Origin: a virus
Taxonomy: Duplodnaviria > Caudoviricetes
Strand: one strand, 5' to 3'
Virus record (IMG/VR): IMGVR_UViG_3300025087_000689
DNA: 64,000 bases
Below the pieces are notes generated by a model that had not been told where the DNA came from, ran no database searches, and saw nothing but the letters and a program-made list of their open reading frames with translations. Positions 1 to 64,000 of this stretch are shown piece after piece (the first letter of the stretch is position 1; each line of letters opens with the position of its first letter). The position numbers and the translations under genes are program-made.

Positions 1-1674
1 CCCGAAAAATTTCGCGGTTATAGTTCAGGTTCATTAATCGTTACTGATAGGTCAGTCGAATCACAATTTGTAGATTTTAATTTACCTTTGTTTTATGAAT
101 ACCAGTTGATGTATGATTCTTATTTGATGGATCCTTCATTACCTGATGGATTTTTAATTATCAGAAAAAATTTCGAATCTCTAGTTAATCCAGATAATTA
201 TGTTCTTGAAACTAGACTATTCCCAACCAGTAGTGGCAGATATAGTAGTGATTCTACTTCTGGTTTTCTATGGGGTACTAGACCTATCTCAGGTAATGTT
301 GTTACATCACGACTTCTTTTACCTGCAAGAGAGAAGGATAATTTTTATACCGTCGAATATAATAAGTATATTAACGACACAATTCAAGAACATTACAATG
401 AATTTATTAATGAACAAGTTTTATATAATTCTAATGATTATACTATAACTCCTAGTTCTATTGTTTTAGTGGAGGGAGGAGATATTGTTTCTGGTGCTAT
501 TTTATATGTTCAAAGACAACCAGATTCATATATAAAGATTAAAAGTCCTTTTTACTCTAATGATAAGTCTAAGGTTTTACCATGGCAATTTCAAGTATCA
601 TGTGGTGAGTTTTTATTATCGTCTGGTATTTTTGGTGGAAGTAGGTCTTACTATGTATCTAATGACTACGTGAGTGGGTACTACGCGAGTGGTCATATAG
701 TTAATTCTGAGATTCCACAGTTTATTAACAAGAATATAATTAAGGTCGGTGTCACTCCTTTATATACGTCTGGTTCTATATATCCTACTTATTCAGTGTC
801 TAATACTATATTATCAGGCACAATTAATGGCAGGTATATCATAGATAGAATTTCTTCTATTGATTATAATAATGGTTATATTTATCTTAAACAAGATATC
901 AAACCAACAGATAGTATTCAATTAACTTATATTTATGATTATACGAAGACTATTCTCGCTGGTAGTATTGATCTTAATCCAAAGAATACAATTAATGCGA
1001 ATGTCGATATTGCGTTAGATTCTGTTGGACTTGTCGTTGTTCCGTCTGGAACTACATTTTATAACTCTAATTCCGATCCAAGTGGATGGAGTTATTTAGC
1101 TTATTATCCCATGAGTGATAATATTAGTGGTGATTTCTCAGCTGGTATTACTAAGGGGTACGCTGTTGAAAGTGCTACTGAAGCAATGATGCAAGGTTGT
1201 GTTTCTGGATTAATACCTTCTGGATCTAGGCTGATTGGAATTTTTTCATTAAATTCATTGTCTAATGACATGGTGAAGGTTTATGATGCTCGTAAATCTG
1301 GAGGATATATTTCTAGTGATATTAAGGCTATAAGTGGATGGAGGGGATTTAGTGATATTGGATATTGGGATGGTGAGCCTTTTCCACATGCTGGAACATT
1401 GGTAATACAGATACCTTCTGGAGTATACCGTGAAATATATGAGCTTTTTGATTCAAATACAGAATATACACAACAAACATCATTATACACACCTGATCTT
1501 ACCAGGATTATTGAACGGGATGTTTCATCTTATGATAGCAGAGAACAACATATTCATAATGATGTTAAAAAATATATAAGAGACACAATAGAAAGATATT
1601 TGCCAGCTGGATTTTTATATATTATAGTTGATGAGAACTTTAATCCGTGGTCTTCTATACGGGGTGAATCCTAA
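1..1674 (+). CDS. Putative virion structural protein (tail/baseplate region), 5'-truncated, Ser-Gly rich
   Basis: Frame is open from base 1 (PEKFRGYSSG...) to TAA 1674, so the TTG at 88 is not the true start. First of a tightly coupled run of large beta-rich ORFs; no enzyme motif. Confidence 0.45.
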   Translation, partial: PEKFRGYSSGSLIVTDRSVESQFVDFNLPLFYEYQLMYDSYLMDPSLPDGFLIIRKNFESLVNPDNYVLETRLFPTSSGRYSSDSTSGFLWGTRPISGNVVTSRLLLPAREKDNFYTVEYNKYINDTIQEHYNEFINEQVLYNSNDYTITPSSIVLVEGGDIVSGAILYVQRQPDSYIKIKSPFYSNDKSKVLPWQFQVSCGEFLLSSGIFGGSRSYYVSNDYVSGYYASGHIVNSEIPQFINKNIIKVGVTPLYTSGSIYPTYSVSNTILSGTINGRYIIDRISSIDYNNGYIYLKQDIKPTDSIQLTYIYDYTKTILAGSIDLNPKNTINANVDIALDSVGLVVVPSGTTFYNSNSDPSGWSYLAYYPMSDNISGDFSAGITKGYAVESATEAMMQGCVSGLIPSGSRLIGIFSLNSLSNDMVKVYDARKSGGYISSDIKAISGWRGFSDIGYWDGEPFPHAGTLVIQIPSGVYREIYELFDSNTEYTQQTSLYTPDLTRIIERDVSSYDSREQHIHNDVKKYIRDTIERYLPAGFLYIIVDENFNPWSSIRGES

Positions 1675-3971
1675 TGTTTATATTTGAAGATAAAAATAAC
1701 GATTATTTAAATCAAGAAGTTGATTTAAGATTAAGTGAACTAACATCGCAAGGTTTAATTAAATCTGAAGAAGAATATAAACGCGTCATTCAAAATACAC
1801 TTAATAGTATTGATGCCGATCTTCAGCGTATTACAGATGTTAAAAAATATGCAGTTAAAAGCGATGAGACTATTTCATCTAAACAATTAAATGAACTTTT
1901 CACTGATTTAGAATCAGATGTTAGAATTTTACATAAAGAGATCTCTGATATTCATCATGTTATTGATCTTACTTTTGATCGAAATAGATTATTTTATAGA
2001 CGAATTAAAAATAGAATAGCCGCTATTTGGAAAGAAATTCAACATTTTAGAGAGAATACATTTAATATTGAAGCGAGTAATTATACGTTTTTTGAATCAT
2101 TCAGTGAAAATTCTGTCATGCATTTAAGTGGACTAACCATAGATAAGAAAACAGGGACTCTAGTTTTAGCTCCCGGTTATATTAATTCGTTTAGTGATTC
2201 ATCTGATATTGCATCTATTGATATGAGTCTATATCCAGCAGCGAATAAAGATGGTGGAGTTATTGATACCACAAATATTAAAAACACATTTGACTATAAC
2301 TATAGTTCTGGAGATCACACACTTCTTAAAGATGGTCTTTGGAAAGTTCAAATGTTAACTGCTGATATACCAGAGATCATATTAGATATATTTGGTAGAG
2401 GAATGAATCGTACATATCGGGGTATTGTGACTAATATTGAAATAACATTCACTAGCCAAAAAATTATTAACGAAATCAATGTAGATCCTTATGGTGATTT
2501 TTCAACTAAGGTTATTGGTGTACGATATCAGGTTGATGAAACATCAACTGAATGGCTTGATGTAGTGGATGAGAATGGAGTAACAGTTACTAGTTCAGAT
2601 GTTGATTGGATAGTACTAAGAAATTTCGCACCTATATCAGCTAAGAAGTTACGTATATATTTTTATCAACCTAATTATCAGATCATTAGTCGGCTTCTAA
2701 ATAGCGTGGATAGCATGGTAGATAAGATGGTTAAAGCTCTTATTGAACAGCGTTTTGAGAAAGTTAATTATAAATATAAATCTAAAGATCAATTTCCAAA
2801 ATGGGATACATCCGAGGAAGCAGATCTCTACGATGAAATTATGAAAATTATCGATGAGGGTGGTGATATTAGTACACTTGAATCTCAAATTACAAACTTA
2901 TTAGTACCACAACCAATAGATATCTCTGCTGATATTAGAAATTGGAAATTATTTAATCTCGGTGCTTGGTCTATTGATCCAAGAAATGTCGCCTATTCTC
3001 CTCAATCTACTGGAGTATATATTTCTCACGACCCTAGAGATCATACATCTGGATTTAAAGTAACTAATGGAGTTCCAAGTTATGTAAAATTATATACACA
3101 GCAATCGGAACCTTCCACTACATCTATTGAATGGTCTCTTCTTGTAGATACAGATAATGTTAACTATAAAGAGATTCCGATTATTCCTAATAATGATATA
3201 TGGAGAAATGAAACTGCCAAATATAACGAACATTTGAATCTTAAATATTATTCTCGTGCGGCCAGACAAGTGGTAAATCATAAAAATATGTATAATGTTT
3301 TTAAATTGGATTTCCCTATTCACCCAGCATATATTGCATCTATCGTAATTACAGAGAATGGTTTACCTTTAGCCGCTAGTAACTATCGTTATTTTGAATT
3401 TTATAATAGTACTGAACTTTATGTTCCGAATGCGGATTTAACTAATAATGGGATATATACTATCAAGTATATACCAGCTATGTTGGATACGGTTAAGTGT
3501 TGGACAATTATTCCAAATACCTTACCAAGAGCAGGACAAGTTGATATCGGAACAATGTGTGTTTTTGCTACTAAACAAGCGGCTATCAATATGGTTAATC
3601 TTTTAAAACAATCTATTACAATAGCTAATAAACCAAAAAATGTAGTTGTATCAAAAGGATATACTATAGTGTCTCAATTATGCACTGTCAAAGAATATAA
3701 CTTTTGGTTTTTAAATGGAACAGTTAATACATTTATTGATAGTGCACTGGATAATGACAATGACAGAAATAATCAAATAAGTTGGTTTGCCACTAATGAT
3801 AAGAATTTTAAATATAATATGAGTGATACTCGAGTAACATGGTTATTTAGAACCAATGTTTTTATTACACAGAAAGTAACGCCTTATAGTGAAAATGGAT
3901 ATGATGAATATACATGGAAAGAATTACCGGCTGCTGTTCCATCTGTTAAAATAAAGGAGATCCAACACTAA
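1674..3971 (+). CDS. Putative virion structural protein, 765 aa
   Basis: TAATG coupling to the previous ORF. N-terminal coiled coil then FFESFS...IDKKTGTLVL module shared with the 4771 and 11155 ORFs. Confidence 0.45.
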   Translation: MFIFEDKNNDYLNQEVDLRLSELTSQGLIKSEEEYKRVIQNTLNSIDADLQRITDVKKYAVKSDETISSKQLNELFTDLESDVRILHKEISDIHHVIDLTFDRNRLFYRRIKNRIAAIWKEIQHFRENTFNIEASNYTFFESFSENSVMHLSGLTIDKKTGTLVLAPGYINSFSDSSDIASIDMSLYPAANKDGGVIDTTNIKNTFDYNYSSGDHTLLKDGLWKVQMLTADIPEIILDIFGRGMNRTYRGIVTNIEITFTSQKIINEINVDPYGDFSTKVIGVRYQVDETSTEWLDVVDENGVTVTSSDVDWIVLRNFAPISAKKLRIYFYQPNYQIISRLLNSVDSMVDKMVKALIEQRFEKVNYKYKSKDQFPKWDTSEEADLYDEIMKIIDEGGDISTLESQITNLLVPQPIDISADIRNWKLFNLGAWSIDPRNVAYSPQSTGVYISHDPRDHTSGFKVTNGVPSYVKLYTQQSEPSTTSIEWSLLVDTDNVNYKEIPIIPNNDIWRNETAKYNEHLNLKYYSRAARQVVNHKNMYNVFKLDFPIHPAYIASIVITENGLPLAASNYRYFEFYNSTELYVPNADLTNNGIYTIKYIPAMLDTVKCWTIIPNTLPRAGQVDIGTMCVFATKQAAINMVNLLKQSITIANKPKNVVVSKGYTIVSQLCTVKEYNFWFLNGTVNTFIDSALDNDNDRNNQISWFATNDKNFKYNMSDTRVTWLFRTNVFITQKVTPYSENGYDEYTWKELPAAVPSVKIKEIQH

Positions 3972-4771
3972 TGGCAACTCCTAATTATGCTATTTTAGCT
4001 CAAGGATATTTAACTCGTTTAGAGAGTATTAAAAAAGATTTGCAGGCTGGAAATTATACTGATTCCAGTTTAGATAAAACTATTACAACTCTTAGTACTA
4101 TACAATCTACTATTAATTACTTTGGTTTTTTAAATATTGTTACTAGTCCGCAGACTGCTAGAATACCAATTTTGATTAGATATATTTATAACTTAATTAA
4201 GGTTTTGAGAGATTTAATTAAACAAAATTCTGAGATAATGTATCCACCAGAATATGTGTTTCCTAAGAATCCAAATCTAGTCCAGTATCTTGAACCACAA
4301 AAAGTAATAAACGAAATATATAAAGATGATGGATCTGGATTAAAATTTGAATTGGGATTTACTGGGACGTTTAATGTTATTAGAACTAAATATCCTCCAT
4401 ATCTTGATAGATCTTTTTTTGATTTTAAAAATCAAGAATGGACAGAAAAACAAATAACAGTTAATATAGCAGATAATCCGAATGTAAAAGATATAACACC
4501 ATACTTCACAAGTTCAGTTGTTAACTTTTCTGGTACATCTTCTGGAATACATGATAAGATAGTATATTACTTTGATGGAGAAAAGATTGTAACTAACTTT
4601 GATTTTAGTAATGTTGATGATAGAAAAACAGTAAAAATTTCATATAAGAAGCTTTTAAATTCACTGCGAGTCAAAGCTACTTTAAGAACTAATACACTTG
4701 GAATTTCTTATTATACCCCAGTTGTAGATCAGTATACTTTATTAGTAGATAAACAAAGGGTTCTAAACTAA
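3971..4771 (+). CDS. Hypothetical protein in structural operon
   Basis: 266 aa ORF, TAATG-coupled on both sides. Confidence 0.5.
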   Translation: MATPNYAILAQGYLTRLESIKKDLQAGNYTDSSLDKTITTLSTIQSTINYFGFLNIVTSPQTARIPILIRYIYNLIKVLRDLIKQNSEIMYPPEYVFPKNPNLVQYLEPQKVINEIYKDDGSGLKFELGFTGTFNVIRTKYPPYLDRSFFDFKNQEWTEKQITVNIADNPNVKDITPYFTSSVVNFSGTSSGIHDKIVYYFDGEKIVTNFDFSNVDDRKTVKISYKKLLNSLRVKATLRTNTLGISYYTPVVDQYTLLVDKQRVLN

Positions 4772-6291
4772 TGGATACCATTCGTAAACAACTAGTTGAT
4801 GATAAACGAGCTAATGATATATTTGCTCGTGTAAGACTTCGTTTATCAAATGAAAGAATTAAAACAAATGAGAAATACCTTGAAATATTGATTGATGAAA
4901 TAAATAAATATTTTTCTGATTTATCTACTAGCACTATCAATTCGAATGATCTTCCAGACGAGAGAACCGGACCGTTAGTTAATAACCATAATAAATTATT
5001 AGTAGATATTGCTTCTGATTTAGATAAAGTAAATAAAAAAAGAATAGAGGTACAATCAGTAATTACCAAAGCCGTTAATTATTTATCAGCTGAGAGAGTT
5101 AGTGTTAATAACGCCGTTAGTAAAATGCATGCTAGAATTATTAATCAAAAATTAAGAACATCAGCTAATGATAGACATATAACATTTTTTTCAGAGTACT
5201 TTACTAATGATAAATTCGTTGATAAAAAGTTAAGTAAAAATGTCAGTGTTGATTCCGCTTTAAGTGCCTTGACTCTTTCATCTCTAGTTGAGAATAAAGA
5301 TAATTCTAATATGATAGATACCAATGAAATATTTGTGGAAGTTAAACTTAAAAATAATGAATCAGTAAATAGATTTGCTATTTATCCAGCGAGTCAACCT
5401 ATTAATCAAATACATATGGCTGGGTTTGGACGCACCGTTACTAACAATGATGTAATAACACCAATGAAAAACTTAAATAGTGCTGGTACAAATTCTGAAA
5501 AATATAATAATATTCAGAAACAATGTGTAGTTACGGGTGAGATTACAGATCCTTTTACATTTGGTGAATTTGAATTAATATTTAATGATTTTAAAAATCA
5601 AAATCTTCGTAACACCATAATTAAGTCTATTAAAAGATCAGTTCCAAATGCCGCTAACTTAGATGTAGATCCCCAACATGTTGTTACTAATAGCACAGGA
5701 CCTTTAGGTTCGTCTTTTAATGGTGCATATTATCTTCCTAATAAAACTATAGCCACGGATAATGTTGTTTTAAAAGAGTTAATTCAATCTGTTGGATTAA
5801 AGTTTAAATTAAAACAAGGTCAATTACGTGGATTACTATCTTATATACGGATTAACTTTGTTCCATCTGAAACTAATTTATCTATACCTCAGATAAATTA
5901 TAACGAATCTTATATTAAAGATTCTAATGGTATTATTTATAAACCATTTAAAGAAATGAAATCTGTTATAAATGGCGACGTCGAAGATAGATTGCTTATG
6001 TTAGATTCAGTTGTTGTGTCACCTATAGAATTTTATATTGCTTTTCAATTACCTAACCTAATAGCTATACCTATTAAAAGCTATACTGGTCTTTGTTGGA
6101 AAGTAAGATTACATGGTTCTGATGTGACTGGATATGCTAGTGATAATCAAGTGTTTACTTCTTCATCTAATAAGTATATCTTTGTATATCATGATGTTAT
6201 TAGAGATGCATCAGATACAAATTTTCAAGATATTAATAAATCTCGATTAAAAGAAATAATGTCACATTATGATATTACCACTTTAACTTAG
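4771..6291 (+). CDS. Putative virion structural protein, 506 aa
   Basis: N-terminal coiled coil plus FFSEYFT...VDSALSALTL module, like 1674 and 11155. Confidence 0.45.
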   Translation: MDTIRKQLVDDKRANDIFARVRLRLSNERIKTNEKYLEILIDEINKYFSDLSTSTINSNDLPDERTGPLVNNHNKLLVDIASDLDKVNKKRIEVQSVITKAVNYLSAERVSVNNAVSKMHARIINQKLRTSANDRHITFFSEYFTNDKFVDKKLSKNVSVDSALSALTLSSLVENKDNSNMIDTNEIFVEVKLKNNESVNRFAIYPASQPINQIHMAGFGRTVTNNDVITPMKNLNSAGTNSEKYNNIQKQCVVTGEITDPFTFGEFELIFNDFKNQNLRNTIIKSIKRSVPNAANLDVDPQHVVTNSTGPLGSSFNGAYYLPNKTIATDNVVLKELIQSVGLKFKLKQGQLRGLLSYIRINFVPSETNLSIPQINYNESYIKDSNGIIYKPFKEMKSVINGDVEDRLLMLDSVVVSPIEFYIAFQLPNLIAIPIKSYTGLCWKVRLHGSDVTGYASDNQVFTSSSNKYIFVYHDVIRDASDTNFQDINKSRLKEIMSHYDITTLT

Positions 6292-6299
6292 GATAATAC

Positions 6300-9200
6300 A
6301 TGAGTTTTTATAAAAATAATTTAATTGATGTTGGTTTAAATCAAGTAATATATACTGTTACTGAACAACCATATTCTTTTAATATTTGTTCATTAAATAA
6401 TGTTGTTACTCCAAGTATATCTGGAAATTTAAATTCAACAAGAATTAGAGTTCCTTTTGATATGATTGTATTTGGTAGGGTTCGTTTATTAACACTATCC
6501 ACTAATTCACTTAATTGGGAATATTTTTGGAGTAATACTACTACATATGCTCAAACTAACTGTATGGTTGGTGTTAATCAAAATTATTTTAATAAAGTAG
6601 GAACTACGAATACAGCTACTTATGGATGGCCTGTTCCGATATATGGTGGAGTCAGCGAACCAAAATTTTATTATTCTATTAATCCAACAAGTAGAACATC
6701 TATTCCAATCAATACAGGTGGTAAACCATGGGCTTATTTGGAAAATTTTATTGCCATGCCTGTGGCTAATGGAACTAGAAGTTATTCAACAACTATAATC
6801 AGTATCACCGATAGTTATCAAGAACTTCAACGTGAACTACAGTATGATAGCTCAAATGAGATTATACATTACATCACTCTAGCTAAGTATAGTTTTAAAT
6901 ATAAAGGTTTAATACAAACACAATTATATCAATCACCATTAGAATATATGCGAGGTCCTTATAATATTACTTTATTATTGGATTTTAAATATCATATTTC
7001 TAATCCTACCAAATTAGTTGGTCTCGATATTCTAAATAAATATATTCTTAATATTGGTGAATCTACTGGTATTAATCCGTCTGTAAGTTTAGTTCCCGGT
7101 GGAACTTGGAGTATTGGTGTTGATTTTGGTTCTTTTCCAACGACTAGTTTTGGTGTTAGACAACCAAGCGTATTCAAATATACTTTAACTCGAACAAGTG
7201 ACACGTTTTTATGGAACGACCATAAGATATATTATCCTACAACAGTTGATCAATCTGAAATAAATAAATTTAGTTCTTTTCAAAGCACACCAACGGAATC
7301 CGGTGTTTGTGTTTTATATGAACAAGGAAGATTTCGTACAAGTGAATATTTTCATTATGATCAAAATGGAGTTCCGGAATTAGTTGATTGGAGATTATCG
7401 ATAATAGAAAAAAGCCATTGGGTACCTGAGAAACGTGCTCCAGCATCAAGAGAATTAAGTAGATATAGGACGCTTCCTTATGTATGGTCTCTTAATCCTA
7501 GTGGTGTTATTAATACCACTGATGGAAGAGCCTTTCCCATTCTTTCTCCAGTTCGTCAGACATATAATAGCCAGTACTGTTCGTCAGCTATTTTTTCTCT
7601 TCCCGATGAAACATCTAAATATACTATTGAATTGCTTCCACTTTATGGATTCAATGTAGTGGCTAGTAACTTTCCTGGCGGTATTGGTTCAATGGTAGCA
7701 TTGAATGATAAAAGTATTAAAGCACAAGAAAGAGAATTACAGATAGCTGGAGTGACTTATACAACCGCTGGAGATGATTTCTATATTCTTTATATTCTAA
7801 CTAGAGAAAATCTATACATGCATGTAATATATGGAAATAATAACTCGGCAATATATACTTATCCTGGTAGAAATAATATCATTGGTGTATATAGTAACTC
7901 TCCATTATCTGAAAATCTAACATGCGAGTATCTTACTACGGTGCAAAAGACTTTATTCTTTACACTGGAGACTAAGATTTATAGAATAAATATGTCTTCT
8001 ATGATTCCTACGGCTTCTCTAAATACTGAAATAACTGATACAGCTGTTAACTATGATATACTTTTAACTTTTTCAAATAAAGAACAGGCAAACGAAGCTA
8101 AGAAACGTATTGATTTAAATCAATGGGAAGTTAGAACTACAACAGGTCAACTTATTACTATTGATAAAAAAGAATCTCGTGTCGGAAAGAGAGACGGCAC
8201 TGACTTAGAGAAAGTATATATAAGAATAAATCTTATACAATATCTTCGCGATAGTGGTGCTTTAGTGGTAGAAAATCTAAAACTATATGTTAGGGCTATT
8301 GATTTTCATGTACCTTACATTATAGTATGCACTATTACCGTTGATGGTAGAATATTACAACTAGGAAGTTTGACATTTAATTATAAAGGAATAACTTGTA
8401 ATGTTCCATTAAGTGCTTCCTTTGCTAATGGTGTTATACATACGACATTAAATGATTTAAACACTAGTACTTTTACTGTTAGTGCACCTGGTGATGTAGC
8501 TAATGTGCTCTCCACTAAATTAACATGGGCTGCGGATAATCAAAATTGGATGACTGTTGGTGAATGTACATCAAGAGAAGGGACTGGTTCCTCAGGGTTT
8601 TTTAATAATGCATATCCTGCTAAATATCTAATATGGAATAAAAAGAACCCCACAGAAACTCAATTTCTGATTCATGGTAATACTTCGACGCCAGTAAGAT
8701 CAAATACAGTTTCCGGTAATGTTGGAACTAATAGCGGATTAAAACTCGTTGTAACCAGTAAGTGTTACGAAAAAAAAGAATACATGTTGCCTCAAATAAC
8801 AGTGTATGATGATCATAAATTTATAATTGGAAAGATATACAATGACAATTTAGTAGATATAGATAGAGTTCCAAATGGATTTTCGACAAATTATTCTGTT
8901 AAAAATAATAATATGTTTGTTCCAAAATTAAGTGATAATAATAATTATGCCTATACATTTAACTTTAGATGCAGTCCTAATTATTTAGATATAACTGGAA
9001 GATATACTATTTATTACGAGAATGATACAAGCGATCCTATATCTGGCCGTATTAGTACACCAATGATTAAACGCTGGTGGATTATAGGTATACCAGTTAA
9101 ACAAGATAATCCTTATTTACCATATGTTAATTATATTCGTGGTATTACTGCTGATGGAGGTGCAATTACTTTAACTAGTGGCACGCTTAATGAGGTATTA

Positions 9201-9599
9201 ACTGAGGGTGTTTATCCTCCAACTAGAATAACAGAATATAATTTTGACTACAAACATCGTCCGAATTATGCTTATAGATCTGTTTCTAGAGCTTATCTTC
9301 ATAATGAATATACAGATAGACTTGTTCTACATGTTACTAACGCGACAGGAAATACCAATTGTGGAACGGTTTGGACTAGTGGAACTTGTACTGTTCCTTC
9401 TGGTTATATGGATTTTAAAGATGTTCAGTTTTCTGATTCTAATTTAGGTATTGCATCATTAACAAGTGGTATGATTCCTAATGGTTTATATGGCATATTT
9501 TTTATAGTTGAAGATACAATAGGCCATAGAACTGGTATTGATTTACTTCAGTTATCGACTTCTACTCAACTACCAGCATCTGGTGGATTTAATTATTAA
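6300..9599 (+). CDS. Large beta-rich putative tail/baseplate protein, 1099 aa
   Basis: Long ORF rich in T/S/N/Y/G; Ser-Gly-rich C-terminal third; no catalytic motif recognised. Confidence 0.4.
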   Translation: MSFYKNNLIDVGLNQVIYTVTEQPYSFNICSLNNVVTPSISGNLNSTRIRVPFDMIVFGRVRLLTLSTNSLNWEYFWSNTTTYAQTNCMVGVNQNYFNKVGTTNTATYGWPVPIYGGVSEPKFYYSINPTSRTSIPINTGGKPWAYLENFIAMPVANGTRSYSTTIISITDSYQELQRELQYDSSNEIIHYITLAKYSFKYKGLIQTQLYQSPLEYMRGPYNITLLLDFKYHISNPTKLVGLDILNKYILNIGESTGINPSVSLVPGGTWSIGVDFGSFPTTSFGVRQPSVFKYTLTRTSDTFLWNDHKIYYPTTVDQSEINKFSSFQSTPTESGVCVLYEQGRFRTSEYFHYDQNGVPELVDWRLSIIEKSHWVPEKRAPASRELSRYRTLPYVWSLNPSGVINTTDGRAFPILSPVRQTYNSQYCSSAIFSLPDETSKYTIELLPLYGFNVVASNFPGGIGSMVALNDKSIKAQERELQIAGVTYTTAGDDFYILYILTRENLYMHVIYGNNNSAIYTYPGRNNIIGVYSNSPLSENLTCEYLTTVQKTLFFTLETKIYRINMSSMIPTASLNTEITDTAVNYDILLTFSNKEQANEAKKRIDLNQWEVRTTTGQLITIDKKESRVGKRDGTDLEKVYIRINLIQYLRDSGALVVENLKLYVRAIDFHVPYIIVCTITVDGRILQLGSLTFNYKGITCNVPLSASFANGVIHTTLNDLNTSTFTVSAPGDVANVLSTKLTWAADNQNWMTVGECTSREGTGSSGFFNNAYPAKYLIWNKKNPTETQFLIHGNTSTPVRSNTVSGNVGTNSGLKLVVTSKCYEKKEYMLPQITVYDDHKFIIGKIYNDNLVDIDRVPNGFSTNYSVKNNNMFVPKLSDNNNYAYTFNFRCSPNYLDITGRYTIYYENDTSDPISGRISTPMIKRWWIIGIPVKQDNPYLPYVNYIRGITADGGAITLTSGTLNEVLTEGVYPPTRITEYNFDYKHRPNYAYRSVSRAYLHNEYTDRLVLHVTNATGNTNCGTVWTSGTCTVPSGYMDFKDVQFSDSNLGIASLTSGMIPNGLYGIFFIVEDTIGHRTGIDLLQLSTSTQLPASGGFNY

Positions 9600-9612
9600 G
9601 AGGTAATGAACA

Positions 9613-11145
9613 GTGAATATTAATCAAAGAGGTATAGTTTCGGGTTTTTTAAAAGCCACGGATATATCTGTAAGTGGTTTAGCTCCTTATTTTTCTATCG
9701 GTAAACCATTACCAGTACCAGCCATTAGTATATATGTTAGCGGCACTTTAACTGATATAGAGAGTCAATTAGGTAATTATAAAGATAGTGAAATTAGTTT
9801 ATATGCTTGTGCCGTTCCATCTGGAACCAATGGACCTGTTAGTGCAGTTGATTTATTATCAGGATATGTATTGGGTGGTTATGGTCAACTTCCATGTAGA
9901 AAGATTGAAGGTTCTACTTTATTCCCTTCTCATAGCACATGTACAATTACGAAAGTTTCTATTAGTGGAGTCCCTCCTACGTTTACTACTATAAGTGGAA
10001 ATACATATTATGATATATATGCTACTCATGTTCTTACAACTATTACTGATTCTAAAAGAGTCGTGGCTGGATATGGCACTCTTCAGGTATTAGGTGGGTA
10101 TTTAACACAAGCTCCTTATCCAGATCTTAGTGAACTTAATTCTATTATAGAAGATCATGGTGAAGTTGTAACGAATAATACACTTATGACATTTGTATTT
10201 CGGTTTCCAGAAACATTGAGTTTGTTTGCGAATAGTGGTTCTTTTGGAGCTGGTTATCCTGATTTGGCTGCATCAGGTATGATACAAATGAGTTGTTCTG
10301 GTAATTATAGTGGTGTGTATTTTCCAGCTACTTATGATGGAACTAATGATAACATCAATCCAATTTATCAGTATCTACAGCCAAGTGGTACTATAACATG
10401 GAAGATTCCAAAAAAATTTACTGTTAATCCGGATGTTTATGGATGGTATACGTTTCGACTTAATTATATTAATTCCTCTGGTTTGTTATCACCTACTGTT
10501 AATATTGAATTTTTTAGTCGTCAATTAAGGAATTTTGATCAAGCTATTCCAGCGTTACCTGATAACTATCAGATTCAAGATGGAGATATAGCAGGACCTT
10601 ATGTAGTGACTGTAGAAGGTGAAACGGCTCGCTCAAGAATATCTTTGGGTGTCCGAGATATAGATTTGGCTGTAGTGCAATACAATGAGAATGGTACTTA
10701 TATATCATCTCCATACACTAGCGAAAAACCGATCTATGGTCTTAGTATGGAAGTTAATGAGAGTGCACCTAAAATAACAAACTTTAATATATGGGATATG
10801 GTCAAATATTATATACAGTTTGATATTAATGATAATGGTAAATGGTATCAAATCTCACCTAAACCAAGAATAAATGAATTGGATATCAACGGAGTTAACG
10901 TTCCAAATATATTCTTATTAGATAGTAATTTATTCTCTAATGATAAAGTTCTAGATATATATAATATGATATCGTTTATTGATCTAAATAAAGAACAATA
11001 TAATTTTCGCGTAAAAATAGAACTTAATACTAATATAACTGGTTCGCATGGACAATGGACTCCCCAAATATATGATTATAAAATATCAGTTATAGATAGA
11101 GAAGCATTACTTGCTTCTAATTATGAAAGATATCTTTTTAATTAA
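9613..11145 (+). CDS. Putative virion structural protein, 510 aa, Ser-Gly-rich N-terminal half
   Basis: GTG start after AAGAGG RBS; operon context. Confidence 0.4.
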   Translation: MNINQRGIVSGFLKATDISVSGLAPYFSIGKPLPVPAISIYVSGTLTDIESQLGNYKDSEISLYACAVPSGTNGPVSAVDLLSGYVLGGYGQLPCRKIEGSTLFPSHSTCTITKVSISGVPPTFTTISGNTYYDIYATHVLTTITDSKRVVAGYGTLQVLGGYLTQAPYPDLSELNSIIEDHGEVVTNNTLMTFVFRFPETLSLFANSGSFGAGYPDLAASGMIQMSCSGNYSGVYFPATYDGTNDNINPIYQYLQPSGTITWKIPKKFTVNPDVYGWYTFRLNYINSSGLLSPTVNIEFFSRQLRNFDQAIPALPDNYQIQDGDIAGPYVVTVEGETARSRISLGVRDIDLAVVQYNENGTYISSPYTSEKPIYGLSMEVNESAPKITNFNIWDMVKYYIQFDINDNGKWYQISPKPRINELDINGVNVPNIFLLDSNLFSNDKVLDIYNMISFIDLNKEQYNFRVKIELNTNITGSHGQWTPQIYDYKISVIDREALLASNYERYLFN

Positions 11146-11154
11146 AGGATTATT

Positions 11155-14100
11155 ATGGAGTTAGATAGAGTTCGAAAATTTCTTTTTGAGAAAGTTAAAA
11201 ATAATATTATTCGCGGTAAAATAACTGGTTTATCCGAATTACCTAGCGATGAAGCAATAGAAAAAGAAATAAATAATATTCTAAGTTCTTCATCTAATGG
11301 GATTATTGGTTCTATTTCTACTTTTGGTAGAAAGACTACATCTGATCCGAATGTTTATGGAAATAATTTTTTAACTATTAAAGATAATATCGAGTATATT
11401 TTGGGTGAAGTATTTGATAGTTTGAATAATACTATTGATATTATTAATAATTCAGTGTTAGAAAAGAATCAAATTCTCCGTGATTTGAAAATGATAGACA
11501 GAGATTTTTCTGATATTGAAGCTGGAACGTTACACAATGATGGAATGAAATACTTAATATCAGATTCTTTTACCGATACAGATAAAATTGATACTGTTAG
11601 AACGACAACACAATTAAATTTAAATGCCGGTACAGCTTCTCTTAATACCACAAGGGCTTCATATATAGGATTTCCTCATTATCGAAATCAAACAAGTATT
11701 AATTTTACTATAACGGAGGGGATATCACAAATTGTTAAACAACAACAATCTCCAGAAACAAAATTTGGGAATATCTTTGATGGTGATGATACAGATAGAT
11801 GGGAATTAATTATAACCACGCTTAGACCTACTGTATTGGAAGGTTATTTTAATCTTAAATTATCAGAGATAGGTGCTAGTGTAGAAATTAATAGAATTAA
11901 AATGAAGTTTTCAGGTACTAAAGACGTGACATCTGGAACAGATAATCTGACCTTTTTTTATATGAATCAAGATGCTATTGATAAAACTTGGAAAATATTA
12001 CCTGATGGAAAATTAGAAATTAAAAATGCCGAAATAGATTTTCAGTTTCCTACTATTCAGACTACTCATATAAGAGTTATGTGGACTAAATATGAACCAG
12101 ATGATGTTCAGAATCTTGAATACTTATTTAGTATTACAGAACTTAATGTTCAGAAAACTAGCACAGCATTCGAATCAACACTAATATCCAATTCAATGAA
12201 GTTAACTCCTTATCAGAATGAACAACCTACTATATTTACAGCTGAACTAGATGTTGATAAACAAGTTCAACCTGGAACTAATATAGAATTTTATATTGGT
12301 ATCGATAATACGATACCTGGTAAAGTAGTGGATGCTAATTCGAATGTAGTTGATATTGATGCTAAAGATGCCGTGGCTTTTGTTCCTAATGGAATAGATT
12401 CATATGGCAATCCTGAAAACTACTATACATTTGCATCGCTATTAAGAGATCATCCTTATTTATCTGGTACTTTTCCATATCAAGATTGGCAACCTAAGTG
12501 GCAACAATTATCATCCATTAAAGATATTGGAACAGCATTACCTAATCAGTTATATTTTAATGTTTCCGATTTTGATAAACCAGTACATGATTTATATTAT
12601 AAGAGTCCTGTATTATGGGGTGATCCTGCTTATACAGGCCCATGGCCTGTTACAGGTGCTGACTGGGCTGATAATTGGGACGGCACACCAGGAGCTTTTC
12701 CTAAGTCTGGTTATATTTGGGGTGAAGATCCTTTAAGTAGTGCTGGTGTTTGGTGGGGTGATTCTAATGAGTATCCTGGTTGGTGGAGACCGATGACACC
12801 TTCTAGTTCAGGAATTCATTTATCTACGCCCATGATATCTATTCCTGATTTTATTATTCCTGTATATGATGTCGACGGCACTCCTGTTTTAACGTATGAT
12901 CCATATTATAGACGTCTTGTTCCATTACAAAAGAAATTTTGGAAGATATTCAAATGGCCGTCATCTTCTTTACCTATACCAGGAACGATTAAACTCAGTA
13001 ACAAACATTTAAAATCTACTGGTACTGCTAATGATAATAGAAATACATGGAAATGGAATTACAAGAGTAAGAAAACTATAAGTGATTATGTTATTAATTT
13101 TACTCTACCTAATAATGTTAATTTCTATACTATTAAACTAGAAGAATTTTTACCTGGAAAATCAGATATTAGAATTTTAGTTGATTCTATTCGTGATGTT
13201 AAATTTTTAAATATAACACCTTCTGAAATTACGGACTTTCAAGTAGAATATGGTTTTGAATATGATAAGGATGAGAATGGATTATATTATAAAGTAAAAT
13301 CACCTGATTTTCTAGATGACGCACATGTAACTATTGTATTTGCAGATAGTGTAATTGCACAGAGGCGTGCATTAGGTGGCGATATAAAAATATCTCTAAC
13401 TATAAGTTATGAGGCTAAAACTGATGTAACAGCATCATGGGATGGATATCTTCTTGTTCCTGACGGAGTTACTACATTGCCAGTTTGCCACTTAGATACA
13501 AGTATTGGTTCAGTTAATAAAATTACTGTGCAGCAGATTAATGATAATGGTTTAGTTCAACAAACTAAATCCATAGAACAAAATCAACCAGATCCATTTC
13601 AGAATTTTAGTTTATATACTGGTTTAAATCTTGTACGTATTTTTGTAGATGTTCTTTCAACACAAGATGAGAGTGTTGGTGATGAACTCGCTACTTGGAG
13701 ACCAGATCAATATTTATTTGATATCGAAGAGACTATTAAAATGCAGGGTAAGTATTCTGATCCTGATTCTATTAATTTTACAACTGAGTTTGAACCCAAC
13801 ATTATTACTAATAAAAATATTGACTTCTTAGCTTCAGGTATCGTAGAAGGTGTGACTATTAATGTTCAACCTTATACGTTACAGGAAGGTGTTAAAGTTA
13901 AACAAGATAGAGAAGATATGGTTATTATAGCTGTTACTAATAACACTATTACATTACTTCCTTCTGTACTAACATCTGATTTTTACGTAGAAGAGTGGTC
14001 TGTTAAAGATTTCACTAAACGGACAACTTTTACATATGATGAAAATATAACAACACATCAAGGAACTAATTATCTACGACAGGTGGATATTAATGTTCTA

Positions 14101-14661
14101 TTATACGAAACTCCATTTGACGACGATACAAAATATGCTTTATTGGATGATGTGGATGGTAGTAAATATATTGTTGTAAAATCTCCAGATCCAAGTCAGT
14201 TTCCTAGAACAATAAGAAACATATTTCATTTCACTCGCACGTACTGGGATTATTTACTTGGTCAATATGTTACTTTTACAACAGGTACTAGTGGAAATAC
14301 GGGTGCATCACCTAATCTTTTAGCCACTGCATATGAAACGGCGACATCTCTAGTTAATACACCTGCTAATACCTTTGTTGGAGTTAATTATCCAAATGTA
14401 TCTACATACGGACAGTTAGTAAATGTTACTATGCCTAATTCGTCTGGATTCCTTTTTTGGGATACAGCTGAAAATCTAGAGGTTATTTATGATATTAAAT
14501 ACTCTTTAGCCGCTAATAACAGACCAGCGGATAGGATATTTTTAATGGCTAAATTCATATCAAGTGATTTAAATTTAAGTCCGGTATTGAATTCATACAG
14601 CTTAATAATCAATAATATGATACGGAGTACTAATGAGACCAAAATATCCTATATCCAGTAA
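11155..14661 (+). CDS. Putative virion structural protein, 1168 aa
   Basis: AAGGA RBS; shared N-terminal module (ISDSFTD...LNAGTASL); internal Trp/Gly/Pro-rich segment. Confidence 0.45.
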   Translation: MELDRVRKFLFEKVKNNIIRGKITGLSELPSDEAIEKEINNILSSSSNGIIGSISTFGRKTTSDPNVYGNNFLTIKDNIEYILGEVFDSLNNTIDIINNSVLEKNQILRDLKMIDRDFSDIEAGTLHNDGMKYLISDSFTDTDKIDTVRTTTQLNLNAGTASLNTTRASYIGFPHYRNQTSINFTITEGISQIVKQQQSPETKFGNIFDGDDTDRWELIITTLRPTVLEGYFNLKLSEIGASVEINRIKMKFSGTKDVTSGTDNLTFFYMNQDAIDKTWKILPDGKLEIKNAEIDFQFPTIQTTHIRVMWTKYEPDDVQNLEYLFSITELNVQKTSTAFESTLISNSMKLTPYQNEQPTIFTAELDVDKQVQPGTNIEFYIGIDNTIPGKVVDANSNVVDIDAKDAVAFVPNGIDSYGNPENYYTFASLLRDHPYLSGTFPYQDWQPKWQQLSSIKDIGTALPNQLYFNVSDFDKPVHDLYYKSPVLWGDPAYTGPWPVTGADWADNWDGTPGAFPKSGYIWGEDPLSSAGVWWGDSNEYPGWWRPMTPSSSGIHLSTPMISIPDFIIPVYDVDGTPVLTYDPYYRRLVPLQKKFWKIFKWPSSSLPIPGTIKLSNKHLKSTGTANDNRNTWKWNYKSKKTISDYVINFTLPNNVNFYTIKLEEFLPGKSDIRILVDSIRDVKFLNITPSEITDFQVEYGFEYDKDENGLYYKVKSPDFLDDAHVTIVFADSVIAQRRALGGDIKISLTISYEAKTDVTASWDGYLLVPDGVTTLPVCHLDTSIGSVNKITVQQINDNGLVQQTKSIEQNQPDPFQNFSLYTGLNLVRIFVDVLSTQDESVGDELATWRPDQYLFDIEETIKMQGKYSDPDSINFTTEFEPNIITNKNIDFLASGIVEGVTINVQPYTLQEGVKVKQDREDMVIIAVTNNTITLLPSVLTSDFYVEEWSVKDFTKRTTFTYDENITTHQGTNYLRQVDINVLLYETPFDDDTKYALLDDVDGSKYIVVKSPDPSQFPRTIRNIFHFTRTYWDYLLGQYVTFTTGTSGNTGASPNLLATAYETATSLVNTPANTFVGVNYPNVSTYGQLVNVTMPNSSGFLFWDTAENLEVIYDIKYSLAANNRPADRIFLMAKFISSDLNLSPVLNSYSLIINNMIRSTNETKISYIQ

Positions 14662-14899
14662 TGAAATGTTAGTCGAGTTAGGAGACTTACAAGAAACTCT
14701 AATTAGTCTTATTGGCTATGATTCTAATTCGTTTGATGATATTATCGATATATCTGGTCAAGTAGGTATCTTGGATGAGAGTATAGATGCGTCTGGATTC
14801 GCCTTTATAAATTCTAGACTCTTTCAAGAAGAACAATATAGTTTATTTTATAAAAATAGTTTAATTATGTATCATTCTCGGAGGTCTTTAAATGATTAA
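14633..14899 (+). CDS. Small hypothetical protein (alternative start 14666)
   Basis: Fills the gap between two operon genes on the same strand. Confidence 0.4.
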   Translation: MRPKYPISSNEMLVELGDLQETLISLIGYDSNSFDDIIDISGQVGILDESIDASGFAFINSRLFQEEQYSLFYKNSLIMYHSRRSLND

Positions 14900-16052
14900 T
14901 AATAGAGGACATACGTTGGCGTTCGATGATTCGCCACTAACTCTGAACTCTCCTTTGGATTCAGTATCATATAATAAGATAATTGATAGTCTAAAATCTA
15001 GTACACTTCGATGTATTAATAGAACAAGAGATCTGAATAATAGAGTAGTTAAGTTTAATAAAGCTTTAACGGCTGAGAATTTATACATAACATCTAAACT
15101 ACAGGAACAAGCTATATTTGTTGATAATCCAATTACCACTAGTGGTACAGCTCTTATAACTGGATTTGATACTTTAATAGCATCCAGTTTAGTAACTCAA
15201 ACAACACTCACAGGTCAAATAACAATAGAACCAGTGGTAGGAAGAAAATGGAGTAAAGTTGTTCGTTATCAGGATAAAAATGGTAGAAATAGAGCATCAA
15301 AAGATATTTATATTTCTTATGGTCCTGTTGCTTCGCCTTCAATTCAACCGGCTGATTCCGATATATATTCGATCTTAGATGGATACGCAGATACATTTTG
15401 GTTAGCAGATACGGTAGAGAATACACAATATACTTTACAAATTCAATTTCCTACATCATTAAAACCATATGTTAATTATCTTTCTTTGATTCCTTTTCCA
15501 GCATTTAGTTTTAATATTGATAGCGTATATATTACTAAAGCTGATGGTTCTCGAGAACAAATAGCCGATAGTGTATCTCAACATATGGGGATTCTGGACG
15601 TGCATTTTAAACCAATATCCTGGGGTGGAACAATTACTATTAATTTCACTTCTAATGGTTCTGTCGTTGGTATAGCTGATCTAGATATTGGTTTAGTTAA
15701 CTATCAAGATTCACAAGGATATATGGTCTTCGAAGTTCCTTCGTTTTTTTCTCATACTTTTTCTACTATTGAATCGATTGATTTGTTTGACTATAATCTA
15801 TATGGTATTGCAAACGACCCTAGTTATATTAAATCGGATAGAATTGTTGCGACAGCTTATCAATTTTCAGACGGTACTGTTTGGTCTGATGTTGGTGGAG
15901 TTGATATTAATCGAGCGACGTTAACAGGTGATGGTGCTACGGTTTTCAGTAAGACATTGACTACGAATAGATTCTATTTAAAGATTACTATGGATAAATA
16001 CTTAGGTCAGTCGCCAATCTTTCGAGCTATTAAAATTACACATGGAGTATAA
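14892..16052 (+). CDS. Putative structural protein, 386 aa
   Basis: Helical N-terminus then beta-rich domain; operon context. Confidence 0.4.
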   Translation: MINNRGHTLAFDDSPLTLNSPLDSVSYNKIIDSLKSSTLRCINRTRDLNNRVVKFNKALTAENLYITSKLQEQAIFVDNPITTSGTALITGFDTLIASSLVTQTTLTGQITIEPVVGRKWSKVVRYQDKNGRNRASKDIYISYGPVASPSIQPADSDIYSILDGYADTFWLADTVENTQYTLQIQFPTSLKPYVNYLSLIPFPAFSFNIDSVYITKADGSREQIADSVSQHMGILDVHFKPISWGGTITINFTSNGSVVGIADLDIGLVNYQDSQGYMVFEVPSFFSHTFSTIESIDLFDYNLYGIANDPSYIKSDRIVATAYQFSDGTVWSDVGGVDINRATLTGDGATVFSKTLTTNRFYLKITMDKYLGQSPIFRAIKITHGV

Positions 16053-16054
16053 TT

Positions 16055-16426
16055 ATGCCTATTACATCTGAATCATTATATAATTCAATAGAACAATTAA
16101 AGAGAACTATCAATGGACTTGCTACGAGAATATCTGATCTTGAAACAACTACAGGTATATATGTTACGCAATCTACTATGCAAACTTCTTTAGAAGATGT
16201 GAATTCTTCCATTACTGATATGAATGTTATAGTGAATAATTTGGAGACAAAATTACAAAAGATATCACTGCCGGGTAATACTAGATACTACTTAGATCAA
16301 TCTGAGATTACTGATTTTAGAAATCACTTTAGACAGTTAAGAAGTATGATGTCTGAGTTAGAAAAGTCTAGACAAGCTTTTATCAGATTAAGTGCCCGTT
16401 ACAATCTAACAAATTCGTCTCTTTAG
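16055..16426 (+). CDS. Coiled-coil hypothetical protein
   Basis: Heptad-like helical sequence; last gene of the + block. Confidence 0.5.
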   Translation: MPITSESLYNSIEQLKRTINGLATRISDLETTTGIYVTQSTMQTSLEDVNSSITDMNVIVNNLETKLQKISLPGNTRYYLDQSEITDFRNHFRQLRSMMSELEKSRQAFIRLSARYNLTNSSL

Positions 16427-16537
16427 TTAATTTTAAAATTTCTTCTCTTAAGAGTTTGTTTTCTTGTTCGAGTTTTCTTAATTTGTTTTCTAAATATATT
16501 AGATTAGCAGCTAGTATCAAACAACTAATTCAATTCT

Positions 16538-16879
16538 TTAAAATGGATTGTCGCGGGTTTTGGTCTCTTCATCTTGTGTTCGTTGTCTTCGTTCTGTAAT
16601 TTCGCGAAGTCTTCTAAATAATTCGTTTGCTGATGTATAATCTATATGATACAAAGATTCAGTTGGAATTTCTAAGTCTTTGATCTCATGTAACTTATCT
16701 ACTATCTCTTTATCGCTCTTAAGATCTATTTCAACTCTAATTGAACTACCATGATATCTAACAGATGAACCAAGAATCTTATGATCATTGTTTCTTAGTA
16801 TCTTCGTTAATGCAGTGTTGTATGGTTCCCGAATCTTATATGGAAGATCAGGTATGATTGGAACTATATCTAAATCCAT
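16538..16879 (-). CDS. Hypothetical protein
   Basis: 113 aa ORF coupled to the upstream minus-strand ORF. Confidence 0.5.
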   Translation of the reverse strand: MDLDIVPIIPDLPYKIREPYNTALTKILRNNDHKILGSSVRYHGSSIRVEIDLKSDKEIVDKLHEIKDLEIPTESLYHIDYTSANELFRRLREITERRQRTQDEETKTRDNPF

Positions 16880-17139
16880 TAGCGTTGACAGTCTTGAACG
16901 TCGACTAGTCCATTCCTATCTTTTCTATTTGGTATATAAATTGGTTCTTCACCAGGAAGAGGAAGTCTACTTACTTGCGGACAACCATGACGCAAATATG
17001 ATCTAAGAAGATTAAAATGAGCTTCACATAGATCGGTTGTATTAACCACTTTGTGGTACTCGTTATCGTACATCGTTACAGTAATAGTTTTACTATAAGT
17101 TCCACATATATCACATGATCTGCGTTCCTCTACAGCCAT
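16879..17139 (-). CDS. Small putative Zn-binding protein
   Basis: CDIC...CEAH motif; GGAG RBS. Confidence 0.45.
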   Translation of the reverse strand: MAVEERRSCDICGTYSKTITVTMYDNEYHKVVNTTDLCEAHFNLLRSYLRHGCPQVSRLPLPGEEPIYIPNRKDRNGLVDVQDCQR

Positions 17140-17178
17140 ATTAACTCCTATGTTATGTCTATTCTAAATGTGCTAAAT

Positions 17179-17679
17179 CTACTCGTTAGTATATGTAGTA
17201 CCTGTTGTCTTAGTACTGTAGGTGATGCGTGTAGAATCGCTTGTTGTATTATTTGGTATCCATATTGGATTCACTGTAGTTGTAGTTCTTTCATATAGAT
17301 TTGGCTTAGCTGTTTGTGCTCGAAGAAAAGCTTCAAGAACGTCATCTTGTTTTAACGTTGGTGTTACTGATGTTAGTTTATACCACGACAAATTATTTGT
17401 TTCTACTGCGACTATGTTGTTTCGAATCTTTGTTTTAATAGTAGCGTGATAACCATCATCTCTATAAATTATTAAGTCTATATCTTGTTCGCTACTAATA
17501 TTCATTTCTGCCGGTAGATCAACTTTAAAGTATGTTCGATCCTCGTATTTTTTTGTCATTACCTTAGTACAAACTATACGTGTTTCATCATTAAATGGAG
17601 CTCCGTGTATTTTAATAGTTGCCCTATAAATCGTATTATCATACGGAACATCAAGCGAAGAACTTTGAATAATATCCAT
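17179..17679 (-). CDS. Hypothetical protein
   Basis: 166 aa ORF with AGGAG RBS. Confidence 0.5.
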   Translation of the reverse strand: MDIIQSSSLDVPYDNTIYRATIKIHGAPFNDETRIVCTKVMTKKYEDRTYFKVDLPAEMNISSEQDIDLIIYRDDGYHATIKTKIRNNIVAVETNNLSWYKLTSVTPTLKQDDVLEAFLRAQTAKPNLYERTTTTVNPIWIPNNTTSDSTRITYSTKTTGTTYTNE

Positions 17680-18672
17680 TTAAATTACTCCTAAATCGTG
17701 TAAACAATTTGTTCTGTAGGGACACCATCCACATTCTTTATCAGATAGGTAGTCAATCTTACCAGCTTTATAATCTGCAAATTTAGTCTTACCAATCTTA
17801 CCGGTTATAGCATGGTCAGTAATTTGTTGATCAGAGTAGAGGGGACAGTAATCTGGTTCTATTAATAGACCACTCTCATGGTGTTGATAGATTTCGATAA
17901 ATCTTTCGAACACTGAATTCATATTGAATTCGTAATCCATTAACTTCGTTCTAGTTTTTTCGATGTTAATACCTTGGACTTTAAATATTGAGTTAGTATA
18001 ATTAGTTATACCCTTACACAAAATTCCATTAATGATAGGATATAAATCATCAGATAACTCAATGATGTGTTGGATCCAGTCCATACTTCCACGATTCAAA
18101 TAAGTAATAACAAATCTGGTAATACCTAAAGAAGTATCTATATATTTATAATAATAAAGATACGATAAAACCTGTATTACGTGTTCTATCTTTGGCATTC
18201 CAGGAATGGTTTGTTTATGAAAGACAGTACTTTCAAAATCATAACCATAGGAGGTTTTGATTTCTCCTCCAACTATCTCGTCATCAATCTTGTAGATCAT
18301 ATCTACTTCACCAGAGATTTGTACGGTAGTACTTCCAGGAATGAGATAACGAATCTTCACGCTATGGTCATGTCGGATGCCCGAGGAGATAGCGAGTTCT
18401 CGAATCCATTCTTCCAGAATATTACCAACTTTAAATCTTCCCAATGAGCGGATATCCTCTTCTTGAGGAACCACAATACCTTGCTGACTGTAGTAAGTTC
18501 TACGTCTACATCTTCCAACTATACCATTAAGAGTCCTAGCACTAGCTTCAGTTGGATAAAATCTAGTAGTAACCCTACCTGAGTGAGCTGCAGATTTATC
18601 TGTATCAGCTTGAATGATTGCATCGCTGAAGCTATCTAGAACTGTATCGAGTAATTCATTACGTGTTAGCAT
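17680..18672 (-). CDS. Cas4-like PD-(D/E)xK exonuclease
   Basis: N-terminal CxR..YY, G(N)ILE, SGEVD...EIKT nuclease motifs, QxxxY, C-terminal CGWCPYRTNC Fe-S motif. Confidence 0.75.
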   Translation of the reverse strand: MLTRNELLDTVLDSFSDAIIQADTDKSAAHSGRVTTRFYPTEASARTLNGIVGRCRRRTYYSQQGIVVPQEEDIRSLGRFKVGNILEEWIRELAISSGIRHDHSVKIRYLIPGSTTVQISGEVDMIYKIDDEIVGGEIKTSYGYDFESTVFHKQTIPGMPKIEHVIQVLSYLYYYKYIDTSLGITRFVITYLNRGSMDWIQHIIELSDDLYPIINGILCKGITNYTNSIFKVQGINIEKTRTKLMDYEFNMNSVFERFIEIYQHHESGLLIEPDYCPLYSDQQITDHAITGKIGKTKFADYKAGKIDYLSDKECGWCPYRTNCLHDLGVI

Positions 18673-18932
18673 TTATCGTCTTTACTTAGATTTTCTTCTA
18701 TTTTTAACCATTGGTGATTTTCTGGTGCGAAGGTTTTCTGTATTTCAGTTTCCTGACTTAATTCAAATGAACTCAATGGTTTAATATGGTCTATGTGATA
18801 TAGTTTCCTATCTCCTGAACATGGACCTAAATGATCTATAATAGATTGGATAGTAATTCCATAAAGTATAATAGATTTTTCTTTATTTCTAAGATATCTT
18901 AGTCTATCATACTCTTTTTTATTGGGTTTCAT
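18666..18932 (-). CDS. Short HNH-like endonuclease, possibly internally deleted
   Basis: YHIDHIKPLSSF...PENHQWL..EENLSK motif; paralogue at 54324-54880. Confidence 0.6.
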   Translation of the reverse strand: MKPNKKEYDRLRYLRNKEKSIILYGITIQSIIDHLGPCSGDRKLYHIDHIKPLSSFELSQETEIQKTFAPENHQWLKIEENLSKDDKC

Positions 18933-18939
18933 TACCCTT

Positions 18940-18969
18940 AGTATACTAATCTTTTGTTTATAATGCCAA
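18940..18969 (-). promoter_or_regulatory. Promoter TTGGCA-N18-TATACT
   Basis: Read on the minus strand; ATG at 18932 lies 7 nt after the -10 box. Confidence 0.6.
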
Positions 18970-19091
18970 AATTATTTTGCATTAACTAAGATACTTGTGG
19001 TTACTTATTAAACCTTACGGTTAATGACTGCAATCTTTAATACTAGTACCTTAACCATAATATATACACGAGTAAAATAATTAAAATACTT

Positions 19092-19121
19092 TTGGCATTA
19101 TTGACCGATTGTAGCTATACT
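19092..19121 (+). promoter_or_regulatory. Promoter TTGGCA-N18-TATACT
   Basis: Mirror of the 18940-18969 promoter; upstream of AAGGAG RBS and ATG 19148. Confidence 0.65.
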
Positions 19122-19147
19122 ATGTTTGAAATCAAAAGGAGATTCAA

Positions 19148-19756
19148 ATGGACAAATTAGAAATGCAGAGTAAGTTAGCTGAGAAGTTTCCGGTCGCAGA
19201 AGTCAAACAACGTGAAGGTGGATTTGGTAAGAAGCTCGATTACATTCCTATCGATGGAGTAATCAATCGTCTAAACGAAGTACTACCAATGGGTTATAGT
19301 TGGTCAGTAGATTCAGTTTCTCAAATAGGTGATTCCATTGTAGTTGTAGGAACTTTAGGAATTAAACTTTCTGAAACAGAAACTATTTATCGTGCAGGTG
19401 TTGGTTCTGATGTTATTGGTAAAGACATGGATAAGACAGTTAAAACGGCCTACGCTGAGGCCCTTAAAAAGTCTTGTAATACATTAGGCATTGGTCTGTA
19501 TCTCTGGGACGCAGAAGAGCGTGCAGACATCGCTAGAGAGCGTCAGAACGGCGGTGTAGAAACCAAGCGTACTTTCTCTTCTCAACAACTAGAGAAGATG
19601 AAGTTTGTTAGAACTAAGTTAAAACTAACTAATGACGAAGATCTAAATAAGTTCCTAGTCGAGACTTATAAGGAACCAGATATTAAAACTAAGGCTGATT
19701 TTACATCCGCTAACATCAACAAGTTCTTAAAGTTCGCAGAAGCAAAAACTAAATAA
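19148..19756 (+). CDS. Rad52/Rad22 (Sak)-family single-strand annealing protein
   Basis: KQREGG..KLDYI...VINRLNEV...YSW and KTAYAEALKKSCNTLGIGLYLW motifs. Confidence 0.8.
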   Translation: MDKLEMQSKLAEKFPVAEVKQREGGFGKKLDYIPIDGVINRLNEVLPMGYSWSVDSVSQIGDSIVVVGTLGIKLSETETIYRAGVGSDVIGKDMDKTVKTAYAEALKKSCNTLGIGLYLWDAEERADIARERQNGGVETKRTFSSQQLEKMKFVRTKLKLTNDEDLNKFLVETYKEPDIKTKADFTSANINKFLKFAEAKTK

Positions 19757-19766
19757 GGAAATTGAA

Positions 19767-22700
19767 ATGGCTAAACAGGAACAGGATATTATTCAAACTC
19801 TAAAAGATAAACTGGAAATTTATCTTAGTCAAATGGGTATTGAAAGAAATAGAAACTTTTTCACTTGCATCAATCCCGACCATGAGGATTCAACCCCGTC
19901 ATGTTCGATTAGTGGGAAACATAATAAACAAATATTTCATTGTTTTGGTTGTCTTGCACCTTCTGAAGAAATTAGAACACAAAGAGGTTTAATTAAAATA
20001 AAAGATATTAAATTAAGTGATGTTGTATTAGCAGTAGATGGAACATGGAAAAATATAGTCGCTATAACACCAACTAAAGATAATAATAAACCGATGATTT
20101 CATTTGTGTTAGGTAATATTTATAGAGATGAATCTATTTTTACTGTAAATCATAGGATGTTAATTGTAAAAGAAATGTATAAAAAAGTTCCTTATATTAA
20201 CTATTCAACTTATGATAAACGATTTAAGTTTATATCTAAATTAAAAAATCGTAAATCTTGTAAAAAATATAAAAATAAATTAAATATTACTGAATGTTAT
20301 GCTAATGAAGTTAGTGTTAATGATTATTTTTTATTCCCTGTATTACAAGATTATACTAAAAAGGATTTTATTCCTTTTGAAATAAAAGAATATTCGTCGG
20401 GTCCTAATAATACACGAATTAATAAACTTATAATCAATAATGATATGATGTGGGTATATGGTTTATATTGTGCTGAAGGTAATTCTTATAGAGGTGGAAT
20501 TGTTTTTAATCTGTGTATAGATGAAATGTCATACGCTTTGAAAGTTAAAATTTTAATAGAAAAGTACTATGATAAAAAATGCACTATAACAGAGTTAAAA
20601 GAAAAAAATTCTATTACAGTTCATTGTTCCTCTACAGATTTACAAAAAGGATTCGAGTCATTATTTGGAGTTGGTTGTGAAAATAAAAAATGTCCAGTAG
20701 AATTTATTTCTCTTCCACGATTACAACAATCTAATTTCTTAAAAGGTGTATTTGATGGCGATGGTAGTAAAGATTATGAATTAACTATTACTAGTAAGGA
20801 ACTAGTTTTACAACTTGAACATATTGCTATTAATCTTAAAAAACCTTTTTCATATTCTACTCAACCTTTCTATACTGGAAAAGATGGTATTTTTAGACTA
20901 CCAACATACACGCTTAGACTTAGAAAATATGAATCACTGGATTGTTTTTATGAAACCATAAATAATAAATCTTATTGTTTTCTTCATGTAGTTAGTATTA
21001 AAAGAGCAAAAGATGAATCAATTGTTTATGATCTGACTATAGATGGAAATCCATCATTTACTACTAAACATTATTCAGTTCATAATTGTGGAGTGGCCGG
21101 AAATATTTTTCACGCAGCTCACTATCTCGAAGGGTTACCAATACACGGACCCGAATTTTTTACCACGACGTTAACGTCCTTGGCCAAACGATTTGGGATA
21201 GAGTATAAACCAACAGAGCTTAGTGAAACAGCAAAAGAAAAAATAACACTTATGAATGCATATAACGATGCATCACAAGTGATTGTTAATTTTGCAAAGA
21301 AAGATTGGAATACGACACCAGTTCCTTCTCATGTTAATATGATTAAAGTTAGAAATATTAATGAAAACTCAATTGATGATTTTGGAATAGGTTCCATCCC
21401 TTCTATTGAAGCGTATCGTGATGCTATGTTAAAGAAGGGGTGGAGTCTTGACTATCTTACATCACATGGTCTTTATCATGAAAGAGAAATCAGTGAAAGT
21501 ATTTTTGTACCTGGAAAGATAATTATTACTATCTCTGATTATCTGGGTAGACCAATTGCTTTTGTTGCTCGTAAACACGAATGGAGTAAAGACTGTGGTT
21601 GTCCAAAATATGTTAATTCCGGTACTTCTGCGATTTATAATAAATCTGCTACGTTTTTTGGGATGGATCTTGCCAAAAAATATATTAAAAACCAACCTCT
21701 TTATATTGTCGAGGGTTACATCGATACAATTACCCTCCACCAAACAGGATTTAAAAACGTCGTTGCTCTCGGATCAGCAGGTTTCAGCAAAGAATTACTT
21801 GAGTTCATTGCTGAAAGGAACGAATGGGTTAGCCGGAAACCAGACGAAAAAGGAAAGTTCATTATCAACCATATCGTCTTCTGTTTCGACGGAGATGAAG
21901 CAGGTACGTTCTGCACTCGATCAGCTATCGACCTTATTGCAACAACAGGAAGTCCACTCACAGTCGAAGTAAAACAACTTCCAACGGTTGTTGGTTATCA
22001 TGATCCTGACGAGATAGTTCGTAAGAGTGGTTTGGAAGCGTTTAAATCTATTGAAGTAATGATGGCCTTTAAATGGGATCTAAAGTATCATAGAGAGCGT
22101 GAATGTTCTGAGCCGGAAGAAACATTTATAAAACGTATTACTGCTCAGATTATGAACTTTGATAGTCCGATAGATCGTAGAGCTCGTGCTAGAGATCTGC
22201 ATGATGTGCTTCAGGCTAAAGGTACTATCTTTTCTATTGAAGATATTATTAAAGAAGTAGAAGTTTTACGTGGAGAAAAGAACGGCAAGCTACAAGCTGA
22301 ACTTGAATCTGTTTTTGATACTATGATTTTGAAGAGAAAGACAACTAGAGGTTCAGATCTAATAGAAGTTCTTTCAAAAGGGTATGCCGATATTAAGAAG
22401 AAACAGAGAGAGTATAGTCGACGTTATGGTAATGTTGATGAAATCTTTCGTTCCCAAGCCCTCCAAGTTCGTCAGTCTTTTACAAAATGTAAACAATTGA
22501 ATGGGTTTAAGCTTCATAGATTTAGTAAACTACAACAATTGTTTGATGGTTTTCCAGATAAGGAATGTCTTTTTGCAGTAGCAGGTGATGCTAATATAGG
22601 AAAGTCTACTTGGGTAAGAGAAGTATCTTGGGATCTAGCTCAGTCAAATCCAGATGCTATCGTTCTTTATATGTCTATTGACGATTCTATTAAAGACGTT

Positions 22701-23393
22701 ATGATGGCTTTGGTAGCTAGAGAATCTGAACGTTCAAGAGCTTGCGTGTATAGATATGGTAAACTGGCATCAGAGAATGGTGAATCAGATATCGTTACAC
22801 AAATTGATGAAGCCTGGGAACAAGTACTTAGTCAGAAGAATTATATCGTTGCTGACGCATCCCAAGGTAGTTCGATAATGCATCTTGAAGATCATCTTGA
22901 TTATATCCACAGAACATATCCTAATAGCCGACCTATTATCTTCTTGGATAACTTTCATAAATTACGTTATGGTGAAGAAAGTAGTATTCGTGAAAAGTTT
23001 ATTGACATGGTTCAGAGTCTTAAAGAGTTAACTCAGATCGAAGACATTCCTATTGTAATGACAGTTGAATTACGGAAGACAGAATCAGGGAAGAGAGCAA
23101 CTCTTAATGACATAGCTGAAACAAAACAAATTGAATATGATGCTAAAGTAGTTCTTATGGCTCATCAAGAGATGCACAATAATCCAGAGACGATTATTAA
23201 GTGGCATCGAGATAACTATGACCCGGCTGCAAATCTTCCTTATCTTGAAATGCAGATTGCTAAAAATAAACAATCAGATAAAAAATGTTGGATTGGATAC
23301 CGTTTCGAACCAGATCGTAGTATCCTGACTGAAGTAGATTATGAATCTGAAATACAACCTAAAAGATTTCCGGCCCGAAACACTAACAACTAG
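19767..23393 (+). CDS. dnaG: DnaG-type primase (CHC2 Zn finger + TOPRIM) fused to DnaB-like helicase, intein-containing
   Basis: CINPDH..FHCFG|CG Zn finger; EGYID, DGDEAG, DPD TOPRIM motifs; GDANIGKST Walker A, FLDNFH Walker B, KNK at the C-terminus. Confidence 0.9.
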   Translation: MAKQEQDIIQTLKDKLEIYLSQMGIERNRNFFTCINPDHEDSTPSCSISGKHNKQIFHCFGCLAPSEEIRTQRGLIKIKDIKLSDVVLAVDGTWKNIVAITPTKDNNKPMISFVLGNIYRDESIFTVNHRMLIVKEMYKKVPYINYSTYDKRFKFISKLKNRKSCKKYKNKLNITECYANEVSVNDYFLFPVLQDYTKKDFIPFEIKEYSSGPNNTRINKLIINNDMMWVYGLYCAEGNSYRGGIVFNLCIDEMSYALKVKILIEKYYDKKCTITELKEKNSITVHCSSTDLQKGFESLFGVGCENKKCPVEFISLPRLQQSNFLKGVFDGDGSKDYELTITSKELVLQLEHIAINLKKPFSYSTQPFYTGKDGIFRLPTYTLRLRKYESLDCFYETINNKSYCFLHVVSIKRAKDESIVYDLTIDGNPSFTTKHYSVHNCGVAGNIFHAAHYLEGLPIHGPEFFTTTLTSLAKRFGIEYKPTELSETAKEKITLMNAYNDASQVIVNFAKKDWNTTPVPSHVNMIKVRNINENSIDDFGIGSIPSIEAYRDAMLKKGWSLDYLTSHGLYHEREISESIFVPGKIIITISDYLGRPIAFVARKHEWSKDCGCPKYVNSGTSAIYNKSATFFGMDLAKKYIKNQPLYIVEGYIDTITLHQTGFKNVVALGSAGFSKELLEFIAERNEWVSRKPDEKGKFIINHIVFCFDGDEAGTFCTRSAIDLIATTGSPLTVEVKQLPTVVGYHDPDEIVRKSGLEAFKSIEVMMAFKWDLKYHRERECSEPEETFIKRITAQIMNFDSPIDRRARARDLHDVLQAKGTIFSIEDIIKEVEVLRGEKNGKLQAELESVFDTMILKRKTTRGSDLIEVLSKGYADIKKKQREYSRRYGNVDEIFRSQALQVRQSFTKCKQLNGFKLHRFSKLQQLFDGFPDKECLFAVAGDANIGKSTWVREVSWDLAQSNPDAIVLYMSIDDSIKDVMMALVARESERSRACVYRYGKLASENGESDIVTQIDEAWEQVLSQKNYIVADASQGSSIMHLEDHLDYIHRTYPNSRPIIFLDNFHKLRYGEESSIREKFIDMVQSLKELTQIEDIPIVMTVELRKTESGKRATLNDIAETKQIEYDAKVVLMAHQEMHNNPETIIKWHRDNYDPAANLPYLEMQIAKNKQSDKKCWIGYRFEPDRSILTEVDYESEIQPKRFPARNTNN
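19950..21086 (+). mobile_element. Intein with LAGLIDADG endonuclease in primase Zn finger (379 aa)
   Basis: Starts CLAPSEEIRTQRG, ends VHN followed by Cys; GLYCAEGN and LKGVFDGDG motifs. Confidence 0.92.
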
Positions 23394-24099
23394 TAGGGCT
23401 GTAGCAAAGAAAGGTTTAATTACTGATGGAGAATTATATTATCACTTGAGTTCCTGTCCCTTTTTCCATTCATATAACGATGGAGGAGTGGAAGAGTGTG
23501 AAACAATCCTGCTTCCATTCTTCCGTCGGTTTATGAAAAATAGGATATTGGGATCTATATCATATGTAACAGCAATAGGAGAATTTAATGATTATCTTAC
23601 GCATTGCAAGCATACCATTCTACCGAAAGATATTAAAAAATATCTTAGATATTTTAGCAACTTCTACGCTCTTCTTTTTCCCACTAAGAAGTTTGATATA
23701 CTTCTTCCCTACTTTCCTTATAAGTATTCTTATCTCGAGGGGTGTGCTGAGTTGGTTATTAGGTCCAAAGCCGGTGTTCGTATCTACGTTTACGACTTCT
23801 CAGATGAGGCTATAGATGCTGAAGATCTTAACTATAATGGATTTAGATTACAATTATCTGGCTGTGTATTCAAGAAGCTTACTGGGATCATTCCTACTTC
23901 GTTGGCTTGTTTATACCCAGGATCTAAAACGGTTCTCTATTATACTTATACCGATGCTGAAAAGTTAGATGAGATGATAGTTGAAAAGAATCAATTCGTA
24001 AGAAGATATGGATCTCATTGTGCTTACTGTTTACAGAAAAATTGTAGTCCTTTAATTGACCGTAGCGACCGCTATGGGTGGCGAATATCGGAGAAATAA
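23341..24099 (+). CDS. Degenerate Cas4-like / PD-(D/E)xK-fold protein
   Basis: N-terminal SCP, GCAELV...VYDFS...LQL spacing, C-terminal CAYCLQKNC; catalytic D and K positions substituted. Confidence 0.5.
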   Translation: MNLKYNLKDFRPETLTTSRAVAKKGLITDGELYYHLSSCPFFHSYNDGGVEECETILLPFFRRFMKNRILGSISYVTAIGEFNDYLTHCKHTILPKDIKKYLRYFSNFYALLFPTKKFDILLPYFPYKYSYLEGCAELVIRSKAGVRIYVYDFSDEAIDAEDLNYNGFRLQLSGCVFKKLTGIIPTSLACLYPGSKTVLYYTYTDAEKLDEMIVEKNQFVRRYGSHCAYCLQKNCSPLIDRSDRYGWRISEK

Positions 24100-24338
24100 T
24101 GAATCAAACAAGACAGGTCGTTAGGTTATCTGCTGTCCAGCTTAATAAAAGTGGGAAGAGATATCTATCTATAACAACATGTAGTATGAAGGATCTTAAA
24201 GTTGGAGATTCTTTTTATATGCTAGAATCAGATCAAGAACTAGTTGTAGATAAAGATGGATGTTTTCTATTTAAAGCTGAGTCCATTCCTAAACCACATA
24301 AAGATACATATATAGTTAAAGTAAGGGAGCTTAAATGA
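24078..24338 (+). CDS. Hypothetical protein
   Basis: Coupled ORF between neighbours (alternative start 24099). Confidence 0.5.
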   Translation: MANIGEIMNQTRQVVRLSAVQLNKSGKRYLSITTCSMKDLKVGDSFYMLESDQELVVDKDGCFLFKAESIPKPHKDTYIVKVRELK

Positions 24339-24922
24339 CAAGAAGAAGTGATGATGGATTAGCATATCACTCGTGGTTTGATTCTGGTTTATCATTAGTT
24401 GAAAGAGTTATTGTTTTAAAATCAGATTCACCCGACGATGAGATAGATACTAATATGTCCTTGCATTTTATTAAGTGTATAGCTACTTTGGAAAATCTTA
24501 ATGATAAACCAATTTGTGTCATTCTTAATTCTACTGGTGGTGATATGTATGCCAGTCTTGCTATCTATGATCGGATTAAGGATTCTCATTGTGCTGTTTG
24601 TGTTCGAGGTTATGGTGCTATTATGTCTGGTGCGTCTATTATAATGCAGGCTGCAGGCTTAAGACAAATGAGTCCTAACTCTCATATGATGGTGCATAAC
24701 GGAAGTGTAATGTTGGACGCAGATATAGACAAAGCACAAAATTGGTTTGATTTATATAAAAATATGGGTGATGTTATGTATGATATTTATTATAATAATA
24801 TACATAAAATAAATAAAAAAATAACAAGACAAGAAGTAATTGAAATGTGTCAAAAAGAAACAATTTTAAATGCTGAACAAGCAAAAACTATAGGATTAAT
24901 TGATCAAATTTATCGAGGTTAG
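24335..24922 (+). CDS. clpP: ClpP-family serine protease
   Basis: ILNSTGGD, YD, AIMSGAS (Ser), MMVH (His), LNAEQAKTIGLIDQI. Confidence 0.85.
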   Translation: MTRRSDDGLAYHSWFDSGLSLVERVIVLKSDSPDDEIDTNMSLHFIKCIATLENLNDKPICVILNSTGGDMYASLAIYDRIKDSHCAVCVRGYGAIMSGASIIMQAAGLRQMSPNSHMMVHNGSVMLDADIDKAQNWFDLYKNMGDVMYDIYYNNIHKINKKITRQEVIEMCQKETILNAEQAKTIGLIDQIYRG

Positions 24923-24923
24923 T

Positions 24924-25083
24924 ATGAGAATATATAAAACTCTTAACTTAATAAATGGAAAAATTTATGTTGGTAAAGATGCATCTGATAGAAAAGGTTA
25001 TCTTGGTTCGGGGTGTTATACTAAAACAAGCAATTAAAAAATATGGCAAAGAAAACTTTAGCACAGAGAAAGAGACATGGTAA
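24924..25083 (+). pseudogene. GIY-YIG endonuclease remnant (frameshifted, truncated)
   Basis: MRIYKTLNLINGKIYVGKD...YLGSG; an extra G in GGGG near 25012 shifts away from VILKQAIKKYGKENF; stop at 25081-25083. Confidence 0.75.
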
Positions 25084-25340
25084 TGAAACTTTCTAACTTA
25101 GACGAGCTCCCCGAGAATATAAAGAAAGCTATCTATCATGTATTTACTAACATAAGTATTCGGGACAAGATTATCTTTCTATCTAGACTCGAGTATGGTA
25201 ATGACTTAACCTATAAAGATATCTCGGAGATGACAGGTATTACATTTCAGAGAACGCAACAGTTATATGATGGTTATATGAACGCCATATCTAATCTGGT
25301 ACATTCTAGCGGAGTTATATTATCAGGAGTAATTATCTAA
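25083..25340 (+). CDS. Sigma-70 region-4-like HTH protein
   Basis: RDKIIFLSRL..G.DLTYKDISEMTGITFQRTQQL pattern. Confidence 0.6.
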   Translation: MKLSNLDELPENIKKAIYHVFTNISIRDKIIFLSRLEYGNDLTYKDISEMTGITFQRTQQLYDGYMNAISNLVHSSGVILSGVII

Positions 25341-25386
25341 TGACTGACGAAGTATTAAAATTTATTAGAAAAGGAAATAAGATATC

Positions 25387-25746
25387 ATGATACAATTTAC
25401 TATACCGGGCACTCCTATTTCTGTTAATCATATGTATCATTCTAGAGGTAAAATAAGATTTCTATGTAAAGAAGGTAAAGAGTATAAAGAAAAAGTTGCA
25501 AAAATAGCTAATAACACATCAAAACCTACTGATTTTGATAGTAAATCTAAAAAAATAGTAATGAAAATCGACTATTATTTTGGTGATTTAAGAAGACGTG
25601 ACTGTTCCAATTATGATAAAGGAATTTTAGATTCATTATCTAAGATACTTTATGATGACGATTCCCAAATTAAACGATTAACACTTGAAAAATTTATAGA
25701 TAAAGTTAATCCAAGAGTAGAAGTAACTCTAGATATATTAAAATAA
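25387..25746 (+). CDS. rusA: RusA-family Holliday junction resolvase
   Basis: PISVNHMY...RRRDCSNYDKGILDSL..ILYDDDSQI...PRVEV. Confidence 0.85.
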   Translation: MIQFTIPGTPISVNHMYHSRGKIRFLCKEGKEYKEKVAKIANNTSKPTDFDSKSKKIVMKIDYYFGDLRRRDCSNYDKGILDSLSKILYDDDSQIKRLTLEKFIDKVNPRVEVTLDILK

Positions 25747-25748
25747 AG

Positions 25749-25778
25749 TTGGCATTTTAACCTAAATAATATTATAAT
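25749..25778 (+). promoter_or_regulatory. Promoter TTGGCA-N18-TATAAT
   Basis: Intergenic; followed by AAGGAG and ATG 25791. Confidence 0.65.
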
Positions 25779-25790
25779 AAAGGAGAAGAC

Positions 25791-26042
25791 ATGAAAAAGA
25801 CCATAAACAAACGTGGAAATCCAGGCATGTTATGTGTCGATGGAAGACCCGATAGAACCAAAGCCCCTCTAATCAAACAGACTCAGTCTGTTAAAACAAA
25901 AATCATTCCCAGTCCATCTAAAGCATCCATCACAGTTCAAACAACTGAACCCTTAAAGTTTGTCACAGTCGATGAACCTGGGACAATGACTATTAATACA
26001 AAACCAGATTCATCTGGTTATATAAAGAGACGGAGGAACTAA
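25791..26042 (+). CDS. Basic hypothetical protein
   Basis: RBS and promoter upstream. Confidence 0.55.
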   Translation: MKKTINKRGNPGMLCVDGRPDRTKAPLIKQTQSVKTKIIPSPSKASITVQTTEPLKFVTVDEPGTMTINTKPDSSGYIKRRRN

Positions 26043-26281
26043 TGGAAACTAAACAGAAATGGGAATTGATTATTAATACGGCGGGAGATCCTCTAAAGAA
26101 TATTCTAACACTAGATGGAAATCTAATTCCATGTTCAGAAGTGAATGTTATTAGTTCGGGAGATGGTCCGGCTTATCTAGTAATTAAAGTGCCCATCATA
26201 GATGGTAATCTTGATATTAAAACTGACACAATTAAACCAGTAGATCGTGAAATAATTGTAGCAAGTTCAAAGAAGGAATAA
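26042..26281 (+). CDS. Hypothetical protein
   Basis: TAATG coupling. Confidence 0.55.
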   Translation: METKQKWELIINTAGDPLKNILTLDGNLIPCSEVNVISSGDGPAYLVIKVPIIDGNLDIKTDTIKPVDREIIVASSKKE

Positions 26282-26282
26282 C

Positions 26283-26792
26283 ATGCCTCGGAGAATGACT
26301 TTATTAACAGATTTAGATATTAACAAATATAAAGAAGGTGACTTATTCTATGCACCTAAACTTGGATATAAAAGACAAGGTTATATTAAATTTGTTTCTT
26401 GTCCAAGATGTGGAAAGTTAAAGTTTGCTTACGCTCATAAGAATGGAACTTTAGAGAATCACGAAACTAATCCTTATTGTCGTTCATGTATTCAAATTGT
26501 TAACAATGAAAAATTAGGATTTCAAAACCATGCACGTTATAAAGCAGCTAAAATGAAAGATAGTCACGGTTATATTTCTATAACCATAGATAAAAATGAT
26601 TCTTATGTTTCAATGTGTAGACATAGTAAACGTGGACATATTATTTCTGAACATAGATATGTTATGGCTAAATCATTGGGACGATGTTTAAAAACACATG
26701 AAGTGGTACATCATTTACCGTTTACGATTTTACAAAATAGAATTAAATATTTAGAAAATGTTCTTAAGGAGAATAATATACAATATGATTAA
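26283..26792 (+). CDS. Zn-finger/HNH endonuclease with the HNH core deleted in frame
   Basis: CPRC...CRSC, EHRYVMAKSLGR...EVVHH runs straight into LPFTILQ, lacking the NG.K.DNR.ENL seen in the paralogue 55439-56008. Confidence 0.65.
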   Translation: MPRRMTLLTDLDINKYKEGDLFYAPKLGYKRQGYIKFVSCPRCGKLKFAYAHKNGTLENHETNPYCRSCIQIVNNEKLGFQNHARYKAAKMKDSHGYISITIDKNDSYVSMCRHSKRGHIISEHRYVMAKSLGRCLKTHEVVHHLPFTILQNRIKYLENVLKENNIQYD

Positions 26793-29349
26793 GAAAAAAA
26801 AGTTGCTAATTTTCACGGATTCTTTTTGTGTTTACACTGGTTTTTCCAACGTGGGTCGCCATGTGTCAACATATCTTCACAACACCGGTAAATACGAGAT
26901 AGCCTATCTGTGTTGGTTTCATGCACCTATGAATAATATAATTCCTCCTTTTACAATTTACACGACTATGCGTGATCATAGTAGATGTTGTGGCAGAGGT
27001 CCTGTTGTAATGAAAATGGTTCCTGGTCAGCAACCAGAATATTTTAGACATCAGCAAGGTGTATTACTTCCAGTGGGTCAGGGTGGACAGGTTTGTTTTA
27101 ATGGGCCGAATATGGAACATGATAAATATGCTTATGAAAGTCTTCATGGTGTTATTCTTGATTTTAAACCAGATATAGTATGGGGTTTGGGGGACACTTG
27201 GATGCAATTTCATACCAATATGATGGATATTAGACCGTGTTTTTCCTATTATGAATATTGTTTTTCTCCTGATACTGATATAATGACTAAAGAAGGTATT
27301 AAAAATATATCAGATATTAAAGAAGATGATTTAGTTTTTAGTATAAATCCAGAAACTAAAGAATGTTCATATAAAAAAGTTATACGAACTACCGAAAGGA
27401 ATTATATTGGTGATATGATTAGTATACAATCTATGCGAGTTGACCAATTAGTCACACCTGAACATAGAATTTTATTAGACTCCGGTGATTTTATAACTGC
27501 TATTGATGTTACTAAAAGATCTATTTCAAAATTACCAAGACCTTATAAAATATCAAATCATATTGGTGATAATGAAAGTACGATTAATATGTTAGATTAT
27601 TGTGATGATGATGCTTTTATATTAATACCTGTAAAATATAAATTACAATTATGTAATTCTTATTTATGTAATAGATGTGGTTATATTGGAACAACAGATC
27701 AACCAACAGAATTAAAATGTTCACAATGTAGATCAAGAAATGTACAGTTACATAACGGTGTTTTTAATAAAACTTTTTTAGAATCTCATCATTATCATCA
27801 TGAACTTGTTTATAAATTTAGAAAACATGAACTTTCTAAAGAACACTTAGAATTTATAATTTCTATTAATGAAGAATATGGTGATATTCGACTGCGAGGT
27901 GCCGATGATGAACATGATTCATTACCTATTCTAATTAATAAAAATGATTTATTAAAATTAGGGGGTTGGTTTATTAGTGAAGGTTCAGTGGAAAATAAAA
28001 ATTGTCATGTGTGTTCTTTATCTCAATACAAATATATAAAACAATTAACTGAAGATATTGAAAATATTGATATTCGTTTTAGTAAAGTTCCTAGTGGTTA
28101 TAAAATATATGGTAAAATAATGTATAACTTTTTTACCAGAAATTTTGGTTTTAATAGTTATACTAAAAAAATAGATGAGAGTGTATTTAATATTTGTTCT
28201 GTTGTTGAATTAGAATTATTATTTGATAGAATGATGTTAGGTGATGGATCTTTTAATAAGGCTTCTTATTATACTGTATGTAAACAATTAGCAAACGATG
28301 TGGTAAAACTTTGTTTTATTATAGGTAAACAAGGTATTATTCATTCTAATGAAATTATTAATAGAGTTGGTATATGGTCTGTAAATAACACTATATCTAT
28401 TAAACAAGAACACACTGAAATAATACAATATAATGGAATAGTGAAATGTTTATCAGTTGAAGATAATGGTACAGTTTTAGCCGGTAGAAATAATAAACTA
28501 AACTATATAGGTCAGTGTCCAATAGACGGGGAACCTATGCCCCATATTATTAAAATGGTTAATCAAGAAATCAATTGGGTTGATACACTTAATAAAGCCG
28601 ATAGAGCTTATGCCTTTTGTAATTTTGGTCGTGATACAATGATTAAAACAGGAGAGAAATATGGCGTTAATCTTAAAAAAGTTGGTGTTATATATCACGG
28701 CGTAGATATTAATACTTATCACAAACTTGATAATAAAAAAGGTTTAAGAAAAAAATGGTTTCCAGAAATTAAAGATGATGTGTTCCTAGTTGGTTTCTTT
28801 AGTCGTAATCAACCACGAAAAGCTGTTCATAAATGGTTTGAAGCTATCGCTCTTGGCGTTAGGAAGGGTTATTGGACGAAAGATACTTTACAAATGTATG
28901 GTCACTTTCCATGGAATGATGTTGGGTGGTACATACCCGATTTAATTAAAACTCACGGATTAGAAGAATTATTTATTAAACGAGATAAATTACAAGTGGG
29001 TATGGGTCCTTCTGATTCAGAAATGAATGAGTTATATAATTGTTGTGATTTAACGACGCTCCCAACTAGGGGGGAAGGTTGGTCTTTGACAATCAGCGAA
29101 TCTATGTCAGCTGGCACACCAACCTTAATATCAGCTTATAGTGCACATCATGATTGGGCTGAACATGCTGCAGCTAGAATTAAAATAGCTGTATTAGATG
29201 CTGAACCTTTAACTAATATAAATAGGGCTATAGTAGATGTTGATGATTACACAGAAAAAATAAAAGCCTTCTATGATAATATTAGTTTAGAAGAATTTGA
29301 AACTAAGTTTGGAAAAGTTCAAAGTTATAAAGATGAAACAAATAAATAA
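26785..29349 (+). CDS. GT4 (GT-B) glycosyltransferase, intein-containing; last helices lie in the next ORF
   Basis: KLLIFTDS..V.TGFSNV; Y|CPIDG; HGVD..TY; SRNQPRK; PTRGEGWSLTISESMSAGTP. Confidence 0.85.
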   Translation: MIKKKKLLIFTDSFCVYTGFSNVGRHVSTYLHNTGKYEIAYLCWFHAPMNNIIPPFTIYTTMRDHSRCCGRGPVVMKMVPGQQPEYFRHQQGVLLPVGQGGQVCFNGPNMEHDKYAYESLHGVILDFKPDIVWGLGDTWMQFHTNMMDIRPCFSYYEYCFSPDTDIMTKEGIKNISDIKEDDLVFSINPETKECSYKKVIRTTERNYIGDMISIQSMRVDQLVTPEHRILLDSGDFITAIDVTKRSISKLPRPYKISNHIGDNESTINMLDYCDDDAFILIPVKYKLQLCNSYLCNRCGYIGTTDQPTELKCSQCRSRNVQLHNGVFNKTFLESHHYHHELVYKFRKHELSKEHLEFIISINEEYGDIRLRGADDEHDSLPILINKNDLLKLGGWFISEGSVENKNCHVCSLSQYKYIKQLTEDIENIDIRFSKVPSGYKIYGKIMYNFFTRNFGFNSYTKKIDESVFNICSVVELELLFDRMMLGDGSFNKASYYTVCKQLANDVVKLCFIIGKQGIIHSNEIINRVGIWSVNNTISIKQEHTEIIQYNGIVKCLSVEDNGTVLAGRNNKLNYIGQCPIDGEPMPHIIKMVNQEINWVDTLNKADRAYAFCNFGRDTMIKTGEKYGVNLKKVGVIYHGVDINTYHKLDNKKGLRKKWFPEIKDDVFLVGFFSRNQPRKAVHKWFEAIALGVRKGYWTKDTLQMYGHFPWNDVGWYIPDLIKTHGLEELFIKRDKLQVGMGPSDSEMNELYNCCDLTTLPTRGEGWSLTISESMSAGTPTLISAYSAHHDWAEHAAARIKIAVLDAEPLTNINRAIVDVDDYTEKIKAFYDNISLEEFETKFGKVQSYKDETNK
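27259..28515 (+). mobile_element. Intein with LAGLIDADG endonuclease, C-terminal Gln (419 aa)
   Basis: Starts CFSPDTDIMTKEG, has LVTPEHRI block B, ends AGRNNKLNYIGQ followed by Cys; GWFISEGS and MMLGDGS motifs. Confidence 0.88.
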
Positions 29350-29358
29350 TGATAAGGG

Positions 29359-31344
29359 GTGCAAATGTCGATAGGAATTAGAGAGCATTTTAGCAAAGAA
29401 GGCCGTAAGCTTTGTGAAGATAATTTAGGTTGGGATACGATCTGTGCTAAGTGGGATAAAGTTATTGGTGAAGTTAATATATCAAAGAATAATCCTTATC
29501 CTAAACTGAATATTCCTAAACCAACTAATCTAGAAGATCTTCTTGAGAAAGAGAAGAAGGATAGATTTTTATATGTTATGCCTGGAACATATGGAGATGT
29601 ATTTCTATCAACAGCTGTTATAGATGGCATTAAGAAAAAATATCCTGATAAGGATATCTATTTTGCTACCGGTGGACAGTATATTCAGATCTTAGAAGGT
29701 AATCCTAATATTCATAAAATTTTACCTTATGATGGAGTCTTCAATAATATACCGTTGATGAATAACTTATTTGATATTGTCTTCACTCCAGCCGTGGCAA
29801 CTCAAGCTTCAAATAATTGGACGAGAAATGGACATGGTGAACATTTAGCCCGAACATATGCCACTCATTGTGGTGTAGAACTCGGTAATTTATATATGAG
29901 GATCATTGAATCACAGGATGCACTGGAAGGTGATTATCTTGTTGTTCATACAAAGACAGGTCAAGAAGCCAAGAACTATAGTGAATACCAAAAGATTATT
30001 AATCAAATTGATATCCCAGTGGTTCAAGTCGGATCCAAAGACGATCAACTTCTTAAAAATGTAATTGATAAGAGAAGTAAGAACATACAAGAAACAGCCA
30101 GTATAATCAAGAAAGCAAAGCTCTTTCTCGGTGGTGATAGTATATGTGCACATATAGCTGGATATGTTGGAATTCCATCTGTGTTGTTATATGGTTCTAC
30201 ATTTTCGGCACTCACAAAACCACTTTATAAAGATCAGAGTAAACTTAATGTTATAGAACCAGCTAATAGATATAGTTGTGAGAGACCATGTCATTTAGCA
30301 AAATGTAATAGATCTCCTAATCCTTGTATTAATAATATTGACGCAAAGATGGTGGTTGAACACATAGGTACATTAGGAATACTTACTAAGGCTCCAGTAC
30401 CTCCCACTTTATCCGGCTATACTACAACATTGAATCCAGAGAAATATTATCCTTGGCGTCAGTCTATTAAATCATTACTAGGGGTGTGTGATGAAGTTGT
30501 TGTAGTTGATGGTGGTTCTACTGATGGTACATTAGAAGCCTTACAAGAGTGGAAGAAAACAGAACCTAAACTGAAGGTCTTTAAACGTAAGTGGAGAATG
30601 GACGAGCCAGCTATGGATGGTATGATGAAAAGTTATGCCAGAGCTCTATGTACTAAAGAATTCTGTTGGCAGCAGGATTGCGATGAACTAATACATGAAT
30701 CAGATTATTCAAAACTTAAGGATTTATTAATTAATTTTCCAAGTCAGGCTAAAGTGCTAACACTACCTGTTATTCATTTATATGGTACAACGAAAACAAT
30801 TCTTACAGATAAAGGATTATATAAGGCTCGTTTAAGTAAGAATCTACCAGAGATAACCCATGGTATTCCTAAACAACTTAGACAAACTACACCTCAAGGC
30901 AAATTGTTTTGTGATAAAGATCGTTCAGATGGCTGTGATTATATTAATTCACAGACTTTTGATCATGCAGATGGACAGATAAGTTTTATAAATGCTGAAC
31001 TTATGCAAGCACAACAGACTAATATGCCTAAGTTTAAATCTATGATGGTATCTGCTTTTAAACAGTTTCCAAGTGTATGGCATTTTTCTTGGCATGATTT
31101 AGTTCGTCGTATTAATGTTGATCTTGAATTTTGGGATGGTCAGTGGAATAGATTAAATACTGGACAGACTATACCTCCAAATCGTTTTTTTCCAAATACA
31201 AAACGTGAAGATGTAACTCCAGAACTAATTAAACAACGTGCAGATTTCCTTAAGGATAAAACATTAGAAGAAAAACCAATGGATCTAATACAGTTAAATT
31301 GGTTAGATACACCGGAGGTGATTAAGTCATGGCTATCCAAGTAA
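29359..31344 (+). CDS. Multidomain glycosyltransferase: GT4 tail + GT9-like + GT2
   Basis: FSKEGRKLCEDNLGWD (GT4 end); GTYGDVFLSTAVI...GGDSICAHIAG...LYGST (GT9); DEVVVVDGGSTDGT, QQDCDE (GT2). Confidence 0.85.
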   Translation: MQMSIGIREHFSKEGRKLCEDNLGWDTICAKWDKVIGEVNISKNNPYPKLNIPKPTNLEDLLEKEKKDRFLYVMPGTYGDVFLSTAVIDGIKKKYPDKDIYFATGGQYIQILEGNPNIHKILPYDGVFNNIPLMNNLFDIVFTPAVATQASNNWTRNGHGEHLARTYATHCGVELGNLYMRIIESQDALEGDYLVVHTKTGQEAKNYSEYQKIINQIDIPVVQVGSKDDQLLKNVIDKRSKNIQETASIIKKAKLFLGGDSICAHIAGYVGIPSVLLYGSTFSALTKPLYKDQSKLNVIEPANRYSCERPCHLAKCNRSPNPCINNIDAKMVVEHIGTLGILTKAPVPPTLSGYTTTLNPEKYYPWRQSIKSLLGVCDEVVVVDGGSTDGTLEALQEWKKTEPKLKVFKRKWRMDEPAMDGMMKSYARALCTKEFCWQQDCDELIHESDYSKLKDLLINFPSQAKVLTLPVIHLYGTTKTILTDKGLYKARLSKNLPEITHGIPKQLRQTTPQGKLFCDKDRSDGCDYINSQTFDHADGQISFINAELMQAQQTNMPKFKSMMVSAFKQFPSVWHFSWHDLVRRINVDLEFWDGQWNRLNTGQTIPPNRFFPNTKREDVTPELIKQRADFLKDKTLEEKPMDLIQLNWLDTPEVIKSWLSK

Positions 31345-31952
31345 TGTATGACATGCATTTGAATAACTTAGACTTTATGTCTGAGGTTAACTTCATTATC
31401 TCACAATATGATATTGAAGATATAGTTGAGACTGGTACTAATGTAGGTCTGGGTTCCACTCAGGTACTAGCTAGAACGGGTTTAGACGTGGCTACAATCG
31501 AGTGTAATCCTCAGAACCATGCTCAGGCAGTAGAGAATCTTAAAGCCTTCTCAAACGTCTCCTGTCATCTGGGTTTTTCTATGCATAAGCAAAGAATGCT
31601 AGATTTCATAAAGAACGACAAATATACTATACCGAAGGATATAGCTATTGATTCTCACGATCCACTAACTTTTTATTCACAAGAACTAAACTTTAATGTT
31701 GATGAAGAGTTATTGGATAAGTTTTCTAATAACAATAAAAAACAGTTACTCTTTCTTGACTCTGCCGGTGGTGTTGGTTATATGGAATTTCTATATGTAA
31801 TGAATCTTAAACCAGAATATCAGAAGAATAAAGTAATACTAATGGATGACTGTACTCATGTTAAACATTTTAGATCTGTTATAGATCTGGAAAAACAAAG
31901 TATCAAAGTTACTAAAATTCTTAACGATAGAGTATGTTGGGCAAAACTATGA
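31329..31952 (+). CDS. Putative class I SAM-dependent methyltransferase
   Basis: IVETGTNVGLGST motif I; TIECN; LFLDS. Confidence 0.55.
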   Translation: MAIQVMYDMHLNNLDFMSEVNFIISQYDIEDIVETGTNVGLGSTQVLARTGLDVATIECNPQNHAQAVENLKAFSNVSCHLGFSMHKQRMLDFIKNDKYTIPKDIAIDSHDPLTFYSQELNFNVDEELLDKFSNNNKKQLLFLDSAGGVGYMEFLYVMNLKPEYQKNKVILMDDCTHVKHFRSVIDLEKQSIKVTKILNDRVCWAKL

Positions 31953-32872
31953 AGATACAGGTTGCTTCAATATGTAAACAGGAAGAAGATTTAATCAGGC
32001 CGTGGCTTGAGCATTTACTAGTTCTTGATTGTATTGAAGGTATCTATCTTCATGATACTGGTTCGACTGATGCAACTCTCGATTATATCAAATCATATAA
32101 AGATCCACGAATTCATTTATTTGAATCACAAGACTTTAAAGACTTCTCATCGGCTCGTAATTTCATCTTATCTAAACTAGATAAACCTGAATGGATGATT
32201 TTTTTAGATATAGACGAATTATTTAATTGTAATGTTAATGAAGGATTGGAAGTACTAAATAATAAAGTTCTTTATTGGAATGATATCCAAAAGATACAAC
32301 TTCCTCATATTCAATTATATGATTTTAATAAGATTTGGTTCCATAAACCTCCAACCCCACCAAATTGGGATGGTCAGGTAGCAAATTATTCTTGGGATAA
32401 AGACACTATAACATTGTATCGTGGAGATTTAGTTACTTCAAAATTTCATAATTCTCTTCATGAAAGATTTACTCATTCTGAAGTAACATCAAGATGTTTT
32501 AACTTACTTGGGGTTTCTCCTATCTATGATCTAAGAGATTTGGAAGATGACTTCTATGTGATTCATTATAGTAAAGCTAAGTTACACGCTGAAGCTAGAA
32601 GGACTGGTAAGTCTTTTGAATATTGTGTTGGAAAGAAACGCAGAGAATATAGATTAATTAAACCTGCTCTTACTAATGGAAAAATGTACGATAGAGAATG
32701 GGCTCTTAATGCTACAGAAGCCGATATAGAACAACTTGGAAGAGATCAATTGATTCAGTTTATAGAGATAGAAGGACATGTATTCCCTAAAACCAATTTT
32801 AATGTATATGATTTAAACAATGAATTTATTAAGAGGTATTTTAATGACTCATTATGTGTTAATTACAACTAA
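31949..32872 (+). CDS. GT2 glycosyltransferase
   Basis: ICKQEED, DTGSTDAT, FSSARN, FLDIDE. Confidence 0.85.
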   Translation: MKIQVASICKQEEDLIRPWLEHLLVLDCIEGIYLHDTGSTDATLDYIKSYKDPRIHLFESQDFKDFSSARNFILSKLDKPEWMIFLDIDELFNCNVNEGLEVLNNKVLYWNDIQKIQLPHIQLYDFNKIWFHKPPTPPNWDGQVANYSWDKDTITLYRGDLVTSKFHNSLHERFTHSEVTSRCFNLLGVSPIYDLRDLEDDFYVIHYSKAKLHAEARRTGKSFEYCVGKKRREYRLIKPALTNGKMYDREWALNATEADIEQLGRDQLIQFIEIEGHVFPKTNFNVYDLNNEFIKRYFNDSLCVNYN

Positions 32873-33602
32873 AGATAGACTGAATCTATTAAATAATTGT
32901 GTCGAATCCATTAGAAGAACGACACCTGAATCTAGAATCTTCATAGTTAGTGATGGTTCTCGTAGTGATACTATTGACTATATAACTAACTCTGACTACT
33001 TTGAAGGGTATGTTATTAATAAAACTAATATAGGTATTGCTCCATCTATTGAAATTGGTATTAATCTAATTAATAACTATCATCGTTTTAGATTTAATGA
33101 AGGTAAGGAGAAGGATGAAGATCCTTTTATATCTTATGTGCAGGACGATGTTGAGTTTATAGTTAGTGATTGGCCAAAAGTTCTTAATAATGCTCGATTA
33201 GGAATATCGTTGTTATCTGATATGGGACAGGGTGAGTTTAAAATAGGTTTTACAACTGGTCATGTAGCACCGGAACATTCAAATTCTATTGTTGGTGAAT
33301 ATAATTTATCAAATGGTTATAGAATACAATTAAGAAACCATATTAGAGCAACTCATATGGAAGCTCCTATGTCGTTCTGGATGCAACAGTTTCCTGTATC
33401 TGAAGTAGACCCTGAACAAAGAGATGGTTTAAGAGGACACCCTGGTAACTCACGCGGGAGTAATATTGATTGGTGGTTCTTACGTGATCATCCTAAAAGT
33501 GTATTACAACAAGGTATGACAAATCTAGTAGTGTCAGGAATTCTAAAACATGTTGGGTTTGACCATAGCACTTGGCAATCTAGACCACTTCAAGAAGTCT
33601 AA
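32844..33602 (+). CDS. GT2 glycosyltransferase
   Basis: ITTKDR, VSDGS, NIGIA, VQDDV. Confidence 0.75.
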   Translation: MTHYVLITTKDRLNLLNNCVESIRRTTPESRIFIVSDGSRSDTIDYITNSDYFEGYVINKTNIGIAPSIEIGINLINNYHRFRFNEGKEKDEDPFISYVQDDVEFIVSDWPKVLNNARLGISLLSDMGQGEFKIGFTTGHVAPEHSNSIVGEYNLSNGYRIQLRNHIRATHMEAPMSFWMQQFPVSEVDPEQRDGLRGHPGNSRGSNIDWWFLRDHPKSVLQQGMTNLVVSGILKHVGFDHSTWQSRPLQEV

Positions 33603-33609
33603 AATAAAA

Positions 33610-33639
33610 TTGGTATTATAGATTAATAATAATTATAAT
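33610..33639 (+). promoter_or_regulatory. Promoter TTGGTA-N18-TATAAT
   Basis: Same architecture as the 19092 and 25749 promoters, in an AT-rich gap. Confidence 0.55.
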
Positions 33640-33666
33640 ATAGGTGTAGGACCGCAAGAAGAAAAC

Positions 33667-34500
33667 TTGAGAAAGTGTGTTAAATTGCGTACACTAGAAA
33701 ATACAAAGTTAGCCATACTAATTCCCTCGCTACAAGACTATGATTTTCTTAAACTTACGTTAAAGAGCATAGTCGAAAATACCAAAACTAACATCGAAAT
33801 TAAGATTCATTTGAACGCTGTTACTCCTGAAATGGAAGAATTAGCTATTCAATATGATCCAGAGTATACTAAATCATTAAGTAATCTTGGAATATCTCCA
33901 GCTATAAATATATGTTTTGACAGATCAGACGCTGATTTCATATTTATAGCAGAAAGTGATTTAGTTTTTCTACCTGATTGGGATACTTATTTAATCGAAG
34001 CTATGAATAAGTTTGGCGAAAATAATATCTTTCCAGTTACTAAGATACATCCATACGATGACGCACAGACTGTATCTTTAGTTAAAGATTATGGAAAATC
34101 TCCAGATACATTAGATTATAAAAGACTTCTATCTGAAGTAGATTCTCTTAGACAACCAAGATATCAGATTGCTAACTGTTCTCCTGCTTGTTTTCCAAGA
34201 CACTTACATGTTCCATTTGATGAAGCCTACTTTCCTGGCTGGGCTACTGATGTTGAGATGCATGTTAATGCATGGCAGCTTGATAAGAATGTACGCTATA
34301 TTAAATCAGAAAAAAGTTTAATCTATCATTTCAGATCTCTTGCATCTAAGAAGTTTTACTCAGACGATGAACGCTCAATGCAATGTGCTCGCTCAAACGA
34401 CATCTTTAATAAAAAATGGGAAGCTATTCATCCTGGTTTAAATCTAAATACATATAAAGATATTATAATGAAAAATTATAAAGGATATATTACCGAATGA
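33667..34500 (+). CDS. GT2 glycosyltransferase
   Basis: AILIPS, NLGISPAIN, AESDLVF, FPGWATD, IYHF. Confidence 0.75.
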   Translation: MRKCVKLRTLENTKLAILIPSLQDYDFLKLTLKSIVENTKTNIEIKIHLNAVTPEMEELAIQYDPEYTKSLSNLGISPAINICFDRSDADFIFIAESDLVFLPDWDTYLIEAMNKFGENNIFPVTKIHPYDDAQTVSLVKDYGKSPDTLDYKRLLSEVDSLRQPRYQIANCSPACFPRHLHVPFDEAYFPGWATDVEMHVNAWQLDKNVRYIKSEKSLIYHFRSLASKKFYSDDERSMQCARSNDIFNKKWEAIHPGLNLNTYKDIIMKNYKGYITE

Positions 34501-36764
34501 AAACAAAGATTCTTGATCTAGGACTGCAACCATTAGCTAATGGATTTAAGACAAAAGCTACAGATGAGGAATTTAAATTCAATCTCGGAGTAACTTTTGA
34601 TGATGAAACTAAATTAGTTAGTCTTGAATCATTTGTAGCTCCTGAGATGCTTTTTAATGATCAGTATCCTTATCGTAGCTCACAGTCTACCACTATGCGA
34701 CATCACTTTAAGAAGATCGCCACTGATATAATATCAGAAACCAGTTATAACCCAATTAAGGTGTTAGAAATTGGATGCATTTTACCTGATCATTATGTAA
34801 CAACAAATCTAGGTTTAGTTAAAACAGAAAATATTAAAGTTGGTGATATTGTTTTAACACATAAAAATAAGTTTGAAAACGTCACAGAAATATTTTCGAG
34901 AAATTATAAAGGTAAAGTTTATAATATTAAATTAAAATCTTTAAATACTTCTTTAGAAATTACTAACGAACATCCTATTTTAACTGAAAATGGTTGGAAA
35001 AAAGCAAATGATTTAAAAGTTAATGATAAAATCGCAACGCAATCCTATTTTCCATTCACGGATAAAAAAATATTAGATATTTATTTAGAAATTGGTAGTG
35101 AACATAATTTAAATCTAAAATTAGATAATGATTTTATTACATTTACTACTAACGGATTAAAAAATAAAATACCAAGATATATTAATTTATCTTCTGAGTT
35201 TTATTCTATTGCCGGTTATTTTATTGGTGAGGGTTCTACTTCTAATAAAACAACGATTGAATTTTCATTTTCAAAAAAAGAAGAAAATAAAGTTTTAGAA
35301 ATACAAAAATATTTTCATGATATCTTTCATTTAAATGGTGAAATTAGAAAGCAAATAAATGTTATATCAATAAGATTTAATTCTAAAATTTTATATTTGT
35401 TATTTGGTAAATTATTTGGTAGAGGTTCTCATAATAAAAAGATTCCTTTATTATTTAATAATAATAAAATATCGTATTTTTTAAAATCTTTATGGTTCAC
35501 AGATGGTCATAAATCAATAATAAATAAAAAAAATAAAAGAAATATTTATATATATAGTTCAGTTTCTCGTTTATTAATACTACAATTAAAAGACTTATTA
35601 AATACTATAGGAATTAATTGTTCTATTCAATTAGTTCGTAACGATAGAGGTTTTAGTAAAAAGAATGGTTTTATTTATAGACTAACAATACAGAAAAAAA
35701 CTGATGTTAGTTTATTTGAGAGTGTTATTTATGATAATAATATATTAGATATTAAAACATGTTATGATTATAAATCTATTAATTCCATATCACATAGATA
35801 TTATGATGGATTGGTATATAACTTACATATTAAAAACGATAATTCGTATGTTGTAGATGGAATCACTACACATAATTGTAATGATGGAGCTTTTTTAAAA
35901 TGTTTTGATAAAGAAAATTGTGTTGGTGTAGAACCATGTGCTAATTTTGCCAAAGAGTTACAGGACGAAGGTTATAGGATTGAATCTGTATTCTGGAATA
36001 AGACAACAGCACAGGAAATCGTAGATAAATATGGAAAGTTTGACGTAGTATATTCTGCTAATTGTTTTTGTCATATCCAAGATATTATTAATGCATTAGA
36101 ATCTGTAAAAATGGTGCTATCAAATGGCAATTCTATTTGTATATTAGAAGATCCTTCATTATTAAGTATGATTCAATTAGTTAGTTATGATCAAATCTAT
36201 GATGAACATGCTCATATTTTCTCAGTTACAGCTTTAAATAATATATGTAAAATGATAGGGCTCACTATAACTAAAGTGGAAAAAATTTCAGTTCATGGTT
36301 TTTCTAATCGTATTTGTATCTCTAAAGATAGTTTTGATTCACAGACTTTGAAAGACGCTTTAGCAGAAGAATCATTGTATGGTATAGATAATTTAAGTAC
36401 TTACCATGAATTTAATGATAGAGTTAATCAATCAAAAAGAAGATTAGTACATTTATTAGATAACGAAAGTAGAATAGTAGTTGGTTATGGAGCTACATCT
36501 AAAGCAACAGTTGTTTTAAACTTCTGTGATCTTAATAAATATATAACTACTTTTACAGATACTACACCAGAAAAAATTGGTAAGTATATGCCAGGTACTA
36601 ATATACCGATTATAGATCGAGATAAATATACTTTTGATTCCAAAAAACATTTAGTATTTCTCGGTGCATGGAACTATATTAATGAAATACGAAGTAAAGA
36701 AAGTGCCTTTGTTTATAATGGTGGAGAATTTATAACCCATATTCCATATCCTAGGATAGTATAG
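34497..36764 (+). CDS. NDP-sugar C-methyltransferase (TcaB9/NovU-like), intein-containing
   Basis: LDLGLQPLAN, YPYRSS, VLEIG|CNDG, GVEP, YDQIYDEH, GYGATSKA, D.TPEKIGKYMPG, LGAWN. Confidence 0.88.
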   Translation: MKTKILDLGLQPLANGFKTKATDEEFKFNLGVTFDDETKLVSLESFVAPEMLFNDQYPYRSSQSTTMRHHFKKIATDIISETSYNPIKVLEIGCILPDHYVTTNLGLVKTENIKVGDIVLTHKNKFENVTEIFSRNYKGKVYNIKLKSLNTSLEITNEHPILTENGWKKANDLKVNDKIATQSYFPFTDKKILDIYLEIGSEHNLNLKLDNDFITFTTNGLKNKIPRYINLSSEFYSIAGYFIGEGSTSNKTTIEFSFSKKEENKVLEIQKYFHDIFHLNGEIRKQINVISIRFNSKILYLLFGKLFGRGSHNKKIPLLFNNNKISYFLKSLWFTDGHKSIINKKNKRNIYIYSSVSRLLILQLKDLLNTIGINCSIQLVRNDRGFSKKNGFIYRLTIQKKTDVSLFESVIYDNNILDIKTCYDYKSINSISHRYYDGLVYNLHIKNDNSYVVDGITTHNCNDGAFLKCFDKENCVGVEPCANFAKELQDEGYRIESVFWNKTTAQEIVDKYGKFDVVYSANCFCHIQDIINALESVKMVLSNGNSICILEDPSLLSMIQLVSYDQIYDEHAHIFSVTALNNICKMIGLTITKVEKISVHGFSNRICISKDSFDSQTLKDALAEESLYGIDNLSTYHEFNDRVNQSKRRLVHLLDNESRIVVGYGATSKATVVLNFCDLNKYITTFTDTTPEKIGKYMPGTNIPIIDRDKYTFDSKKHLVFLGAWNYINEIRSKESAFVYNGGEFITHIPYPRIV
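34776..35876 (+). mobile_element. Intein with LAGLIDADG endonuclease in methyltransferase motif I (367 aa)
   Basis: Starts CILPDHYVTTNLG, ITNEHPIL block B, ends THN followed by Cys; GYFIGEGS and LWFTDG. Confidence 0.92.
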
Positions 36765-37123
36765 TGAAAGAAAATAAAAGATTTTTTAATCTTGTTCCAG
36801 AATTAGATGGACAAGTTAATGTTTATGTCTATCAGAATACTGAATTTAAAGGATGGCATCTGCATCAGAATCAAGAAGATATGATCTTCTGTGTCAGTGG
36901 CAAACTTAAAATCTTTTTACACGCTGAAAACGATGAGTATGTTTGTACTCGCGTATTAGAAAAAGGTGAGTCATTTGTAATTGAAACAGATGTATGGCAT
37001 GGTATTCAAGCTGAAAGTATTGGAACAACAGTTATATATTTCTATGAAAAGAAATTTGATGTTAAGGATACAACAGAATTACCTAAGGATCATTTTAAAA
37101 AATATGAACATCTTGAATACTGA
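36764..37123 (+). CDS. Cupin, RmlC-like sugar epimerase
   Basis: KGWHLHQNQED..FCVSG...WHG. Confidence 0.65.
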   Translation: MKENKRFFNLVPELDGQVNVYVYQNTEFKGWHLHQNQEDMIFCVSGKLKIFLHAENDEYVCTRVLEKGESFVIETDVWHGIQAESIGTTVIYFYEKKFDVKDTTELPKDHFKKYEHLEY

Positions 37124-37131
37124 TAATAAAT

Positions 37132-37782
37132 ATGATTATATATAAAACAACTAACTTAATTAATAACAAGATTTACGTTGGTAAAGACTCTCATAGTAAT
37201 CCAACTTATTTAGGTTCTGGTAAAATATTAAAAGAGGCTATTGTAAAGTATGGTAAAGAGAATTTTAAGAAAGAGACTCTTGAATTACGTGATGGTGATA
37301 ATTGGGAAGAAAGAGAAATATATTGGATTAAAGAAATGAATAGCCAAAATCGTGATATAGGTTATAATATATTAGATGGTGGTAATGGTAGAACTTCTGA
37401 AGATATGAGTGGACCTAAACATTTTAATTTTGGTAAACAAATTTCAGATGAAACCAAAAGAAAAATATCCATCGGTAATACAGGTAAAATTCATTCAGAA
37501 GAACATAAGAGAAAAATTTCTGAAGCTCTTAAAGGTTTTAATAACCTAAATTTTGGAAAACATCCATCTGAAGAAACTAAAAAGAAATTGTCGGATAATC
37601 ATAAAGGAGAAAAATCTTTTGCATTTGGAAAACCAAGTAAACTTAGAGGTGTTCCAAGATCTCAAGAAACAAAGATTAAAATTTCTAACTCTCATAAAGG
37701 TAAAAAATTAACAAGTGAACATAGAAAAAGAATATCTGAAGGTAAAAAACAAGCGAAAGAGATTAAAAATGAAAACAATTAA
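37132..37782 (+). CDS. GIY-YIG homing endonuclease with NUMOD3-like repeats
   Basis: IIYKTTNLINNKIYVGK...YLGSG...GYNI; repeated HSEE.K.KIS / FGK motifs. Confidence 0.9.
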   Translation: MIIYKTTNLINNKIYVGKDSHSNPTYLGSGKILKEAIVKYGKENFKKETLELRDGDNWEEREIYWIKEMNSQNRDIGYNILDGGNGRTSEDMSGPKHFNFGKQISDETKRKISIGNTGKIHSEEHKRKISEALKGFNNLNFGKHPSEETKKKLSDNHKGEKSFAFGKPSKLRGVPRSQETKIKISNSHKGKKLTSEHRKRISEGKKQAKEIKNENN

Positions 37783-38191
37783 GGATGTTAATAAAATACA
37801 ATTTAAACAATTTATGGATAATAATGGAGTTTTAACTCCTTTGGAATTTAAAAATTTACCTTTTGAACCAAAACGAGTCTTCTATATTTATGGTGTATTT
37901 GATACAAAAAAACGAGGAGAACATTCTCACTATAAAACAGAACAAGTACTTATATGTCTAAAGGGTAATTGTACTGTGATTACTCATGATGGAGAACATG
38001 AGAGGGTAGATCTTTTAAGTGATCCAAGTCAAGGTTTATATATTCCAAATGAAATTTGGGATACTCAAATATTTCATGATATAAATTCGATTGTACTTGT
38101 ATTATCTAATACGGAGTATGATAAATCAGATTATCTTACTAAATGGGAGGAGTTCTTAGATTGGAAACGACAAAACAAAAAATTTGCATAG
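37769..38191 (+). CDS. FdtA/QdtA-like cupin sugar 3,4-ketoisomerase
   Basis: G.L...E...LPFEPKRVFYIY...RGEHSH...EQ; GLYIP..IW. Confidence 0.8.
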   Translation: MKTIKDVNKIQFKQFMDNNGVLTPLEFKNLPFEPKRVFYIYGVFDTKKRGEHSHYKTEQVLICLKGNCTVITHDGEHERVDLLSDPSQGLYIPNEIWDTQIFHDINSIVLVLSNTEYDKSDYLTKWEEFLDWKRQNKKFA

Positions 38192-39060
38192 TGGGAGGAC
38201 TTGGTCACGTTGGTTCGAGTCTTATACAAAAATTACAATATTTTAAAAATACGGAAGTTACAGTTGTAGATAATTTATCTACACAAAGATATTGCTCCTT
38301 GTATCATTTTCCAAAAGATTTTATCTTTATTGAAAGTGATTTTATTAAAGTAGATCCCTCTCCATACGATATCATTATTCACCTAGCCGCTAAGACAGAC
38401 GCTGCTGGTAGTTTGAATAATAAAGAAGCTGTATATCAAACTAACGTCGAAGATACTATAGCTTTCTTATCTAAGTGTTTAGATAAGAGAATCATCTTTC
38501 CATCTAGTACTAGTGTTTATGGTTCGAAGGTTGATGTAGTAACTGAAGCTACTCCGGTAAATCCACAGAGTCCATATGCTGAATCCAAACTAGAAATTGA
38601 GAAATATCTTTATGTTCTTGGCAATGCTAAGAACTGTATCATTCCTAGATTTGGAACAATTACAGGTGTATCAATGGGCATGAGATTTCATACCGCCGTT
38701 AACAAGTTCTGTTATCAGGCTCGTTTTAATCAACCTTTAACTGTATGGAAAGAGAACTATGAAATGGTTCGCCCATATCTATCCATAGTTGACGCTGTTA
38801 ACTTTATTATTGCAGCTTGCACTATGCTTCGTAAAGAGACTGGAATATATAATATAGTTACTGTGAATAGTAAGTTAAAAGACATTGTTGATTATGTTAA
38901 TAAAATGAAACCAGTGCAGACTAACATGATAGACACTCCACTGTTAAATCAGTTTTCTTATGATGTTAGTAATAAGAAATCCAAAAATGTGGGATTCAAA
39001 TACGTGGGTAATATCTTTGACGATATAAATAAGACACTTGGTTTGTTAGGAGTAGAATGA
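38143..39060 (+). CDS. NAD-dependent sugar epimerase/dehydratase (SDR)
   Basis: GGLGHVG, IIHLAA, SSTSVYG, YAESK, RFGT. Confidence 0.85.
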   Translation: MGGVLRLETTKQKICIVGGLGHVGSSLIQKLQYFKNTEVTVVDNLSTQRYCSLYHFPKDFIFIESDFIKVDPSPYDIIIHLAAKTDAAGSLNNKEAVYQTNVEDTIAFLSKCLDKRIIFPSSTSVYGSKVDVVTEATPVNPQSPYAESKLEIEKYLYVLGNAKNCIIPRFGTITGVSMGMRFHTAVNKFCYQARFNQPLTVWKENYEMVRPYLSIVDAVNFIIAACTMLRKETGIYNIVTVNSKLKDIVDYVNKMKPVQTNMIDTPLLNQFSYDVSNKKSKNVGFKYVGNIFDDINKTLGLLGVE

Positions 39061-39689
39061 ATTATATAGTTTGGGGTGGTACTGGTCAATGTAAAATTGT
39101 TCACGGTATTCTTGAACGACAAGGAATGAAATTAATTGCCATAGTTGATGATGTTATAAAGACGTCTCCTTTTTCTTCTATTCCGTTGTATACCGGAGAA
39201 GAACTTAAAAGTAATATTAGTAAGTTAGATGCTCATTTTGGAATAGTTGCTATCGGTAATCCTAATGGAAAACGTAGAGAACAATTGTCGAATACGTTAA
39301 GTAGATATGGATTCTATCCTATTAATGTTATTTCAGATGTCGCTTGGTTATCTGCTTCATCTAAATATATTAATGGGATCCAAGTATCCCCCAGAGCCTG
39401 TATAGGTGAAGATGTATTTATTGAAGAAGGTTGTATTATCAATTCCATGTCTAATATAGAACACGACTGTATACTTAGAAAGTACTCTGAAGTTGGTCCT
39501 ACAGCTACATTGTGTGGACACGTAGAAGTTGGAGAGTACTCTTGGATAGGTGGAGGAGCCATTATTAGACAAAGAATAAAGATCGGAAAGAATTCGATTG
39601 TAGGAGCTGGAGCGGTAGTTGTTAAAGATGTTCCAGATAATTCAATTTATGTTGGAAATCCAGCCAGGTTTTTAAAGGAGAACACATGA
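39057..39689 (+). CDS. NeuD/PglD-type hexapeptide sugar acetyltransferase
   Basis: IEHDC, HVEVGEYSWIGGGA..RQRIKIGKNSIVGAGAVV.KDV. Confidence 0.88.
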   Translation: MNYIVWGGTGQCKIVHGILERQGMKLIAIVDDVIKTSPFSSIPLYTGEELKSNISKLDAHFGIVAIGNPNGKRREQLSNTLSRYGFYPINVISDVAWLSASSKYINGIQVSPRACIGEDVFIEEGCIINSMSNIEHDCILRKYSEVGPTATLCGHVEVGEYSWIGGGAIIRQRIKIGKNSIVGAGAVVVKDVPDNSIYVGNPARFLKENT

Positions 39690-40792
39690 ATTGTATGTAT
39701 AGGGAAGGACCCTTAGTTACAAAGGATGACATTTCTGCCGTCTCGGCCGCGATGAAAACGTGCTTTTATGAAGATGCATATCAATTCATAAATCGATTTG
39801 AAGCAGATTTTGCAAGGTACCACGGCCGTAAATATGCAATTATGACACCAAATTGTACATCCGCCATACATCTTTTGTTAGCAGGAGTAGGAATTGGCAA
39901 AGGTGATGAGGTTATAGTTCCTGATCTAACTTGGGTTGCTACAGCTGCACCTGTCATTCAAACTGGGGCGAAGATAATTCCCTGCGATGTAGATGCTAAT
40001 TGGTGTTTAAATCCATATGATGTAAAAAAAAGAATAACAAAAAATACAAAGGCAATCATATTTGTTGATCTATATAGTAATATGGGTCAAATAAAAGAAC
40101 TTCAAAATATAGCTGATGAACATCATATTCCATTAATTGAAGATGCTGCCGAAGCATTGGGTTCTATTTATGAAAATAAAAAAGCTGGTTCATTTGGATT
40201 AGCATCAGTATTTAGTTTTCACCGTACCAAAACTATTACTTGTGGTGAAGGTGGTATGTTACTTTTAGATGATGAAAAACTTTATGATAAATGTATCATG
40301 CTTAGAAATCATGGTAGGAATGGAAAGACTTATTCTTTCTTTCCTGAAATGGTTGGTTACAAATACTTTCCTACAGATATACAAGCGGTACTTGCTCATT
40401 CTCAATTTAAAAAAATAAATAAATTACTTTTTATTAAACATGGACATTATGAATTTTATGAGAATGAATTAAAAGATAGTAAACACATACTTACTTTTAA
40501 TCAATCTCCAAAAACTAGTGGTTGTTGGGTAACATCTTTAATACTCAGTGAAGAGTTTACAGCTGATCAAGTTCTGAAAGAAATGAAGAAGATGGGAATA
40601 CCTATGCGTAGATTCTTTTATCCCTTAACTGCTATTCCTGCTTTTGGATTTAATACTAATAAATATAGTAAGATGAATTCAATGTCTTATTACTTATCTG
40701 AACATGGCATCAATCTTCCGGGTGCTTATATACTTAAAGACAAAGATTTAAAACTAGTTGTTAAGAATCTAAAGGAAGTATTACATGATTAA
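39686..40792 (+). CDS. DegT/DnrJ/EryC1/StrS sugar aminotransferase
   Basis: NCTSAIH, GDEVIVP, IEDAAEALG, FSFHRTKTITCGEGG. Confidence 0.9.
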   Translation: MNCMYREGPLVTKDDISAVSAAMKTCFYEDAYQFINRFEADFARYHGRKYAIMTPNCTSAIHLLLAGVGIGKGDEVIVPDLTWVATAAPVIQTGAKIIPCDVDANWCLNPYDVKKRITKNTKAIIFVDLYSNMGQIKELQNIADEHHIPLIEDAAEALGSIYENKKAGSFGLASVFSFHRTKTITCGEGGMLLLDDEKLYDKCIMLRNHGRNGKTYSFFPEMVGYKYFPTDIQAVLAHSQFKKINKLLFIKHGHYEFYENELKDSKHILTFNQSPKTSGCWVTSLILSEEFTADQVLKEMKKMGIPMRRFFYPLTAIPAFGFNTNKYSKMNSMSYYLSEHGINLPGAYILKDKDLKLVVKNLKEVLHD

Positions 40793-41735
40793 ACTATTTA
40801 ATATACCAACATATATCTTAGATACCTCCAGTTATAATCATGTTCTTAATGGTTCTATAGTAACAGAGTTTGAACAAGCTTTCTGTGAATATGTAGGTAT
40901 CAAGTACGGTTGTGCTTTTGATAGTGAAACTAGTATCATCCAAGCTATCTTTCATAATGCTAATTCAACTATATATCTTCCAAGTATGTTGCCTCCAGTT
41001 GTAGCTAATGCTATAGTGTTAGGTGGAAACAAATTATTTTTTTCTAATAACATAAATTGGATAGGAAGAAGTTACCCTCTTCATGTTTTTAATGATGGAA
41101 GAACTTTAATTGATTCAGCTCAGGAAGTATTTCGCCATTGTTGTGATTATATGAACGATACAGATGTTATTCTATTTAGTTTTTATCCAACTAAACCATT
41201 ATCTGGTATAGATGGTGGTATGATGTGTTCGAATAATAAAGACGTTATAGATTGTTACCGTAGACTATCTATGAATGGTATGGATAATAATGTTAATAGT
41301 TGGGATCGTCGAGTTATAGAACCAGGGTGGAAAACATATATGAGATCAGTTCAAGCGGATGTCGCTTTAAGAAATCTTCGCAATCTAGACGCTCGTAATG
41401 ATCAGGTTAACGAAATTAGGGAGAAGTATAATAAGGCTTTTGAATTAAATAATAGAAGCCTGCATCTATATCGTATTAGAGTTGAATGTAATGAATACCT
41501 AGTTAAAAATGCTGGGATACAGTGTGGTATTCATTATAAACCACTACACACAATGCCAGTATATGGCTTACATCGAGCTGATCTTGATGATATTAGAATG
41601 TGTAAACACAATCCGTTGTTTAACGTCGAGTGGGAATCCCGACATACTTTAAGTATTCCACTACACGAAGCACTTACTGATGCTGAAGTAGATAGAGTTA
41701 TTGAGTTTTTTAAACCTTTAATCTGGAGAGAGTAA
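40785..41735 (+). CDS. Second DegT-family aminotransferase
   Basis: FEQAFCEYVG, IDSAQ, FSFYPTKPLSGIDGGM, GIHYKP, LSIPLH. Confidence 0.8.
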   Translation: MIKLFNIPTYILDTSSYNHVLNGSIVTEFEQAFCEYVGIKYGCAFDSETSIIQAIFHNANSTIYLPSMLPPVVANAIVLGGNKLFFSNNINWIGRSYPLHVFNDGRTLIDSAQEVFRHCCDYMNDTDVILFSFYPTKPLSGIDGGMMCSNNKDVIDCYRRLSMNGMDNNVNSWDRRVIEPGWKTYMRSVQADVALRNLRNLDARNDQVNEIREKYNKAFELNNRSLHLYRIRVECNEYLVKNAGIQCGIHYKPLHTMPVYGLHRADLDDIRMCKHNPLFNVEWESRHTLSIPLHEALTDAEVDRVIEFFKPLIWRE

Positions 41736-42304
41736 TGAAATTGAATGTGGCGGCAGGCCCCGATATACTAGATGGTTGGATTAATATGGATCTATATCCC
41801 CAAAATTCTAAAGTAATGAAAGGTGATATTCTTAGTATACCATTACCAGATAGATCTTGTGAGACCGTAATGGCTAACTATGTCTTTGAACATCTTAACT
41901 TTGTCGATGAACCGAAAGCATTCTCTGAAGTTACTCGTGTGTTAAAACCAAGAGGAGAACTAATAGTTAAGGTTCCCGACTTTGAAGATACCGTTAAGAA
42001 GTGGTTAGCTGCGGAGGATAGCTGGAAGTGCTTCTACAAGCTCTGCAAGCCATCAGATCCATCTTACGGCTTTGGACATGGGTTTGTTATGGACCAAAGA
42101 TGGGGAGTTATTATGACGCACATCTTTGGTAGCTTTGCTGCACCAGGATTAGTACATCAAAATGCGTATACTTATGATAAACTGTTAGCTATTTTTAGTT
42201 ATTTGAAATTAATTGGTACTAGAATAGAAACAGTTATAGAATCAGATCGCGGATATGATATTAAAGCACTTGTAGCTAGAGGTTTTAAAAATGATGAAAC
42301 ATAA
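41735..42304 (+). CDS. Class I SAM-dependent methyltransferase
   Basis: LNVAAG..ILDGWINMD, HVFEH-like YVFEH, RVLKPRGEL..KVPD. Confidence 0.8.
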   Translation: MKLNVAAGPDILDGWINMDLYPQNSKVMKGDILSIPLPDRSCETVMANYVFEHLNFVDEPKAFSEVTRVLKPRGELIVKVPDFEDTVKKWLAAEDSWKCFYKLCKPSDPSYGFGHGFVMDQRWGVIMTHIFGSFAAPGLVHQNAYTYDKLLAIFSYLKLIGTRIETVIESDRGYDIKALVARGFKNDET

Positions 42305-43196
42305 GATTATTCATATAGGTTCTCCTAAATCAGGATCAACAACTCTACAAAGAGAATTGTTTATGAAACATCCAAAGATACATTACTTCGGAGAAGAAGG
42401 TGAAGGCTGTTATCATAATACAGATCGGAATCTTTTATGGTCTTTATATCATGATGATGATATTTTTTATGATAGAGTACGTACGAAACAGTTGTTTACT
42501 GAGCACTTTACTAATGAGTCTCCGACTGTAATATTTTCAGATGTAGATATCATGTCCAGCAGACAACCCAGTATAGTAGCCCAAAGACTATATGAATTAG
42601 AACCAGAAGCTAAGATATTTATTATTGTTCGCAATCAGTTTGATGTTATTAAATCATATTATGTTAATCATGGTTCTTATTTAAAGCCATCACCAGAACC
42701 ACATTTTAGAAAACACATTCCATTTCGAGATTGGATGGACTACTGTCTTAGATTTAAGTCGCAGAGTCCTCTCATGTTCTTTAAGTATAAAGAGATTATA
42801 GATATTTATACAAAATTATTTGGATCTGATAAAATTAATGTTGTCGCACATGAAACAATGATTTATAATCCAGAAGCGTTTTATAGATATATGGATAAAC
42901 TACTTCAGATAGAAGATACTCATTCATATCTTAGATATGCTAAGGTACATAGACCAAGACAACCAAAACGTAATCTGTTTATAAGTAAGTGTATTAGTTT
43001 ACTTCCTTTGTATTCCTCTTCAAGGGATAATATTTGTCAAATGATTAATAACTTAACTTCAATCCTTCCTAACTTTAGCGACGATATTGAATTTAGTGAA
43101 TCTGATAAGCGACAGTTACGAGCTTTTTATAGGTCTGGAAATTCCAGACTAGTAACTGAAAATAAAATTTCAATAACTGAAACCTACCTGGAGTAA
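42291..43196 (+). CDS. PAPS-dependent sulfotransferase
   Basis: IHIGSPKSGSTTLQ (5'-phosphosulfate loop) and IIVRNQFDVIKSYY (3'-phosphate motif). Confidence 0.8.
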   Translation: MMKHKIIHIGSPKSGSTTLQRELFMKHPKIHYFGEEGEGCYHNTDRNLLWSLYHDDDIFYDRVRTKQLFTEHFTNESPTVIFSDVDIMSSRQPSIVAQRLYELEPEAKIFIIVRNQFDVIKSYYVNHGSYLKPSPEPHFRKHIPFRDWMDYCLRFKSQSPLMFFKYKEIIDIYTKLFGSDKINVVAHETMIYNPEAFYRYMDKLLQIEDTHSYLRYAKVHRPRQPKRNLFISKCISLLPLYSSSRDNICQMINNLTSILPNFSDDIEFSESDKRQLRAFYRSGNSRLVTENKISITETYLE

Positions 43197-43197
43197 T

Positions 43198-43833
43198 ATG
43201 AGTGGTGTAATTTGTGGTAGAGTATTTGATAAGTTATGGGAAGTTCCTTATTGGCTTCGAAGTGTAAGATATAGATTTCCTAATGAAGAAGTACTTTTAT
43301 TTTCTAATGGCGATACTAGTTCTTTTACTCAGTTAGATTGTAAGGTCATCGAAGTAATTAAGCAGGATAAAATAGAAAATACACACGTACCACATAACGA
43401 TAGATATAGATTTCAACTAGGTGCCATGAGTTTGTTCGCTACAGTAGCTGAGTATACTGAAATGAAAGGATACGATTACATAGTATCCATGGTAGCTGAT
43501 GAATGGTTTGTAACTAATACTGTCTTTGATCGTATTAAAGAACTTGAACAATACGAGCTCATAATGAATAGTTGGAATGGAAAACCATGGGGTAGTTATG
43601 TTCAAAGAGGTAATGTAAGTCACTTTAAAAATAAAGAGTACATGTATAGTAGATTTGGTTTCAATTGTGAAGACGCAGTAGGTAGTGCATTGCACGATAA
43701 GAATATTAAATTTATGCAACGTAAAGATAAGTTTGGTTATGATGGATGTATGGGAACAGTTCATTTCGATACTATAGAAGATCCTGACGCAAAGGATAGA
43801 TACCTGTCTGCTCTTGGTAAAACATATGCTTAA
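43198..43833 (+). CDS. Hypothetical, possible GT-A-fold protein
   Basis: Operon context; MVADEW resembles a DxD-type motif. Confidence 0.4.
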
Positions 43834-44704
43834 TCATTTAAAGCTGTTAGAGGCTGAAAGTATTCATATCATTAGAGAAGTTGTTGCTGAATGCCAGCGA
43901 CCAGTGATGCTTTATTCTGTTGGTAAGGACTCATCTGTAATGGTTAGGTTAGCTCAAAAGGCTTTCTATCCTGGTAAAATACCTTTTCCTTTAATGCATG
44001 TAGATACAACATTCAAGTTTAAGGAGATGTATTCTTTTAGAGATGAGTTTGTGAAACAGATTGGAGTACAACTTATTGTTTATAAGAATAACAAAGCTAT
44101 TAGTGATAATGTTAATCCATACACATTAAGTACACAAAAATGTTGTTCTTTTCTTAAGACGCAAGCACTAGTTGATGCTATTCGAGAAGGTGGTTATGAT
44201 GCCGCTTTCGGTGGAGCTCGAAGGGATGAGGAAAAATCTAGAGCTAAAGAAAGAATTTTTTCATTTAGAGATAGTAAAGGACAGTGGGATCCTAAGAATC
44301 AAAGACCTGAGTTATGGAATATATATAATACTAAGGTTAATAAAGACGAATCAATGAGAGTGTTTCCTTTATCTAATTGGACTGAATTAGATGTATGGCA
44401 ATATATATATGAAGAAAATATTCCTATTGTTCCGATGTATTTTGCTAAAGAACGAAATATGATTGTCAAAGATAAACAACTGATTCCAATTGAACAACCA
44501 AATAAAGAATCACAAAAAATAATGTGTCGGTTTAGAACTCTAGGTTGTTATCCTTGCACAGGAGCAATCATATCAACAGCTTCTACCTTACCTGAAATTA
44601 TAAAAGAAATTAATAATATTCGTATATCTGAAAGATCTACTAGAATAATAGATCATGATGAAGAAGGTTCGATGGAAACTAAAAAAAGGGAAGGTTACTT
44701 TTGA
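43826..44704 (+). CDS. cysD: Sulfate adenylyltransferase subunit 2
   Basis: [54 protein letters not shown]. Confidence 0.97.
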
Positions 44705-46455
44705 AAGATCTACTTAGATTCTCTACAGCAGGTAGTGTTGATGATGGCAAGTCTACTTTGATCGGCCGTCTATTACTTGATTCTAGAAATATTTTTGATG
44801 ATCAAATCACAAGCGTACGTAAGGCTTCCAAGATAGATGATTTAGATCTCTTTCTATTTACTGATGGTCTAAAAGCCGAGAGAGAACAGAAGATAACAAT
44901 TGATGTAGCATATAGATACTTCTCTACACCCAAACGTAAATTCATTATAGCCGATTCTCCTGGTCATGAACAGTATACTAGAAACATGGCAACAGGAGCA
45001 TCACATGTTAATCTAACGATCATCCTAATAGACGCAAGAAAAGGTCTATTGCAACAATCGAAACGACACGCCTTTATAGTATCTCTACTGAGAGTTCCTC
45101 ATGTTATAGTTGCTATAAATAAAATGGATTTAGTTAACTACGATAGAATAGTTTTCGATAAAATCAAACAAGAGTTTACTGAATTTGCTTCCAAGTTAAA
45201 TATGCAAAATCTACAGTTTATACCTATGAGTGCACTAACAGGAGAGAACGTTATTGAATGTAGTGATTCTATGTCATGGTACCAAGGAGGATCCTTATTA
45301 GATATATTAGAGAATGTACATATAGCTAGCGATCAAAATCTGATTGATCTTCGTTTTCCTGTTCAGTATGTTAATAGACCAGGAATGGATTTTAGAGGTT
45401 ATTCTGGTACGGTAGCAGCCGGTACTATTAAGAAGAATGATAGTATATTAGTTCTTCCATCTATGAAGAAATCAAAAGTTAAATCAATAATAACTTATGA
45501 TGGAGAATTAGGAAGAGCACTTGCTTCAGAATCTGTTACGGTTGTACTTGAAGATGAAATAGATATAAGTCGTGGAGATATGATAGTTCATACACATAAT
45601 ATACCTGCTATTAAAACTGAGTTTGAGGCTATGGTGGTGTGGATGAATGAACAAGCTCTTGATTTAAATAAAACATATATAATTAAACACTGTTCTAAAC
45701 TAACTAAGGTAAAAATTGATAAAGTTTATTATAAGATTGATGTAAATACATTACATCGTCAGGAACAAAATACTTTAAATATGAATGAAATTGGCCGGTT
45801 AGTATTAACACCTAATCAGTCTTTATTCTTGGACACGTATCAGAAGAATCGCACAACTGGAAGTTTTATTTTAATAGATATCATAACTAATAATACTATA
45901 GCTGCTGGAATGGTTATTGATTCTGATACTTCAACAAATAAGGTAAATAAGTATGGTAGTACTTTGTGGTTTACCGGGCTGTCTGGATCTGGAAAATCAA
46001 CGATTGTTGAAGCACTACAAACAGATTTGGGTTGTTCTTGTTGTATTTTAGATGGAGATATATTAAGAAAAGGATTATGTTCAGATCTTGGTTATTCTAT
46101 TGATGATCGTAAGGAAAATATCAGAAGAGTTGCTGAAGTTGCCGCTTTACTTAATAAAATGAATATAACTGTTTTAGTTTCTATGATATCTCCTTTTATT
46201 TCTGATAGAGAAAATGCTAAATTAATTATTGGTAAAAATAGATTTATAGAAATTTTTGTTGACACACCTATAGATGTATGCGAACACAGAGATCCTAAAG
46301 GATTATATAAAAAAGTAAGAGGTGGCGAGATCAAGAACTTTACTGGAATTGATTCTCCATATGAAGTTCCACTGGAACCTGATATAAAATTACAGACTGT
46401 TAAATATAAAGTAGAAGATCTTATTAATCAAGTAAAAAATTACTTAAAGGAGTGA
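44701..46455 (+). CDS. cysNC: Bifunctional sulfate adenylyltransferase subunit 1 / APS kinase
   Basis: [28 protein letters not shown] (GTPase); [32 protein letters not shown] (APS kinase). Confidence 0.96.
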
Positions 46456-47237
46456 TGATGGTTATCGAAACAATGATGTTAATTGTAATGTTGGCTGTTT
46501 TTTGTGAATGGTTAGATTCTGCTATTGGGATGGGATATGGTACTATCTTATCTCCAATTCTAATATTACTAGGTTTTCCAATTACTTTACTAGTACCATC
46601 TATTTTACTCACTCAAGCTATGGGTGGACTAACTGCTTCATTTTTTCATCATAAATATAAAAATGTTGATTTAGGATGGAATCTACAATCTAATTTAAAG
46701 GATGTGCTATTTATTACATTACCAGGGGTATTAGCTACTATTCTCGCTGTTGGACTAGCTGTCACTGTTTCTAAAGTATTTCTTAGTACATATATAGCAA
46801 CACTTGTATTTATTATGGGTATAATAATGCTAAGTGGTATTCGTTTTATTTACAGTATTAAAAAGACAGCAGCCGTGGGTGTTATTTCTGCTTTTAATAA
46901 AGGGTTATCTGGTGGTGGTTTTGGTCCAGTAGTAACTGGAGGTCAGTTAGTTCTTGGACAAGAATCTAGGACCGCTATTGGTTGTACAACGGCCGCTGAG
47001 TTTCCTATCTGTATGGTTGGTTTTGCCGCTTATATGATTACTAAAGGAATTTCTGATTGGATTCTGATTGGATTACTTGGAATTGGATCTATAATTGGTG
47101 CCATTATAGGCCCACTAACTACTAAACATCTGGATCGTCGTTTGATTATTAAGATAGTAGGTGTATTACTTCTTATACTAAGTACTCTTACATTTCTTAC
47201 AACCTATAATGTTATTCATTTGAAGATAGGTATGTGA
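46452..47237 (+). CDS. TauE/SafE-family sulfite exporter-type membrane protein
   Basis: Two hydrophobic repeats, GMGYG and GGGFGP motifs, A.GCT. Confidence 0.85.
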
Positions 47238-47248
47238 TATACTATAAT
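47220..47248 (+). promoter_or_regulatory. Sigma-70-like promoter TTGAAG-N17-TATAAT
   Basis: Upstream of AAGGAG and ATG 47271. Confidence 0.45.
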
Positions 47249-47270
47249 ATAGATATACAAAGGAGTTAGT

Positions 47271-47756
47271 ATGGCTAATAATGATAAAGTTAAATTTAGT
47301 ATTACATCAGACGGTACATCTGAAGGAACTAAAATCGTTCTTAATGGTGAGAATATAGTCGATAGTAAAAAGATAGTTGCATGCCAGTTTTCAGCTAGAG
47401 CAGCAGCTATGTATCCAGATTATGATGGACGTATGCAACAGAATCCAGAAGATATTAGTTTTAGTTACATGTCCATAGATAAAAATGATAAAGGTGAGAA
47501 GGTATACGTTCGTTATGAATTTAATCTTGCTAAAGATAAGTGGGAACCTACTATAACTCCAATAGGTGAACCTACACCACAGGGTGATGGTGGTGTGGTT
47601 GAAGATAATCTTATCGGGAATGATTCTACAGTTGTAAAAGCTATTATAAACATGGCTTCTAAAGTTAAAAGATATATTCCCGAAAGAAAAGATCTTATTA
47701 ATAGAACATATACAAGTCTTAGTGATATGTTAAAAGATATTCAAAAAGAGATGTAA
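47271..47756 (+). CDS. Hypothetical protein
   Basis: Strong RBS; 161 aa. Confidence 0.6.
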   Translation: MANNDKVKFSITSDGTSEGTKIVLNGENIVDSKKIVACQFSARAAAMYPDYDGRMQQNPEDISFSYMSIDKNDKGEKVYVRYEFNLAKDKWEPTITPIGEPTPQGDGGVVEDNLIGNDSTVVKAIINMASKVKRYIPERKDLINRTYTSLSDMLKDIQKEM

Positions 47757-48085
47757 TGAATACGACAGCCATCACTGTAGTTATAGAAATAGCTATTGAT
47801 TCTTCAAATGATACATATAAAACGAAAAGTTTTCTTGAAGTAGGTGAAGAATACGCTAAAAAGAGTGAAGATATTCCTAGAGATGTCCTTCTTAGCATGT
47901 TATATGAATTACGGTTAATGGCATCTAGGGTTATGAAGAAAGCTGAAATAAGCAATGATGAAATGGATGAATACCTTACTCAACGAAAACTAGTAACTCA
48001 AATTGATAATGATGAACCACCTAGCAGGGGTAAAGGTGATATTATTGATCAGTCTATAAATAATCTTTTTGGTGATGATGAATGA
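47756..48085 (+). CDS. Hypothetical protein
   Basis: Coupled ORF. Confidence 0.55.
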   Translation: MNTTAITVVIEIAIDSSNDTYKTKSFLEVGEEYAKKSEDIPRDVLLSMLYELRLMASRVMKKAEISNDEMDEYLTQRKLVTQIDNDEPPSRGKGDIIDQSINNLFGDDE

Positions 48086-48480
48086 AAATTGTTCAGATTT
48101 GCAAAAATTCTGGGTTAATTTGCGAGAACTTTGGATACTTTGGAAAGATTAAAAAACTTTCCGATATTTTAAAGTACTCTCCTCAGCATCTTATCTCTAA
48201 TGGTGAGAAAGTAAGACTGCTTTATTACAAACCATCTTATGATAATCGTTATGTTGAACTAATACGCGAGGAGATTAATTCTATTCGTATATGGAATGAA
48301 AGTATTCACAAAGTTCTTGTCTTTGTTTTTAATTATACGTTAAATAAATTTATTATTTTTAATATGGAAGAGGTAAATAAAAAAATGTTTGTCTGTAAGA
48401 AAGAATCTATAAACAAATTCCTCTTTGATAACACAGAATTTAAGTGGATGAATGTTAATGAAAAGTTGGAGTTACAATGA
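48082..48480 (+). CDS. Hypothetical protein
   Basis: ATGA overlap. Confidence 0.55.
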   Translation: MKIVQICKNSGLICENFGYFGKIKKLSDILKYSPQHLISNGEKVRLLYYKPSYDNRYVELIREEINSIRIWNESIHKVLVFVFNYTLNKFIIFNMEEVNKKMFVCKKESINKFLFDNTEFKWMNVNEKLELQ

Positions 48481-48614
48481 GGAAAAAAGATGATATCTTC
48501 TGTGGAGATGGAAGAGAAGATGATCTAAGCGATGATTATTATAATGATCAAATTGTATCTTTAGAAGAGGTAGATTTTGATCTTGAGGAGGATGAAGATG
48601 AAACATGTGACTAA
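48477..48614 (+). CDS. 45-aa highly acidic mini-protein (not in ORF track)
   Basis: MRKKDDIFCGDGREDDLSDDYYNDQIVSLEEVDFDLEEDEDETCD; ATGA overlap upstream. Confidence 0.55.
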   Translation: MRKKDDIFCGDGREDDLSDDYYNDQIVSLEEVDFDLEEDEDETCD

Positions 48615-49029
48615 TATAGGAAATATACCAGAGATACTTAAGTCATTTCTATTAAATACACTATTTGGGGAAGGTAATTCAACTGATGTGTTTGATTGTA
48701 CATACGATGAGATTATAAATAAAGCAAAAATTGAAAAGTTAGAACCTACGGTAATTATAGATAAAAAAAATACTGGTCGTGGATATTTGTGTGCTGTTGG
48801 TGCATCAATTCGCACCATGATATGGCCATTGCAAGATACACTTAAACCTGTATTTTACTTTGCTGAACTGGATGAACCACGTAAACGTCAGTTTCAGCAG
48901 GAGTTAAAAAAAGCAAGAACTCAAGTCTTTGAATCACATAAAACGCAATTAGATGTAGATAAGAGATTGAAAGCAGCAGCCCGAGAAGGTTCGGAGAAAT
49001 TAAAAAATGGCAAAACAAGATCTAATTAA
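48598..49029 (+). CDS. Hypothetical protein
   Basis: ATG 48598 after GAGGAG-like RBS. Confidence 0.55.
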   Translation: MKHVTNIGNIPEILKSFLLNTLFGEGNSTDVFDCTYDEIINKAKIEKLEPTVIIDKKNTGRGYLCAVGASIRTMIWPLQDTLKPVFYFAELDEPRKRQFQQELKKARTQVFESHKTQLDVDKRLKAAAREGSEKLKNGKTRSN

Positions 49030-49486
49030 TGGTGGTAATAAAAATCGCAGTACATGGCCACCTGAAGCTAGAGTGTGTGAAAAGCTTTGGATTCTTACAA
49101 GAAAACTAAGAGAATCTAATCTAATGACGGACTATTTAGACGGTAAGATTACAGATGATGAAGTAGATATACTTTTGCGGGAACATGATAACTCTAATAT
49201 AATACAAGATATCATAGAGTTGAAACTAGACTGTTCTATTATGTTACCTGATGTACAAACAACAGGTATGATACCTATTGATTCTAAATACTTTAAGACA
49301 CTCTCAAAACTAGGCACATTACTTGCAAAAGATTGCCAGTGGTGGGAAAGATACCAAGTAATTACTCAGACTATGGGTGCTGAGTGTATACTTTCTATTA
49401 GAACAGCTGAATCTTTATTTAAGAAAGATCGTTTAGCACCAGAAATTAAAAGTATTTTAACAGAATTAATTATGGAGGAAATATGA
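49007..49486 (+). CDS. Hypothetical helical protein
   Basis: Coupled ORF. Confidence 0.55.
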   Translation: MAKQDLINGGNKNRSTWPPEARVCEKLWILTRKLRESNLMTDYLDGKITDDEVDILLREHDNSNIIQDIIELKLDCSIMLPDVQTTGMIPIDSKYFKTLSKLGTLLAKDCQWWERYQVITQTMGAECILSIRTAESLFKKDRLAPEIKSILTELIMEEI

Positions 49487-49824
49487 TTAGAACACTAACA
49501 GATGATATCCTAGATGAATTTATTAATTTTACCGGATGGCATGGAGGAACAATTAAAGAACCCACAGCTATCGTAGAAGAGAATAAACTCTTACTTAGCT
49601 GGGACCTTCCAGGTACAACCAAAGAGAAATTAGAATTAAGTAATGAAGATAACATTTTAATAGTAAAGGGCGTGGAGGGTAGGTATAAGGGATTGCAATC
49701 AAGAGTTCGAATTAATCGAGATTACGATATGCAATCAATAAATGCATCCCTATCAGATGGAGTGCTAACAGCAGCCATATCTAAAGGGAAAACAATAACA
49801 GGAAACAAAATACAGATCAAATGA
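49483..49824 (+). CDS. Hsp20/alpha-crystallin small heat-shock protein
   Basis: WDLPGTTKE.LEL...NILIVKG...I.ASLSDGVLTA.I.K. Confidence 0.85.
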   Translation: MIRTLTDDILDEFINFTGWHGGTIKEPTAIVEENKLLLSWDLPGTTKEKLELSNEDNILIVKGVEGRYKGLQSRVRINRDYDMQSINASLSDGVLTAAISKGKTITGNKIQIK

Positions 49825-50009
49825 AATTAATACTAGCTTTAGTACTCTTACTTTTCTTATCGTGTGGTCCTACGCGTAGTTTATATCTACCGTGTAAGAA
49901 TAATACTGATATAGAAGAGTGTATTAAGGCTCAGCTTAAGAAGAATCAAAAAATTGTATCGTTTGAACGTGTCGATATAGGTCTATACGAGGTTATAATT
50001 CGTGAGTAA
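49821..50009 (+). CDS. Small putative lipoprotein
   Basis: MKLILALVLLLFLSC signal peptide with lipobox Cys. Confidence 0.5.
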   Translation: MKLILALVLLLFLSCGPTRSLYLPCKNNTDIEECIKAQLKKNQKIVSFERVDIGLYEVIIRE

Positions 50010-50331
50010 ACCTTTAAACTTCTGGCAAAGATTAAAAATCGCGAAGAAACACAGACTTCAAACTGAAAGTATAATGAAATCCCACGGAACTACTTTTTTA
50101 AAGGAACTCTGTGGGATTACTTCTAAGCAACCAGAACTATCGAAGATAGATAAACTCTTCGGATATCTACACTATGACGCGGGATTATCTCTTATGCAGA
50201 TATCAAATGATATGGCATTGGAAGAGAGAAACACTCGTAGGTATAACGAAGAGATTCTAAAAAAACTTGGTATTAAAGAGTCTCAACAGGTACAACAGCA
50301 GGTGCTAGTGCAACCTTCTTCTGAATTTTAG
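50002..50331 (+). CDS. Hypothetical protein
   Basis: Last gene of the + block. Confidence 0.5.
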   Translation: MSKPLNFWQRLKIAKKHRLQTESIMKSHGTTFLKELCGITSKQPELSKIDKLFGYLHYDAGLSLMQISNDMALEERNTRRYNEEILKKLGIKESQQVQQQVLVQPSSEF

Positions 50332-50500
50332 TCTCTTGTTTAACTCGAAGAAGATATTCTTTATTGGGTAGAATCTCCTTAACTATCTTACCTGAATTTT
50401 TAGCTTCAAAAACTTTCCCTGCTGCTTCTTGTGTTTTCTCCCATACAATACCCTGTGTATTATCTTGAGCGATAACAACATACTTGTGTTTACCAATCAT
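50273..50500 (-). CDS. Hypothetical protein
   Basis: AAGGAG RBS; convergent overlap with 50002-50331. Confidence 0.5.
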   Translation of the reverse strand: MIGKHKYVVIAQDNTQGIVWEKTQEAAGKVFEAKNSGKIVKEILPNKEYLLRVKQETKIQKKVALAPAVVPVETL

Positions 50501-50514
50501 ACTGTCTCCTTTGT

Positions 50515-51885
50515 TTATTTAATATCTTCAAAAAATACAGGTAATAGAGCTTTGAATTCCTGTAATAGTGGTATCATGACCTCTCTCATTTGAGGATGGG
50601 CTGCGGAGGCAGTCCTTTGTGTGAAGATGGTTCTCTACTCTCTGAGGTTCGCAGTGACGACAATCTCAATCATGAGAGAATTTGGTAGAACTGATCTAGC
50701 AATTTGAGGACTTTCTCCCAAATCTACTAGTTTGTTGTACGCTAATTCAGAATTAAACATAGCATTACCCCAAACCCATAAGTTTTTTCCTTTTAAAGAA
50801 AAAGGTTTTATAACTGCAAACTTATCATTATCTCTTGTTTCTATTGGTATATCGATATTAAATGGTTCATACCAATTAGCTGTTTTAGAATGACCATATG
50901 GAAATACAAAGTTTTTATATAATTTTTCACAAAATTCTTTTCCGACTTTAGAATCTGTTATAAATAATCGTTTCATAACAGCTGAATCAGAATCATGTAT
51001 TTTAACGATATAATTAAATTCTTTTTCTAATAACTCTTGTATCTTTTGCAATATAAATATATTTCCATTAAAACAAATATTACATGAGTGTGTTTGAGAG
51101 GTATCTTTTTGATAGAACCATCTTATGGATCCATCACTATCTAAAAAACCACGTAGGAAATCATAGATCATATCATGAGGAATGGAAGACCATAATAACT
51201 CCACATGAGATTTGTTCATATCATAAGTTTTATTAGGTATAATACCTTTATTAATTAGATTGGTTTTAATATTATTATCACTTATCGATAGTGATTTTGC
51301 ATTTGGTTGTATAAAATTTCTAATCATATTGAGAAGAAACCACTCTTCTGAATCTTTTTGTGAAATAGAAATCTGGTTCGATTCTTTTCTAATATTACCG
51401 TCACCTAAAATAAAACCTATTAGATAAGCTTTATCCCAGGTGTTTATTGAATTAAAATAATTAGAATTAATTAATCCTGTATTTCCTAATTTTCTTCTTT
51501 CAACATTGTTACTATCTAGAATTTTATAAACTTCCCATTCAGTATATTTATTAAGTGATAACTCAGAAATTCTTCTCATAGATAAACCATCTAAATACGA
51601 ATTTATACAATCTTGTTCCGTTTCAATTTTTATATCTTTTTTTTCACAACTTCTAACATACCTTGTGGATTCCTGTGAGAATGATGCTAGTCTGTGTTTT
51701 ACCATTTCGTGTGAGACACCTCTATGTTTAATAATTTTGCGGATGAACTCTTCTCCTGACTCAGGGGTTATATTGGCCTCGCTTTTGTAACAGACTCGGC
51801 CAATAGCCTCTATCTTTTTAACTATCTGTTGGTAGTTAAACTCTTCAAGACCTAGTATCTCCCAATCTGATTTTCTAATTTTCAT
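50515..51885 (-). pseudogene. thyX: Flavin-dependent thymidylate synthase, disrupted (internal deletion, in-frame LAGLIDADG insert, TAG at conserved Trp)
   Basis: IEAIGRVCYKSE; RGVSHEMVKHRLASFSQESTRY; ARSVLPNS...TANLRE*RTIF.QR...AAHPQMRE; frame continues to TAA 50515. Confidence 0.88.
50830..51650 (-). mobile_element. HTH + two-motif LAGLIDADG endonuclease inserted in frame in thyX (approximate limits)
   Basis: AYLIGFILGDG and FLRGFLDSDG; more AT-rich than the thyX flanks; no His-Asn/Cys-Ser-Thr end. Confidence 0.8.
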
Positions 51886-51920
51886 GTATGATTCCTTGTA
51901 AGATGTTGTTATTATTTAAG

Positions 51921-52805
51921 TTATAGTATTTTTCTTTGAAAGAACTGGTGAATATGGTACTCTACTGTGGTTCTATTTAGTCCTAAAGCAGTTGATATCT
52001 CCTGTGTTGGGGTTGGAGTTGAGTAGGAACCTAGTCCAAAACGCAGTTTAATGGCCTCAGAGAGCCAGATCTCGATACCAGCTAGGTCTTCTTCCAGTTT
52101 TCTATTTAACAGATTGTAGAAGCTGTCAGAGTGTTCCTGGTAATGGTGTCTGGTAGATTCAAGCGGCTCTATCTCCATAGAACTTAGTTGTAACTTTAGT
52201 CTGCTTAAATGACCTGTTAATTCTGTGGTTCTAATTGTCATCTTTCCCATATGTCTGGTCTTACGTATTACTTTAACTTCTCTTAGTAACTCTTTTTCTG
52301 TTATAGAGTTACTACCACTCCGTCTCTTCTGTACTAGCCTATCAAAGGCTTGTTCAGTTATCTTGGATAGATATGAGATTCTTGTAGCTAGTCTAACTGT
52401 TTGATTTTCGCGAATGAAACCTAAAATAGCCTTACGGATATAGAAATACGCGAAGGTAGAAAATTGATTACCATAAGACTGATCGAATCGATCTATAGCC
52501 TCACATAAGCCTAACATACCTTCTTGGCACAAATCATCTTTGCTATATCCACCCATTTCATTAGCTTGGCTGATTACTAGTGGATAGTTTTGTTCCATTA
52601 ACAGCGTACGTAAGCGAAGATATAGATTGAAATCACCACCATTGTTGCGAATTACTTTGCGAAAAGGTGAATGATCATCACTTGTACATACAGTACAGAA
52701 CTTCTTACAGCGTGGATATTTTACACACTTGGATTTTGCACAGAGAGTATGTATTTTTTTGCGTGTATCAGCCAGTTGTTTTAGTAACGGAACCTGATTT
52801 ATCAA
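51921..52805 (-). CDS. Sigma-70-family RNA polymerase sigma factor with Cys-rich N-terminus
   Basis: DDLCQEGMLGLCEAIDRFD...FSTFAYFYIRKAI (region 2); IKLRFGL...TQEISTALGLNRTTV (region 4). Confidence 0.88.
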   Translation of the reverse strand: MINQVPLLKQLADTRKKIHTLCAKSKCVKYPRCKKFCTVCTSDDHSPFRKVIRNNGGDFNLYLRLRTLLMEQNYPLVISQANEMGGYSKDDLCQEGMLGLCEAIDRFDQSYGNQFSTFAYFYIRKAILGFIRENQTVRLATRISYLSKITEQAFDRLVQKRRSGSNSITEKELLREVKVIRKTRHMGKMTIRTTELTGHLSRLKLQLSSMEIEPLESTRHHYQEHSDSFYNLLNRKLEEDLAGIEIWLSEAIKLRFGLGSYSTPTPTQEISTALGLNRTTVEYHIHQFFQRKIL

Positions 52806-52879
52806 AGTTTCTCCGCTATTTCTTTAAGTTCTTTGTCTATGAGAGTTCCATCCACATCAATATACAAGTTAGGAGACAT
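52802..52879 (-). pseudogene. HAD-hydrolase N-terminal remnant (25 aa)
   Basis: MSPNLYIDVDGTLIDKELKEIAEKL*; DxDGT motif I only. Confidence 0.5.
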
Positions 52880-53025
52880 TAGTCCTCGTCAGTTGGTTTC
52901 TTAACGCTCTTAACTGCATCTGAGAGAGGTATCTCCTTACCATCCTGGATTATAACATCCTTTTTACTGTCGATCTCATCCAGTTTGATAATTGGATTTC
53001 CAAGTTCATCTACTATGTTAATCAT
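52879..53025 (-). CDS. 48-aa hypothetical protein
   Basis: AAGGAG RBS; MINIVDELGNPIIK...; TAATG coupling. Confidence 0.5.
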   Translation of the reverse strand: MINIVDELGNPIIKLDEIDSKKDVIIQDGKEIPLSDAVKSVKKPTDED

Positions 53026-53175
53026 TTGTTCTCCTTTAATTTCGTCTTGTGTTTCTCTTCTAGCACGTTTTTTATTTACGCTATCGTACTCGGTTTCCTA
53101 CCAATTTCGCAGGTCGACCAGGTGATAATCAACAAGATTCTGTCTGAGTCTGGCTCGTTTTCCATACGGTTCCAT
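53026..53175 (-). pseudogene. Small phage protein interrupted by TAG (NW*E)
   Basis: GAGGAGG RBS; MEPYGKRAR...DYH...RNW*ETEY...NKKRARRE; reads naturally as NWWE. Confidence 0.45.
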
Positions 53176-53189
53176 AGGGCCTCCTCTGT

Positions 53190-53814
53190 CTAATGGTGTG
53201 ATATCCTTTGACTTACAAGGTTTTTGAAGATGTCACCATGTTCTATTATAGCATTAAGCGAACCATCCCCGTCACCATATTCCAAGGTAAGTATAATATA
53301 ATCCTTGTGTGTTTTCAATAGCTTTGTGAATTCTTCCTGACCCAGTCTTTGCTCCTCTGTTTCCATGGCGGCACATGTTTGCGTGTCTTTTACTCCAGAA
53401 ATCCTTAAATTCTTTAGTTCTTTTATCTTTCGTTAGAGTTTCCTGTTCTTTATCGATTTTAAATCCTTCATGGATAAGTTCAAGTTGTTTCTCCGAAGCT
53501 CCTTGATTCATTAAATCTATTATACTGTCTTCATCAAAGGCATATACGTGGTATGCTTGAGCCAACTGGTCGAGGACAGCGGTGTTTATTTCATCGATTG
53601 GTTTCTTCTTCTCTTCACAGTAGTCGTGATAGACCTTTTCAGCTATAGCTTTTAAGGATACTGGTCCATTATATTCATCTATAACGGCACCTTCTTCCCA
53701 GTCTCCTCGAAATAATAGTTTGCCCATCTCTTCTACACCGCCTACATGCTTGGGAAAGACAACTACAAAAGAACTAGATGAACTATTACTAACAAAACCA
53801 TTACGAATTTTCAT
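53190..53814 (-). pseudogene. FVSNSS-family protein 1, frameshifted near 53370
   Basis: Starts MKIRNGFVSNSSSSSF; the shifted frame gives AAMETEEQRLG...LEYGDGDGSLNAIIEHGDIFKNLVSQRISHH*. Confidence 0.65.
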
Positions 53815-54200
53815 CCATCCCTCCATGCACCCTCATGCCACGATACCGTTACATTGGGCTTGATAGGTTCAATCTTTTCCTTTGTACTGTCTTTAAATTG
53901 TTTACCTGTCTCGTCGTCTTTGATTGAATCATAATTTCTTCCTAAAACATATTCATCACAATCATAACCAAGTTGAGAGAAAATAAGTCCTAATGCATTG
54001 GATATTTTTTTCATAGCTTCATAATGATCGAAATCTTCATCCTCTTCATCCACGTCAAGTGAATCGATAGTTGGTATATTGATCGGTCTTGGATATAGTA
54101 TTTTAAGAGCTTGTTTCATATCATCAGGAGTAAAACTAGCACCAAAAATACAGAATGATGTAGTACTACTATTACTTACGAATCCAAATCTAATTTTCAC
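53811..54200 (-). CDS. FVSNSS-family protein 2
   Basis: GTG start 54200, MKIRFGFVSNSSTTSF; ATGA overlap with the next member. Confidence 0.7.
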   Translation of the reverse strand: MKIRFGFVSNSSTTSFCIFGASFTPDDMKQALKILYPRPINIPTIDSLDVDEEDEDFDHYEAMKKISNALGLIFSQLGYDCDEYVLGRNYDSIKDDETGKQFKDSTKEKIEPIKPNVTVSWHEGAWRDG

Positions 54201-54327
54201 TAGTAATTCTTTCTTTAAATTTAGAGTGTTTTTTCTTATCACATGTATCACATCCGTAACCATCGTAACTACAATGATCACAAACATTATCACATGCATA
54301 TAATTCTATAGCTTGTTCAGGTGTCAT
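54190..54327 (-). CDS. 45-aa Cys-rich peptide (not in ORF track)
   Basis: MTPEQAIELYACDNVCDHCSYDGYGCDTCDKKKHSKFKERITSEN; AGGGA RBS; overlaps both neighbours. Confidence 0.55.
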   Translation of the reverse strand: MTPEQAIELYACDNVCDHCSYDGYGCDTCDKKKHSKFKERITSEN

Positions 54328-54880
54328 ATTTTATTTCCCTTTCTTATATTATCTTCTGCTAATAATCATTGATGATTTTCAGGTGCCCAGCATTTTCTTA
54401 TTTCTTCTTCTTTAGATAAATCAAAAGAAGATACAGGTATTATATGATCGATGTGATACATGTGTCGTGGTCCTGGACAAGGTCCGAGATGGTTTATTAT
54501 GTCTTGTATTCTAATACCATATAACTTTGTTGATTTAGTCTTTTAATACCTTGTATTTTTAACATTTTACTAAATCTATTTCTTATACACCTTCTTATAT
54601 TAAATTTTAGATCATTTTTATATCTATTGTTAATATATTTTTTATATTTACTTGTTTTTTTATATTCTTTATTATATTTTTTGAGATATCTTTTAGCTTT
54701 TTCTGTCTTTTTATACATTTTATCGTATTCTCTAATATAATCTTTATGAACTTTACGATACTGCCTACAAGCTTCTTGGTGTAATTTTAATTTACAACTT
54801 TTTAAACTACAAATTACTCTTGGTCTACCTGCATAACCTCCATTTAATAATCTATTACAGAATTTGCATTTCATAATCAA
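54324..54880 (-). pseudogene. HNH endonuclease pseudogene (frameshift + nonsense)
   Basis: Shift in an A-run near 54541 into KTKSTKLYGIRIQDIINHLGPC...YHIDHIIP...PENHQ*L (TGA 54366-54368, W in the 18.7 kb paralogue). Confidence 0.75.
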
Positions 54881-55503
54881 TGTCGAGCAAATAATATAGT
54901 CTTTGTTTTACTATCAAAACATTTTTGACATTGTTTAACACAAGCTACTTTCCAATTATTTTTAGACGTACTTGGACAGTTAGTTTTGTGTTCTGTTACG
55001 ATGGCTATTTTATCAAATCCATAATTTTCTGTTGGAATCACATCGCCATCTTTTAAGATACCATCTCGTGAATAAATTAGAGTAAAGTTTTTTGGTTTTT
55101 CTTTCAAAACATCCTTTGTTATAATATCTGTTCGTTTTGAATAAGAGTAGAATTTATGATCTGAAAGACTACAAGCTATTGTATACCATTTATAGAAATA
55201 CTCTAAAGAATGATAATCCCCGGATTCGTGAATTCTAGTTATTTTATATTTACTTTTCTTAAGTAAATATAACATATCATCAACGAAAGTAACCGTCTTA
55301 GATGCTCTATAATTTCTCATCCTGCAAGGTCTTACGTCAGGATACATTTTTTCAGCTTTTTTACTGTAACAGAATTTAGAACAAAGAACTCCCGGTCTGC
55401 ATGTTATGCCTACTGGAAGATTGAATATGTTGCAATTTTTAATTTTTCTGTTCTGTTGACTTAGTGTTATTTGATCTTTGAATGTATTCTTCTTCGAGTT
55501 CAT
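54877..55503 (-). CDS. GP88-like (radical-SAM-like) protein
   Basis: FNLPVGITCRPGVLCSKFCYSKK, RIHESGDY, FYSYSK, C-terminal CP...C..CQKC. Confidence 0.7.
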   Translation of the reverse strand: MNSKKNTFKDQITLSQQNRKIKNCNIFNLPVGITCRPGVLCSKFCYSKKAEKMYPDVRPCRMRNYRASKTVTFVDDMLYLLKKSKYKITRIHESGDYHSLEYFYKWYTIACSLSDHKFYSYSKRTDIITKDVLKEKPKNFTLIYSRDGILKDGDVIPTENYGFDKIAIVTEHKTNCPSTSKNNWKVACVKQCQKCFDSKTKTILFARH

Positions 55504-56008
55504 TTAATCTTTTCCTATATCGTTGTATCTTCTTTTGGAGTTGAGTTAAACTACTATGAGTTCGATCATTTAATACATCAAGATTTTCTATTCTATTATC
55601 TGATTTATTACCATTAATATGATGCACATGTTCGTTAGATTCTAACGATCTTCCAAGCTTTTGCATCATTAAATAACGATGTTCTAGAATTTTACCTGGA
55701 TGTAATTTATCTGTATACTTATAAAGAGGATCTGTTTCAGGTATAGTTAAAAATGTGTAACCAGCACCTTGGAATCTTCCTCCCTTCCAATTAGAAGCTG
55801 AAGATCCCCGTAGTTCCTTCATTTTATTAATACGACACTCGTTACAGTATTTCTTTTGATGTTTAACTGAAGTCCAAACAAGTGTACCACAACTAATACA
55901 CTTCTTGTAGATGTATGCTTCGTTATACTTATTTATTAATTTACCATCAGCAACATCGTTTTCTTTAGGTAATCCTAAACCAAAATAGGTACGTGGATAT
56001 TTTATCAT
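55439..56008 (-). CDS. HNH homing endonuclease with N-terminal Zn finger
   Basis: CISC...CNEC; EHRYLM..KLGR.L...EHVHHINGNKSDNRIENL. Confidence 0.85.
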   Translation of the reverse strand: MIKYPRTYFGLGLPKENDVADGKLINKYNEAYIYKKCISCGTLVWTSVKHQKKYCNECRINKMKELRGSSASNWKGGRFQGAGYTFLTIPETDPLYKYTDKLHPGKILEHRYLMMQKLGRSLESNEHVHHINGNKSDNRIENLDVLNDRTHSSLTQLQKKIQRYRKRLNELEEEYIQRSNNTKSTEQKN

Positions 56009-56024
56009 AATAACCTCCGTACCT

Positions 56025-56053
56025 ATTATAGTTTATTTAACAGGTAAATTCAA
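56025..56053 (-). promoter_or_regulatory. Sigma-70-like promoter TTGAAT-N17-TATAAT
   Basis: Upstream of GGAGG and ATG 56008. Confidence 0.55.
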
Positions 56054-56106
56054 TATATAATTATAATTATATTTTTCTATTACTAGTACTTAAAGTAATA
56101 GAAGAC

Positions 56107-56319
56107 TTAGGCATGTCGTTCCATATCCCTCCGTGATCTTTCTCTTTGTTGACGGCACCAATCATCGTGCTGCTTCCAAGCTATGTCTTTCTGTCTATCA
56201 ATGTTTTTGGCCATTGATAATTTCTTCTGACAGCTCTCACAGGCTAGTTCACCTCTAGCTATCCTTTGACCACAGTGTTTCTGAACCCTTTCTCTGAGTT
56301 CTATTTCGTTGAACATCAT
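56107..56319 (-). CDS. Small hypothetical protein
   Basis: AGGAG RBS; CESC motif. Confidence 0.5.
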   Translation of the reverse strand: MMFNEIELRERVQKHCGQRIARGELACESCQKKLSMAKNIDRQKDIAWKQHDDWCRQQRERSRRDMERHA

Positions 56320-56361
56320 TGTCGATCTCCTCTATTGGATATATATCGTGTTTATCCTAGA

Positions 56362-56601
56362 TCACTCTAGGGCATCTATTTCTTTTTGATTCTTAGCAGT
56401 CTCTATTCTTTTTAGATAGTTTTCAAATTTCCAATTTACTATTTCTTTAATGTCTTTCTGTGTGGTTCTACGCACCTTCATTCCCTCACGTTTAAGTTTG
56501 TTCTGAAGGTGTTTAATCTCGGAAGTGATAAATCTCTTTGGTACTGCACATATCCAAGGGTGACCACCAGGATCACATATAGAAAAACCTAGTTTATTCA
56601 A
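56362..56601 (-). CDS. Hypothetical protein
   Basis: Coupled ORF. Confidence 0.5.
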   Translation of the reverse strand: MNKLGFSICDPGGHPWICAVPKRFITSEIKHLQNKLKREGMKVRRTTQKDIKEIVNWKFENYLKRIETAKNQKEIDALE

Positions 56602-57178
56602 TTGTTAATTGGAGATCATTAATATTTTGAAATTGAATTAGTTTACTATGTCCACAAAAACCTCGCTTACCATTTCTTAATGCATCTGCATCTTTTACAA
56701 GTGCTTCTTTGAGATACAATTTATTAAAGAGATTAGGTGATGCTAGTCCGCATATATAAGCAGTACCTGTATCTTTATCTATGTGGACTATAATCTGAGG
56801 TTGTTTTTCTAATAATTGAATTAATGGACAATTGTGCATTTGTGCAGATTTAACACCACAGTCAATACCTAACGGTTTAAGATCTGGCTTTGCGTGATTC
56901 TTACTATTGCTAATTTTTAAATCAACAAATTGAACTTGTAGAAATTTTTCTACAGCTCGTTCTCCCAATAGTCCGTTTTCTCTTCGTTCGTTATCTTTGA
57001 ATGTATCTAAAATAAGAGTATCTTCAGGATGATCTCTTTTCCATTCTGTTATTTCGTTACCCCATTTTTTAGCAGCTACTACAAATTCTTTTATATCTAT
57101 TTTGTGAGCAGATTTAAAATCTATGCTACGTATCACGTTGTCATTTTCTTTTAAGTTGTACTTGATATTAAATCTCAT
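56594..57178 (-). CDS. Possible restriction-endonuclease-fold protein
   Basis: GLLGERAV...PDL...IDCGVKS spacing resembles PD-(D/E)xK. Confidence 0.4.
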   Translation of the reverse strand: MRFNIKYNLKENDNVIRSIDFKSAHKIDIKEFVVAAKKWGNEITEWKRDHPEDTLILDTFKDNERRENGLLGERAVEKFLQVQFVDLKISNSKNHAKPDLKPLGIDCGVKSAQMHNCPLIQLLEKQPQIIVHIDKDTGTAYICGLASPNLFNKLYLKEALVKDADALRNGKRGFCGHSKLIQFQNINDLQLTIE

Positions 57179-57327
57179 TCATCTTCCTGAGTATCATCTT
57201 CAGTCGATACTATATTATCACGTCTACAATGTTTGACGTGTCCGTAGTCATTCATCTTAAAATTTTTGAAACAATTATTACATTCTTTTTCTGTCATCCA
57301 ACCATTACATTTACATTCGTATATCAT
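57175..57327 (-). CDS. 50-aa Cys-rich, acidic-tailed mini-protein (not in ORF track)
   Basis: MIYECKCNGWMTEKECNNCFKNFKMNDYGHVKHCRRDNIVSTEDDTQEDE; overlaps both neighbours. Confidence 0.5.
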   Translation of the reverse strand: MIYECKCNGWMTEKECNNCFKNFKMNDYGHVKHCRRDNIVSTEDDTQEDE

Positions 57328-57623
57328 ATTAAACAAAACTCCACGATGTTAATTGGTTCAGACTTACGCTTAGTGTTTTTAGTTTTGGAAATAATGGGGT
57401 TATATTGTACTGGAATGTTATATGCTTTCTGGAGGTTTCCATATGCACGATAATACGTTCCTTCATCTGATAATCCACCACATTCGAATATAGTTCCTAC
57501 TGGGTTATCATATCGAATAGCTCGCGACCCCTGTACATTCTTTTTAGAATTGTATTTTTGTCCTTCAATAGCTCTTAGACGGATCCGGTTTCCATCGAGA
57601 ATAGATCTAACGTAAACTGACAT
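57324..57623 (-). CDS. Hypothetical protein
   Basis: AAGGA RBS. Confidence 0.5.
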   Translation of the reverse strand: MSVYVRSILDGNRIRLRAIEGQKYNSKKNVQGSRAIRYDNPVGTIFECGGLSDEGTYYRAYGNLQKAYNIPVQYNPIISKTKNTKRKSEPINIVEFCLI

Positions 57624-57625
57624 TG

Positions 57626-57967
57626 TTATTCCTTTGCTGATACTTCGTACATTACGAAGTATTGTATTGTAGATAATTCTAAACTTAATGGGATAGCATC
57701 TATTGTTTTCATTGTTCCTTGTGTTTTATTCTGTGTTTGGTTAGAAATAGTTTCCTGTGTTGTAATATAATCAATATTAACTCCACCCGATAGAATACCA
57801 TTATAAGTTTTTGGAATTGGAATTATGTTGTTTACACTTATATCAAGTGATTTCTGATCAGAAGCCATGTAATGCTGTATCTCTTCTAATAATACTTGTA
57901 GATCTGATTCTTTTTCAATTAGAATCACATATGGTCCTACTGGTGTACTGTTACTTAAATTATACAT
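57626..57967 (-). CDS. Hypothetical protein
   Basis: AAGGA RBS. Confidence 0.5.
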   Translation of the reverse strand: MYNLSNSTPVGPYVILIEKESDLQVLLEEIQHYMASDQKSLDISVNNIIPIPKTYNGILSGGVNIDYITTQETISNQTQNKTQGTMKTIDAIPLSLELSTIQYFVMYEVSAKE

Positions 57968-57976
57968 GTTGTTCCT

Positions 57977-58738
57977 TTATGTCCAAAGTGATTTTCTTAA
58001 TTTGATTAGATCTATCATGGCTTTAGTAATATCTTCTTCACATTCATCTTCGTATTTTAAACTGGCATCTAAAGCTACTCTAGATTCTATTCGTTCTTCT
58101 GGCGTGTTGTTATTATTTGAAGTAAATGAAGTTGGATCGCCATCTTTGTCAGTCGTATAAGGTACTAAATTATCGAATATATTACTAATATTAGGATGTT
58201 TTTTGTCACAATAATGATGCCAAGGATTATTATCATAGTCGGTATACTTAGGATAAACATCCTTCCACCAATGCCAAAGACGTAACGCGTCTTTCATGGT
58301 ATTTGCTTGACGTTGGTTTATATATTTAGCATCTTCTCTATGTTCTTCTGGTACATCTTCGAAGTTATTACCCCAATTAGATTCTAGTTCTTTTATGAAC
58401 CCCAACATCTTTGCTTCTCCGCCTTGTTCGCTTTCAACATAACGACAAAGAAGAGAAAACATACCGTGAACCATAAGAGTATCTATGTCATAGTACTCTG
58501 GTGGTAATCCTGTGTCTATCTTATGATACACGTCAGTGGTTCTATGACGTATAGACCAATAGATATGTTTAAGCCTCTGGAAACCAGGCATAAAGTCTTC
58601 AAGAAGAGGAAGTATAGGACCCTTCCATCTTATTTCTGATTTATATCCTTTCCACCATCTACGAAGACGAACATAGAGATTAGGATTGTCATTAGTAAAC
58701 ATATTAGTTATAACTTTCCCATGTGAAGTCAGCTCCAC
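57977..58738 (-). CDS. Phage-type hypothetical protein
   Basis: 253 aa; LWHWWK..YP and C-terminal LIKLRKSLWT. Confidence 0.55.
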   Translation of the reverse strand: MELTSHGKVITNMFTNDNPNLYVRLRRWWKGYKSEIRWKGPILPLLEDFMPGFQRLKHIYWSIRHRTTDVYHKIDTGLPPEYYDIDTLMVHGMFSLLCRYVESEQGGEAKMLGFIKELESNWGNNFEDVPEEHREDAKYINQRQANTMKDALRLWHWWKDVYPKYTDYDNNPWHHYCDKKHPNISNIFDNLVPYTTDKDGDPTSFTSNNNNTPEERIESRVALDASLKYEDECEEDITKAMIDLIKLRKSLWT

Positions 58739-59201
58739 CTTGATTAGTTAAATATTCAAAGTAAATATTCTGAAGAAGATTACTCATATCGTTAAATGAA
58801 TTATGCATAGAAGTAAAATAAGTTAAAGTATATTTTCCAACGTTGTCGGTCGCTATAGCTATACCCTCATGATTCATTATATATAACATAGCTTCTAAAC
58901 GACGCCTATTCTCATTTAATGATCCTCCAAATCCACTCCTGTCTTGCATAACCATTCTTACTCTAGGTGGTCTTTCTGGAATGTTGTCAAATACTGACTT
59001 TATTATAGTTGTTTTAATCTTTTCGATTCTACGAAACTCTTCCATACGAGCGAAGTATGCATCCTCGTTTTCATGTACAGCAACCCAACAAGTATCATAG
59101 ATGTCTAACAATAAACTATCTACACTATCAAATGGTTTATTGAGAGTTACTATATAGGAGGCTGATGAACTATTCGAGACGAACCCTTGGCGGATCTTCA
59201 T
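58704..59201 (-). CDS. FVSNSS-family protein 3
   Basis: MKIRQGFVSNSSSASY. Confidence 0.75.
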   Translation of the reverse strand: MKIRQGFVSNSSSASYIVTLNKPFDSVDSLLLDIYDTCWVAVHENEDAYFARMEEFRRIEKIKTTIIKSVFDNIPERPPRVRMVMQDRSGFGGSLNENRRRLEAMLYIMNHEGIAIATDNVGKYTLTYFTSMHNSFNDMSNLLQNIYFEYLTNQGGADFTWESYN

Positions 59202-59210
59202 ATCAGTTAT

Positions 59211-59239
59211 ATTATACCTTATTTTTGATTAAAAATCAA
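59211..59239 (-). promoter_or_regulatory. Sigma-70-like promoter TTGATT-N17-TATAAT
   Basis: 9 nt before ATG 59201, with no SD sequence. Confidence 0.55.
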
Positions 59240-59357
59240 TACTTTGTTGCCAAGAATCTTCTATTATATTCATAAGAAGATTCTCAGTTTGCTGCTCGTT
59301 TGGTTCAGCTAGAGTTGAGAGATACGTACCATGAAGAATTCTGTTCTCTTTCTCTAA

Positions 59358-59738
59358 CTATTCGAAGAGTTCTTTATTCATCTTTATCCATAAGCTTTTA
59401 AGTTTTTTACGATTTAGGTTGATGTACCCGCCCTCGTCTGGTCCACCGTCAATAGAAGTAAGTGCGTATTGCTCCATGATTTGAGATAGAGCTTCTGAGA
59501 TGTCGAAGTCCTCACCTGATAGACCAAGCTCTTCGCTATAGGTATGTTCCTGTGACGCGATGGTCGCGATACATTCATTGATCTTGGTCACGATATCTTC
59601 AGTAATCTCATCAGCTTCAATACAGTCTTTGATTTTACTTGGAAGAGTTTCCAATGTAAATTCTGGAATTTTCTTTGGTAGTAGAACTACAAAGCTTGAA
59701 CTGCTCGAGTTTGATACGAATCCATTTCTAATTTTCAT
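59358..59738 (-). CDS. FVSNSS-family protein 4
   Basis: MKIRNGFVSNSSSSSF from ATG 59738, TAATG-coupled to member 5. Confidence 0.75.
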   Translation of the reverse strand: MKIRNGFVSNSSSSSFVVLLPKKIPEFTLETLPSKIKDCIEADEITEDIVTKINECIATIASQEHTYSEELGLSGEDFDISEALSQIMEQYALTSIDGGPDEGGYINLNRKKLKSLWIKMNKELFE

Positions 59739-59989
59739 TAATCGTTCCATTCTATTTTATCTTCTGGTATACCAATCTTATCGAAGTAATCTGCCATACT
59801 AAAGTTATCCAGAGAGGTAAAACCTTCTACTGTAGTTTCAGTCTCTGTAATGAGCCAAGGATCAGCATCAAATCCTGGTTCTAGACATGCATCATGTATA
59901 AGATATATTTGTTCTCGTGTTAATTCAGATTTATTAATCACGAAAGAACTGCTAGATGAATTACTTACGAATCCGTTTCTTATTTTCAT
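59738..59989 (-). CDS. FVSNSS-family protein 5
   Basis: MKIRNGFVSNSSSSSF from ATG 59989 after AAGGAG. Confidence 0.75.
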   Translation of the reverse strand: MKIRNGFVSNSSSSSFVINKSELTREQIYLIHDACLEPGFDADPWLITETETTVEGFTSLDNFSMADYFDKIGIPEDKIEWND

Positions 59990-60231
59990 TTTATACTCCT
60001 TATTGTTCCACAAATTGTACAACGACCCATTGGATGTTTCTTACTAACTTTGAATTTGTGTTCACAGCTTTCAGCTAGATCTGTCCATGCATGAGAACTA
60101 AGTAATTGATATATCTCATAATAGATAGGATTAGCGTTTTTCTTATCCATCTTCTTAGCTGTGTAATTCATACATCTCATAAGCTTACGCATGTACTTCT
60201 TGAGATATTTTCTATCTAATTTATCTTTCAT
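59986..60231 (-). CDS. Small protein with C-terminal Cys/His cluster
   Basis: CEH...HP...CTIC. Confidence 0.5.
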   Translation of the reverse strand: MKDKLDRKYLKKYMRKLMRCMNYTAKKMDKKNANPIYYEIYQLLSSHAWTDLAESCEHKFKVSKKHPMGRCTICGTIRSIK

Positions 60232-60599
60232 ATTGTCTCCGAGGGCATAGATAGTATAAGATCTTCTGTTCTAAAGAAAATTGGTATCTTTAGCTTCGTC
60301 GCTCTGTCTAATTCTTTTCTCGTACCTAGTGAAGATTCCCATCCTGGAACCACAAGTACAGCATCAGCCTTCTCAAGCCAAGCAATAGAATACTCATAAA
60401 AGTCTTCCGTCTTTATATGAGTAACATCAACATCATCCATTACTAAATTAAATAGAAAATCCACGAAAGGCGAAAAGGGTGCATAACCTAATAGAAATAC
60501 TTTTGAACTTAGCTGGATGCCTTTACGAATGTTATTGAGATACTTACCAGCACTTGGAGCATTGATAGCTCCAGCTATATAAACTCTTTTTCTTTTCAT
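60228..60599 (-). CDS. DUF4406 / nucleoside deoxyribosyltransferase-like protein
   Basis: VYIAGAI...PFSP...WLEKADAVLVVPGWESSLGTRKE...A....IPIF. Confidence 0.7.
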   Translation of the reverse strand: MKRKRVYIAGAINAPSAGKYLNNIRKGIQLSSKVFLLGYAPFSPFVDFLFNLVMDDVDVTHIKTEDFYEYSIAWLEKADAVLVVPGWESSLGTRKELDRATKLKIPIFFRTEDLILSMPSETI

Positions 60600-60808
60600 T
60601 TAGTCCTCGTGTTCCACTTCTCAATGAGTCTGCTTTTCTTGGACATAGATAAGGTTTCGTAATTCATACAGTGTAAATAACAGTCTCGAAAATGTTTAAC
60701 TATTAATTCATAATATCCTTGTCCTACACTTTCTATGTATGGATATACACCACAGAAAGGACATGGTAAAAACTCTTCTTGTTTCTTTTTCGTAATAACT
60801 TGTTTCAT
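60596..60808 (-). CDS. Lar-like restriction-alleviation family protein
   Basis: LPCPFCG...C..C...IEKWNTR. Confidence 0.6.
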   Translation of the reverse strand: MKQVITKKKQEEFLPCPFCGVYPYIESVGQGYYELIVKHFRDCYLHCMNYETLSMSKKSRLIEKWNTRTK

Positions 60809-61065
60809 TAGTATACATCTCCGTTAAATTTTATTTTTTCATCTTCATAAGGACCGACTAGTCTACGGTAGAATTCAAGCTTAGCACATTCAAGAGCTCC
60901 AACTATGGCGTTAAGTGAAGTATAGTTTAATGCGTGATGTTCTATGTAACTAATACATAGTTTTGTAATCGCATAATTAAGTTCACCTTCGGTGAGTGTT
61001 GAATTTATAATCCTTTTAAGTTTAGGATCTATAGTAGTTTTTATTCTTTGTTCTATATATGGCAT
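60808..61065 (-). CDS. Phage-type hypothetical protein
   Basis: MPYI...GELNY...YTSLNAIVGALECAKLEFYRR..PYED.K...NGDVY. Confidence 0.6.
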   Translation of the reverse strand: MPYIEQRIKTTIDPKLKRIINSTLTEGELNYAITKLCISYIEHHALNYTSLNAIVGALECAKLEFYRRLVGPYEDEKIKFNGDVY

Positions 61066-61445
61066 TAATATACTCCTTCTATTGGATTAAAGTTATGATT
61101 CTTTTCAGCGTCTTCTTTAATCATTTCACTCGTCAGCATTTTAAGATTGTATTTTTTTACACCAGCTACTTCCTCAGCACTATGTTGAGCATCTGCTTGA
61201 TACATCATAGACCATTCTTGACCAAACTTTTCTTGCATCATAGAACGAGCAGTCTCTTGATCATATGCCTGAATTACAATGTAATGGTTTCCCCACTTCT
61301 GACCACATCCAAAAGTACATACATATGTCATAAGGTCACTCTTCTCTCTACTTGCATCTCCATCATGTAACGGTAATGGTGTACCTGTTCTTCTAAAATT
61401 AATTTGTTCTCTTGAAATAGACATTAGATGTTGTATAAAGGACAC
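61065..61445 (-). CDS. Hypothetical protein
   Basis: CTFGCGQ...YIVIQA...AR..M...FG..WS..Y. Confidence 0.5.
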   Translation of the reverse strand: MSFIQHLMSISREQINFRRTGTPLPLHDGDASREKSDLMTYVCTFGCGQKWGNHYIVIQAYDQETARSMMQEKFGQEWSMMYQADAQHSAEEVAGVKKYNLKMLTSEMIKEDAEKNHNFNPIEGVY

Positions 61446-62410
61446 TTGCGATTATTTTTAAGTAGTCCTTCTCTCCATACTTGCATACGTTCATTGTTCC
61501 AAACATCTTCCATGTAGGCTTTGCATGTAATCATATCTAATCCAGTTTCCCATCCAGGAGTTCCAGGAGCAAAACTACACGGAAAAGCTTTCGCATTTAC
61601 ATCTATATAAATAGAAAATAATGAGCTCTCACAAGGCTCAACAAATACAGATAATTTCTTGAGCTTCTCATTCCCAGTTTCATCTACATATTTGAGAAAT
61701 TTGTGAGCAGTACAACTATCAAACCCTATTGAAACCTTATGTGACATAGCATAGTCAATCATATCTTTGAATAAATAATAAGGAAGCGGAGTAAATCCTA
61801 CACCTCTACCCTTCTGTTTCAAAGATAACATTACAATGGCATTAAGACCTGGAATATTTTTAGCTTCATTCATGATATCATAACACTTGCTTAACGTTTC
61901 GTCTGATACCATTTGATGTATATTTATCTGCTTGAGACCAGCCTCATGTAATAGTTGAATAGACCGCTTACAAGTATCAGTATCGTAATGACTTACAGCT
62001 ACGGCTCCACATAAACTCGCAAGCTTTTCAGCTGTATCTTCTGTAATATCAGCTACTGTAATGTTAGGAACTACATTATTTTGACGGCAATACTCCATCA
62101 TCTTAAATAGATCTGGATTAGCTGTTGCTTGAGAATCTACTCCGAATGCGACTTGTGTTAGATTTTTAGGTAACTTATCAAGTATTATCTTGAAAGTTTC
62201 AAAACTCATATTCTTGCCGTTAGGGTTGTTAGATTTATAGCAATGTTTACAACCACTATAGCAGATAGTTGTGATCTCAATATCCCCAATTTCAAGTCCT
62301 ATTGGAGATACTTGAGGATCATCCTGTCTTGTTTTACCCCAGCGAACAAAGAAACCTGTTTCAGTATCAAAATCGTAGTTATACTCTGGAAGACGGAGAC
62401 GCTTTACCAT
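61424..62410 (-). CDS. Radical SAM enzyme with C-terminal SPASM/Twitch-like Cys
   Basis: CYSGCKHCY (CxxxCxxC); EPCES..FSIYI.V....FPCSF...C...CP. Confidence 0.88.
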   Translation of the reverse strand: MVKRLRLPEYNYDFDTETGFFVRWGKTRQDDPQVSPIGLEIGDIEITTICYSGCKHCYKSNNPNGKNMSFETFKIILDKLPKNLTQVAFGVDSQATANPDLFKMMEYCRQNNVVPNITVADITEDTAEKLASLCGAVAVSHYDTDTCKRSIQLLHEAGLKQINIHQMVSDETLSKCYDIMNEAKNIPGLNAIVMLSLKQKGRGVGFTPLPYYLFKDMIDYAMSHKVSIGFDSCTAHKFLKYVDETGNEKLKKLSVFVEPCESSLFSIYIDVNAKAFPCSFAPGTPGWETGLDMITCKAYMEDVWNNERMQVWREGLLKNNRKCPLYNI

Positions 62411-62936
62411 TGGTATTACCTTGGTTAAGGTTTATAGTTTGTATTACTTGATCTAGACTGATAGGATAGAAGTTATGTACATCGACGCCGACGTCCAGTT
62501 GTCTTCCTTCTGGTGGTAGGTTACCATGGGAATGACCATACACCTGAATACTTTCGTAGTGAGAGCGAGGCCATTTTCTCATAGCGTAGTGACATGCAAC
62601 AAGATAAACGTTATCAAACTTACGTTCCCACATTGAACCAACTAGTAAAACCTTTTCTCCGATAGCTGTATCTAAGTTGAAATTCTTTATCCACTTATCA
62701 TGGCTACCAGTTATGAAGATATGTCTTCCATTAAGTTTACGAATGATAATCTTTGCATGTTGTTCTCTATTCATAGTAAAATCGCCGCAGTGAACTACAA
62801 TGTCATCATCTGTAACAACTTCATTGTGTCTTGCAGTCATCGCACGATTCATTTCATCAATAGAATTGAACGGTCTGTTACAATACTTAATGATGTTGGA
62901 GTGAGAATAATGCTCGTCTGATGTAAAAAAATACAT
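62379..62936 (-). CDS. Calcineurin-like metallophosphoesterase
   Basis: TSDEHYSH, HCGDF, GSHD, CHY, GHSHG. Confidence 0.88.
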   Translation of the reverse strand: MYFFTSDEHYSHSNIIKYCNRPFNSIDEMNRAMTARHNEVVTDDDIVVHCGDFTMNREQHAKIIIRKLNGRHIFITGSHDKWIKNFNLDTAIGEKVLLVGSMWERKFDNVYLVACHYAMRKWPRSHYESIQVYGHSHGNLPPEGRQLDVGVDVHNFYPISLDQVIQTINLNQGNTNGKASPSSRV

Positions 62937-63442
62937 TATGTTTTATACCATACCTTTGAGTTGATACTTAATTCCCAGTTACAACATTGTAATCCGTCTC
63001 TATAACCAACAACTTCTCTATATGTCTTAAGACTTTCTTCGGTAAGTGTATATAGATTAGAGAAAAAGATTCTAGTAATACCAGAAGCAACAATCATTCT
63101 GAAGCATTCTAAACAGGGAGCATGAGTTATGTAAATATGACAATCTTTTATAGGTATTCCATAAGCTGCAGCCTGTGCTATAGCATTTATCTCAGCGTGT
63201 GTTGTTCTCTTACAATTTCTTTTAACCATAAGATGACCAACATCATCACAATGCGAAGCACCTCTGAGTGATCCATTATAACCAGTGGTAAGAATACGAT
63301 GGTCATTTACTATAACAGCTCCTACATGAAGTCTATCACAAGTACTTCTACTTGAAACTACTTCACTAAGATTTAGGAAGTATGTATCCCAGTCTTTGCG
63401 TTTACTTTTCTTTTTCTTATTTGAGTTCACATTTATCTCCAC
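62936..63442 (-). CDS. dCMP deaminase
   Basis: RSTC.R.HVGAV, GYNG, HAEINA, PCLEC. Confidence 0.9.
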   Translation of the reverse strand: MEINVNSNKKKKSKRKDWDTYFLNLSEVVSSRSTCDRLHVGAVIVNDHRILTTGYNGSLRGASHCDDVGHLMVKRNCKRTTHAEINAIAQAAAYGIPIKDCHIYITHAPCLECFRMIVASGITRIFFSNLYTLTEESLKTYREVVGYRDGLQCCNWELSINSKVWYKT

Positions 63443-64000
63443 TGCAAGCTAAGGTTTTTGCTACTTCAGTTCTATCGCCTGTTTCTTTTTCATAGTTGCC
63501 TAACTTAGTAAAATCTATTTTTGGAAAAGTTTTTAAAAGTTTTTCGTATTGTTCTTCTGTAATTGGCTCGTATGGTGCTAATTCATATTTATGATCATCA
63601 TAAGGTAAAAACGACATGCCTATGATTTCATCAAAATGTTCGTATACCCAAGCACCTACTTTAATCCATTCATTGTTTTTAACGTATACTGTATTACTTA
63701 CATTATGATGAGACCAATTTTTTTGTAGCTTTAAATACCATTCCATTTGTTTCATGCAATCCCATTTATCTATAGTGATTGCTTTGTCAGGTGCTTTAAT
63801 TGGAAACTCAAGAACCATAGTTGTTCCTGTTTCAATATCTTGTTCTACTTCTGGTTTAAATGAAACTCCTTGTTCTTTCATTAATTTGAATAGTGGATCT
63901 ATTTTTGATATACGATATCTTCTAATATAAAATTTACTATATCGAGGATGACAACCAGATGAAGCATCAACTACTTGACTAACAGTGCCACTTGGCTTTA
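63417..64000 (-). CDS. nrdJ: Class II (B12-dependent) ribonucleotide reductase, 3' end; 5' part outside the window
   Basis: Frame open from the window end: KPSGTVSQVVDASSGCHPRYS..YIRR; HNVSNTVY; G.SFLP...YE.APYEPIT; C-terminal CSGDKC. Confidence 0.9.
   Translation of the reverse strand, partial: KPSGTVSQVVDASSGCHPRYSKFYIRRYRISKIDPLFKLMKEQGVSFKPEVEQDIETGTTMVLEFPIKAPDKAITIDKWDCMKQMEWYLKLQKNWSHHNVSNTVYVKNNEWIKVGAWVYEHFDEIIGMSFLPYDDHKYELAPYEPITEEQYEKLLKTFPKIDFTKLGNYEKETGDRTEVAKTLACSGDKCELK

Follow-up and report, generated by a model that had tools for sequence, protein, structure and literature searches.

A selected Ser-Gly motif in beta-rich outer virion proteins of a giant contractile-tailed phage, with cytoplasmic O-glycosylation as a possible role

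In an uncultured giant phage with a contractile tail, the dipeptide Ser-Gly (SG) occurs at about three times the expected frequency in outer baseplate and tail-fibre proteins, within their beta-rich peripheral domains. The excess is a selected motif at the protein level and not a product of composition. The earlier note on this DNA had proposed as much, and the proposal is upheld by the mixed codons of the motif, its direction, its confinement to domains and its conservation. By analogy with the enzymes TibC and Aah, the favored reading (probability of roughly 40%) is that the SG serines may be acceptor sites for O-glycosylation in the cytoplasm. The window, that is, the whole stretch of 64,000 nt that was analyzed (IMGVR_UViG_3300025087_000689), reaches into no more than the last part of the SG-rich region. 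Positions below are those of the window and all listed features lie on the + strand.

The window opens within the gene of an SG-rich outer virion protein of 629 aa. The start of this gene is 215 nt upstream, and its 3′ part (557 codons) occupies 1..1674. The 528-aa ORF read at 88-1674 belongs to this 3′ part and has 17 SG where 5.1 are expected, with four GS and 40 Gly (Poisson p 2.4e-5; 1.7e-3 corrected for 73 ORFs), while the full gene has 21 SG against 6.0. The orthologues in relatives are 624-629 aa long with SG at 2.7-4.0x, and no family match was found for the protein in Pfam or PHROG. ORF 9613-11145, which encodes 510 aa, is also significant after the 73-ORF correction (p 1.3e-4; corrected 9e-3). 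All 13 of its SG lie in aa 1-289. The SG-rich N-terminal half (aa 1-300; 9613..10512), for which 3.2 SG are expected, includes five sites that are invariant across nine homologues. The C-terminal domain (aa 301-510; 10513..11145) has none against 0.7 expected, and it is the sole part kept in the distant cultured relatives (KLEB27-3 gp056, Moorella MTATph1). This domain matches phrog_21108, the only match given by the SG-rich proteins in Pfam and PHROGs.

A third protein, of 1099 aa (6300..9599), is SG-rich only toward its C-terminus. Its total of 13 SG is not significant alone (whole-ORF p 0.013, uncorrected), with nine against 2.2 expected in the C-terminal 339 aa (aa 761-1099, nt 8580-9599) and four against 4.0 in aa 1-760. 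Enrichment is not seen in the Gly-poor 765-aa protein of the virion block (1674..3971; 3 SG against 2.0), nor in its orthologues. The 266-aa protein at 3971..4771 has 3 SG against 0.7, numbers too small to judge, and the 506-aa virion structural protein at 4771..6291, which matches phrog_21108 in its N-terminal part, has 0. The 8 SG of the 1168-aa virion protein (11155..14661; residues 92-393 match KLEB27-3 gp057) do not differ significantly from the 4.9 expected, and the primase has 5 against 4.3. The hand counts from which the motif was first proposed, for ORFs 88-1674, 9613 and 6300 and for the primase, were all exact on recount.

Directly upstream of the window, seven ORFs are SG-enriched by 2.2-4.6x, and one of their products, a 674-aa protein encoded at 12371-14395 on the minus strand of record L001, has 30 SG against 6 GS. 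Pooling of nine neighboring virion ORFs, these seven included (6896 aa), gives 175 SG against 56.4 expected, with a z of 15.8 that is conditioned on each protein's own composition. Among all 400 dipeptides of this pool, SG is the sole outlier. GS stands at 55 against 56.4, TG, NG, GG and PG are at or below expectation, DG is unenriched, and NG, GG, KG and EG are depleted. As SG is enriched but GS, TG, NG, DG and GG are not, serine is specifically favored before glycine. The genome outside the nine ORFs has 127 SG against 153 expected (0.83x). The proteins of the pool are rich in Ser (10.1%) and Gly (8.0%), which could speak for chance, composition, low-complexity S/G linkers or a DNA motif. 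Such an origin is nevertheless close to negligible, since the z holds after conditioning on composition, GS is at expectation and the excess is conserved at 27-57% identity. A motif at the DNA level was ruled out by the use of at least 12 different hexamers, drawn from both Ser codon families (TCN/AGY). No shared domain or paralogy was found among the SG-rich block proteins (all-against-all BLASTP; hhalign of A1 against A2, probability 0.1), and the enrichment spans unrelated proteins and folds.

The sites share an extended motif, aliphatic-x-[P/A/S/T/I/V]-S-G-hydrophobic-hydrophobic. Pro is enriched 2.7x at -1, hydrophobic residues are enriched at -3, +2 and +3 (1.5-1.9x at +2/+3), and charged residues fall to 0.16-0.36x. 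The acidic residues D and E are depleted about 3-fold (0.30x at -1, 0.36x at +2 and +3). Judged by sequence, the flanks are hydrophobic and beta-strand-like, the opposite of the acidic consensus of animal proteoglycans. Background SG sites lack this signature, whether they are taken from the same genome, from KLEB27-3 or from nine further phage contigs. The SG-rich regions are predicted to be all-beta or beta-rich. One domain, in the 674-aa protein, is confidently predicted as a right-handed beta-helix resembling a tailspike, in parts of which there is about one SG per 16-17 residues, and a weak model suggests tandem FN3/Ig-like beta-sandwiches for the N-terminal half of the 510-aa protein. 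The placement of SG at predicted strand ends (9/20 against a 37% baseline, p 0.3) is not significant.

The motif has been retained over considerable divergence. SG serines are conserved in 57-69% of the comparisons made, against 34-46% for other serines. Among 98 conserved SG serines, 20 have switched codon family between phages, a proportion (20%) that does not differ from that of other serines (25%). Homologues of the 674-aa protein were traced down to 27% identity, and all that could be detected have 18-30 SG (3.4-5.1x), while about half of the positions change. The search covered 1.8 billion representatives and yielded no SG-poor member of the family. At the sites themselves, Gly is the more often retained of the two residues (109 xG against 22 Sx cells). 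Where Ser is lost, T, N or G mostly takes its place, which is the pattern of ordinary tight turns.

The phage encodes a large set of soluble glycosyltransferases, of which five were counted. A GT1/GT4-type transferase interrupted by an intein (26758..29349; 433 aa and free of the intein in a relative) is followed by a soluble two-domain protein (29359..31344) that joins a putative heptosyltransferase-like GT9 domain of GT-B type to a GT2 domain. This GT9-GT2 protein is the candidate protein O-glycosyltransferase. Its match to PF01075 covers aa 242-301 only (E 1e-7), and the NCBIfam models for heptosyltransferases I/II/III meet the GT9 domain at E values of 1e-6 to 3e-12, far below their cut-offs. 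Four cysteines of the domain (C307, C311, C316 and C323) are invariant in 20 homologues of 33-64% identity. Two further proteins, a GT2 transferase at 31934-32872 and one of 260 aa that is GT-like (32820-33602), are both kept in a syntenic relative. GT1, GT9-GT2 and the GT2s make up the conserved core. TauE is the only protein of the glycan operon with membrane segments. The scanned ORFs yielded no priming transferase, flippase or oligosaccharyltransferase, and no genes of a lipid-carrier pathway.

Beyond the core lies a variable sugar-tailoring cassette (33667..47237), which is missing from the syntenic relative. It contains a GT2 (33667-34500), a C-methyltransferase with an intein, a NUMOD3 endonuclease, an epimerase/dehydratase, a NeuD/PglD-type acetyltransferase, two DegT aminotransferases and a methyltransferase, together with a sulfotransferase (42291-43196), CysD (43814-44704), CysN/CysC (44701-46455) and TauE (46452-47237). 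The relative, a 57.7-kb metagenome contig (Logan/ENA) walked by exact-protein look-ups, has a methyltransferase/DUF2334 cassette in place of window 33602-47271, the stretch with the amino-sugar genes, sulfotransferase, CysD, CysNC and TauE. Its orthologues are equally SG-rich with the sulfotransferase, PAPS and amino-sugar genes absent from this slot, and the proposed tie between the SG sites and a sulfated glycan therefore fails. Of the co-occurrence of SG-rich virion proteins with a sulfotransferase and glycosyltransferase operon, the part that stands is that of a phage with soluble glycosyltransferases; the dependence on sulfate does not. Equal SG richness in homologues that lack the glycan operon was found for the sulfate part only; the core transferases are conserved.

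In the O-glycosylation reading, the SG serine would be modified in the cytoplasm by the phage's own soluble transferases, either while the tail assembles or earlier. The core of GT1, GT9-GT2 and GT2s would act without a lipid carrier, flippase or oligosaccharyltransferase. Modification would begin at the start of a strand-turn-strand element, as with TibC/Aah on beta-helical autotransporters, and the swappable tailoring cassette (here for amino sugar, C-methyl and sulfate) would set the appearance of the glycan and not the site of attachment. A wider version holds that giant phages of groundwater and soil coat the outer tail and baseplate with O-glycans on dozens of serines, each in a strand-turn SG sequon, through a Cys4-bearing GT9-GT2 enzyme, and that swappable cassettes diversify the coat. 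The enzyme would work like the autotransporter heptosyltransferases, and the sugar would here be sulfated, aminated and C-methylated. Taken whole, this wider version is doubtful.

The nearest known system is that of the bacterial autotransporter heptosyltransferases (BAHT) TibC and Aah, which act on TibA, AIDA-I and Ag43 (PMC4358343; the passage of PMC3835316 that cites Charbonneau et al. 2012). TibC modifies Ser and not Thr, for example Ser-313 within N-S-G-G of TibA, the modification sites form a solenoid pattern on the beta-helix, and a Cys4 iron finger recognizes the substrate (PMC4358343). The phage may resemble this system in several respects: a BAHT is a soluble, cytoplasmic, GT9-like GT-B enzyme, and the phage has a soluble GT9-like domain; the Ser-not-Thr substrate is paralleled by the enrichment of SG and not TG; and the many serines modified on a folded or folding beta-helix are paralleled by SG sites in a tailspike-like beta-helix and in other beta domains. 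The Cys4 metal finger may have a counterpart in the invariant Cys4 cluster, in which metal binding is putative. However, the cysteine spacing differs (C-x3-C-x4-C-x6-C in the phage, Cys-339/342/358/370 in TibC), and the phage GT9 domain is fused to GT2, unlike BAHT. It also has no specific sequence similarity to TibC: a phmmer search against all PDB chains gave no TibC chain at E<=1, and its best GT9 match was 3tov (E 0.023). Moreover, the BAHT enzyme is dodecameric and its substrates, on which heptose has been demonstrated, are autotransporters, whereas the candidate substrates in the phage are virion proteins of several folds.

The distribution of the motif among phages allows a link to the conserved core transferases as a possible one. 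The cultured distant relatives KLEB27-3 and MTATph1 have no Pfam match to GT2, and KLEB27-3 also has none to GT1. Their baseplate and fibre proteins, one of them a beta-helix protein, have SG at about 1x. In the unrelated 168-kb phage G002, the five-residue motif, as defined on the studied phage, stands at 8.7x over shuffles in the virion module against 0.5-2.0x elsewhere, and G002 and its kin have a split homologue of the GT9-GT2 protein. A branch of the transferase tree that has 94% support sets both SG-rich lineages on the same side. Eight other phage lineages carry a fused GT1-GT9-GT2 homologue (33-39% identity) with no SG-specific excess. The transferase family is thus not sufficient for the motif, and the evidence for co-variation consists of two lineages compared with two outgroups that lack the transferases. 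Nothing convincing, other than the transferases, was found as a gene common only to the two SG-rich lineages. Within 10 kb on either side of 80 transferase homologues in IMG/VR, 3 of 1032 ORFs reached p<1e-3 for SG; this survey is uninformative, as virion modules lie mostly farther from the transferases.

A purely structural role is the strongest competitor and only slightly less probable. The tight turns between hydrophobic strands, or the beta-arches, of all-beta virion domains (beta-helix, propeller, sandwich) would be built as [P/A]-S-G with no modification. The Ser would cap the turn, the Gly would be left-handed, and the nearby transferases would work on DNA or on host envelope polymers instead. 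The greater retention of Gly than Ser, the replacement of Ser by T, N and G, the strand-like flanks and the predicted beta-helix and sandwich folds all suit this reading. Pro at -1 does so as well, as P-S-G resembles a common type I/II turn, and the spacing of SG in parts of the beta-helix could reflect a ladder that runs up one of its corners. It is also favored by the lack of the motif in most transferase-bearing lineages. Against it, a generic preference for turns would raise N-G, D-G and G-G no less than S-G, whereas SG alone is enriched. In KLEB27-3, MTATph1 and eight further large phages, neither the excess nor the flank signature appears in beta-helix, FN3, LamG or fibre proteins. The recurrence of the same five-residue motif in unrelated proteins of the second lineage, and the upkeep of some 18-30 sites per protein in a family that has diverged to 27% identity, also count against turns alone. 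If the motif is only structural, it is an unusually sharp, lineage-specific beta-turn rule in phage adhesins and would help to recognize peripheral virion domains.

Some other modification of the serine (phosphorylation, direct O-sulfation, acylation or cross-linking), or a mark recognized by an assembly factor, is improbable. Any Ser-directed process would suit the serine specificity, the conservation and the restriction to peripheral domains, and the phage does encode a sulfotransferase; yet the relative that lacks this enzyme is just as SG-rich, the motif was not found to be accompanied by any kinase, acyltransferase or cross-linking enzyme, and only transferases stand out among the genes common to both SG-rich lineages. 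We know of no precedent for a recognition or modification mark of such a kind on phage tails. The proposal from which this work began, of proteoglycan-like sites that bear a sulfated glycan made by the sulfotransferase/GT operon, is less probable still. In animal proteoglycans, a xylosyltransferase begins glycosaminoglycan attachment at Ser-Gly dipeptides that have acidic flanks, often as SGxG, and that lie in exposed regions with little structure. The phage shares the serine-specific Ser-Gly dipeptide, possibly a sulfated glycan, and the presence of a sulfate-activation and sulfotransferase cassette in the same genome. Its sites differ in lying in hydrophobic beta structure with acidic flanks depleted, and the sulfate and amino-sugar genes are a swappable insert that is dispensable for the motif. 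In the Pfam and NCBIfam scans, which covered the operon, only GT1/GT4, GT9 and GT2 domains were found and no xylosyltransferase-type or linkage-region enzyme (GT14/GT7/GT31/GT43). The proteoglycan likeness is not supported.

Cytoplasmic glycosylation by viral enzymes has parallels elsewhere. In chlorovirus PBCV-1, and in mimivirus for its fibrils, glycosylation takes place in the cytoplasm by virus-encoded, host-independent enzymes, with clade-specific clusters for sugar tailoring. The capsid protein of chloroviruses has its glycans N-linked at atypical sequons, and to our knowledge no SG sequon is involved. The phage GT1/GT4-type transferase has PBCV-1 B736L as its best relative among solved structures (E 2e-7). 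In mycobacteriophages, phage transferases reportedly decorate virion proteins in the cytoplasm, and the glycans are said to lie at the C-terminal ends of the subunits that form the capsid and the tail tube. The candidate sites in the present phage are instead internal SG motifs, present by the dozen in its outer baseplate and fibre proteins; the 160-kb record that was examined does not extend to its capsid and tube genes. The transferase families also differ, although both sets are phage-encoded and soluble. The existence of phage-encoded virion glycosylation in mycobacteriophages is taken from the passage of PMC12619734 that cites Freeman et al. 2023 (Cell Host Microbe).

If the reading of an O-glycan coat is true, the motif would be the first defined sequon for protein glycosylation in phages and the glycan the first sulfated one on a virion. 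As a glycosylation sequon, it would provide a marker readable from sequence for virion glycosylation in uncultured phages, and it would extend strand-loop-strand O-glycosylation from bacterial adhesins to virus particles. It would also account for the big glycan operons without export machinery in many large phages, and a glycan coat on the tail, here possibly sulfated, would become directly testable.

No relative of the 674-aa family was found in IMG/VR, and a search for the Baseplate_J family in four records gave no match. The INPHARED phages gave no DNA match, and tblastn against them gave none for ORF 88-1674, the 674-aa protein, the GT9-GT2 protein or a conserved 330-aa protein. The only INPHARED matches are short, C- or N-terminal, and to KLEB27-3 and MTATph1. 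Among the datasets listed, none of which is an RNA dataset, DNA of the phage was found in groundwater and soil metagenomes.

The Ser-Gly (SG) excess in the virion proteins is confirmed and extended by the present analysis: the motif is real, serine-specific, conserved and restricted to peripheral virion domains. Recounting reproduced every hand count of the earlier note, with 17 SG, 4 of the reverse dipeptide (GS) and 40 glycines in ORF 88-1674, 13 SG in ORF 9613-11145 (every one before residue 290), 13 in ORF 6300-9599 (9 in the final 339 residues) and 5 in the primase. When expectation is conditioned on the Ser and Gly content of each ORF, the excess in ORF 88-1674 (p 2.4e-5) and ORF 9613 (p 1.3e-4) remains significant after correction for 73 ORFs; in ORF 6300 only the C-terminal domain survives (9 SG vs 2.2 expected). 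ORF 88-1674 is the 3′ part of a 629-aa gene starting upstream of the window, and the excess extends well past this boundary. The seven ORFs just upstream are enriched 2.2-4.6 fold; one of them, a 674-aa protein, has 30 SG vs 6 GS among 62 glycines. Pooled over nine SG-rich ORFs, SG is the sole outlier of 400 dipeptides (175 vs 56.4 expected, z 15.8); GS stands at 55 vs 56.4, and none of TG, NG, GG and PG exceeds expectation. The remaining genome has 127 SG vs 153 expected.

At least twelve hexamers, with serine codons of both the TCN and AGY kinds, encode the dipeptide, so no DNA word accounts for the excess and a DNA-level motif is ruled out. Compared among themselves by BLAST and profile, the SG-rich proteins show no similarity. 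Two of them have metagenomic homologues (42-57% identity), each of which is SG-enriched (2.5-4.4 fold), with 63-69% of homologues matching at an SG serine and 37-46% at other serines. In pairwise comparison with two relatives, 57% of SG serines and 34% of other serines are identical, and the codon family is switched at 20 of the 98 conserved SG serines. When 1.8 billion representative proteins were searched with a profile of the 674-aa protein, just twelve full-length relatives came back; all of them, with identities as low as 27%, have 18-30 SG (3.4-5.1 fold), with approximately ten sites invariant and the remainder turning over. The claim that SG is a selected motif and not composition is thus upheld by the z-score on the proteins’ own composition, the GS counts and the conserved serines.

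The window has a G+C of 32%, lies within a 160-kb virus record, and the same DNA is present in metagenomes from groundwater and soil. The first 16 kb of the window close a long virion gene block. As a sheath-initiator (gp25-like) gene and a Baseplate_J-like gene precede this block in a relative, its members encode outer baseplate and fibre proteins, and the phage is a contractile-tailed giant. Downstream, the order Rad52, primase-helicase, ClpP and RusA is the same in Bacillus phage vB_BauM_KLEB27-3 and Moorella phage MTATph1, the sole cultured phages with any protein match to the window phage. Ahead of the baseplate genes, upstream of the window, lie three giant ORFs of 2490, 2355 and 2431 aa (reverse complement 2560-24591 of the full record) that are rich in Ser and Gly without SG enrichment; the third is depleted (4 SG vs 10.8 expected). 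A 330-aa protein at 17680-18672 (minus strand) shares 83% identity with its counterpart in a syntenic 57.7-kb metagenomic contig, where neighbouring genes share 50-65%, and has no match among cultured phages.

The SG sites of the nine ORFs have a distinct context. Pro is favoured at -1 (2.7 fold), with small or beta-branched residues as the alternative; an aliphatic residue stands at -3, and +2 and +3 take aliphatic or aromatic side chains (1.5-1.9 fold), with Pro excluded at +2. Charged residues fall to 0.16-0.36 at -1, +2 and +3. This signature is absent from other glycines of the SG-rich proteins and from background SG sites, whether elsewhere in the genome, in the KLEB27-3 virion proteins or in nine other phage contigs. 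The attachment consensus of proteoglycans is acidic, the opposite of the phage context.

The glycan gene region (26.7-47.2 kb) encodes an intein-interrupted GT1 at 26758-29349, whose nearest solved relative is PBCV-1 B736L, a GT9-GT2 fusion at 29359-31344 and three further GT2-like proteins. It also holds a C-methyltransferase with an intein, an epimerase/dehydratase, a NeuD/PglD-type acetyltransferase, two DegT aminotransferases, a methyltransferase, a sulfotransferase, CysD, CysN/CysC and a TauE permease. TauE alone has membrane segments, and no priming transferase, flippase or oligosaccharyltransferase was found among the region’s proteins; a gene set without these carrier-pathway enzymes fits a glycan built directly on a cytoplasmic acceptor. 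The 57.7-kb contig is syntenic with 88-50331 and retains GT1, GT9-GT2, GT2 and a 260-aa protein. Between conserved flanks, an exact swap replaces 33602-47271 (amino-sugar genes, C-methyltransferase, sulfotransferase, the PAPS genes CysD and CysN/CysC, and TauE) with two methyltransferases, a DUF2334 (deacetylase-like) protein and two unknown proteins (L009:13579-17374). The cassette looks like a swappable glycan-tailoring module, comparable to O-antigen or flagellin glycan islands. The virion orthologues of this relative are SG-rich to the same degree; therefore, the motif is independent of the sulfate cassette.

Homologues of the GT9-GT2 protein number more than 600; many lie on contigs of 150-260 kb, and in IMG/VR 275 contigs encode one. 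Most carry a further fused GT1 domain (about 1050 aa) and lie on jumbo-phage-sized contigs. Four cysteines closing the GT9 domain (C-x3-C-x4-C-x6-C, aa 307-323) are invariant in 20 diverse homologues. The family is a widespread and undescribed group of phage transferases, and the cysteine cluster is probably a metal finger.

Nine whole viral contigs bearing a homologue were compared. Among them is G002 (IMGVR_UViG_3300018031_000005), a complete phage of 168.6 kb with terminal repeats, whose virion proteins are unrelated to those of the window phage. Nine ORFs in its virion module, which follows the major head protein (38-76 kb, L096-L098), are enriched 2.6-4.6 fold in SG, with GS near expectation. 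The flanks match the window signature (Pro 4.9 fold at -1, aliphatic at -3 and +2), and the five-residue motif defined on the window phage exceeds shuffles 8.7 fold. AS and PS dipeptides are enriched there too, consistent with [A/P]-S-G. Three more contigs of this lineage (33-39% G+C) show the same SG pattern in the single virion gene within reach, so low G+C is ruled out as the cause. The eight other contigs encode the fused ~1050-aa GT1-GT9-GT2 form and show neither an SG-specific excess nor any other dipeptide outlier. A maximum-likelihood tree built from 106 homologues shows the SG-rich lineages, which both have split GT1 and GT9-GT2 genes, as two deep clades; a branch supported at 94% has them together on the same side, the fused forms lying apart. 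KLEB27-3 has no GT1 or GT2 Pfam match in its whole genome and MTATph1 no GT2 Pfam match; their baseplate and fibre proteins, positional counterparts and not orthologues of the SG-rich domains, show SG at ~1 fold, including those annotated Beta_helix, FN3 and Laminin_G in the KLEB27-3 record. The expected co-variation of SG with transferases is therefore partial: two lineages have the motif, eight have a homologous enzyme but no motif and two have neither. With the sulfate genes it fails.

We favour, at a probability of roughly 0.4, the SG serine as an O-glycosylation acceptor that the core transferases of the phage would use through a BAHT-like mechanism. TibC, a soluble GT9-like enzyme, modifies serines of the TibA beta-helix and leaves threonines alone; its sites follow a solenoid pattern, Ser-313 is mapped within N-S-G-G, and a Cys4 iron finger serves to recognise the substrate (PMC4358343). 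The phage motif and enzyme resemble this autotransporter heptosyltransferase (BAHT) system but are at most candidate members of it: TibC shows no specific similarity to the phage enzyme, every heptosyltransferase model falls below its cut-off on that enzyme, and its cysteines are spaced differently. Mycobacteriophages also encode virion glycosylation, located, in contrast to the SG case, on the C-termini of capsid and tube proteins, as PMC12619734 relays from Freeman et al. 2023.

AlphaFold2 models of two SG-rich proteins were built from nine-sequence alignments. Residues 1-270 of the 674-aa protein form a confident N-terminal domain (pLDDT about 85-95) that Foldseek matches to right-handed beta-helices (Det7 and P22 tailspikes, Geobacillus virus E2 ORF18, AlgE6, PL6 lyases). 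Many SG in this predicted helix occupy two-residue inter-strand gaps, often spaced near 16-17 residues; coincidence with predicted strand ends (9/20 against a 37% baseline) is not significant. The model of ORF 9613, at a pLDDT of 59, is weak and looks like tandem FN3/Ig sandwiches, so the excess is not confined to one fold. A purely structural turn rule of the SG-rich lineages is almost as probable as the favoured acceptor reading. Some other serine-directed process, which would likewise accord with the serine specificity, is unlikely. The proteoglycan-like sites for a sulfated glycan envisaged in the earlier note are very improbable: the analogy breaks on the flanks, which reverse the acidic consensus, on the enzymes and on sulfation, as the motif persists in the cassette-less relative. 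Acceptor serines for the core transferases remain the preferred reading.

Selfish elements are a heavy load inside 20 kb of the window. Inteins interrupt the primase-helicase (19767-23393; 1208 aa vs 829 aa in the relative), GT1 (863 aa vs 433 aa) and the C-methyltransferase (34497-36764), the last including a LAGLIDADG domain, and a free-standing NUMOD3 homing-endonuclease-like gene lies at 37132-37782. In a G002-like phage contig, the transferase region contains a TnpB/Cas12f-like (OrfB_IS605) gene (L147:13941-15020).

Follow-up and report, generated by a model that had tools for sequence, protein, structure and literature searches.

A dedicated PAPS supply adjoining a carbohydrate sulfotransferase and glycan genes is known from cellular systems, namely NodP/NodQ with NodH in Sinorhizobium and CysDNC with Stf0 in Mycobacterium, where the known acceptors are a lipo-chitooligosaccharide and trehalose. 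The phage locus described here resembles both in its CysD/CysN(C)-type supply, dedicated to sulfation free of assimilatory regulation. Among viruses, Moumouvirus australiensis (ma457-ma468) and Cotonvirus (ORF712-728) carry glycosylation clusters with sulfate genes; the Megavirinae clusters hold a sulfate adenylyltransferase/APS kinase together with a sulfotransferase, and sulfation has been predicted (Notaro et al. 2022, PMC10117803). In chlorovirus PBCV-1 and, as the work of Freeman et al. 2023 is cited in PMC12619734, in mycobacteriophages, whose virions are glycosylated, soluble glycosyltransferases (GTs) encoded by the virus modify its own structural proteins within the cytoplasm. The heptosyltransferases TibC and AAH of the BAHT family are likewise cytoplasmic, and O-glycosylate serines of beta-helical proteins (PMC4358343).

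The window analyzed here, 64,000 nucleotides in all, belongs to a groundwater jumbo phage with a genome that forms a 221,205-bp circle by mapping. Positions 26758-47237 (~20 kb) hold 20 closely packed genes on the same strand, and we see about an even chance that they form a pathway of the phage's own that makes a sulfated hetero-oligosaccharide, with virion proteins as its most likely acceptor. Our literature search found no report of such a pathway in phages. Profile searches used Pfam and NCBIfam with the family cut-offs as thresholds and covered a 160-kb record of the 221-kb genome. The gene classes named in a preliminary description of this DNA were all found in place by Pfam, NCBIfam and motifs, and the near-continuous operon it names matches an operon-like packing, with overlaps at 16 of the 19 junctions and a widest gap of 64 bp; the first ORF begins at 26758, not at 26785. 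The genes are as follows.

26758-29349, + strand: GT4-type (GT-B) glycosyltransferase with an intein (Pfam Glyco_trans_1_4, Glycos_transf_1 at residues 678-817)
29359-31344, + strand: GT9-GT2 fusion (Pfam Glyco_transf_9, Glyco_tranf_2_4, Glycos_transf_2)
31329-31952, + strand: candidate class I SAM methyltransferase, Methyltransf_24/CmcI-like (ESM Atlas structure neighbors)
31934-32872, + strand: GT2 glycosyltransferase (Glyco_tranf_2_4 34.7 bits, Glycos_transf_2 31.8 bits)
32820-33602, + strand: weak GT2-like protein (Glycos_transf_2 19 bits, below the 23.3 cut-off)
33667-34500, + strand: GT2 glycosyltransferase (Glycos_transf_2 46 bits)
34497-36764, + strand: dTDP-sugar 3-C-methyltransferase (TcaB9/KijD1/TylC3 type) with an intein (Pfam Methyltransf_13, _23, _14, Intein_splicing, LAGLIDADG_3)
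36764-37123, + strand: small cupin, 119 aa (Cupin_2 33 bits, FdtA 29 bits; WbuC-family below cut-off)
37132-37782, + strand: free-standing NUMOD3 homing endonuclease (three NUMOD3 matches, 82 bits), between the 119-aa cupin and FdtA
37715-38191, + strand: FdtA/QdtA-type dTDP-4-keto-6-deoxyhexose 3,4-ketoisomerase (Pfam FdtA 130 bits)
38143-39060, + strand: SDR of the nucleotide-sugar epimerase/reductase family (Pfam Epimerase 88 bits)
39057-39689, + strand: NeuD/PglD/VioB-family amino-sugar N-acetyltransferase (TIGR03570 177 bits, cut-off 160.8; PglD_N and Hexapep)
39686-40792, + strand: DegT-family PLP sugar aminotransferase (PF01041 313 bits; PLP lysine motif SFHRTK)
40785-41735, + strand: short divergent DegT-family protein, 316 aa (PF01041 91 bits, C-terminal half; SFYPTK)
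41735-42304, + strand: Methyltransf_11 class I methyltransferase (PF08241 40.6 bits)
42291-43196, + strand: PAPS-dependent sulfotransferase (PF00685; both PAPS motifs)
43198-43833, + strand: putative GT-A-fold protein, 211 aa, between the sulfotransferase and cysD (ESM Atlas structure neighbors)
43814-44704, + strand: CysD, ATP sulfurylase small subunit (NF003587 460 bits, cut-off 195; TIGR02039 450 bits)
44701-46455, + strand: CysNC, ATP sulfurylase GTPase subunit fused to APS kinase (NF004035 834 bits, cut-off 715)
46452-47237, + strand: TauE/SafE (TSUP) permease (PF01925 86.7 bits, cut-off 32.6)

Like this block, the Megavirinae clusters combine bacterial-type amino-sugar pathways (aminotransferase, acetyltransferase, dehydratase/reductase) with several GTs, a PAPS enzyme and a sulfotransferase, a likeness of gene content between amoeba viruses and a tailed phage. 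For PAPS, the amoeba viruses have one fused sulfate adenylyltransferase/APS kinase, whereas the phage has a bacterial CysD and CysNC pair with a permease, and the Megavirinae sugars are UDP-linked (Qui2NAc, diNAcBac), whereas the phage branch is dTDP-linked with 3-C-methylation. PBCV-1 and, in the account cited above, mycobacteriophages differ in having few GTs and neither sulfate activation nor a sulfotransferase. Nucleotide-sugar tailoring of this extent is missing from the glycosylating phages compared, as far as the cited account describes them.

This DNA is native to the phage. The block's GC content is 0.317 (0.335 in the rest of the genome), and its tetranucleotide correlation with the rest of the genome is 0.992, above that of every other 20-kb segment (0.941-0.985). 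It contains inteins and a homing endonuclease, as do the phage replication genes. At least 12 sequencing runs from groundwater and soil contain the same sequence, as do 206-221-kb contigs from other samples; several assemblies that end at different points place phage genes to the left and right of the block within the same contig, and read depth is even across the left junction in an independent sample.

The GT4 enzyme, for which the chlorovirus PBCV-1 glycosyltransferase B736L gave the best match in the PDB, and the C-methyltransferase are long (863 and 755 aa) because each contains one intein. That of the GT4 spans ~400 aa (residues ~172-579, with intein matches at 172-246 and 541-579), starting with Cys and ending GQ|C. 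The gene pair of GT4 followed by GT9-GT2 is also present on another phage-like contig. In the fusion, a GT9-fold domain (residues ~60-340) precedes a GT2 domain (~345-660) with a DCD motif; NCBIfam heptosyltransferase matches fall below cut-off. The AF2 model of the GT9 domain (pLDDT 66.6, with the Cys region unmodeled) matches the GT9 structure 3tov, TibC and WaaC/WaaF. TibC and AAH share with it the GT9-type GT-B fold and a metal knuckle of four cysteines close to the C-lobe's end, conserved among the phage protein's homologues; the spacing differs, C-x3-C-x4-C-x6 in the phage against C339/C342/C358/C370, and the phage domain has no evident N-terminal beta-barrel and is fused to a GT2 domain. 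The weak GT2-like protein also has an EpsD-like match of 22 bits. The 211-aa protein, translationally coupled to the sulfotransferase on one side and cysD on the other, gave no Pfam or NCBIfam match; its Atlas neighbors are GT2/GT25/Nucleotid_trans proteins, mostly from phages (TM 0.64-0.77), a lead that makes it probably a GT-A-fold glycosyltransferase. The expected seven or so GT domains come to six or seven, the full seven being reached with the sub-threshold GT2 and this GT-A-like protein, identified through the Atlas only. None of the block's GTs has two or more hydrophobic segments or a membrane anchor. The ORF at 31329 had no Pfam match; its Atlas neighbors are class I methyltransferases (TM up to 0.86), its feature matches are mostly phage proteins, and as a lead it may be considered a probable sugar O-methyltransferase.

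The sugar-tailoring genes center on the C-methyltransferase, which matches TcaB9 (204 bits) and a KijD1-type enzyme (202 bits) in the PDB. Its intein (residues ~94-460) encloses a LAGLIDADG endonuclease and ends G|C...THN|C; the exteins of its homologues are uninterrupted. The FdtA-type isomerase matches FdtA, QdtA and WlaRA structures (78-94 bits), and the small cupin could possibly be a second sugar ketoisomerase or epimerase, judging by its sequence. The NUMOD3 endonuclease between them, whose gene has an exact 33-bp stretch in common with Flavobacterium phage FPSV-D18, is a selfish insert outside the pathway enzymes. The SDR scored below cut-off for every NCBIfam equivalog and is 40-42% identical to the sulfotransferase-adjoining SDR of two bacterial loci, L090 and L099; it is probably a ketoreductase. 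The first DegT protein is 45-46% identical to homologues in the same loci. The short one retains the PLP lysine, and its position in phage L100 is taken by another DegT of 316 aa. Methyltransf_11 homologues in L090, L099 and L100 (35-36% identity) always adjoin the sulfotransferase module, that of L100 lying immediately upstream of the sulfotransferase.

The sulfotransferase carries a 5'-PSB motif, PKSGST, and a 3'-PB motif, RNQFDVIKS, at invariant family columns, with K13, R114 and S122 conserved in 50 homologues. Its AF2 model (pLDDT 90.6) finds 3rnl, heparan sulfate 3-OSTs/NDST and TPSTs as top Foldseek matches, a different subfamily from NodH and Stf0, and its genomic context marks it as a carbohydrate type. 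It is translationally coupled to the genes for CysD and CysNC, both full-length, the former with an intact PP-loop (SVGKDS) and the latter with G1/G3/G4 motifs and a kinase P-loop. No cellular homologue of CysNC exceeds 57% identity, and the phage protein forms a long branch sister to a Bacteroidota/Chlorobiota/Kiritimatiellia set. The TSUP permease, whose start overlaps the cysNC stop, has about six hydrophobic segments and presumably transports sulfate or a similar sulfur oxyanion. The 160-kb record contains no second PAPS_reduct match (cysH) and no NIR_SIR match (sulfite reductase), which agrees with the earlier proposal that PAPS has a sulfotransferase outlet and no assimilatory one in the window.

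The closest relatives of the sulfotransferase (35-43% identity) always stand beside C-methyltransferase, DegT, SDR and Methyltransf_11 genes, in one contig also with CysNC and CysD, and this shared tailoring module ties PAPS synthesis to glycan sulfation. Bacterial surface-glycan loci (L111, L112, L099, L090 and a JGI 3300072015 contig) share the C-methyltransferase, DegT, FdtA/RmlC-like cupin, SDR, Methyltransf_11 and same-family sulfotransferase genes at 30-46% identity, one with CysNC and CysD. They differ in GC content (0.44-0.54) and in carrying RmlA-type nucleotidyltransferases, ABC exporters, acyltransferases or transposases, whereas the phage block is without export and priming functions and adds the GT9-GT2 fusion, inteins and permease. 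Because these relatives lie among ABC exporter or acyltransferase genes in loci for cell-surface polysaccharides, the ancestral use of the tailoring module was in envelope glycans.

As previously described, export and priming genes are absent: the 160-kb record gave no ABC_tran match above cut-off, no Bac_transf match (phosphoglycosyl transferase) and no polytopic membrane protein besides TauE, the sole protein with more than four hydrophobic segments. The preliminary description had reasoned from the lack of Wzx, Wzy, ABC exporter, Und-P transferase and ligase to a cytoplasmic acceptor, either virion protein or DNA. That step finds only partial support. LPS-core or LOS assembly would show the same gene content: soluble GT9/GT4/GT2 enzymes add the sugars straight onto lipid A-Kdo, the host MsbA does the flipping, and no Wzx, Wzy or Und-P transferase is needed. 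The phage could also borrow the host Und-P machinery. A virion-protein acceptor nevertheless stands as the most plausible reading, at close to an even chance. The GT9 model, of moderate quality, fits TibC, an O-heptosyltransferase acting on proteins, and WaaC almost equally well, with scores too close to separate, and the domain's Cys4 knuckle sits where TibC has its iron finger. Nine upstream fiber-region proteins are 2-5 fold enriched in Ser-Gly and not in Gly-Ser, which may be a mere turn motif of beta-helix-like fibers; Atlas hints for this region are weak (0.83, TM <0.5).

The strongest competitor, which we regard as possible though clearly less probable, is remodeling of the host envelope, in which the soluble GT9/GT4/GT2 enzymes would add the sulfated rare sugar to a host lipid A-core (LOS type) or Und-P-linked glycan for export by host MsbA or Wzx, blocking superinfection by other phages or altering adhesion of the infected cell. 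The GT9 family is chiefly that of the LPS heptosyltransferases, the missing Wzx, Wzy and Und-P transferase are equally expected here, the module's bacterial relatives belong to surface polysaccharides, and a Gram-negative, Bacteroidota-like host is suggested by the position of CysNC in its tree, among other hints. A slow surface change to a dying cell would, however, bring little gain to a lytic-type 221-kb phage; the block has no Kdo or lipid A enzyme and no envelope-targeting protein, and the related cassette of L100 stands among virion genes. Hypermodification of DNA, with GTs placing the sulfated glycan on hydroxymethylated bases to evade restriction, is improbable: phage GTs are known to hypermodify DNA with diverse glycans (Pyle et al. 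2024, as cited in PMC12619734) and the block's enzymes are soluble, but the 160 kb encode ThyX and no ThyA-family dCMP/dUMP hydroxymethylase, seven GT domains with a C-methyl amino-sugar pathway go far beyond known DNA glycosylation, and the module's relatives are surface-glycan genes. Equally doubtful is a pair of unrelated cargoes, in which cysD, cysNC and tauE would feed host cysH and cysIJ for cysteine independently of the glycan genes. Viral cysD, cysN, cysC and cysNC have been listed as assimilatory sulfate-reduction auxiliary genes (bioRxiv 10.1101/2021.01.05.425418), and the host could reduce PAPS; yet the genes from the sulfotransferase through the GT-A-like gene, cysD and cysNC to tauE are overlapping or directly adjacent, cysH is absent from the phage (160 kb searched), CysNC and CysD also accompany the same tailoring genes on a contig whose sulfotransferase is 37% identical, and the APS kinase domain adds exactly what a sulfotransferase needs, PAPS. 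Mis-joining of a host LPS or capsule locus to phage DNA is already effectively refuted, since nothing beyond the record's being a metagenome assembly speaks for it, against the block's composition, inteins and homing endonuclease, its phage flanks in repeated assemblies, the even left-junction depth and the divergence of CysNC.

The preferred reading, in which the phage makes a sulfated glycan, most likely for its virion proteins, suggests a model of the pathway. The TSUP permease would import sulfate and so free sulfation from the host Cys regulon, and CysD and CysNC would convert the sulfate to APS and then PAPS. Upstream lies the dTDP-6-deoxyhexose branch (FdtA-type isomerase, TcaB9-type methyltransferase, two DegT proteins, PglD-type acetyltransferase, SDR and two further methyltransferases). 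Profile searches of the 160-kb record found neither RmlA nor RmlB, nor any NTP_transferase or Inositol_P match, so completing the pathway takes the host, which would provide dTDP-4-keto-6-deoxyglucose, ADP-heptose or UDP-sugars. These the phage would turn into a C-methylated, N-acetylated, methylated amino sugar; soluble GTs would build up a short glycan on the cytoplasmic side, and the sulfotransferase would sulfate the rare sugar or a glycan bearing it. The acceptors would be virion proteins from the same cytoplasm, the leading candidates being fiber/baseplate-region proteins encoded just upstream, in parallel with the particle glycosylation of mycobacteriophages, chloroviruses and Megavirinae.

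The tailoring-plus-sulfotransferase cassette recurs in phages beyond this single case. The unrelated 25-32-kb phage L100/L101 (IMG/VR record) carries Methyltransf_11, sulfotransferase, C-methyltransferase, DegT, 316-aa DegT and GT genes between tail-fiber/minor-tail genes and the head-tail adaptor. A comparable sulfated-glycan pathway has already been predicted for giant viruses of amoebae, and that of the present phage should yield PAPS, a rare methylated amino sugar, a sugar chain built by multiple transferases and a sulfated product.

The window reads the reverse strand of a 160,162-bp IMG/VR virus record over bases 54598-118597; CheckV puts the completeness of this record at 69%. The same sequence is carried on JGI contigs of 207,139 and 206,247 bp and on two 221,346-bp ENA contigs with different starts. 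Three genes mapped between the record and the contigs gave a single circle of 221,205 bp (221,346 minus a 141-base end overlap), consistent across assemblies, and the virus is thus a jumbo phage whose complete genome is present in public assemblies, among them contig k141_407841 of ENA ERZ27254746. More than half of the sampled words from window 40000-47237 occur in each of at least 12 groundwater and soil runs; no RNA run was among those listed. Close relatives in IMG/VR, sought for both the sulfotransferase and the primase-helicase, were not found, and the phage collection held no DNA similar to the window except for one 33-bp exact match to Flavobacterium phage FPSV-D18 (37297-37329, inside the NUMOD3 gene at 37132-37782), which may point, faintly, to a Bacteroidota host or to a shared homing endonuclease. 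The glycan genes form a block of 20 packed genes on the plus strand, at 26758-47237.

Main features, in window coordinates
4771-6291 and 9613-11145: two ORFs matching a PHROG of virion structural proteins
19767-23393: primase-helicase
24335-24922: ClpP
26758-29349, plus: GT4
29359-31344, plus: GT9-GT2 fusion
34497-36764, plus: C-methyltransferase
42291-43196, plus: sulfotransferase
43814-44704, plus: CysD
44701-46455, plus: CysNC
46452-47237, plus: TauE
50635-52805, minus: ThyX with a LAGLIDADG insert, and a sigma factor
Rightward of ThyX: ribonucleotide reductase, intein-bearing DNA polymerase, helicase, UvsX-like recombinase, Lon-like protease and ligase

The preliminary description had considered that this block might be a mis-assembled host LPS or capsule locus, which is not borne out. 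Its GC content is 0.317 versus 0.335 elsewhere in the phage, and its tetranucleotide profile correlates with that of the remaining genome at r 0.992 (0.941-0.985 for other 20-kb segments), compared with -0.34 to 0.68 for bacterial loci with homologous genes. Phage genes flank the block on both sides in assemblies with different ends, and read depth was even and low over window 19000-38999, spanning the left junction, in one run not flagged as a possible source. The block is genuine phage DNA and not an assembly artefact. The plus-strand run that holds it ends with a small HSP20-like protein (49483-49824; weak precomputed Pfam match), and promoter and terminator scans gave site numbers no higher than in shuffles.

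All gene classes listed in the preliminary description were recovered with Pfam and NCBIfam. The spacing is operon-like, with overlaps at 16 of the 19 junctions and a widest gap of 64 bp. Counting two unannotated ORFs for which the structure neighbours in the ESM Atlas provide leads only, a possible class I methyltransferase at 31329-31952 and a possible GT-A-fold transferase at 43198-43833, the block has six or seven GT domains along with four methyltransferases. All four GT2 matches of the 160-kb record fall inside the block; in a PDB sequence search the GT2 proteins at 31934-32872 and 33667-34500 had no match, and the GT2 half of the GT9-GT2 fusion had only a weak one to GmaR (E 0.011). The C-methyltransferase carries Methyltransf_13, _23 and _14 domains, has the N-terminal zinc, SAM and C-terminal domains of the TcaB9/KijD1/TylC3 enzymes and matches them closely in sequence (TcaB9 204 bits, KijD1-type 202 bits). 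FdtA, separated from a small cupin by a free-standing NUMOD3 endonuclease, is a WxcM-like cupin (PF05523, 130 bits) and, judging by its matches to PDB 2pa7, 4zu7 and 5tpv (78-94 bits), appears to be closely related to the FdtA/QdtA/WlaRA isomerases of solved structure. The GT4 and C-methyltransferase ORFs are long because each is interrupted by an intein (~aa 172-579 and ~aa 94-460, the latter with canonical Cys1 and His-Asn/Cys+1 ends), and the C-methyltransferase intein would have to be spliced out for activity. Both are unusual intein hosts. Elsewhere in the genome, intein signals occur in the DNA polymerase, the ribonucleotide reductase and a 293-aa protein, and the LAGLIDADG insert of the ThyX gene (50635-51885, minus) lacks a His-Asn-Cys/Ser/Thr end.

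Both genes for PAPS synthesis are full-length. CysD (NF003587 460 bits, cut-off 195; TIGR02039 450 bits, cut-off 396.6) and CysNC (NF004035 834 bits, cut-off 715) keep the PP-loop SVGKDS of CysD, the G1, G3 and G4 motifs of CysN [18 protein letters not shown] and the kinase P-loop GLSGSGKST, and are predicted to form an ATP sulfurylase with a fused APS kinase. CysNC is at most 57% identical to its cellular homologues (80 retrieved) and, in a quick maximum-likelihood tree, lies on a long branch as sister (SH-aLRT 95) to Bacteroidota, Chlorobiota, one Kiritimatiellia bin and two unclassified bins, while the cysNC genes of the other IMG/VR contigs in this tree fall within Pseudomonadota or beside SAR324. 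The IMG/VR cysNC loci L002-L008 were rejected as comparable cases, as they are high-GC and have only cysD and cysNC in common with the block, and those placed in the tree, L002-L005, nest in Pseudomonadota or SAR324; they are probably host DNA. Protein matches to cysNC in the phage collection likewise proved to be bacterial contigs or fragments filed as phage.

The protein encoded at 42291-43196 belongs, by its motifs and modelled fold, to the PAPS-dependent sulfotransferase superfamily. It has a 5'-phosphosulfate-binding loop of the PKxGxT type (PKSGST, aa 12-17) and a 3'-phosphate motif of the form R-x-x-x-D-x-x-x-S (RNQFDVIKS, aa 114-122) that aligns with RNPVDRAFS of PDB 3rnl; an alignment of 50 homologues shows K13, R114 and S122 to be conserved. 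Its AF2 model (pLDDT 90.6) matched 65 PDB chains in Foldseek at E<=1e-3, and all 50 of the matches listed were sulfotransferases, led by bacterial 3rnl, heparan sulfate 3-OST-3/5, NDST1 and TPST1/2. The structural matches combine carbohydrate and tyrosine sulfotransferases; in each of seven other loci, the gene neighbours belong to nucleotide-sugar tailoring.

These seven loci were examined from among 1,601 sulfotransferase homologues obtained in an exhaustive profile-free search, the best of which are 35-43% identical. Five are cellular-looking or of uncertain origin, and the other two, L100 and L101 (IMGVR_UViG_3300025697_001371), are one small phage unrelated to this one.

Gene content of the related loci
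L090: DegT, Methyltransf_11, two SDRs, methyltransferase, sulfotransferase, GT2s
L099: DegT, sulfotransferase, DegT, FdtA, SDR, Methyltransf_11, NeuB, second sulfotransferase
JGI 3300072015 contig: RmlA, GT2, C-methyltransferase, DegT, two SDRs, DegT, CmcI, sulfotransferase, RmlC-like cupin, CysNC, CysD
Two NCBI genome bins: the same module, with an ABC exporter in one and with acyltransferases and a transposase in the other
L100/L101 phage: tail-fibre-like, minor-tail, head-tail adaptor and tail terminator genes, HNH endonucleases
L100 cassette, 3427-16270 (13 kb), between tail-fibre and head-tail adaptor genes: two GT1s, GT2, GT8, radical SAM, B12-radical SAM, and a run of Methyltransf_11, sulfotransferase, C-methyltransferase, DegT and a 316-aa DegT

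Proteins common to these loci and the phage are 30-46% identical, and their recurrence as neighbours ties the sulfotransferase family to a C-methyl amino-6-deoxyhexose pathway. CysDNC is joined to the sulfotransferase module in at least one other locus; it was absent from the 20 kb read of L100. For the GT9 domain, eight homologues were detectable, one of which (35% identical) is also a GT9-GT2 fusion and lies directly behind a GT1-type gene; its contig also encodes an SSB. A distant homologue of the GT9 region, a 572-aa protein on a phage-like contig (L106/L107, 8155-9873), adjoins DNA polymerase III alpha, a PHP domain protein, RNase T and a carbamoyltransferase.

What the sequence shows directly is which products the genes encode, the motifs these carry and how the genes are coupled; from this a model of the pathway they would serve can be proposed. 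Host-supplied dTDP-4-keto-6-deoxyglucose would enter through FdtA and the C-methyltransferase, after which the DegT enzymes would add amino groups, one of them to be acetylated by the PglD-type enzyme, while the SDR would reduce the keto group and the small methyltransferases would contribute methyl groups. The soluble GTs could then build a short glycan from this rare sugar and host nucleotide sugars, possibly including ADP-heptose for the GT9 domain. Sulfate, presumably carried by the TSUP permease, would be converted to PAPS on the spot by CysD and CysNC and consumed by the sulfotransferase. The sulfate group may be added either to the nucleotide sugar or to the glycan once it is complete, and the steps may run in another order.

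As the preliminary description had claimed for the window, genes for export are missing from the DNA inspected. The 160-kb record contains no Bac_transf, no RmlA-type nucleotidyltransferase and no ABC ATPase above cut-off (ABC_tran); a hydropathy scan of all its ORFs of at least 80 aa found no polytopic membrane protein but the small TauE and no GT with two or more hydrophobic segments, and another 19.5 kb of the complete 221-kb genome has no glycan or export family in its called genes. The DNA inspected (160-kb record and 19.5 kb) therefore holds no Wzx/Wzy- or ABC-dependent O-antigen or capsule locus. The preliminary description had deduced from this that the glycan is built on a cytoplasmic acceptor, which does not follow, because LPS-core and LOS glycans are made by just such soluble GT9, GT4 and GT2 enzymes on lipid A-Kdo and flipped by the host MsbA.

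We favour a virion protein as the acceptor, at about even chances. The placement of the L100 cassette, viral precedents, the TibC match of the GT9 model and an enrichment of Ser-Gly dipeptides, each weak, point in this direction. The moderate-quality GT9 model has the GT9-like catalytic fold of the BAHT protein O-heptosyltransferases and is matched in Foldseek by TibC (4rb4/4rap, E 2e-10, TMq 0.52-0.56) and by the LPS-core heptosyltransferase WaaC (5e-9, 0.47-0.49); the GT9 fold is confirmed, yet the heptosyltransferase equivalogs all score far below cut-off. At aa ~308-327 of the fusion protein (window 29359-30393), where TibC has its iron finger, lies a Cys-x3-Cys-His-x3-Cys-x6-9-Cys knuckle that differs in spacing from that of TibC. 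It is conserved in all four homologues that reach it, falls in a region with pLDDT <50 that AlphaFold leaves unmodelled, and is probably a metal site; the N-terminal beta-barrel of the TibC type was not seen in the moderate model. The enrichment concerns nine large proteins of the fibre and baseplate region after the tail hub (genome positions equivalent to window -14260 to 1674, and window 6300-11145), with 13-30 Ser-Gly dipeptides each, 2-5 times the expected number; for Gly-Ser, most of these proteins show no departure from expectation. The Ser-Gly dipeptides usually stand in the context hydrophobic/Pro-Ser-Gly-Val/Ile-aromatic, which may be either a sequon for glycosylation or a turn motif of beta-helix-like fibres. 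An Atlas search with one of these proteins gave beta-helix hints below threshold only.

The main rival is a host-envelope glycan, for instance of the LPS-core or LOS type, and we regard this target as possible but distinctly less probable than a virion protein. The bacterial relatives of the tailoring module likewise serve envelope glycans. DNA is a very improbable acceptor, and no ThyA-family hydroxymethylase was found in the 160-kb record. Ordinary sulfur assimilation by cysD and cysNC is just as hard to credit. A second PAPS_reduct domain, the sign of a cysH, was not found in the 160-kb record, nor was a sulfite reductase or a CysQ-type phosphatase, in agreement with the earlier claim that the window lacks cysH and cysIJ.

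Returning to the virion protein, a more specific and frankly speculative proposal is that the fibres carry a sulfated, proteoglycan-like glycan, for which the TibC-like GT9-GT2 protein would start chains on Ser-Gly serines of beta-helical fibres, other GTs would add a 3-C-methyl amino sugar, and the phage's own PAPS would sulfate the product. If so, the polyanionic surface would change how the particle adsorbs, how it recognises its host or how well it survives in the aquifer.

Sulfated glycans typify animal matrices, algae and a small number of bacteria, and a private PAPS supply has cellular examples in NodPQ-NodH and mycobacterial CysDNC-Stf0. A full-text search of the literature gave no report of a sulfotransferase with PAPS synthesis in tailed phages. 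The nearest published case is that of the Megavirinae: Moumouvirus australiensis and Cotonvirus have sulfate adenylyltransferase/APS kinase and sulfotransferase genes inside their fibril-glycosylation clusters, where sulfation awaits validation according to the authors (PMC10117803; also PMC11625862). Like those clusters, the block would represent virus-encoded glycosylation with predicted sulfation, here in a tailed phage and in what appears to be the fullest version of such a system, which includes CysD/CysNC of the bacterial type, a permease and a C-methylation branch for dTDP-sugars.

If the model is correct, no glycan factory so far described for a phage would be as self-sufficient as this one, with its own permease, PAPS-synthesis genes, sulfotransferase, rare-sugar pathway and set of seven transferases, and it would be a bacterial-virus counterpart of the still unvalidated Megavirinae sulfate genes. 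It is open to experiment: the genes, inteins aside, are intact, the full 221-kb genome is public and candidate acceptor proteins adjoin. The main survey of viral sulfur genes (bioRxiv 10.1101/2021.01.05.425418) lists cysD, cysN, cysC and cysNC as genes of assimilatory sulfate reduction and never mentions sulfotransferases, and in viromes it is routine to score cysD, cysN and cysC as helpers of assimilatory sulfate reduction; the context found here points to sulfation. Should the phage indeed coat its fibres in this way, many of the viral cysD, cysN and cysC genes now counted as helpers of assimilation would serve sulfation.

Follow-up and report, generated by a model that had tools for sequence, protein, structure and literature searches.

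A 16-residue N-terminal tag shared by otherwise unrelated phage proteins is a probable recognition element for the radical SAM enzyme that the phage encodes

Five genes of a large phage encode proteins that begin with nearly the same 16 residues and then part ways. We propose, with a probability of roughly 0.6, that this N-terminus is the recognition element of a radical SAM enzyme encoded by the phage itself, and probably its substrate as well. A functional partnership of tag and enzyme is very likely, and direct binding of the tag by the enzyme, as modelled, is likely; for a covalent change inside the tag we put the odds slightly below even. The genes lie in a stretch of 64,000 nucleotides from the virus IMGVR_UViG_3300025087_000689, the whole of which is called the window here.

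The tag follows the consensus M/V-K-I-R-x-G-F-V-S-N-S-S-x-x-S-F/Y and is common to five minus-strand ORFs of the window. A preliminary description had reported these ORFs and their common N-terminus; all five starts were confirmed (upper coordinates in Table 1), and a six-frame regular-expression scan of the whole 160,162-bp phage genome returned exactly five copies in an N-terminal context and no sixth. The ORF starting at 53814, which had been listed as one of five paralogues, carries a real tag but is only the front of a gene, family A (53190-53814), that is broken by a +1 frameshift near 53367-53380. At that site the nearest relative with an intact gene, P0007 (209 aa; 55% identical), reads straight through, and the back piece has homologues in 17 comparison loci. 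In the AlphaFold model of family A the C-terminal strands encoded by this back piece are paired with the strand just after the tag. The stop of P0001 and the start of P0002 overlap. In the gap upstream of P0003 there is a weak promoter-like site (59239-59211).

Table 1. Tagged genes and the radical SAM gene in the window.
Feature	Position	Strand	Properties
Radical SAM enzyme	61424..62410	-	328 aa; C-terminal SPASM/twitch-like auxiliary Cys set
P0001, tagged	59738..59989	-	83 aa; pI 4.2; tag codons 59942-59989; body of the 'MDNFDM' family
P0002, tagged	59358..59738	-	126 aa; pI 4.6; tag codons 59691-59738
P0003, tagged	58704..59201	-	165 aa; pI 5.4; variant ...RQG...SSSASY; tag codons 59154-59201
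P0004, tagged	53811..54200	-	129 aa; GTG start; pI 4.6; variant ...RFG...SSTTSF
Family A tagged gene, front part	53272..53814	-	180-aa ORF; tag plus ~150 aa
Family A tagged gene, back part	53190..53366	-	conserved C-terminus LEYGDGDG...IEHGDIF...RISHH

Is the shared start a property of the protein or of the nucleic acid? A DNA or RNA element, such as a cassette for recombination or a module for initiating translation, would agree with the ATG/GTG context common to the five copies and with the GGA-type ribosome-binding site of four of them. The tag DNA contradicts it: column identity among the copies is only ~68% whereas the peptide is nearly invariant, and the Ser codons alternate between the AGY and TCN families from copy to copy. 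Because of this switching and the low DNA identity, we conclude, as had been claimed at the outset, that conservation acts on the peptide. The radical SAM enzymes linked to tags are only 41-56% identical across genomes, yet the same tag peptide is kept, and we give a nucleic-acid feature hardly any credence.

Among 290 distinct tagged proteins, 288-290 retain K2, R4, G6, F7, N10, S11 and S12, and F7-V8-S9 reads F in 290, V in 279 and S in 282 (T in 8), counts to be read against the selecting regular expression, which already limits positions 2-4 and 6-12 and at positions 7, 8 and 9 admits F, V/I/L/A and S/T. Positions 15 and 16 were free in that expression, and there S15 is found in 284 and F16 in 277 of the 290. 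At E<=1e-3 a hidden Markov model of the tag matches 23,374 protein clusters. PHROG 7397 is hit by four of the five clients (E 4e-7 to 6e-4), over no more than residues 1-19 to 1-41, and PHROG 7293 by the enzyme along its entire length (E 1e-83); both groups are annotated as 'unknown function'.

Past about residue 20 the five proteins of the window show no detectable similarity and sit in different BLAST clusters; the 290 bodies at large fall into 96 clusters. Profile-profile comparison of the 12 largest clusters, three of the five window proteins included, gave probabilities below 5%. The divergence after the tag, first noticed in the sequence alone, holds. Tagged proteins measure 74-279 aa (median 129) and 91% of them are acidic. 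The preliminary description had also pictured one enzyme acting on a set of unrelated cargo. Unrelated the bodies are, but they are recurring conserved families and not random cargo. The largest body cluster, with 39 members in 30 loci, is the 'DDETGxQFK...AWRDG' family of P0004; the family of P0001 recurs in 25-27 other loci; the cluster of P0002 has 11 members in 7 loci; and P0003 is a singleton in the clustering of the 290 bodies. The families of P0004, P0001 and P0005 are each present in 17-30 further loci.

Could the bodies still descend from one old ancestor, with the N-terminal strand and Ser loop serving as the clients' own site, for example for a phosphate group or a small-molecule product of the radical SAM enzyme, and not as something the enzyme recognises? 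In the AlphaFold models of family A (pLDDT 91.7) and P0004 (pLDDT 84), an alpha/beta sandwich has as its first strand the Ser run plus the hydrophobic residues that follow (residues 13-21 and 13-23, respectively), paired with the C-terminal strands, and family A ends in a strongly conserved, site-like acidic/His C-terminus (EYSDxDG...EHGD...ISxH). However, neither model has secondary structure assigned before residue 13, and the invariant residues 1-9 are of low confidence in the isolated proteins (below 50 in family A; an average of 54 over residues 1-10 of P0004). Between their common first and last strands the two models follow different topologies, the body profiles are dissimilar, and the complex model described below, whose controls score 0.00, puts the tag in the enzyme. 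We regard such a superfamily as quite improbable.

The enzyme carries the motif C50-x3-C54-x2-C57, whose three Cys are invariant in 22 homologues, most of them with a longer first spacer. Invariant in the same homologues are the auxiliary C233, C260, C278 and C323. The seven-Cys SPASM pattern with CX2CX5CX3C, which binds two auxiliary 4Fe-4S clusters, is not present in the enzyme, where no C-terminal Cys but these four is invariant, and by its sequence the C-terminal part looks like a one-cluster, twitch-like form of SPASM. The Pfam scores for Radical_SAM (PF04055, 23.9 bits) and SPASM (PF13186, 14.5 bits) stay below the cut-offs of 29.5 and 21.5, respectively; the bacterial homologue of locus L121 reaches 57.3 and 34.1 bits and passes for SPASM. 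NCBIfam returned weak matches to MftC, the CXXX-repeat maturase and NirJ, all scoring far below cut-off. Neither Pfam nor NCBIfam detects a PqqD-like recognition domain, for which the N-terminal extension of ~45 residues looks too short. Residues ~10-25 of the enzyme hold a family-specific strand motif with invariant N11, G19, W24 and G25.

How closely do tag and enzyme keep company? The enzyme family is rare (173 of 50,697 phage records). The tag is present in 25 of 26 viral records that bear the enzyme (9/9 of those at least 90% complete), and the enzyme in 37 of 49 records that bear the tag (10/10 of those at least 90% complete), counts that are not fully independent, as many of the compared genomes may be kin. 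Among the 12 tag-bearing records without a detectable enzyme, two with a completeness of 79% and 88% (250-261 kb) are negative even at E<=1. Of 77 tag-centred loci, 46 have the enzyme within 10 kb, without exception on the same strand and at a median distance of 631 nt; 207 tags are located downstream of the enzyme gene and 30 upstream. Typically the enzyme gene is followed by a same-strand tandem array of tagged genes, as in locus L001, where one untagged gene and then seven tagged genes follow; related phages have 1-16 tagged clients. In the window, abutting or overlapping genes from 62936 to 59358 connect the enzyme with P0001 and P0002, and the other three lie farther off, at distances from 2.2 kb (P0003) to 7.6 kb. 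Adjacency is not universal, since ~19-23 kb separate tags and enzyme in T4-like phages. The tie between the motif and the CxxxCxxC radical SAM gene proposed in the preliminary description is thus borne out by two-way co-occurrence and conserved synteny, and by a complex model with clean controls.

A GP88-like, radical-SAM-type gene had been put forward as a second partner of the tags. The gene at 54877-55503 is indeed a GP88 member (PF17338, 94 bits), but a partnership with the tags is not supported: of 88 comparison loci just 1 has a homologue, as does the contig of a close relative, and the adjacency is therefore a trait of this phage lineage.

The large phages offer a different precedent for a shared start. 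Internal proteins of T4 have a short N-terminus in common, then diverge, and act against host defence; their capsid-targeting sequence works with the prohead protease. The tag might be a sorting signal of this kind, and the enzyme simply a marker of the same lineages: in both cases large phages carry sets of small, fast-evolving proteins alike only at the N-terminus, and the tagged bodies are small and 91% acidic. Unlike the T4 sequence, the tag travels with the radical SAM enzyme, also in bacterial chromosomes, where the two form an adjacent two-gene unit with no phage head genes nearby. In Acetatifactor muris, for example, the pair stands beside Avs-like and restriction genes; the bacterial relative adjoins Avs-like STAND and nuclease genes. 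Among ten T4-like reference genomes RB43 alone has the enzyme and RB43 alone has tags. Across 88 loci no gene besides the enzyme recurs next to the tag arrays, be it a peptidase, exporter, transporter, protease or head gene. A sorting signal is, in our estimate, very improbable.

The enzyme was modelled with P0001, SAM and two 4Fe-4S clusters in three runs and with three controls. This check, which had been proposed along with the motif, gave a complex score (the model's own confidence) of 0.89, compared with 0.00 for the best control, and placed the tag in the enzyme. Of 80 solved complexes 58 attain the mark of that score, and of 110 mismatched pairs 2 do, counts that hold only roughly because our own alignments were used and ligands rode along. 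At least 71% of the contacts are common to the three runs. The fold of P0001 itself is uncertain in the complex (pLDDT at least 42, about 43), and the enzyme contacts residues 1-20 of it only. In the model, tag residues 1-6 lie against enzyme residues 18-25, G6 and F7 are the deepest tag residues in the barrel, and Phe7 sits within it against residues 86, 114, 116, 135, 136 and 161. Of the 57 enzyme residues in modelled contact, 25 are invariant across the family, versus 22 of the remaining 271 (Fisher p = 6e-10).

We envisage that a single enzyme would serve the five clients here, four intact and one split by the frameshift. Residues ~1-12 of each client would lack assigned secondary structure ahead of the first beta-strand of an unrelated, mostly acidic body. 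MKIRxG (tag 1-6) would pair as an added beta-strand with the N-terminal strand 18-25 of the enzyme, including the invariant G19, W24 and G25; G-F-V-S-N (~6-10) would go into the SAM-binding barrel, and the Ser run would lie along the auxiliary-cluster domain. A 5'-deoxyadenosyl radical could then take a hydrogen from a residue around Gly6-Ser9 and leave the same covalent mark on every client, candidates being a crosslink of the Phe7-x-Ser9 type, oxidation at the Ser9 beta-carbon, or epimerisation.

Or does the enzyme only hold the tag? It might grip the N-terminus as a handle or adaptor and do its chemistry on a residue of the body or on a third molecule brought by the tagged proteins, or do none, the role of the tagged proteins being to regulate or localise it. 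Co-occurrence, synteny and the complex model fit this equally well, and the best-determined modelled contacts are those of tag residues 1-7 with the N-terminal strand. In leader-dependent radical SAM systems, such as those of RiPPs, what is conserved at the N-terminus usually serves as the handle, and the modification falls elsewhere, a rule that counts against modification of the tag. On the other hand, it is difficult to name a common site beyond the tag in bodies that share nothing else, invariance extends to residue 16, well beyond the strand-pairing part, and Phe7 is modelled amid barrel residues that bind SAM and substrate. We judge a pure handle unlikely. The motif had been described as a leader or recognition tag or else a modification site; a peptide tag tied to the radical SAM enzyme stands, and it may be either a handle or the site of a modification such as Ser oxidation, a crosslink or cleavage.

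The system of radical SAM enzyme plus tag is widespread, and no description of it was found in the literature searched. A broader reading, in which the tag is modified, is tentative and rather doubtful: enzymes of large phages and bacterial defence islands may covalently rewrite the tag (around G6-F7-V8-S9) of unrelated acidic proteins, a protein-level counterpart of RiPP maturation with the conserved tag itself as product, the modified N-terminus being needed in phage-host conflict. As its biological purpose we suggest the maturation of early host-takeover or anti-defence proteins.

The RiPP maturases of the SPASM/twitch group (SuiB/StrB-streptide, CteB, SkfB, PqqE, MftC) likewise pair a radical SAM enzyme having an auxiliary-cluster domain with neighbouring genes that share an N-terminal recognition sequence, and they take the substrate peptide into the barrel, as modelled here; the weak NCBIfam matches point to the same group. 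Their precursors are short, whereas our clients of 74-279 residues have predicted folded bodies, two of them with confident AlphaFold folds. RiPP clusters include a leader peptidase or exporter, and none is conserved beside the arrays (88 loci). A PqqD-like domain may serve recognition there; Pfam and NCBIfam detect none here, and a family-specific N-terminal strand is modelled as pairing with the tag instead. Not a variable core but the conserved part would enter the barrel.

The anSME/AtsB-sulfatase systems resemble ours in that a SPASM-group enzyme acts on whole proteins, modifying a Ser/Cys-containing motif close to the N-terminus. That motif, (C/S)-x-P/A-x-R, is absent from the tag, and no sulfatase Pfam match was found in the five clients. 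anSME has two auxiliary clusters; the window's enzyme has only four conserved auxiliary Cys and no sequence relative among PDB entries. Activases of glycyl-radical enzymes (PFL-AE) bind an RVxG(F/Y/W) loop that a large barrel enzyme carries close to its C-terminus, thus taking an Arg...Gly-aromatic segment into their own barrel, and the tag offers R4-x-G6-F7. However, I-R-x-G-F is one residue shorter and N-terminal on small unrelated proteins, with no 10-stranded barrel to shelter a radical, and the activases are without the SPASM/twitch part that the auxiliary Cys set represents here.

FxSxx-COOH peptides occur with FxsB-type radical SAM/SPASM enzymes in NTP-dependent conflict systems, their conserved piece being C-terminal and released by a peptidase (Kaur, Burroughs, Iyer, Aravind 2020, PMC7159879). 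Like our system, these place a radical SAM/SPASM gene by variable proteins or peptides that share a short conserved motif containing F-x-S, in a conflict locus; unlike them, the tag is at the extreme N-terminus, no peptidase is conserved nearby, and NCBIfam gives no match to FxsB. The aromatic-x-X motif of three-residue cyclophanes (triceptides) and FxsB is present as F7-V8-S9, which alone does not show the chemistry; by its NCBIfam matches, which are weak and to other maturases only, the enzyme falls outside the FxsB and 3-CyFE families.

In the case of ProcM and the prochlorosins, one maturase handles many precursors that share one leader. As in our system, a single enzyme meets many substrates, an invariant recognition part precedes a hypervariable rest, and copy number varies by genome. 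ProcM is a lanthionine synthetase, not a radical SAM enzyme, and it is the variable part of a prochlorosin that ends up as modified product; in our system whole proteins take the place of that part, and the tag would be the only common site for chemistry.

The five proteins that the preliminary description had singled out share an N-terminus, as claimed there. Translated from the minus strand, P0001 to P0005 (see table) each open with M(V)KIRxGFVSNSSxxS(F/Y), the 16-residue tag, and when all six frames of the window and of the complete genome (a single contig of 160,162 bp, 33% GC) were scanned, copies with this N-terminal context were found in these five only. A GGA-type ribosome-binding site precedes the MKIR start in four of the five genes. 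The tag-encoding DNA has a per-column identity of about 68% and its serine codons switch between AGY and TCN from copy to copy, which shows, in agreement with the earlier proposal, that the peptide is conserved and a nucleotide repeat is not. This codon variation rules out a DNA or RNA repeat as the origin of the tag. In the databases the motif sits nearly always at residue 1. The tag is very widespread: a profile run against 1.84 billion proteins (50% identity representatives) matched 23,374 clusters at E<=1e-3, of which 764 reach E<=1e-10. Of 343 tagged ORFs in the fetched loci, 290 remained after duplicates and those shorter than 60 aa had been set aside. K2, R4, G6, F7, N10, S11 and S12 are kept in 288-290 of these 290 proteins, where the regular expression that selected the ORFs already fixes or restricts tag positions 2-4 and 6-12. 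Among the positions left unconstrained, S15 occurs in 284 and F16 in 277, with Y otherwise. Position 5 is free.

Does the tag travel with the radical SAM enzyme encoded nearby? A single enzyme protein as query retrieved no related loci and an alignment was needed; built from four homologues, it gave 26 viral contigs. A 34-column tag profile matches 25 of these 26 enzyme-bearing records. The matching records have 1-16 tags each and include all nine with a completeness of at least 90%. The sole record without a tag is a 24.6-kb fragment. In the reverse direction, tblastn of one tagged protein against the phage collection returned nothing, probably because the low-complexity filter masked the serine run, and HMM searches were therefore used for the tag. 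A tag alignment yielded 77 loci, and the enzyme profile matches 37 of the 49 tag-bearing records searched, among them all ten that are at least 90% complete. Four large, incomplete tag-bearing records (79%, 88%, 49% and 40% complete) gave no enzyme match even at E<=1 and are possible exceptions to the linkage.

Gene order points the same way. The enzyme lies within ±10 kb in 46 of the 77 tag-centred loci, on the same strand in all, and its distance to the nearest tag has a median of 631 nt; 207 tags lie downstream of the enzyme versus 30 upstream. Typically, as in the comparison loci L001, L011 and L018, tagged genes stand in a tandem array that begins within about 1 kb after the enzyme gene. 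The link between tag and radical SAM enzyme suggested in the preliminary description is thus supported by co-occurrence in both directions and by synteny, as well as by the complex model described below. L001, a 78-kb phage contig with seven tagged genes in its array, also carries, a few kb downstream of them, an IS200/IS605-type TnpA (Y1 transposase) gene and a TnpB-like gene (13208-14899).

Sequenced phages carry the enzyme family in 173 of 50,697 records, nearly all of them T4-like phages of Klebsiella, Enterobacter, Cronobacter, Citrobacter and Escherichia, with Vibrio phage D479 in addition. In KP27 two tags lie some 19-23 kb away from the enzyme; the five tags of D479 are within 11 kb. 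As a control within the T4-like family we compared ten reference genomes (T4, RB69, RB49, KVP40, RB43, Aeh1, S-PM2, CC31, 133 and 44RR): RB43 alone has the enzyme, and RB43 alone has tags. The phage studied here has no T4-like hallmarks by PHROG matches.

Across 88 loci, no window gene other than the radical SAM gene recurs beside tags: homologues of the metallophosphoesterase occur in 7, those of GP88 in 1 and those of other window genes in 0-2. The earlier attempt to tie two of the tagged genes to the neighbouring GP88 gene is therefore not borne out, and we reject GP88 as a partner of the tag. Its adjacency, shared by a close relative of this phage, is a feature of the lineage and not part of the system.

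The product of the radical SAM gene contains C50-x3-C54-x2-C57 and matches PHROG 7293 over its full length. Pfam scores are weak (Radical_SAM 23.9 bits, SPASM 14.5 bits), and NCBIfam detects a faint likeness to the SPASM-type maturases MftC, CXXX-repeat and NirJ. Enzymes linked to tags are 41-56% identical to one another. The three cluster cysteines and four more (C233, C260, C278 and C323) are invariant in 22 homologues; judged by sequence, the additional four point to a single, putatively twitch-like auxiliary cluster at the C-terminus rather than a full SPASM domain. The window enzyme has the canonical CX3CX2C spacing, and in the three other homologues of enzyme alignment A4 the first spacer is longer, with about 8 to 13 residues ahead of CX2C. 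One in-frame stop (TAG, TGA or TAA) is present in each of the homologues of the viral records G038, G043, G044, G069 and G075, one of which is a 548-kb genome; stop-codon recoding, introns or broken genes could account for them. The RB43 homologue (NC_007023, 92778-93852, minus strand) is covered by two adjacent ORFs matching profile positions 4-327 and 324-359, and its last part, with the final conserved cysteine, may be frameshifted in that record.

Co-folding of motif and enzyme, as envisaged in the preliminary description, gave a confident complex. The prediction combined the window enzyme (alignment of 22 rows) and P0001 (24 rows) with SAM and two 4Fe-4S clusters. The complex score, a model confidence and no measurement, was 0.89, against 0.00 for the best of three controls. 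The score mark is attained by 58 of 80 solved complexes and 2 of 110 mismatched pairs, counts that hold only roughly here because our own alignments were used and small molecules were included. At least 71% of contacts are common to three runs; the pLDDT of P0001 in the complex is at least 42, so the partner's own fold is uncertain. The enzyme has no sequence relative in the PDB, which makes it unlikely, as far as sequence goes, that the model reproduces a similar known complex. In the model, enzyme contacts are confined to residues 1-20 of P0001. Residues 1-6 are placed against enzyme positions 18-25 and 28-31, and Phe7 against 86, 114, 116, 135, 136 and 161, which by alignment are inner strand ends of the barrel, where radical SAM enzymes bind SAM and substrate. 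In the auxiliary-cluster part, P0001 is predicted to touch the stretches 225-233, 255-261 and 278-280. The enzyme family is invariant at 25 of the 57 residues in contact, versus 22 of the 271 others (Fisher p = 6e-10); G19, W24 and G25 of a family-specific motif are among these invariant contacts.

What, then, does the tag precede? The 290 tagged proteins have a median length of 129 residues and acidic bodies (median pI 4.5, below 5.5 in 91%). From residue 21 onward they fall into 96 BLAST clusters (67 singletons), and profile-profile comparison (hhalign) of the 12 largest gave probabilities below 5% throughout. The divergence beyond the N-terminus noted earlier thus holds, and on the comparison of these 12 clusters we reject the idea that all bodies form one detectable superfamily. 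Pfam and NCBIfam gave no matches for the five window clients. The bodies nevertheless include recurrent families and are not a random set. P0004 belongs to the largest (39 members in 30 loci; ...DDETGxQFK...AWYDG), P0001 to the second largest (27 members; ...MDNFDM...) and P0005 to family A, with the conserved C-terminus EYSDxDG...LEHGDIF...HIRISxH.

P0005 is encoded by the sole family A tagged gene of this phage. A +1 frameshift, located between about 53380 and 53367, splits this gene and leaves the conserved C-terminus in a separate ORF one base out of frame. The same 180-residue truncation occurs in a near-identical database entry, the closest intact relative (P0007) has 209 residues, and no slippery sequence is evident at the shift. 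The split may reflect a pseudogene, a split gene or an assembly error.

AlphaFold2 models were made of family A (P0007 with 107 sequences; pLDDT 91.7, pTM 0.84) and of P0004 (32 sequences; pLDDT 84). Residues 1-9 of the former fall below 50 and residues 1-10 of the latter average 54; in both models the invariant first nine to ten residues are thus of low confidence, and no secondary structure precedes residue 13. Family A has a strand at 13-21, comprising the end of the serine run and FIVVF, and two others (174-182 and 202-207) supplied by the conserved C-terminus. P0004 is modelled as an alpha/beta sandwich with its first strand at 13-23. In these predictions the tail of the tag begins the first strand of two unrelated bodies. 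Foldseek with family A against the PDB gave a best E of 0.4, with helical-hairpin noise, its search of AFDB its own uncharacterised family only, and VIA-align a best Z of 6.1 over 54 residues; searches with P0004 (PDB, AFDB) gave weak ferredoxin-like resemblances (best E 0.3, best Z 4.3). No fold family is assignable from the models, and the lack of a match does not imply a new fold.

Genes abut or overlap on the minus strand from 62936 down to 59358, in the order metallophosphoesterase-like, radical SAM, 126-aa ORF, DUF6899, Lar-like, DUF4406, 81-aa ORF, P0001 and P0002. This layout suggests a single transcript; a promoter and terminator scan was at chance (48 sites versus 48.5 expected) and uninformative on operon limits. 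The small genes between the enzyme and the first tagged gene fit an early anti-defence or nucleotide-metabolism block.

Features of the window around the tagged genes and on the plus strand
Feature	Coordinates	Strand	Remark
Primase-helicase fusion	19767-23393	+	1208 aa
Large ORFs with glycosyltransferase-like regions, an aminotransferase	26758-31344, 39686-40792	+	plus-strand half of the window
Sigma-70 region 2 protein	51921-52805	-	phage-encoded; just downstream of tagged genes
Back ORF of split family A gene	53190-53366	-	58 aa
P0005, front of split family A gene	53814-53272	-	180 residues
P0004	start 54200	-	129 residues
GP88 family member	54877-55503	-	
HNH endonuclease	55439-56008	-	overlaps GP88 gene start
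P0003	start 59201	-	165 residues
P0002	start 59738	-	126 residues
P0001	start 59989	-	83 residues
Five small genes between radical SAM gene and P0001	59986-61445	-	several overlapping
DUF4406 / nucleoside deoxyribosyltransferase-like protein	60228-60599	-	
Lar-like restriction-alleviation protein	60596-60808	-	
DUF6899	60808-61065	-	
Radical SAM enzyme	61424-62410	-	328 aa

A scan of cellular genomes added 23 loci, several of which have a single tagged gene, with the variant MKIRNGFVTNSSSTSF, directly upstream of a homologous radical SAM gene (E 1e-41 to 1e-52). An example of such a bacterial pair is found in the isolate Acetatifactor muris DSM 23669 (locus L121, 5444-16018). Its genes encode, in order, an MBL-fold protein matching Avs1a and LmuA models, a 984-aa protein with a weak Avs2 (STAND) match, a 142-aa ORF, the tagged protein (T9 variant) and a radical SAM/SPASM enzyme that clears the Pfam Radical_SAM and SPASM thresholds; a methyltransferase and then a type IV restriction enzyme follow. 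The pair adjoining Avs-like STAND and restriction genes suggests a tag-enzyme module common to defence and counter-defence.

The data fit one enzyme serving many clients, with the N-terminal 16 residues as the recognition element. Because the clients have no other shared part, and because invariance extends into the segment modelled inside the barrel, the simplest interpretation is that the chemistry, too, takes place on the tag. Enzymes of the SPASM/twitch group form aromatic-x-X crosslinks, oxidise the serine beta-carbon (anSME) or epimerise residues; as candidate chemistries, the tag could be crosslinked within F7-V8-S9, oxidised at the beta-carbon of Ser9, or epimerised. Formation of a glycyl-type radical at G6 can also be imagined, although its surroundings are wrong for a stable radical; membership of a glycyl-radical system was set aside on both spacing and context. 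That the clients are small and acidic, that they sit in an early block beside a Lar-like anti-restriction gene, and that a bacterial counterpart exists all point to a possible role in phage-host conflict.

Should the tag be modified by the enzyme, whole proteins would be receiving a new post-translational modification from a radical enzyme that a virus encodes. Functional work on many 'hypothetical' early genes of large phages would then have its first point of entry. Cultured phages of Escherichia, Klebsiella, Enterobacter and Cronobacter (RB43, phT4A, KP27 and GAP161 among them) carry the system, which is directly testable in cultured coliphages. A 16-residue tag sufficient for recognition by one enzyme could also serve as a tool. 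Searches of the literature for the motif strings and for phage radical SAM protein modification returned nothing relevant. The theme of a leader-dependent radical SAM maturase is familiar; here it would putatively act on whole proteins. The nearest published case is the FxSxx-type C-terminal peptide that accompanies a radical SAM/SPASM enzyme in NTP-dependent conflict systems (PMC7159879). Those systems have a C-terminal motif and peptidase processing, whereas the tag described here is N-terminal and is linked to another enzyme family.
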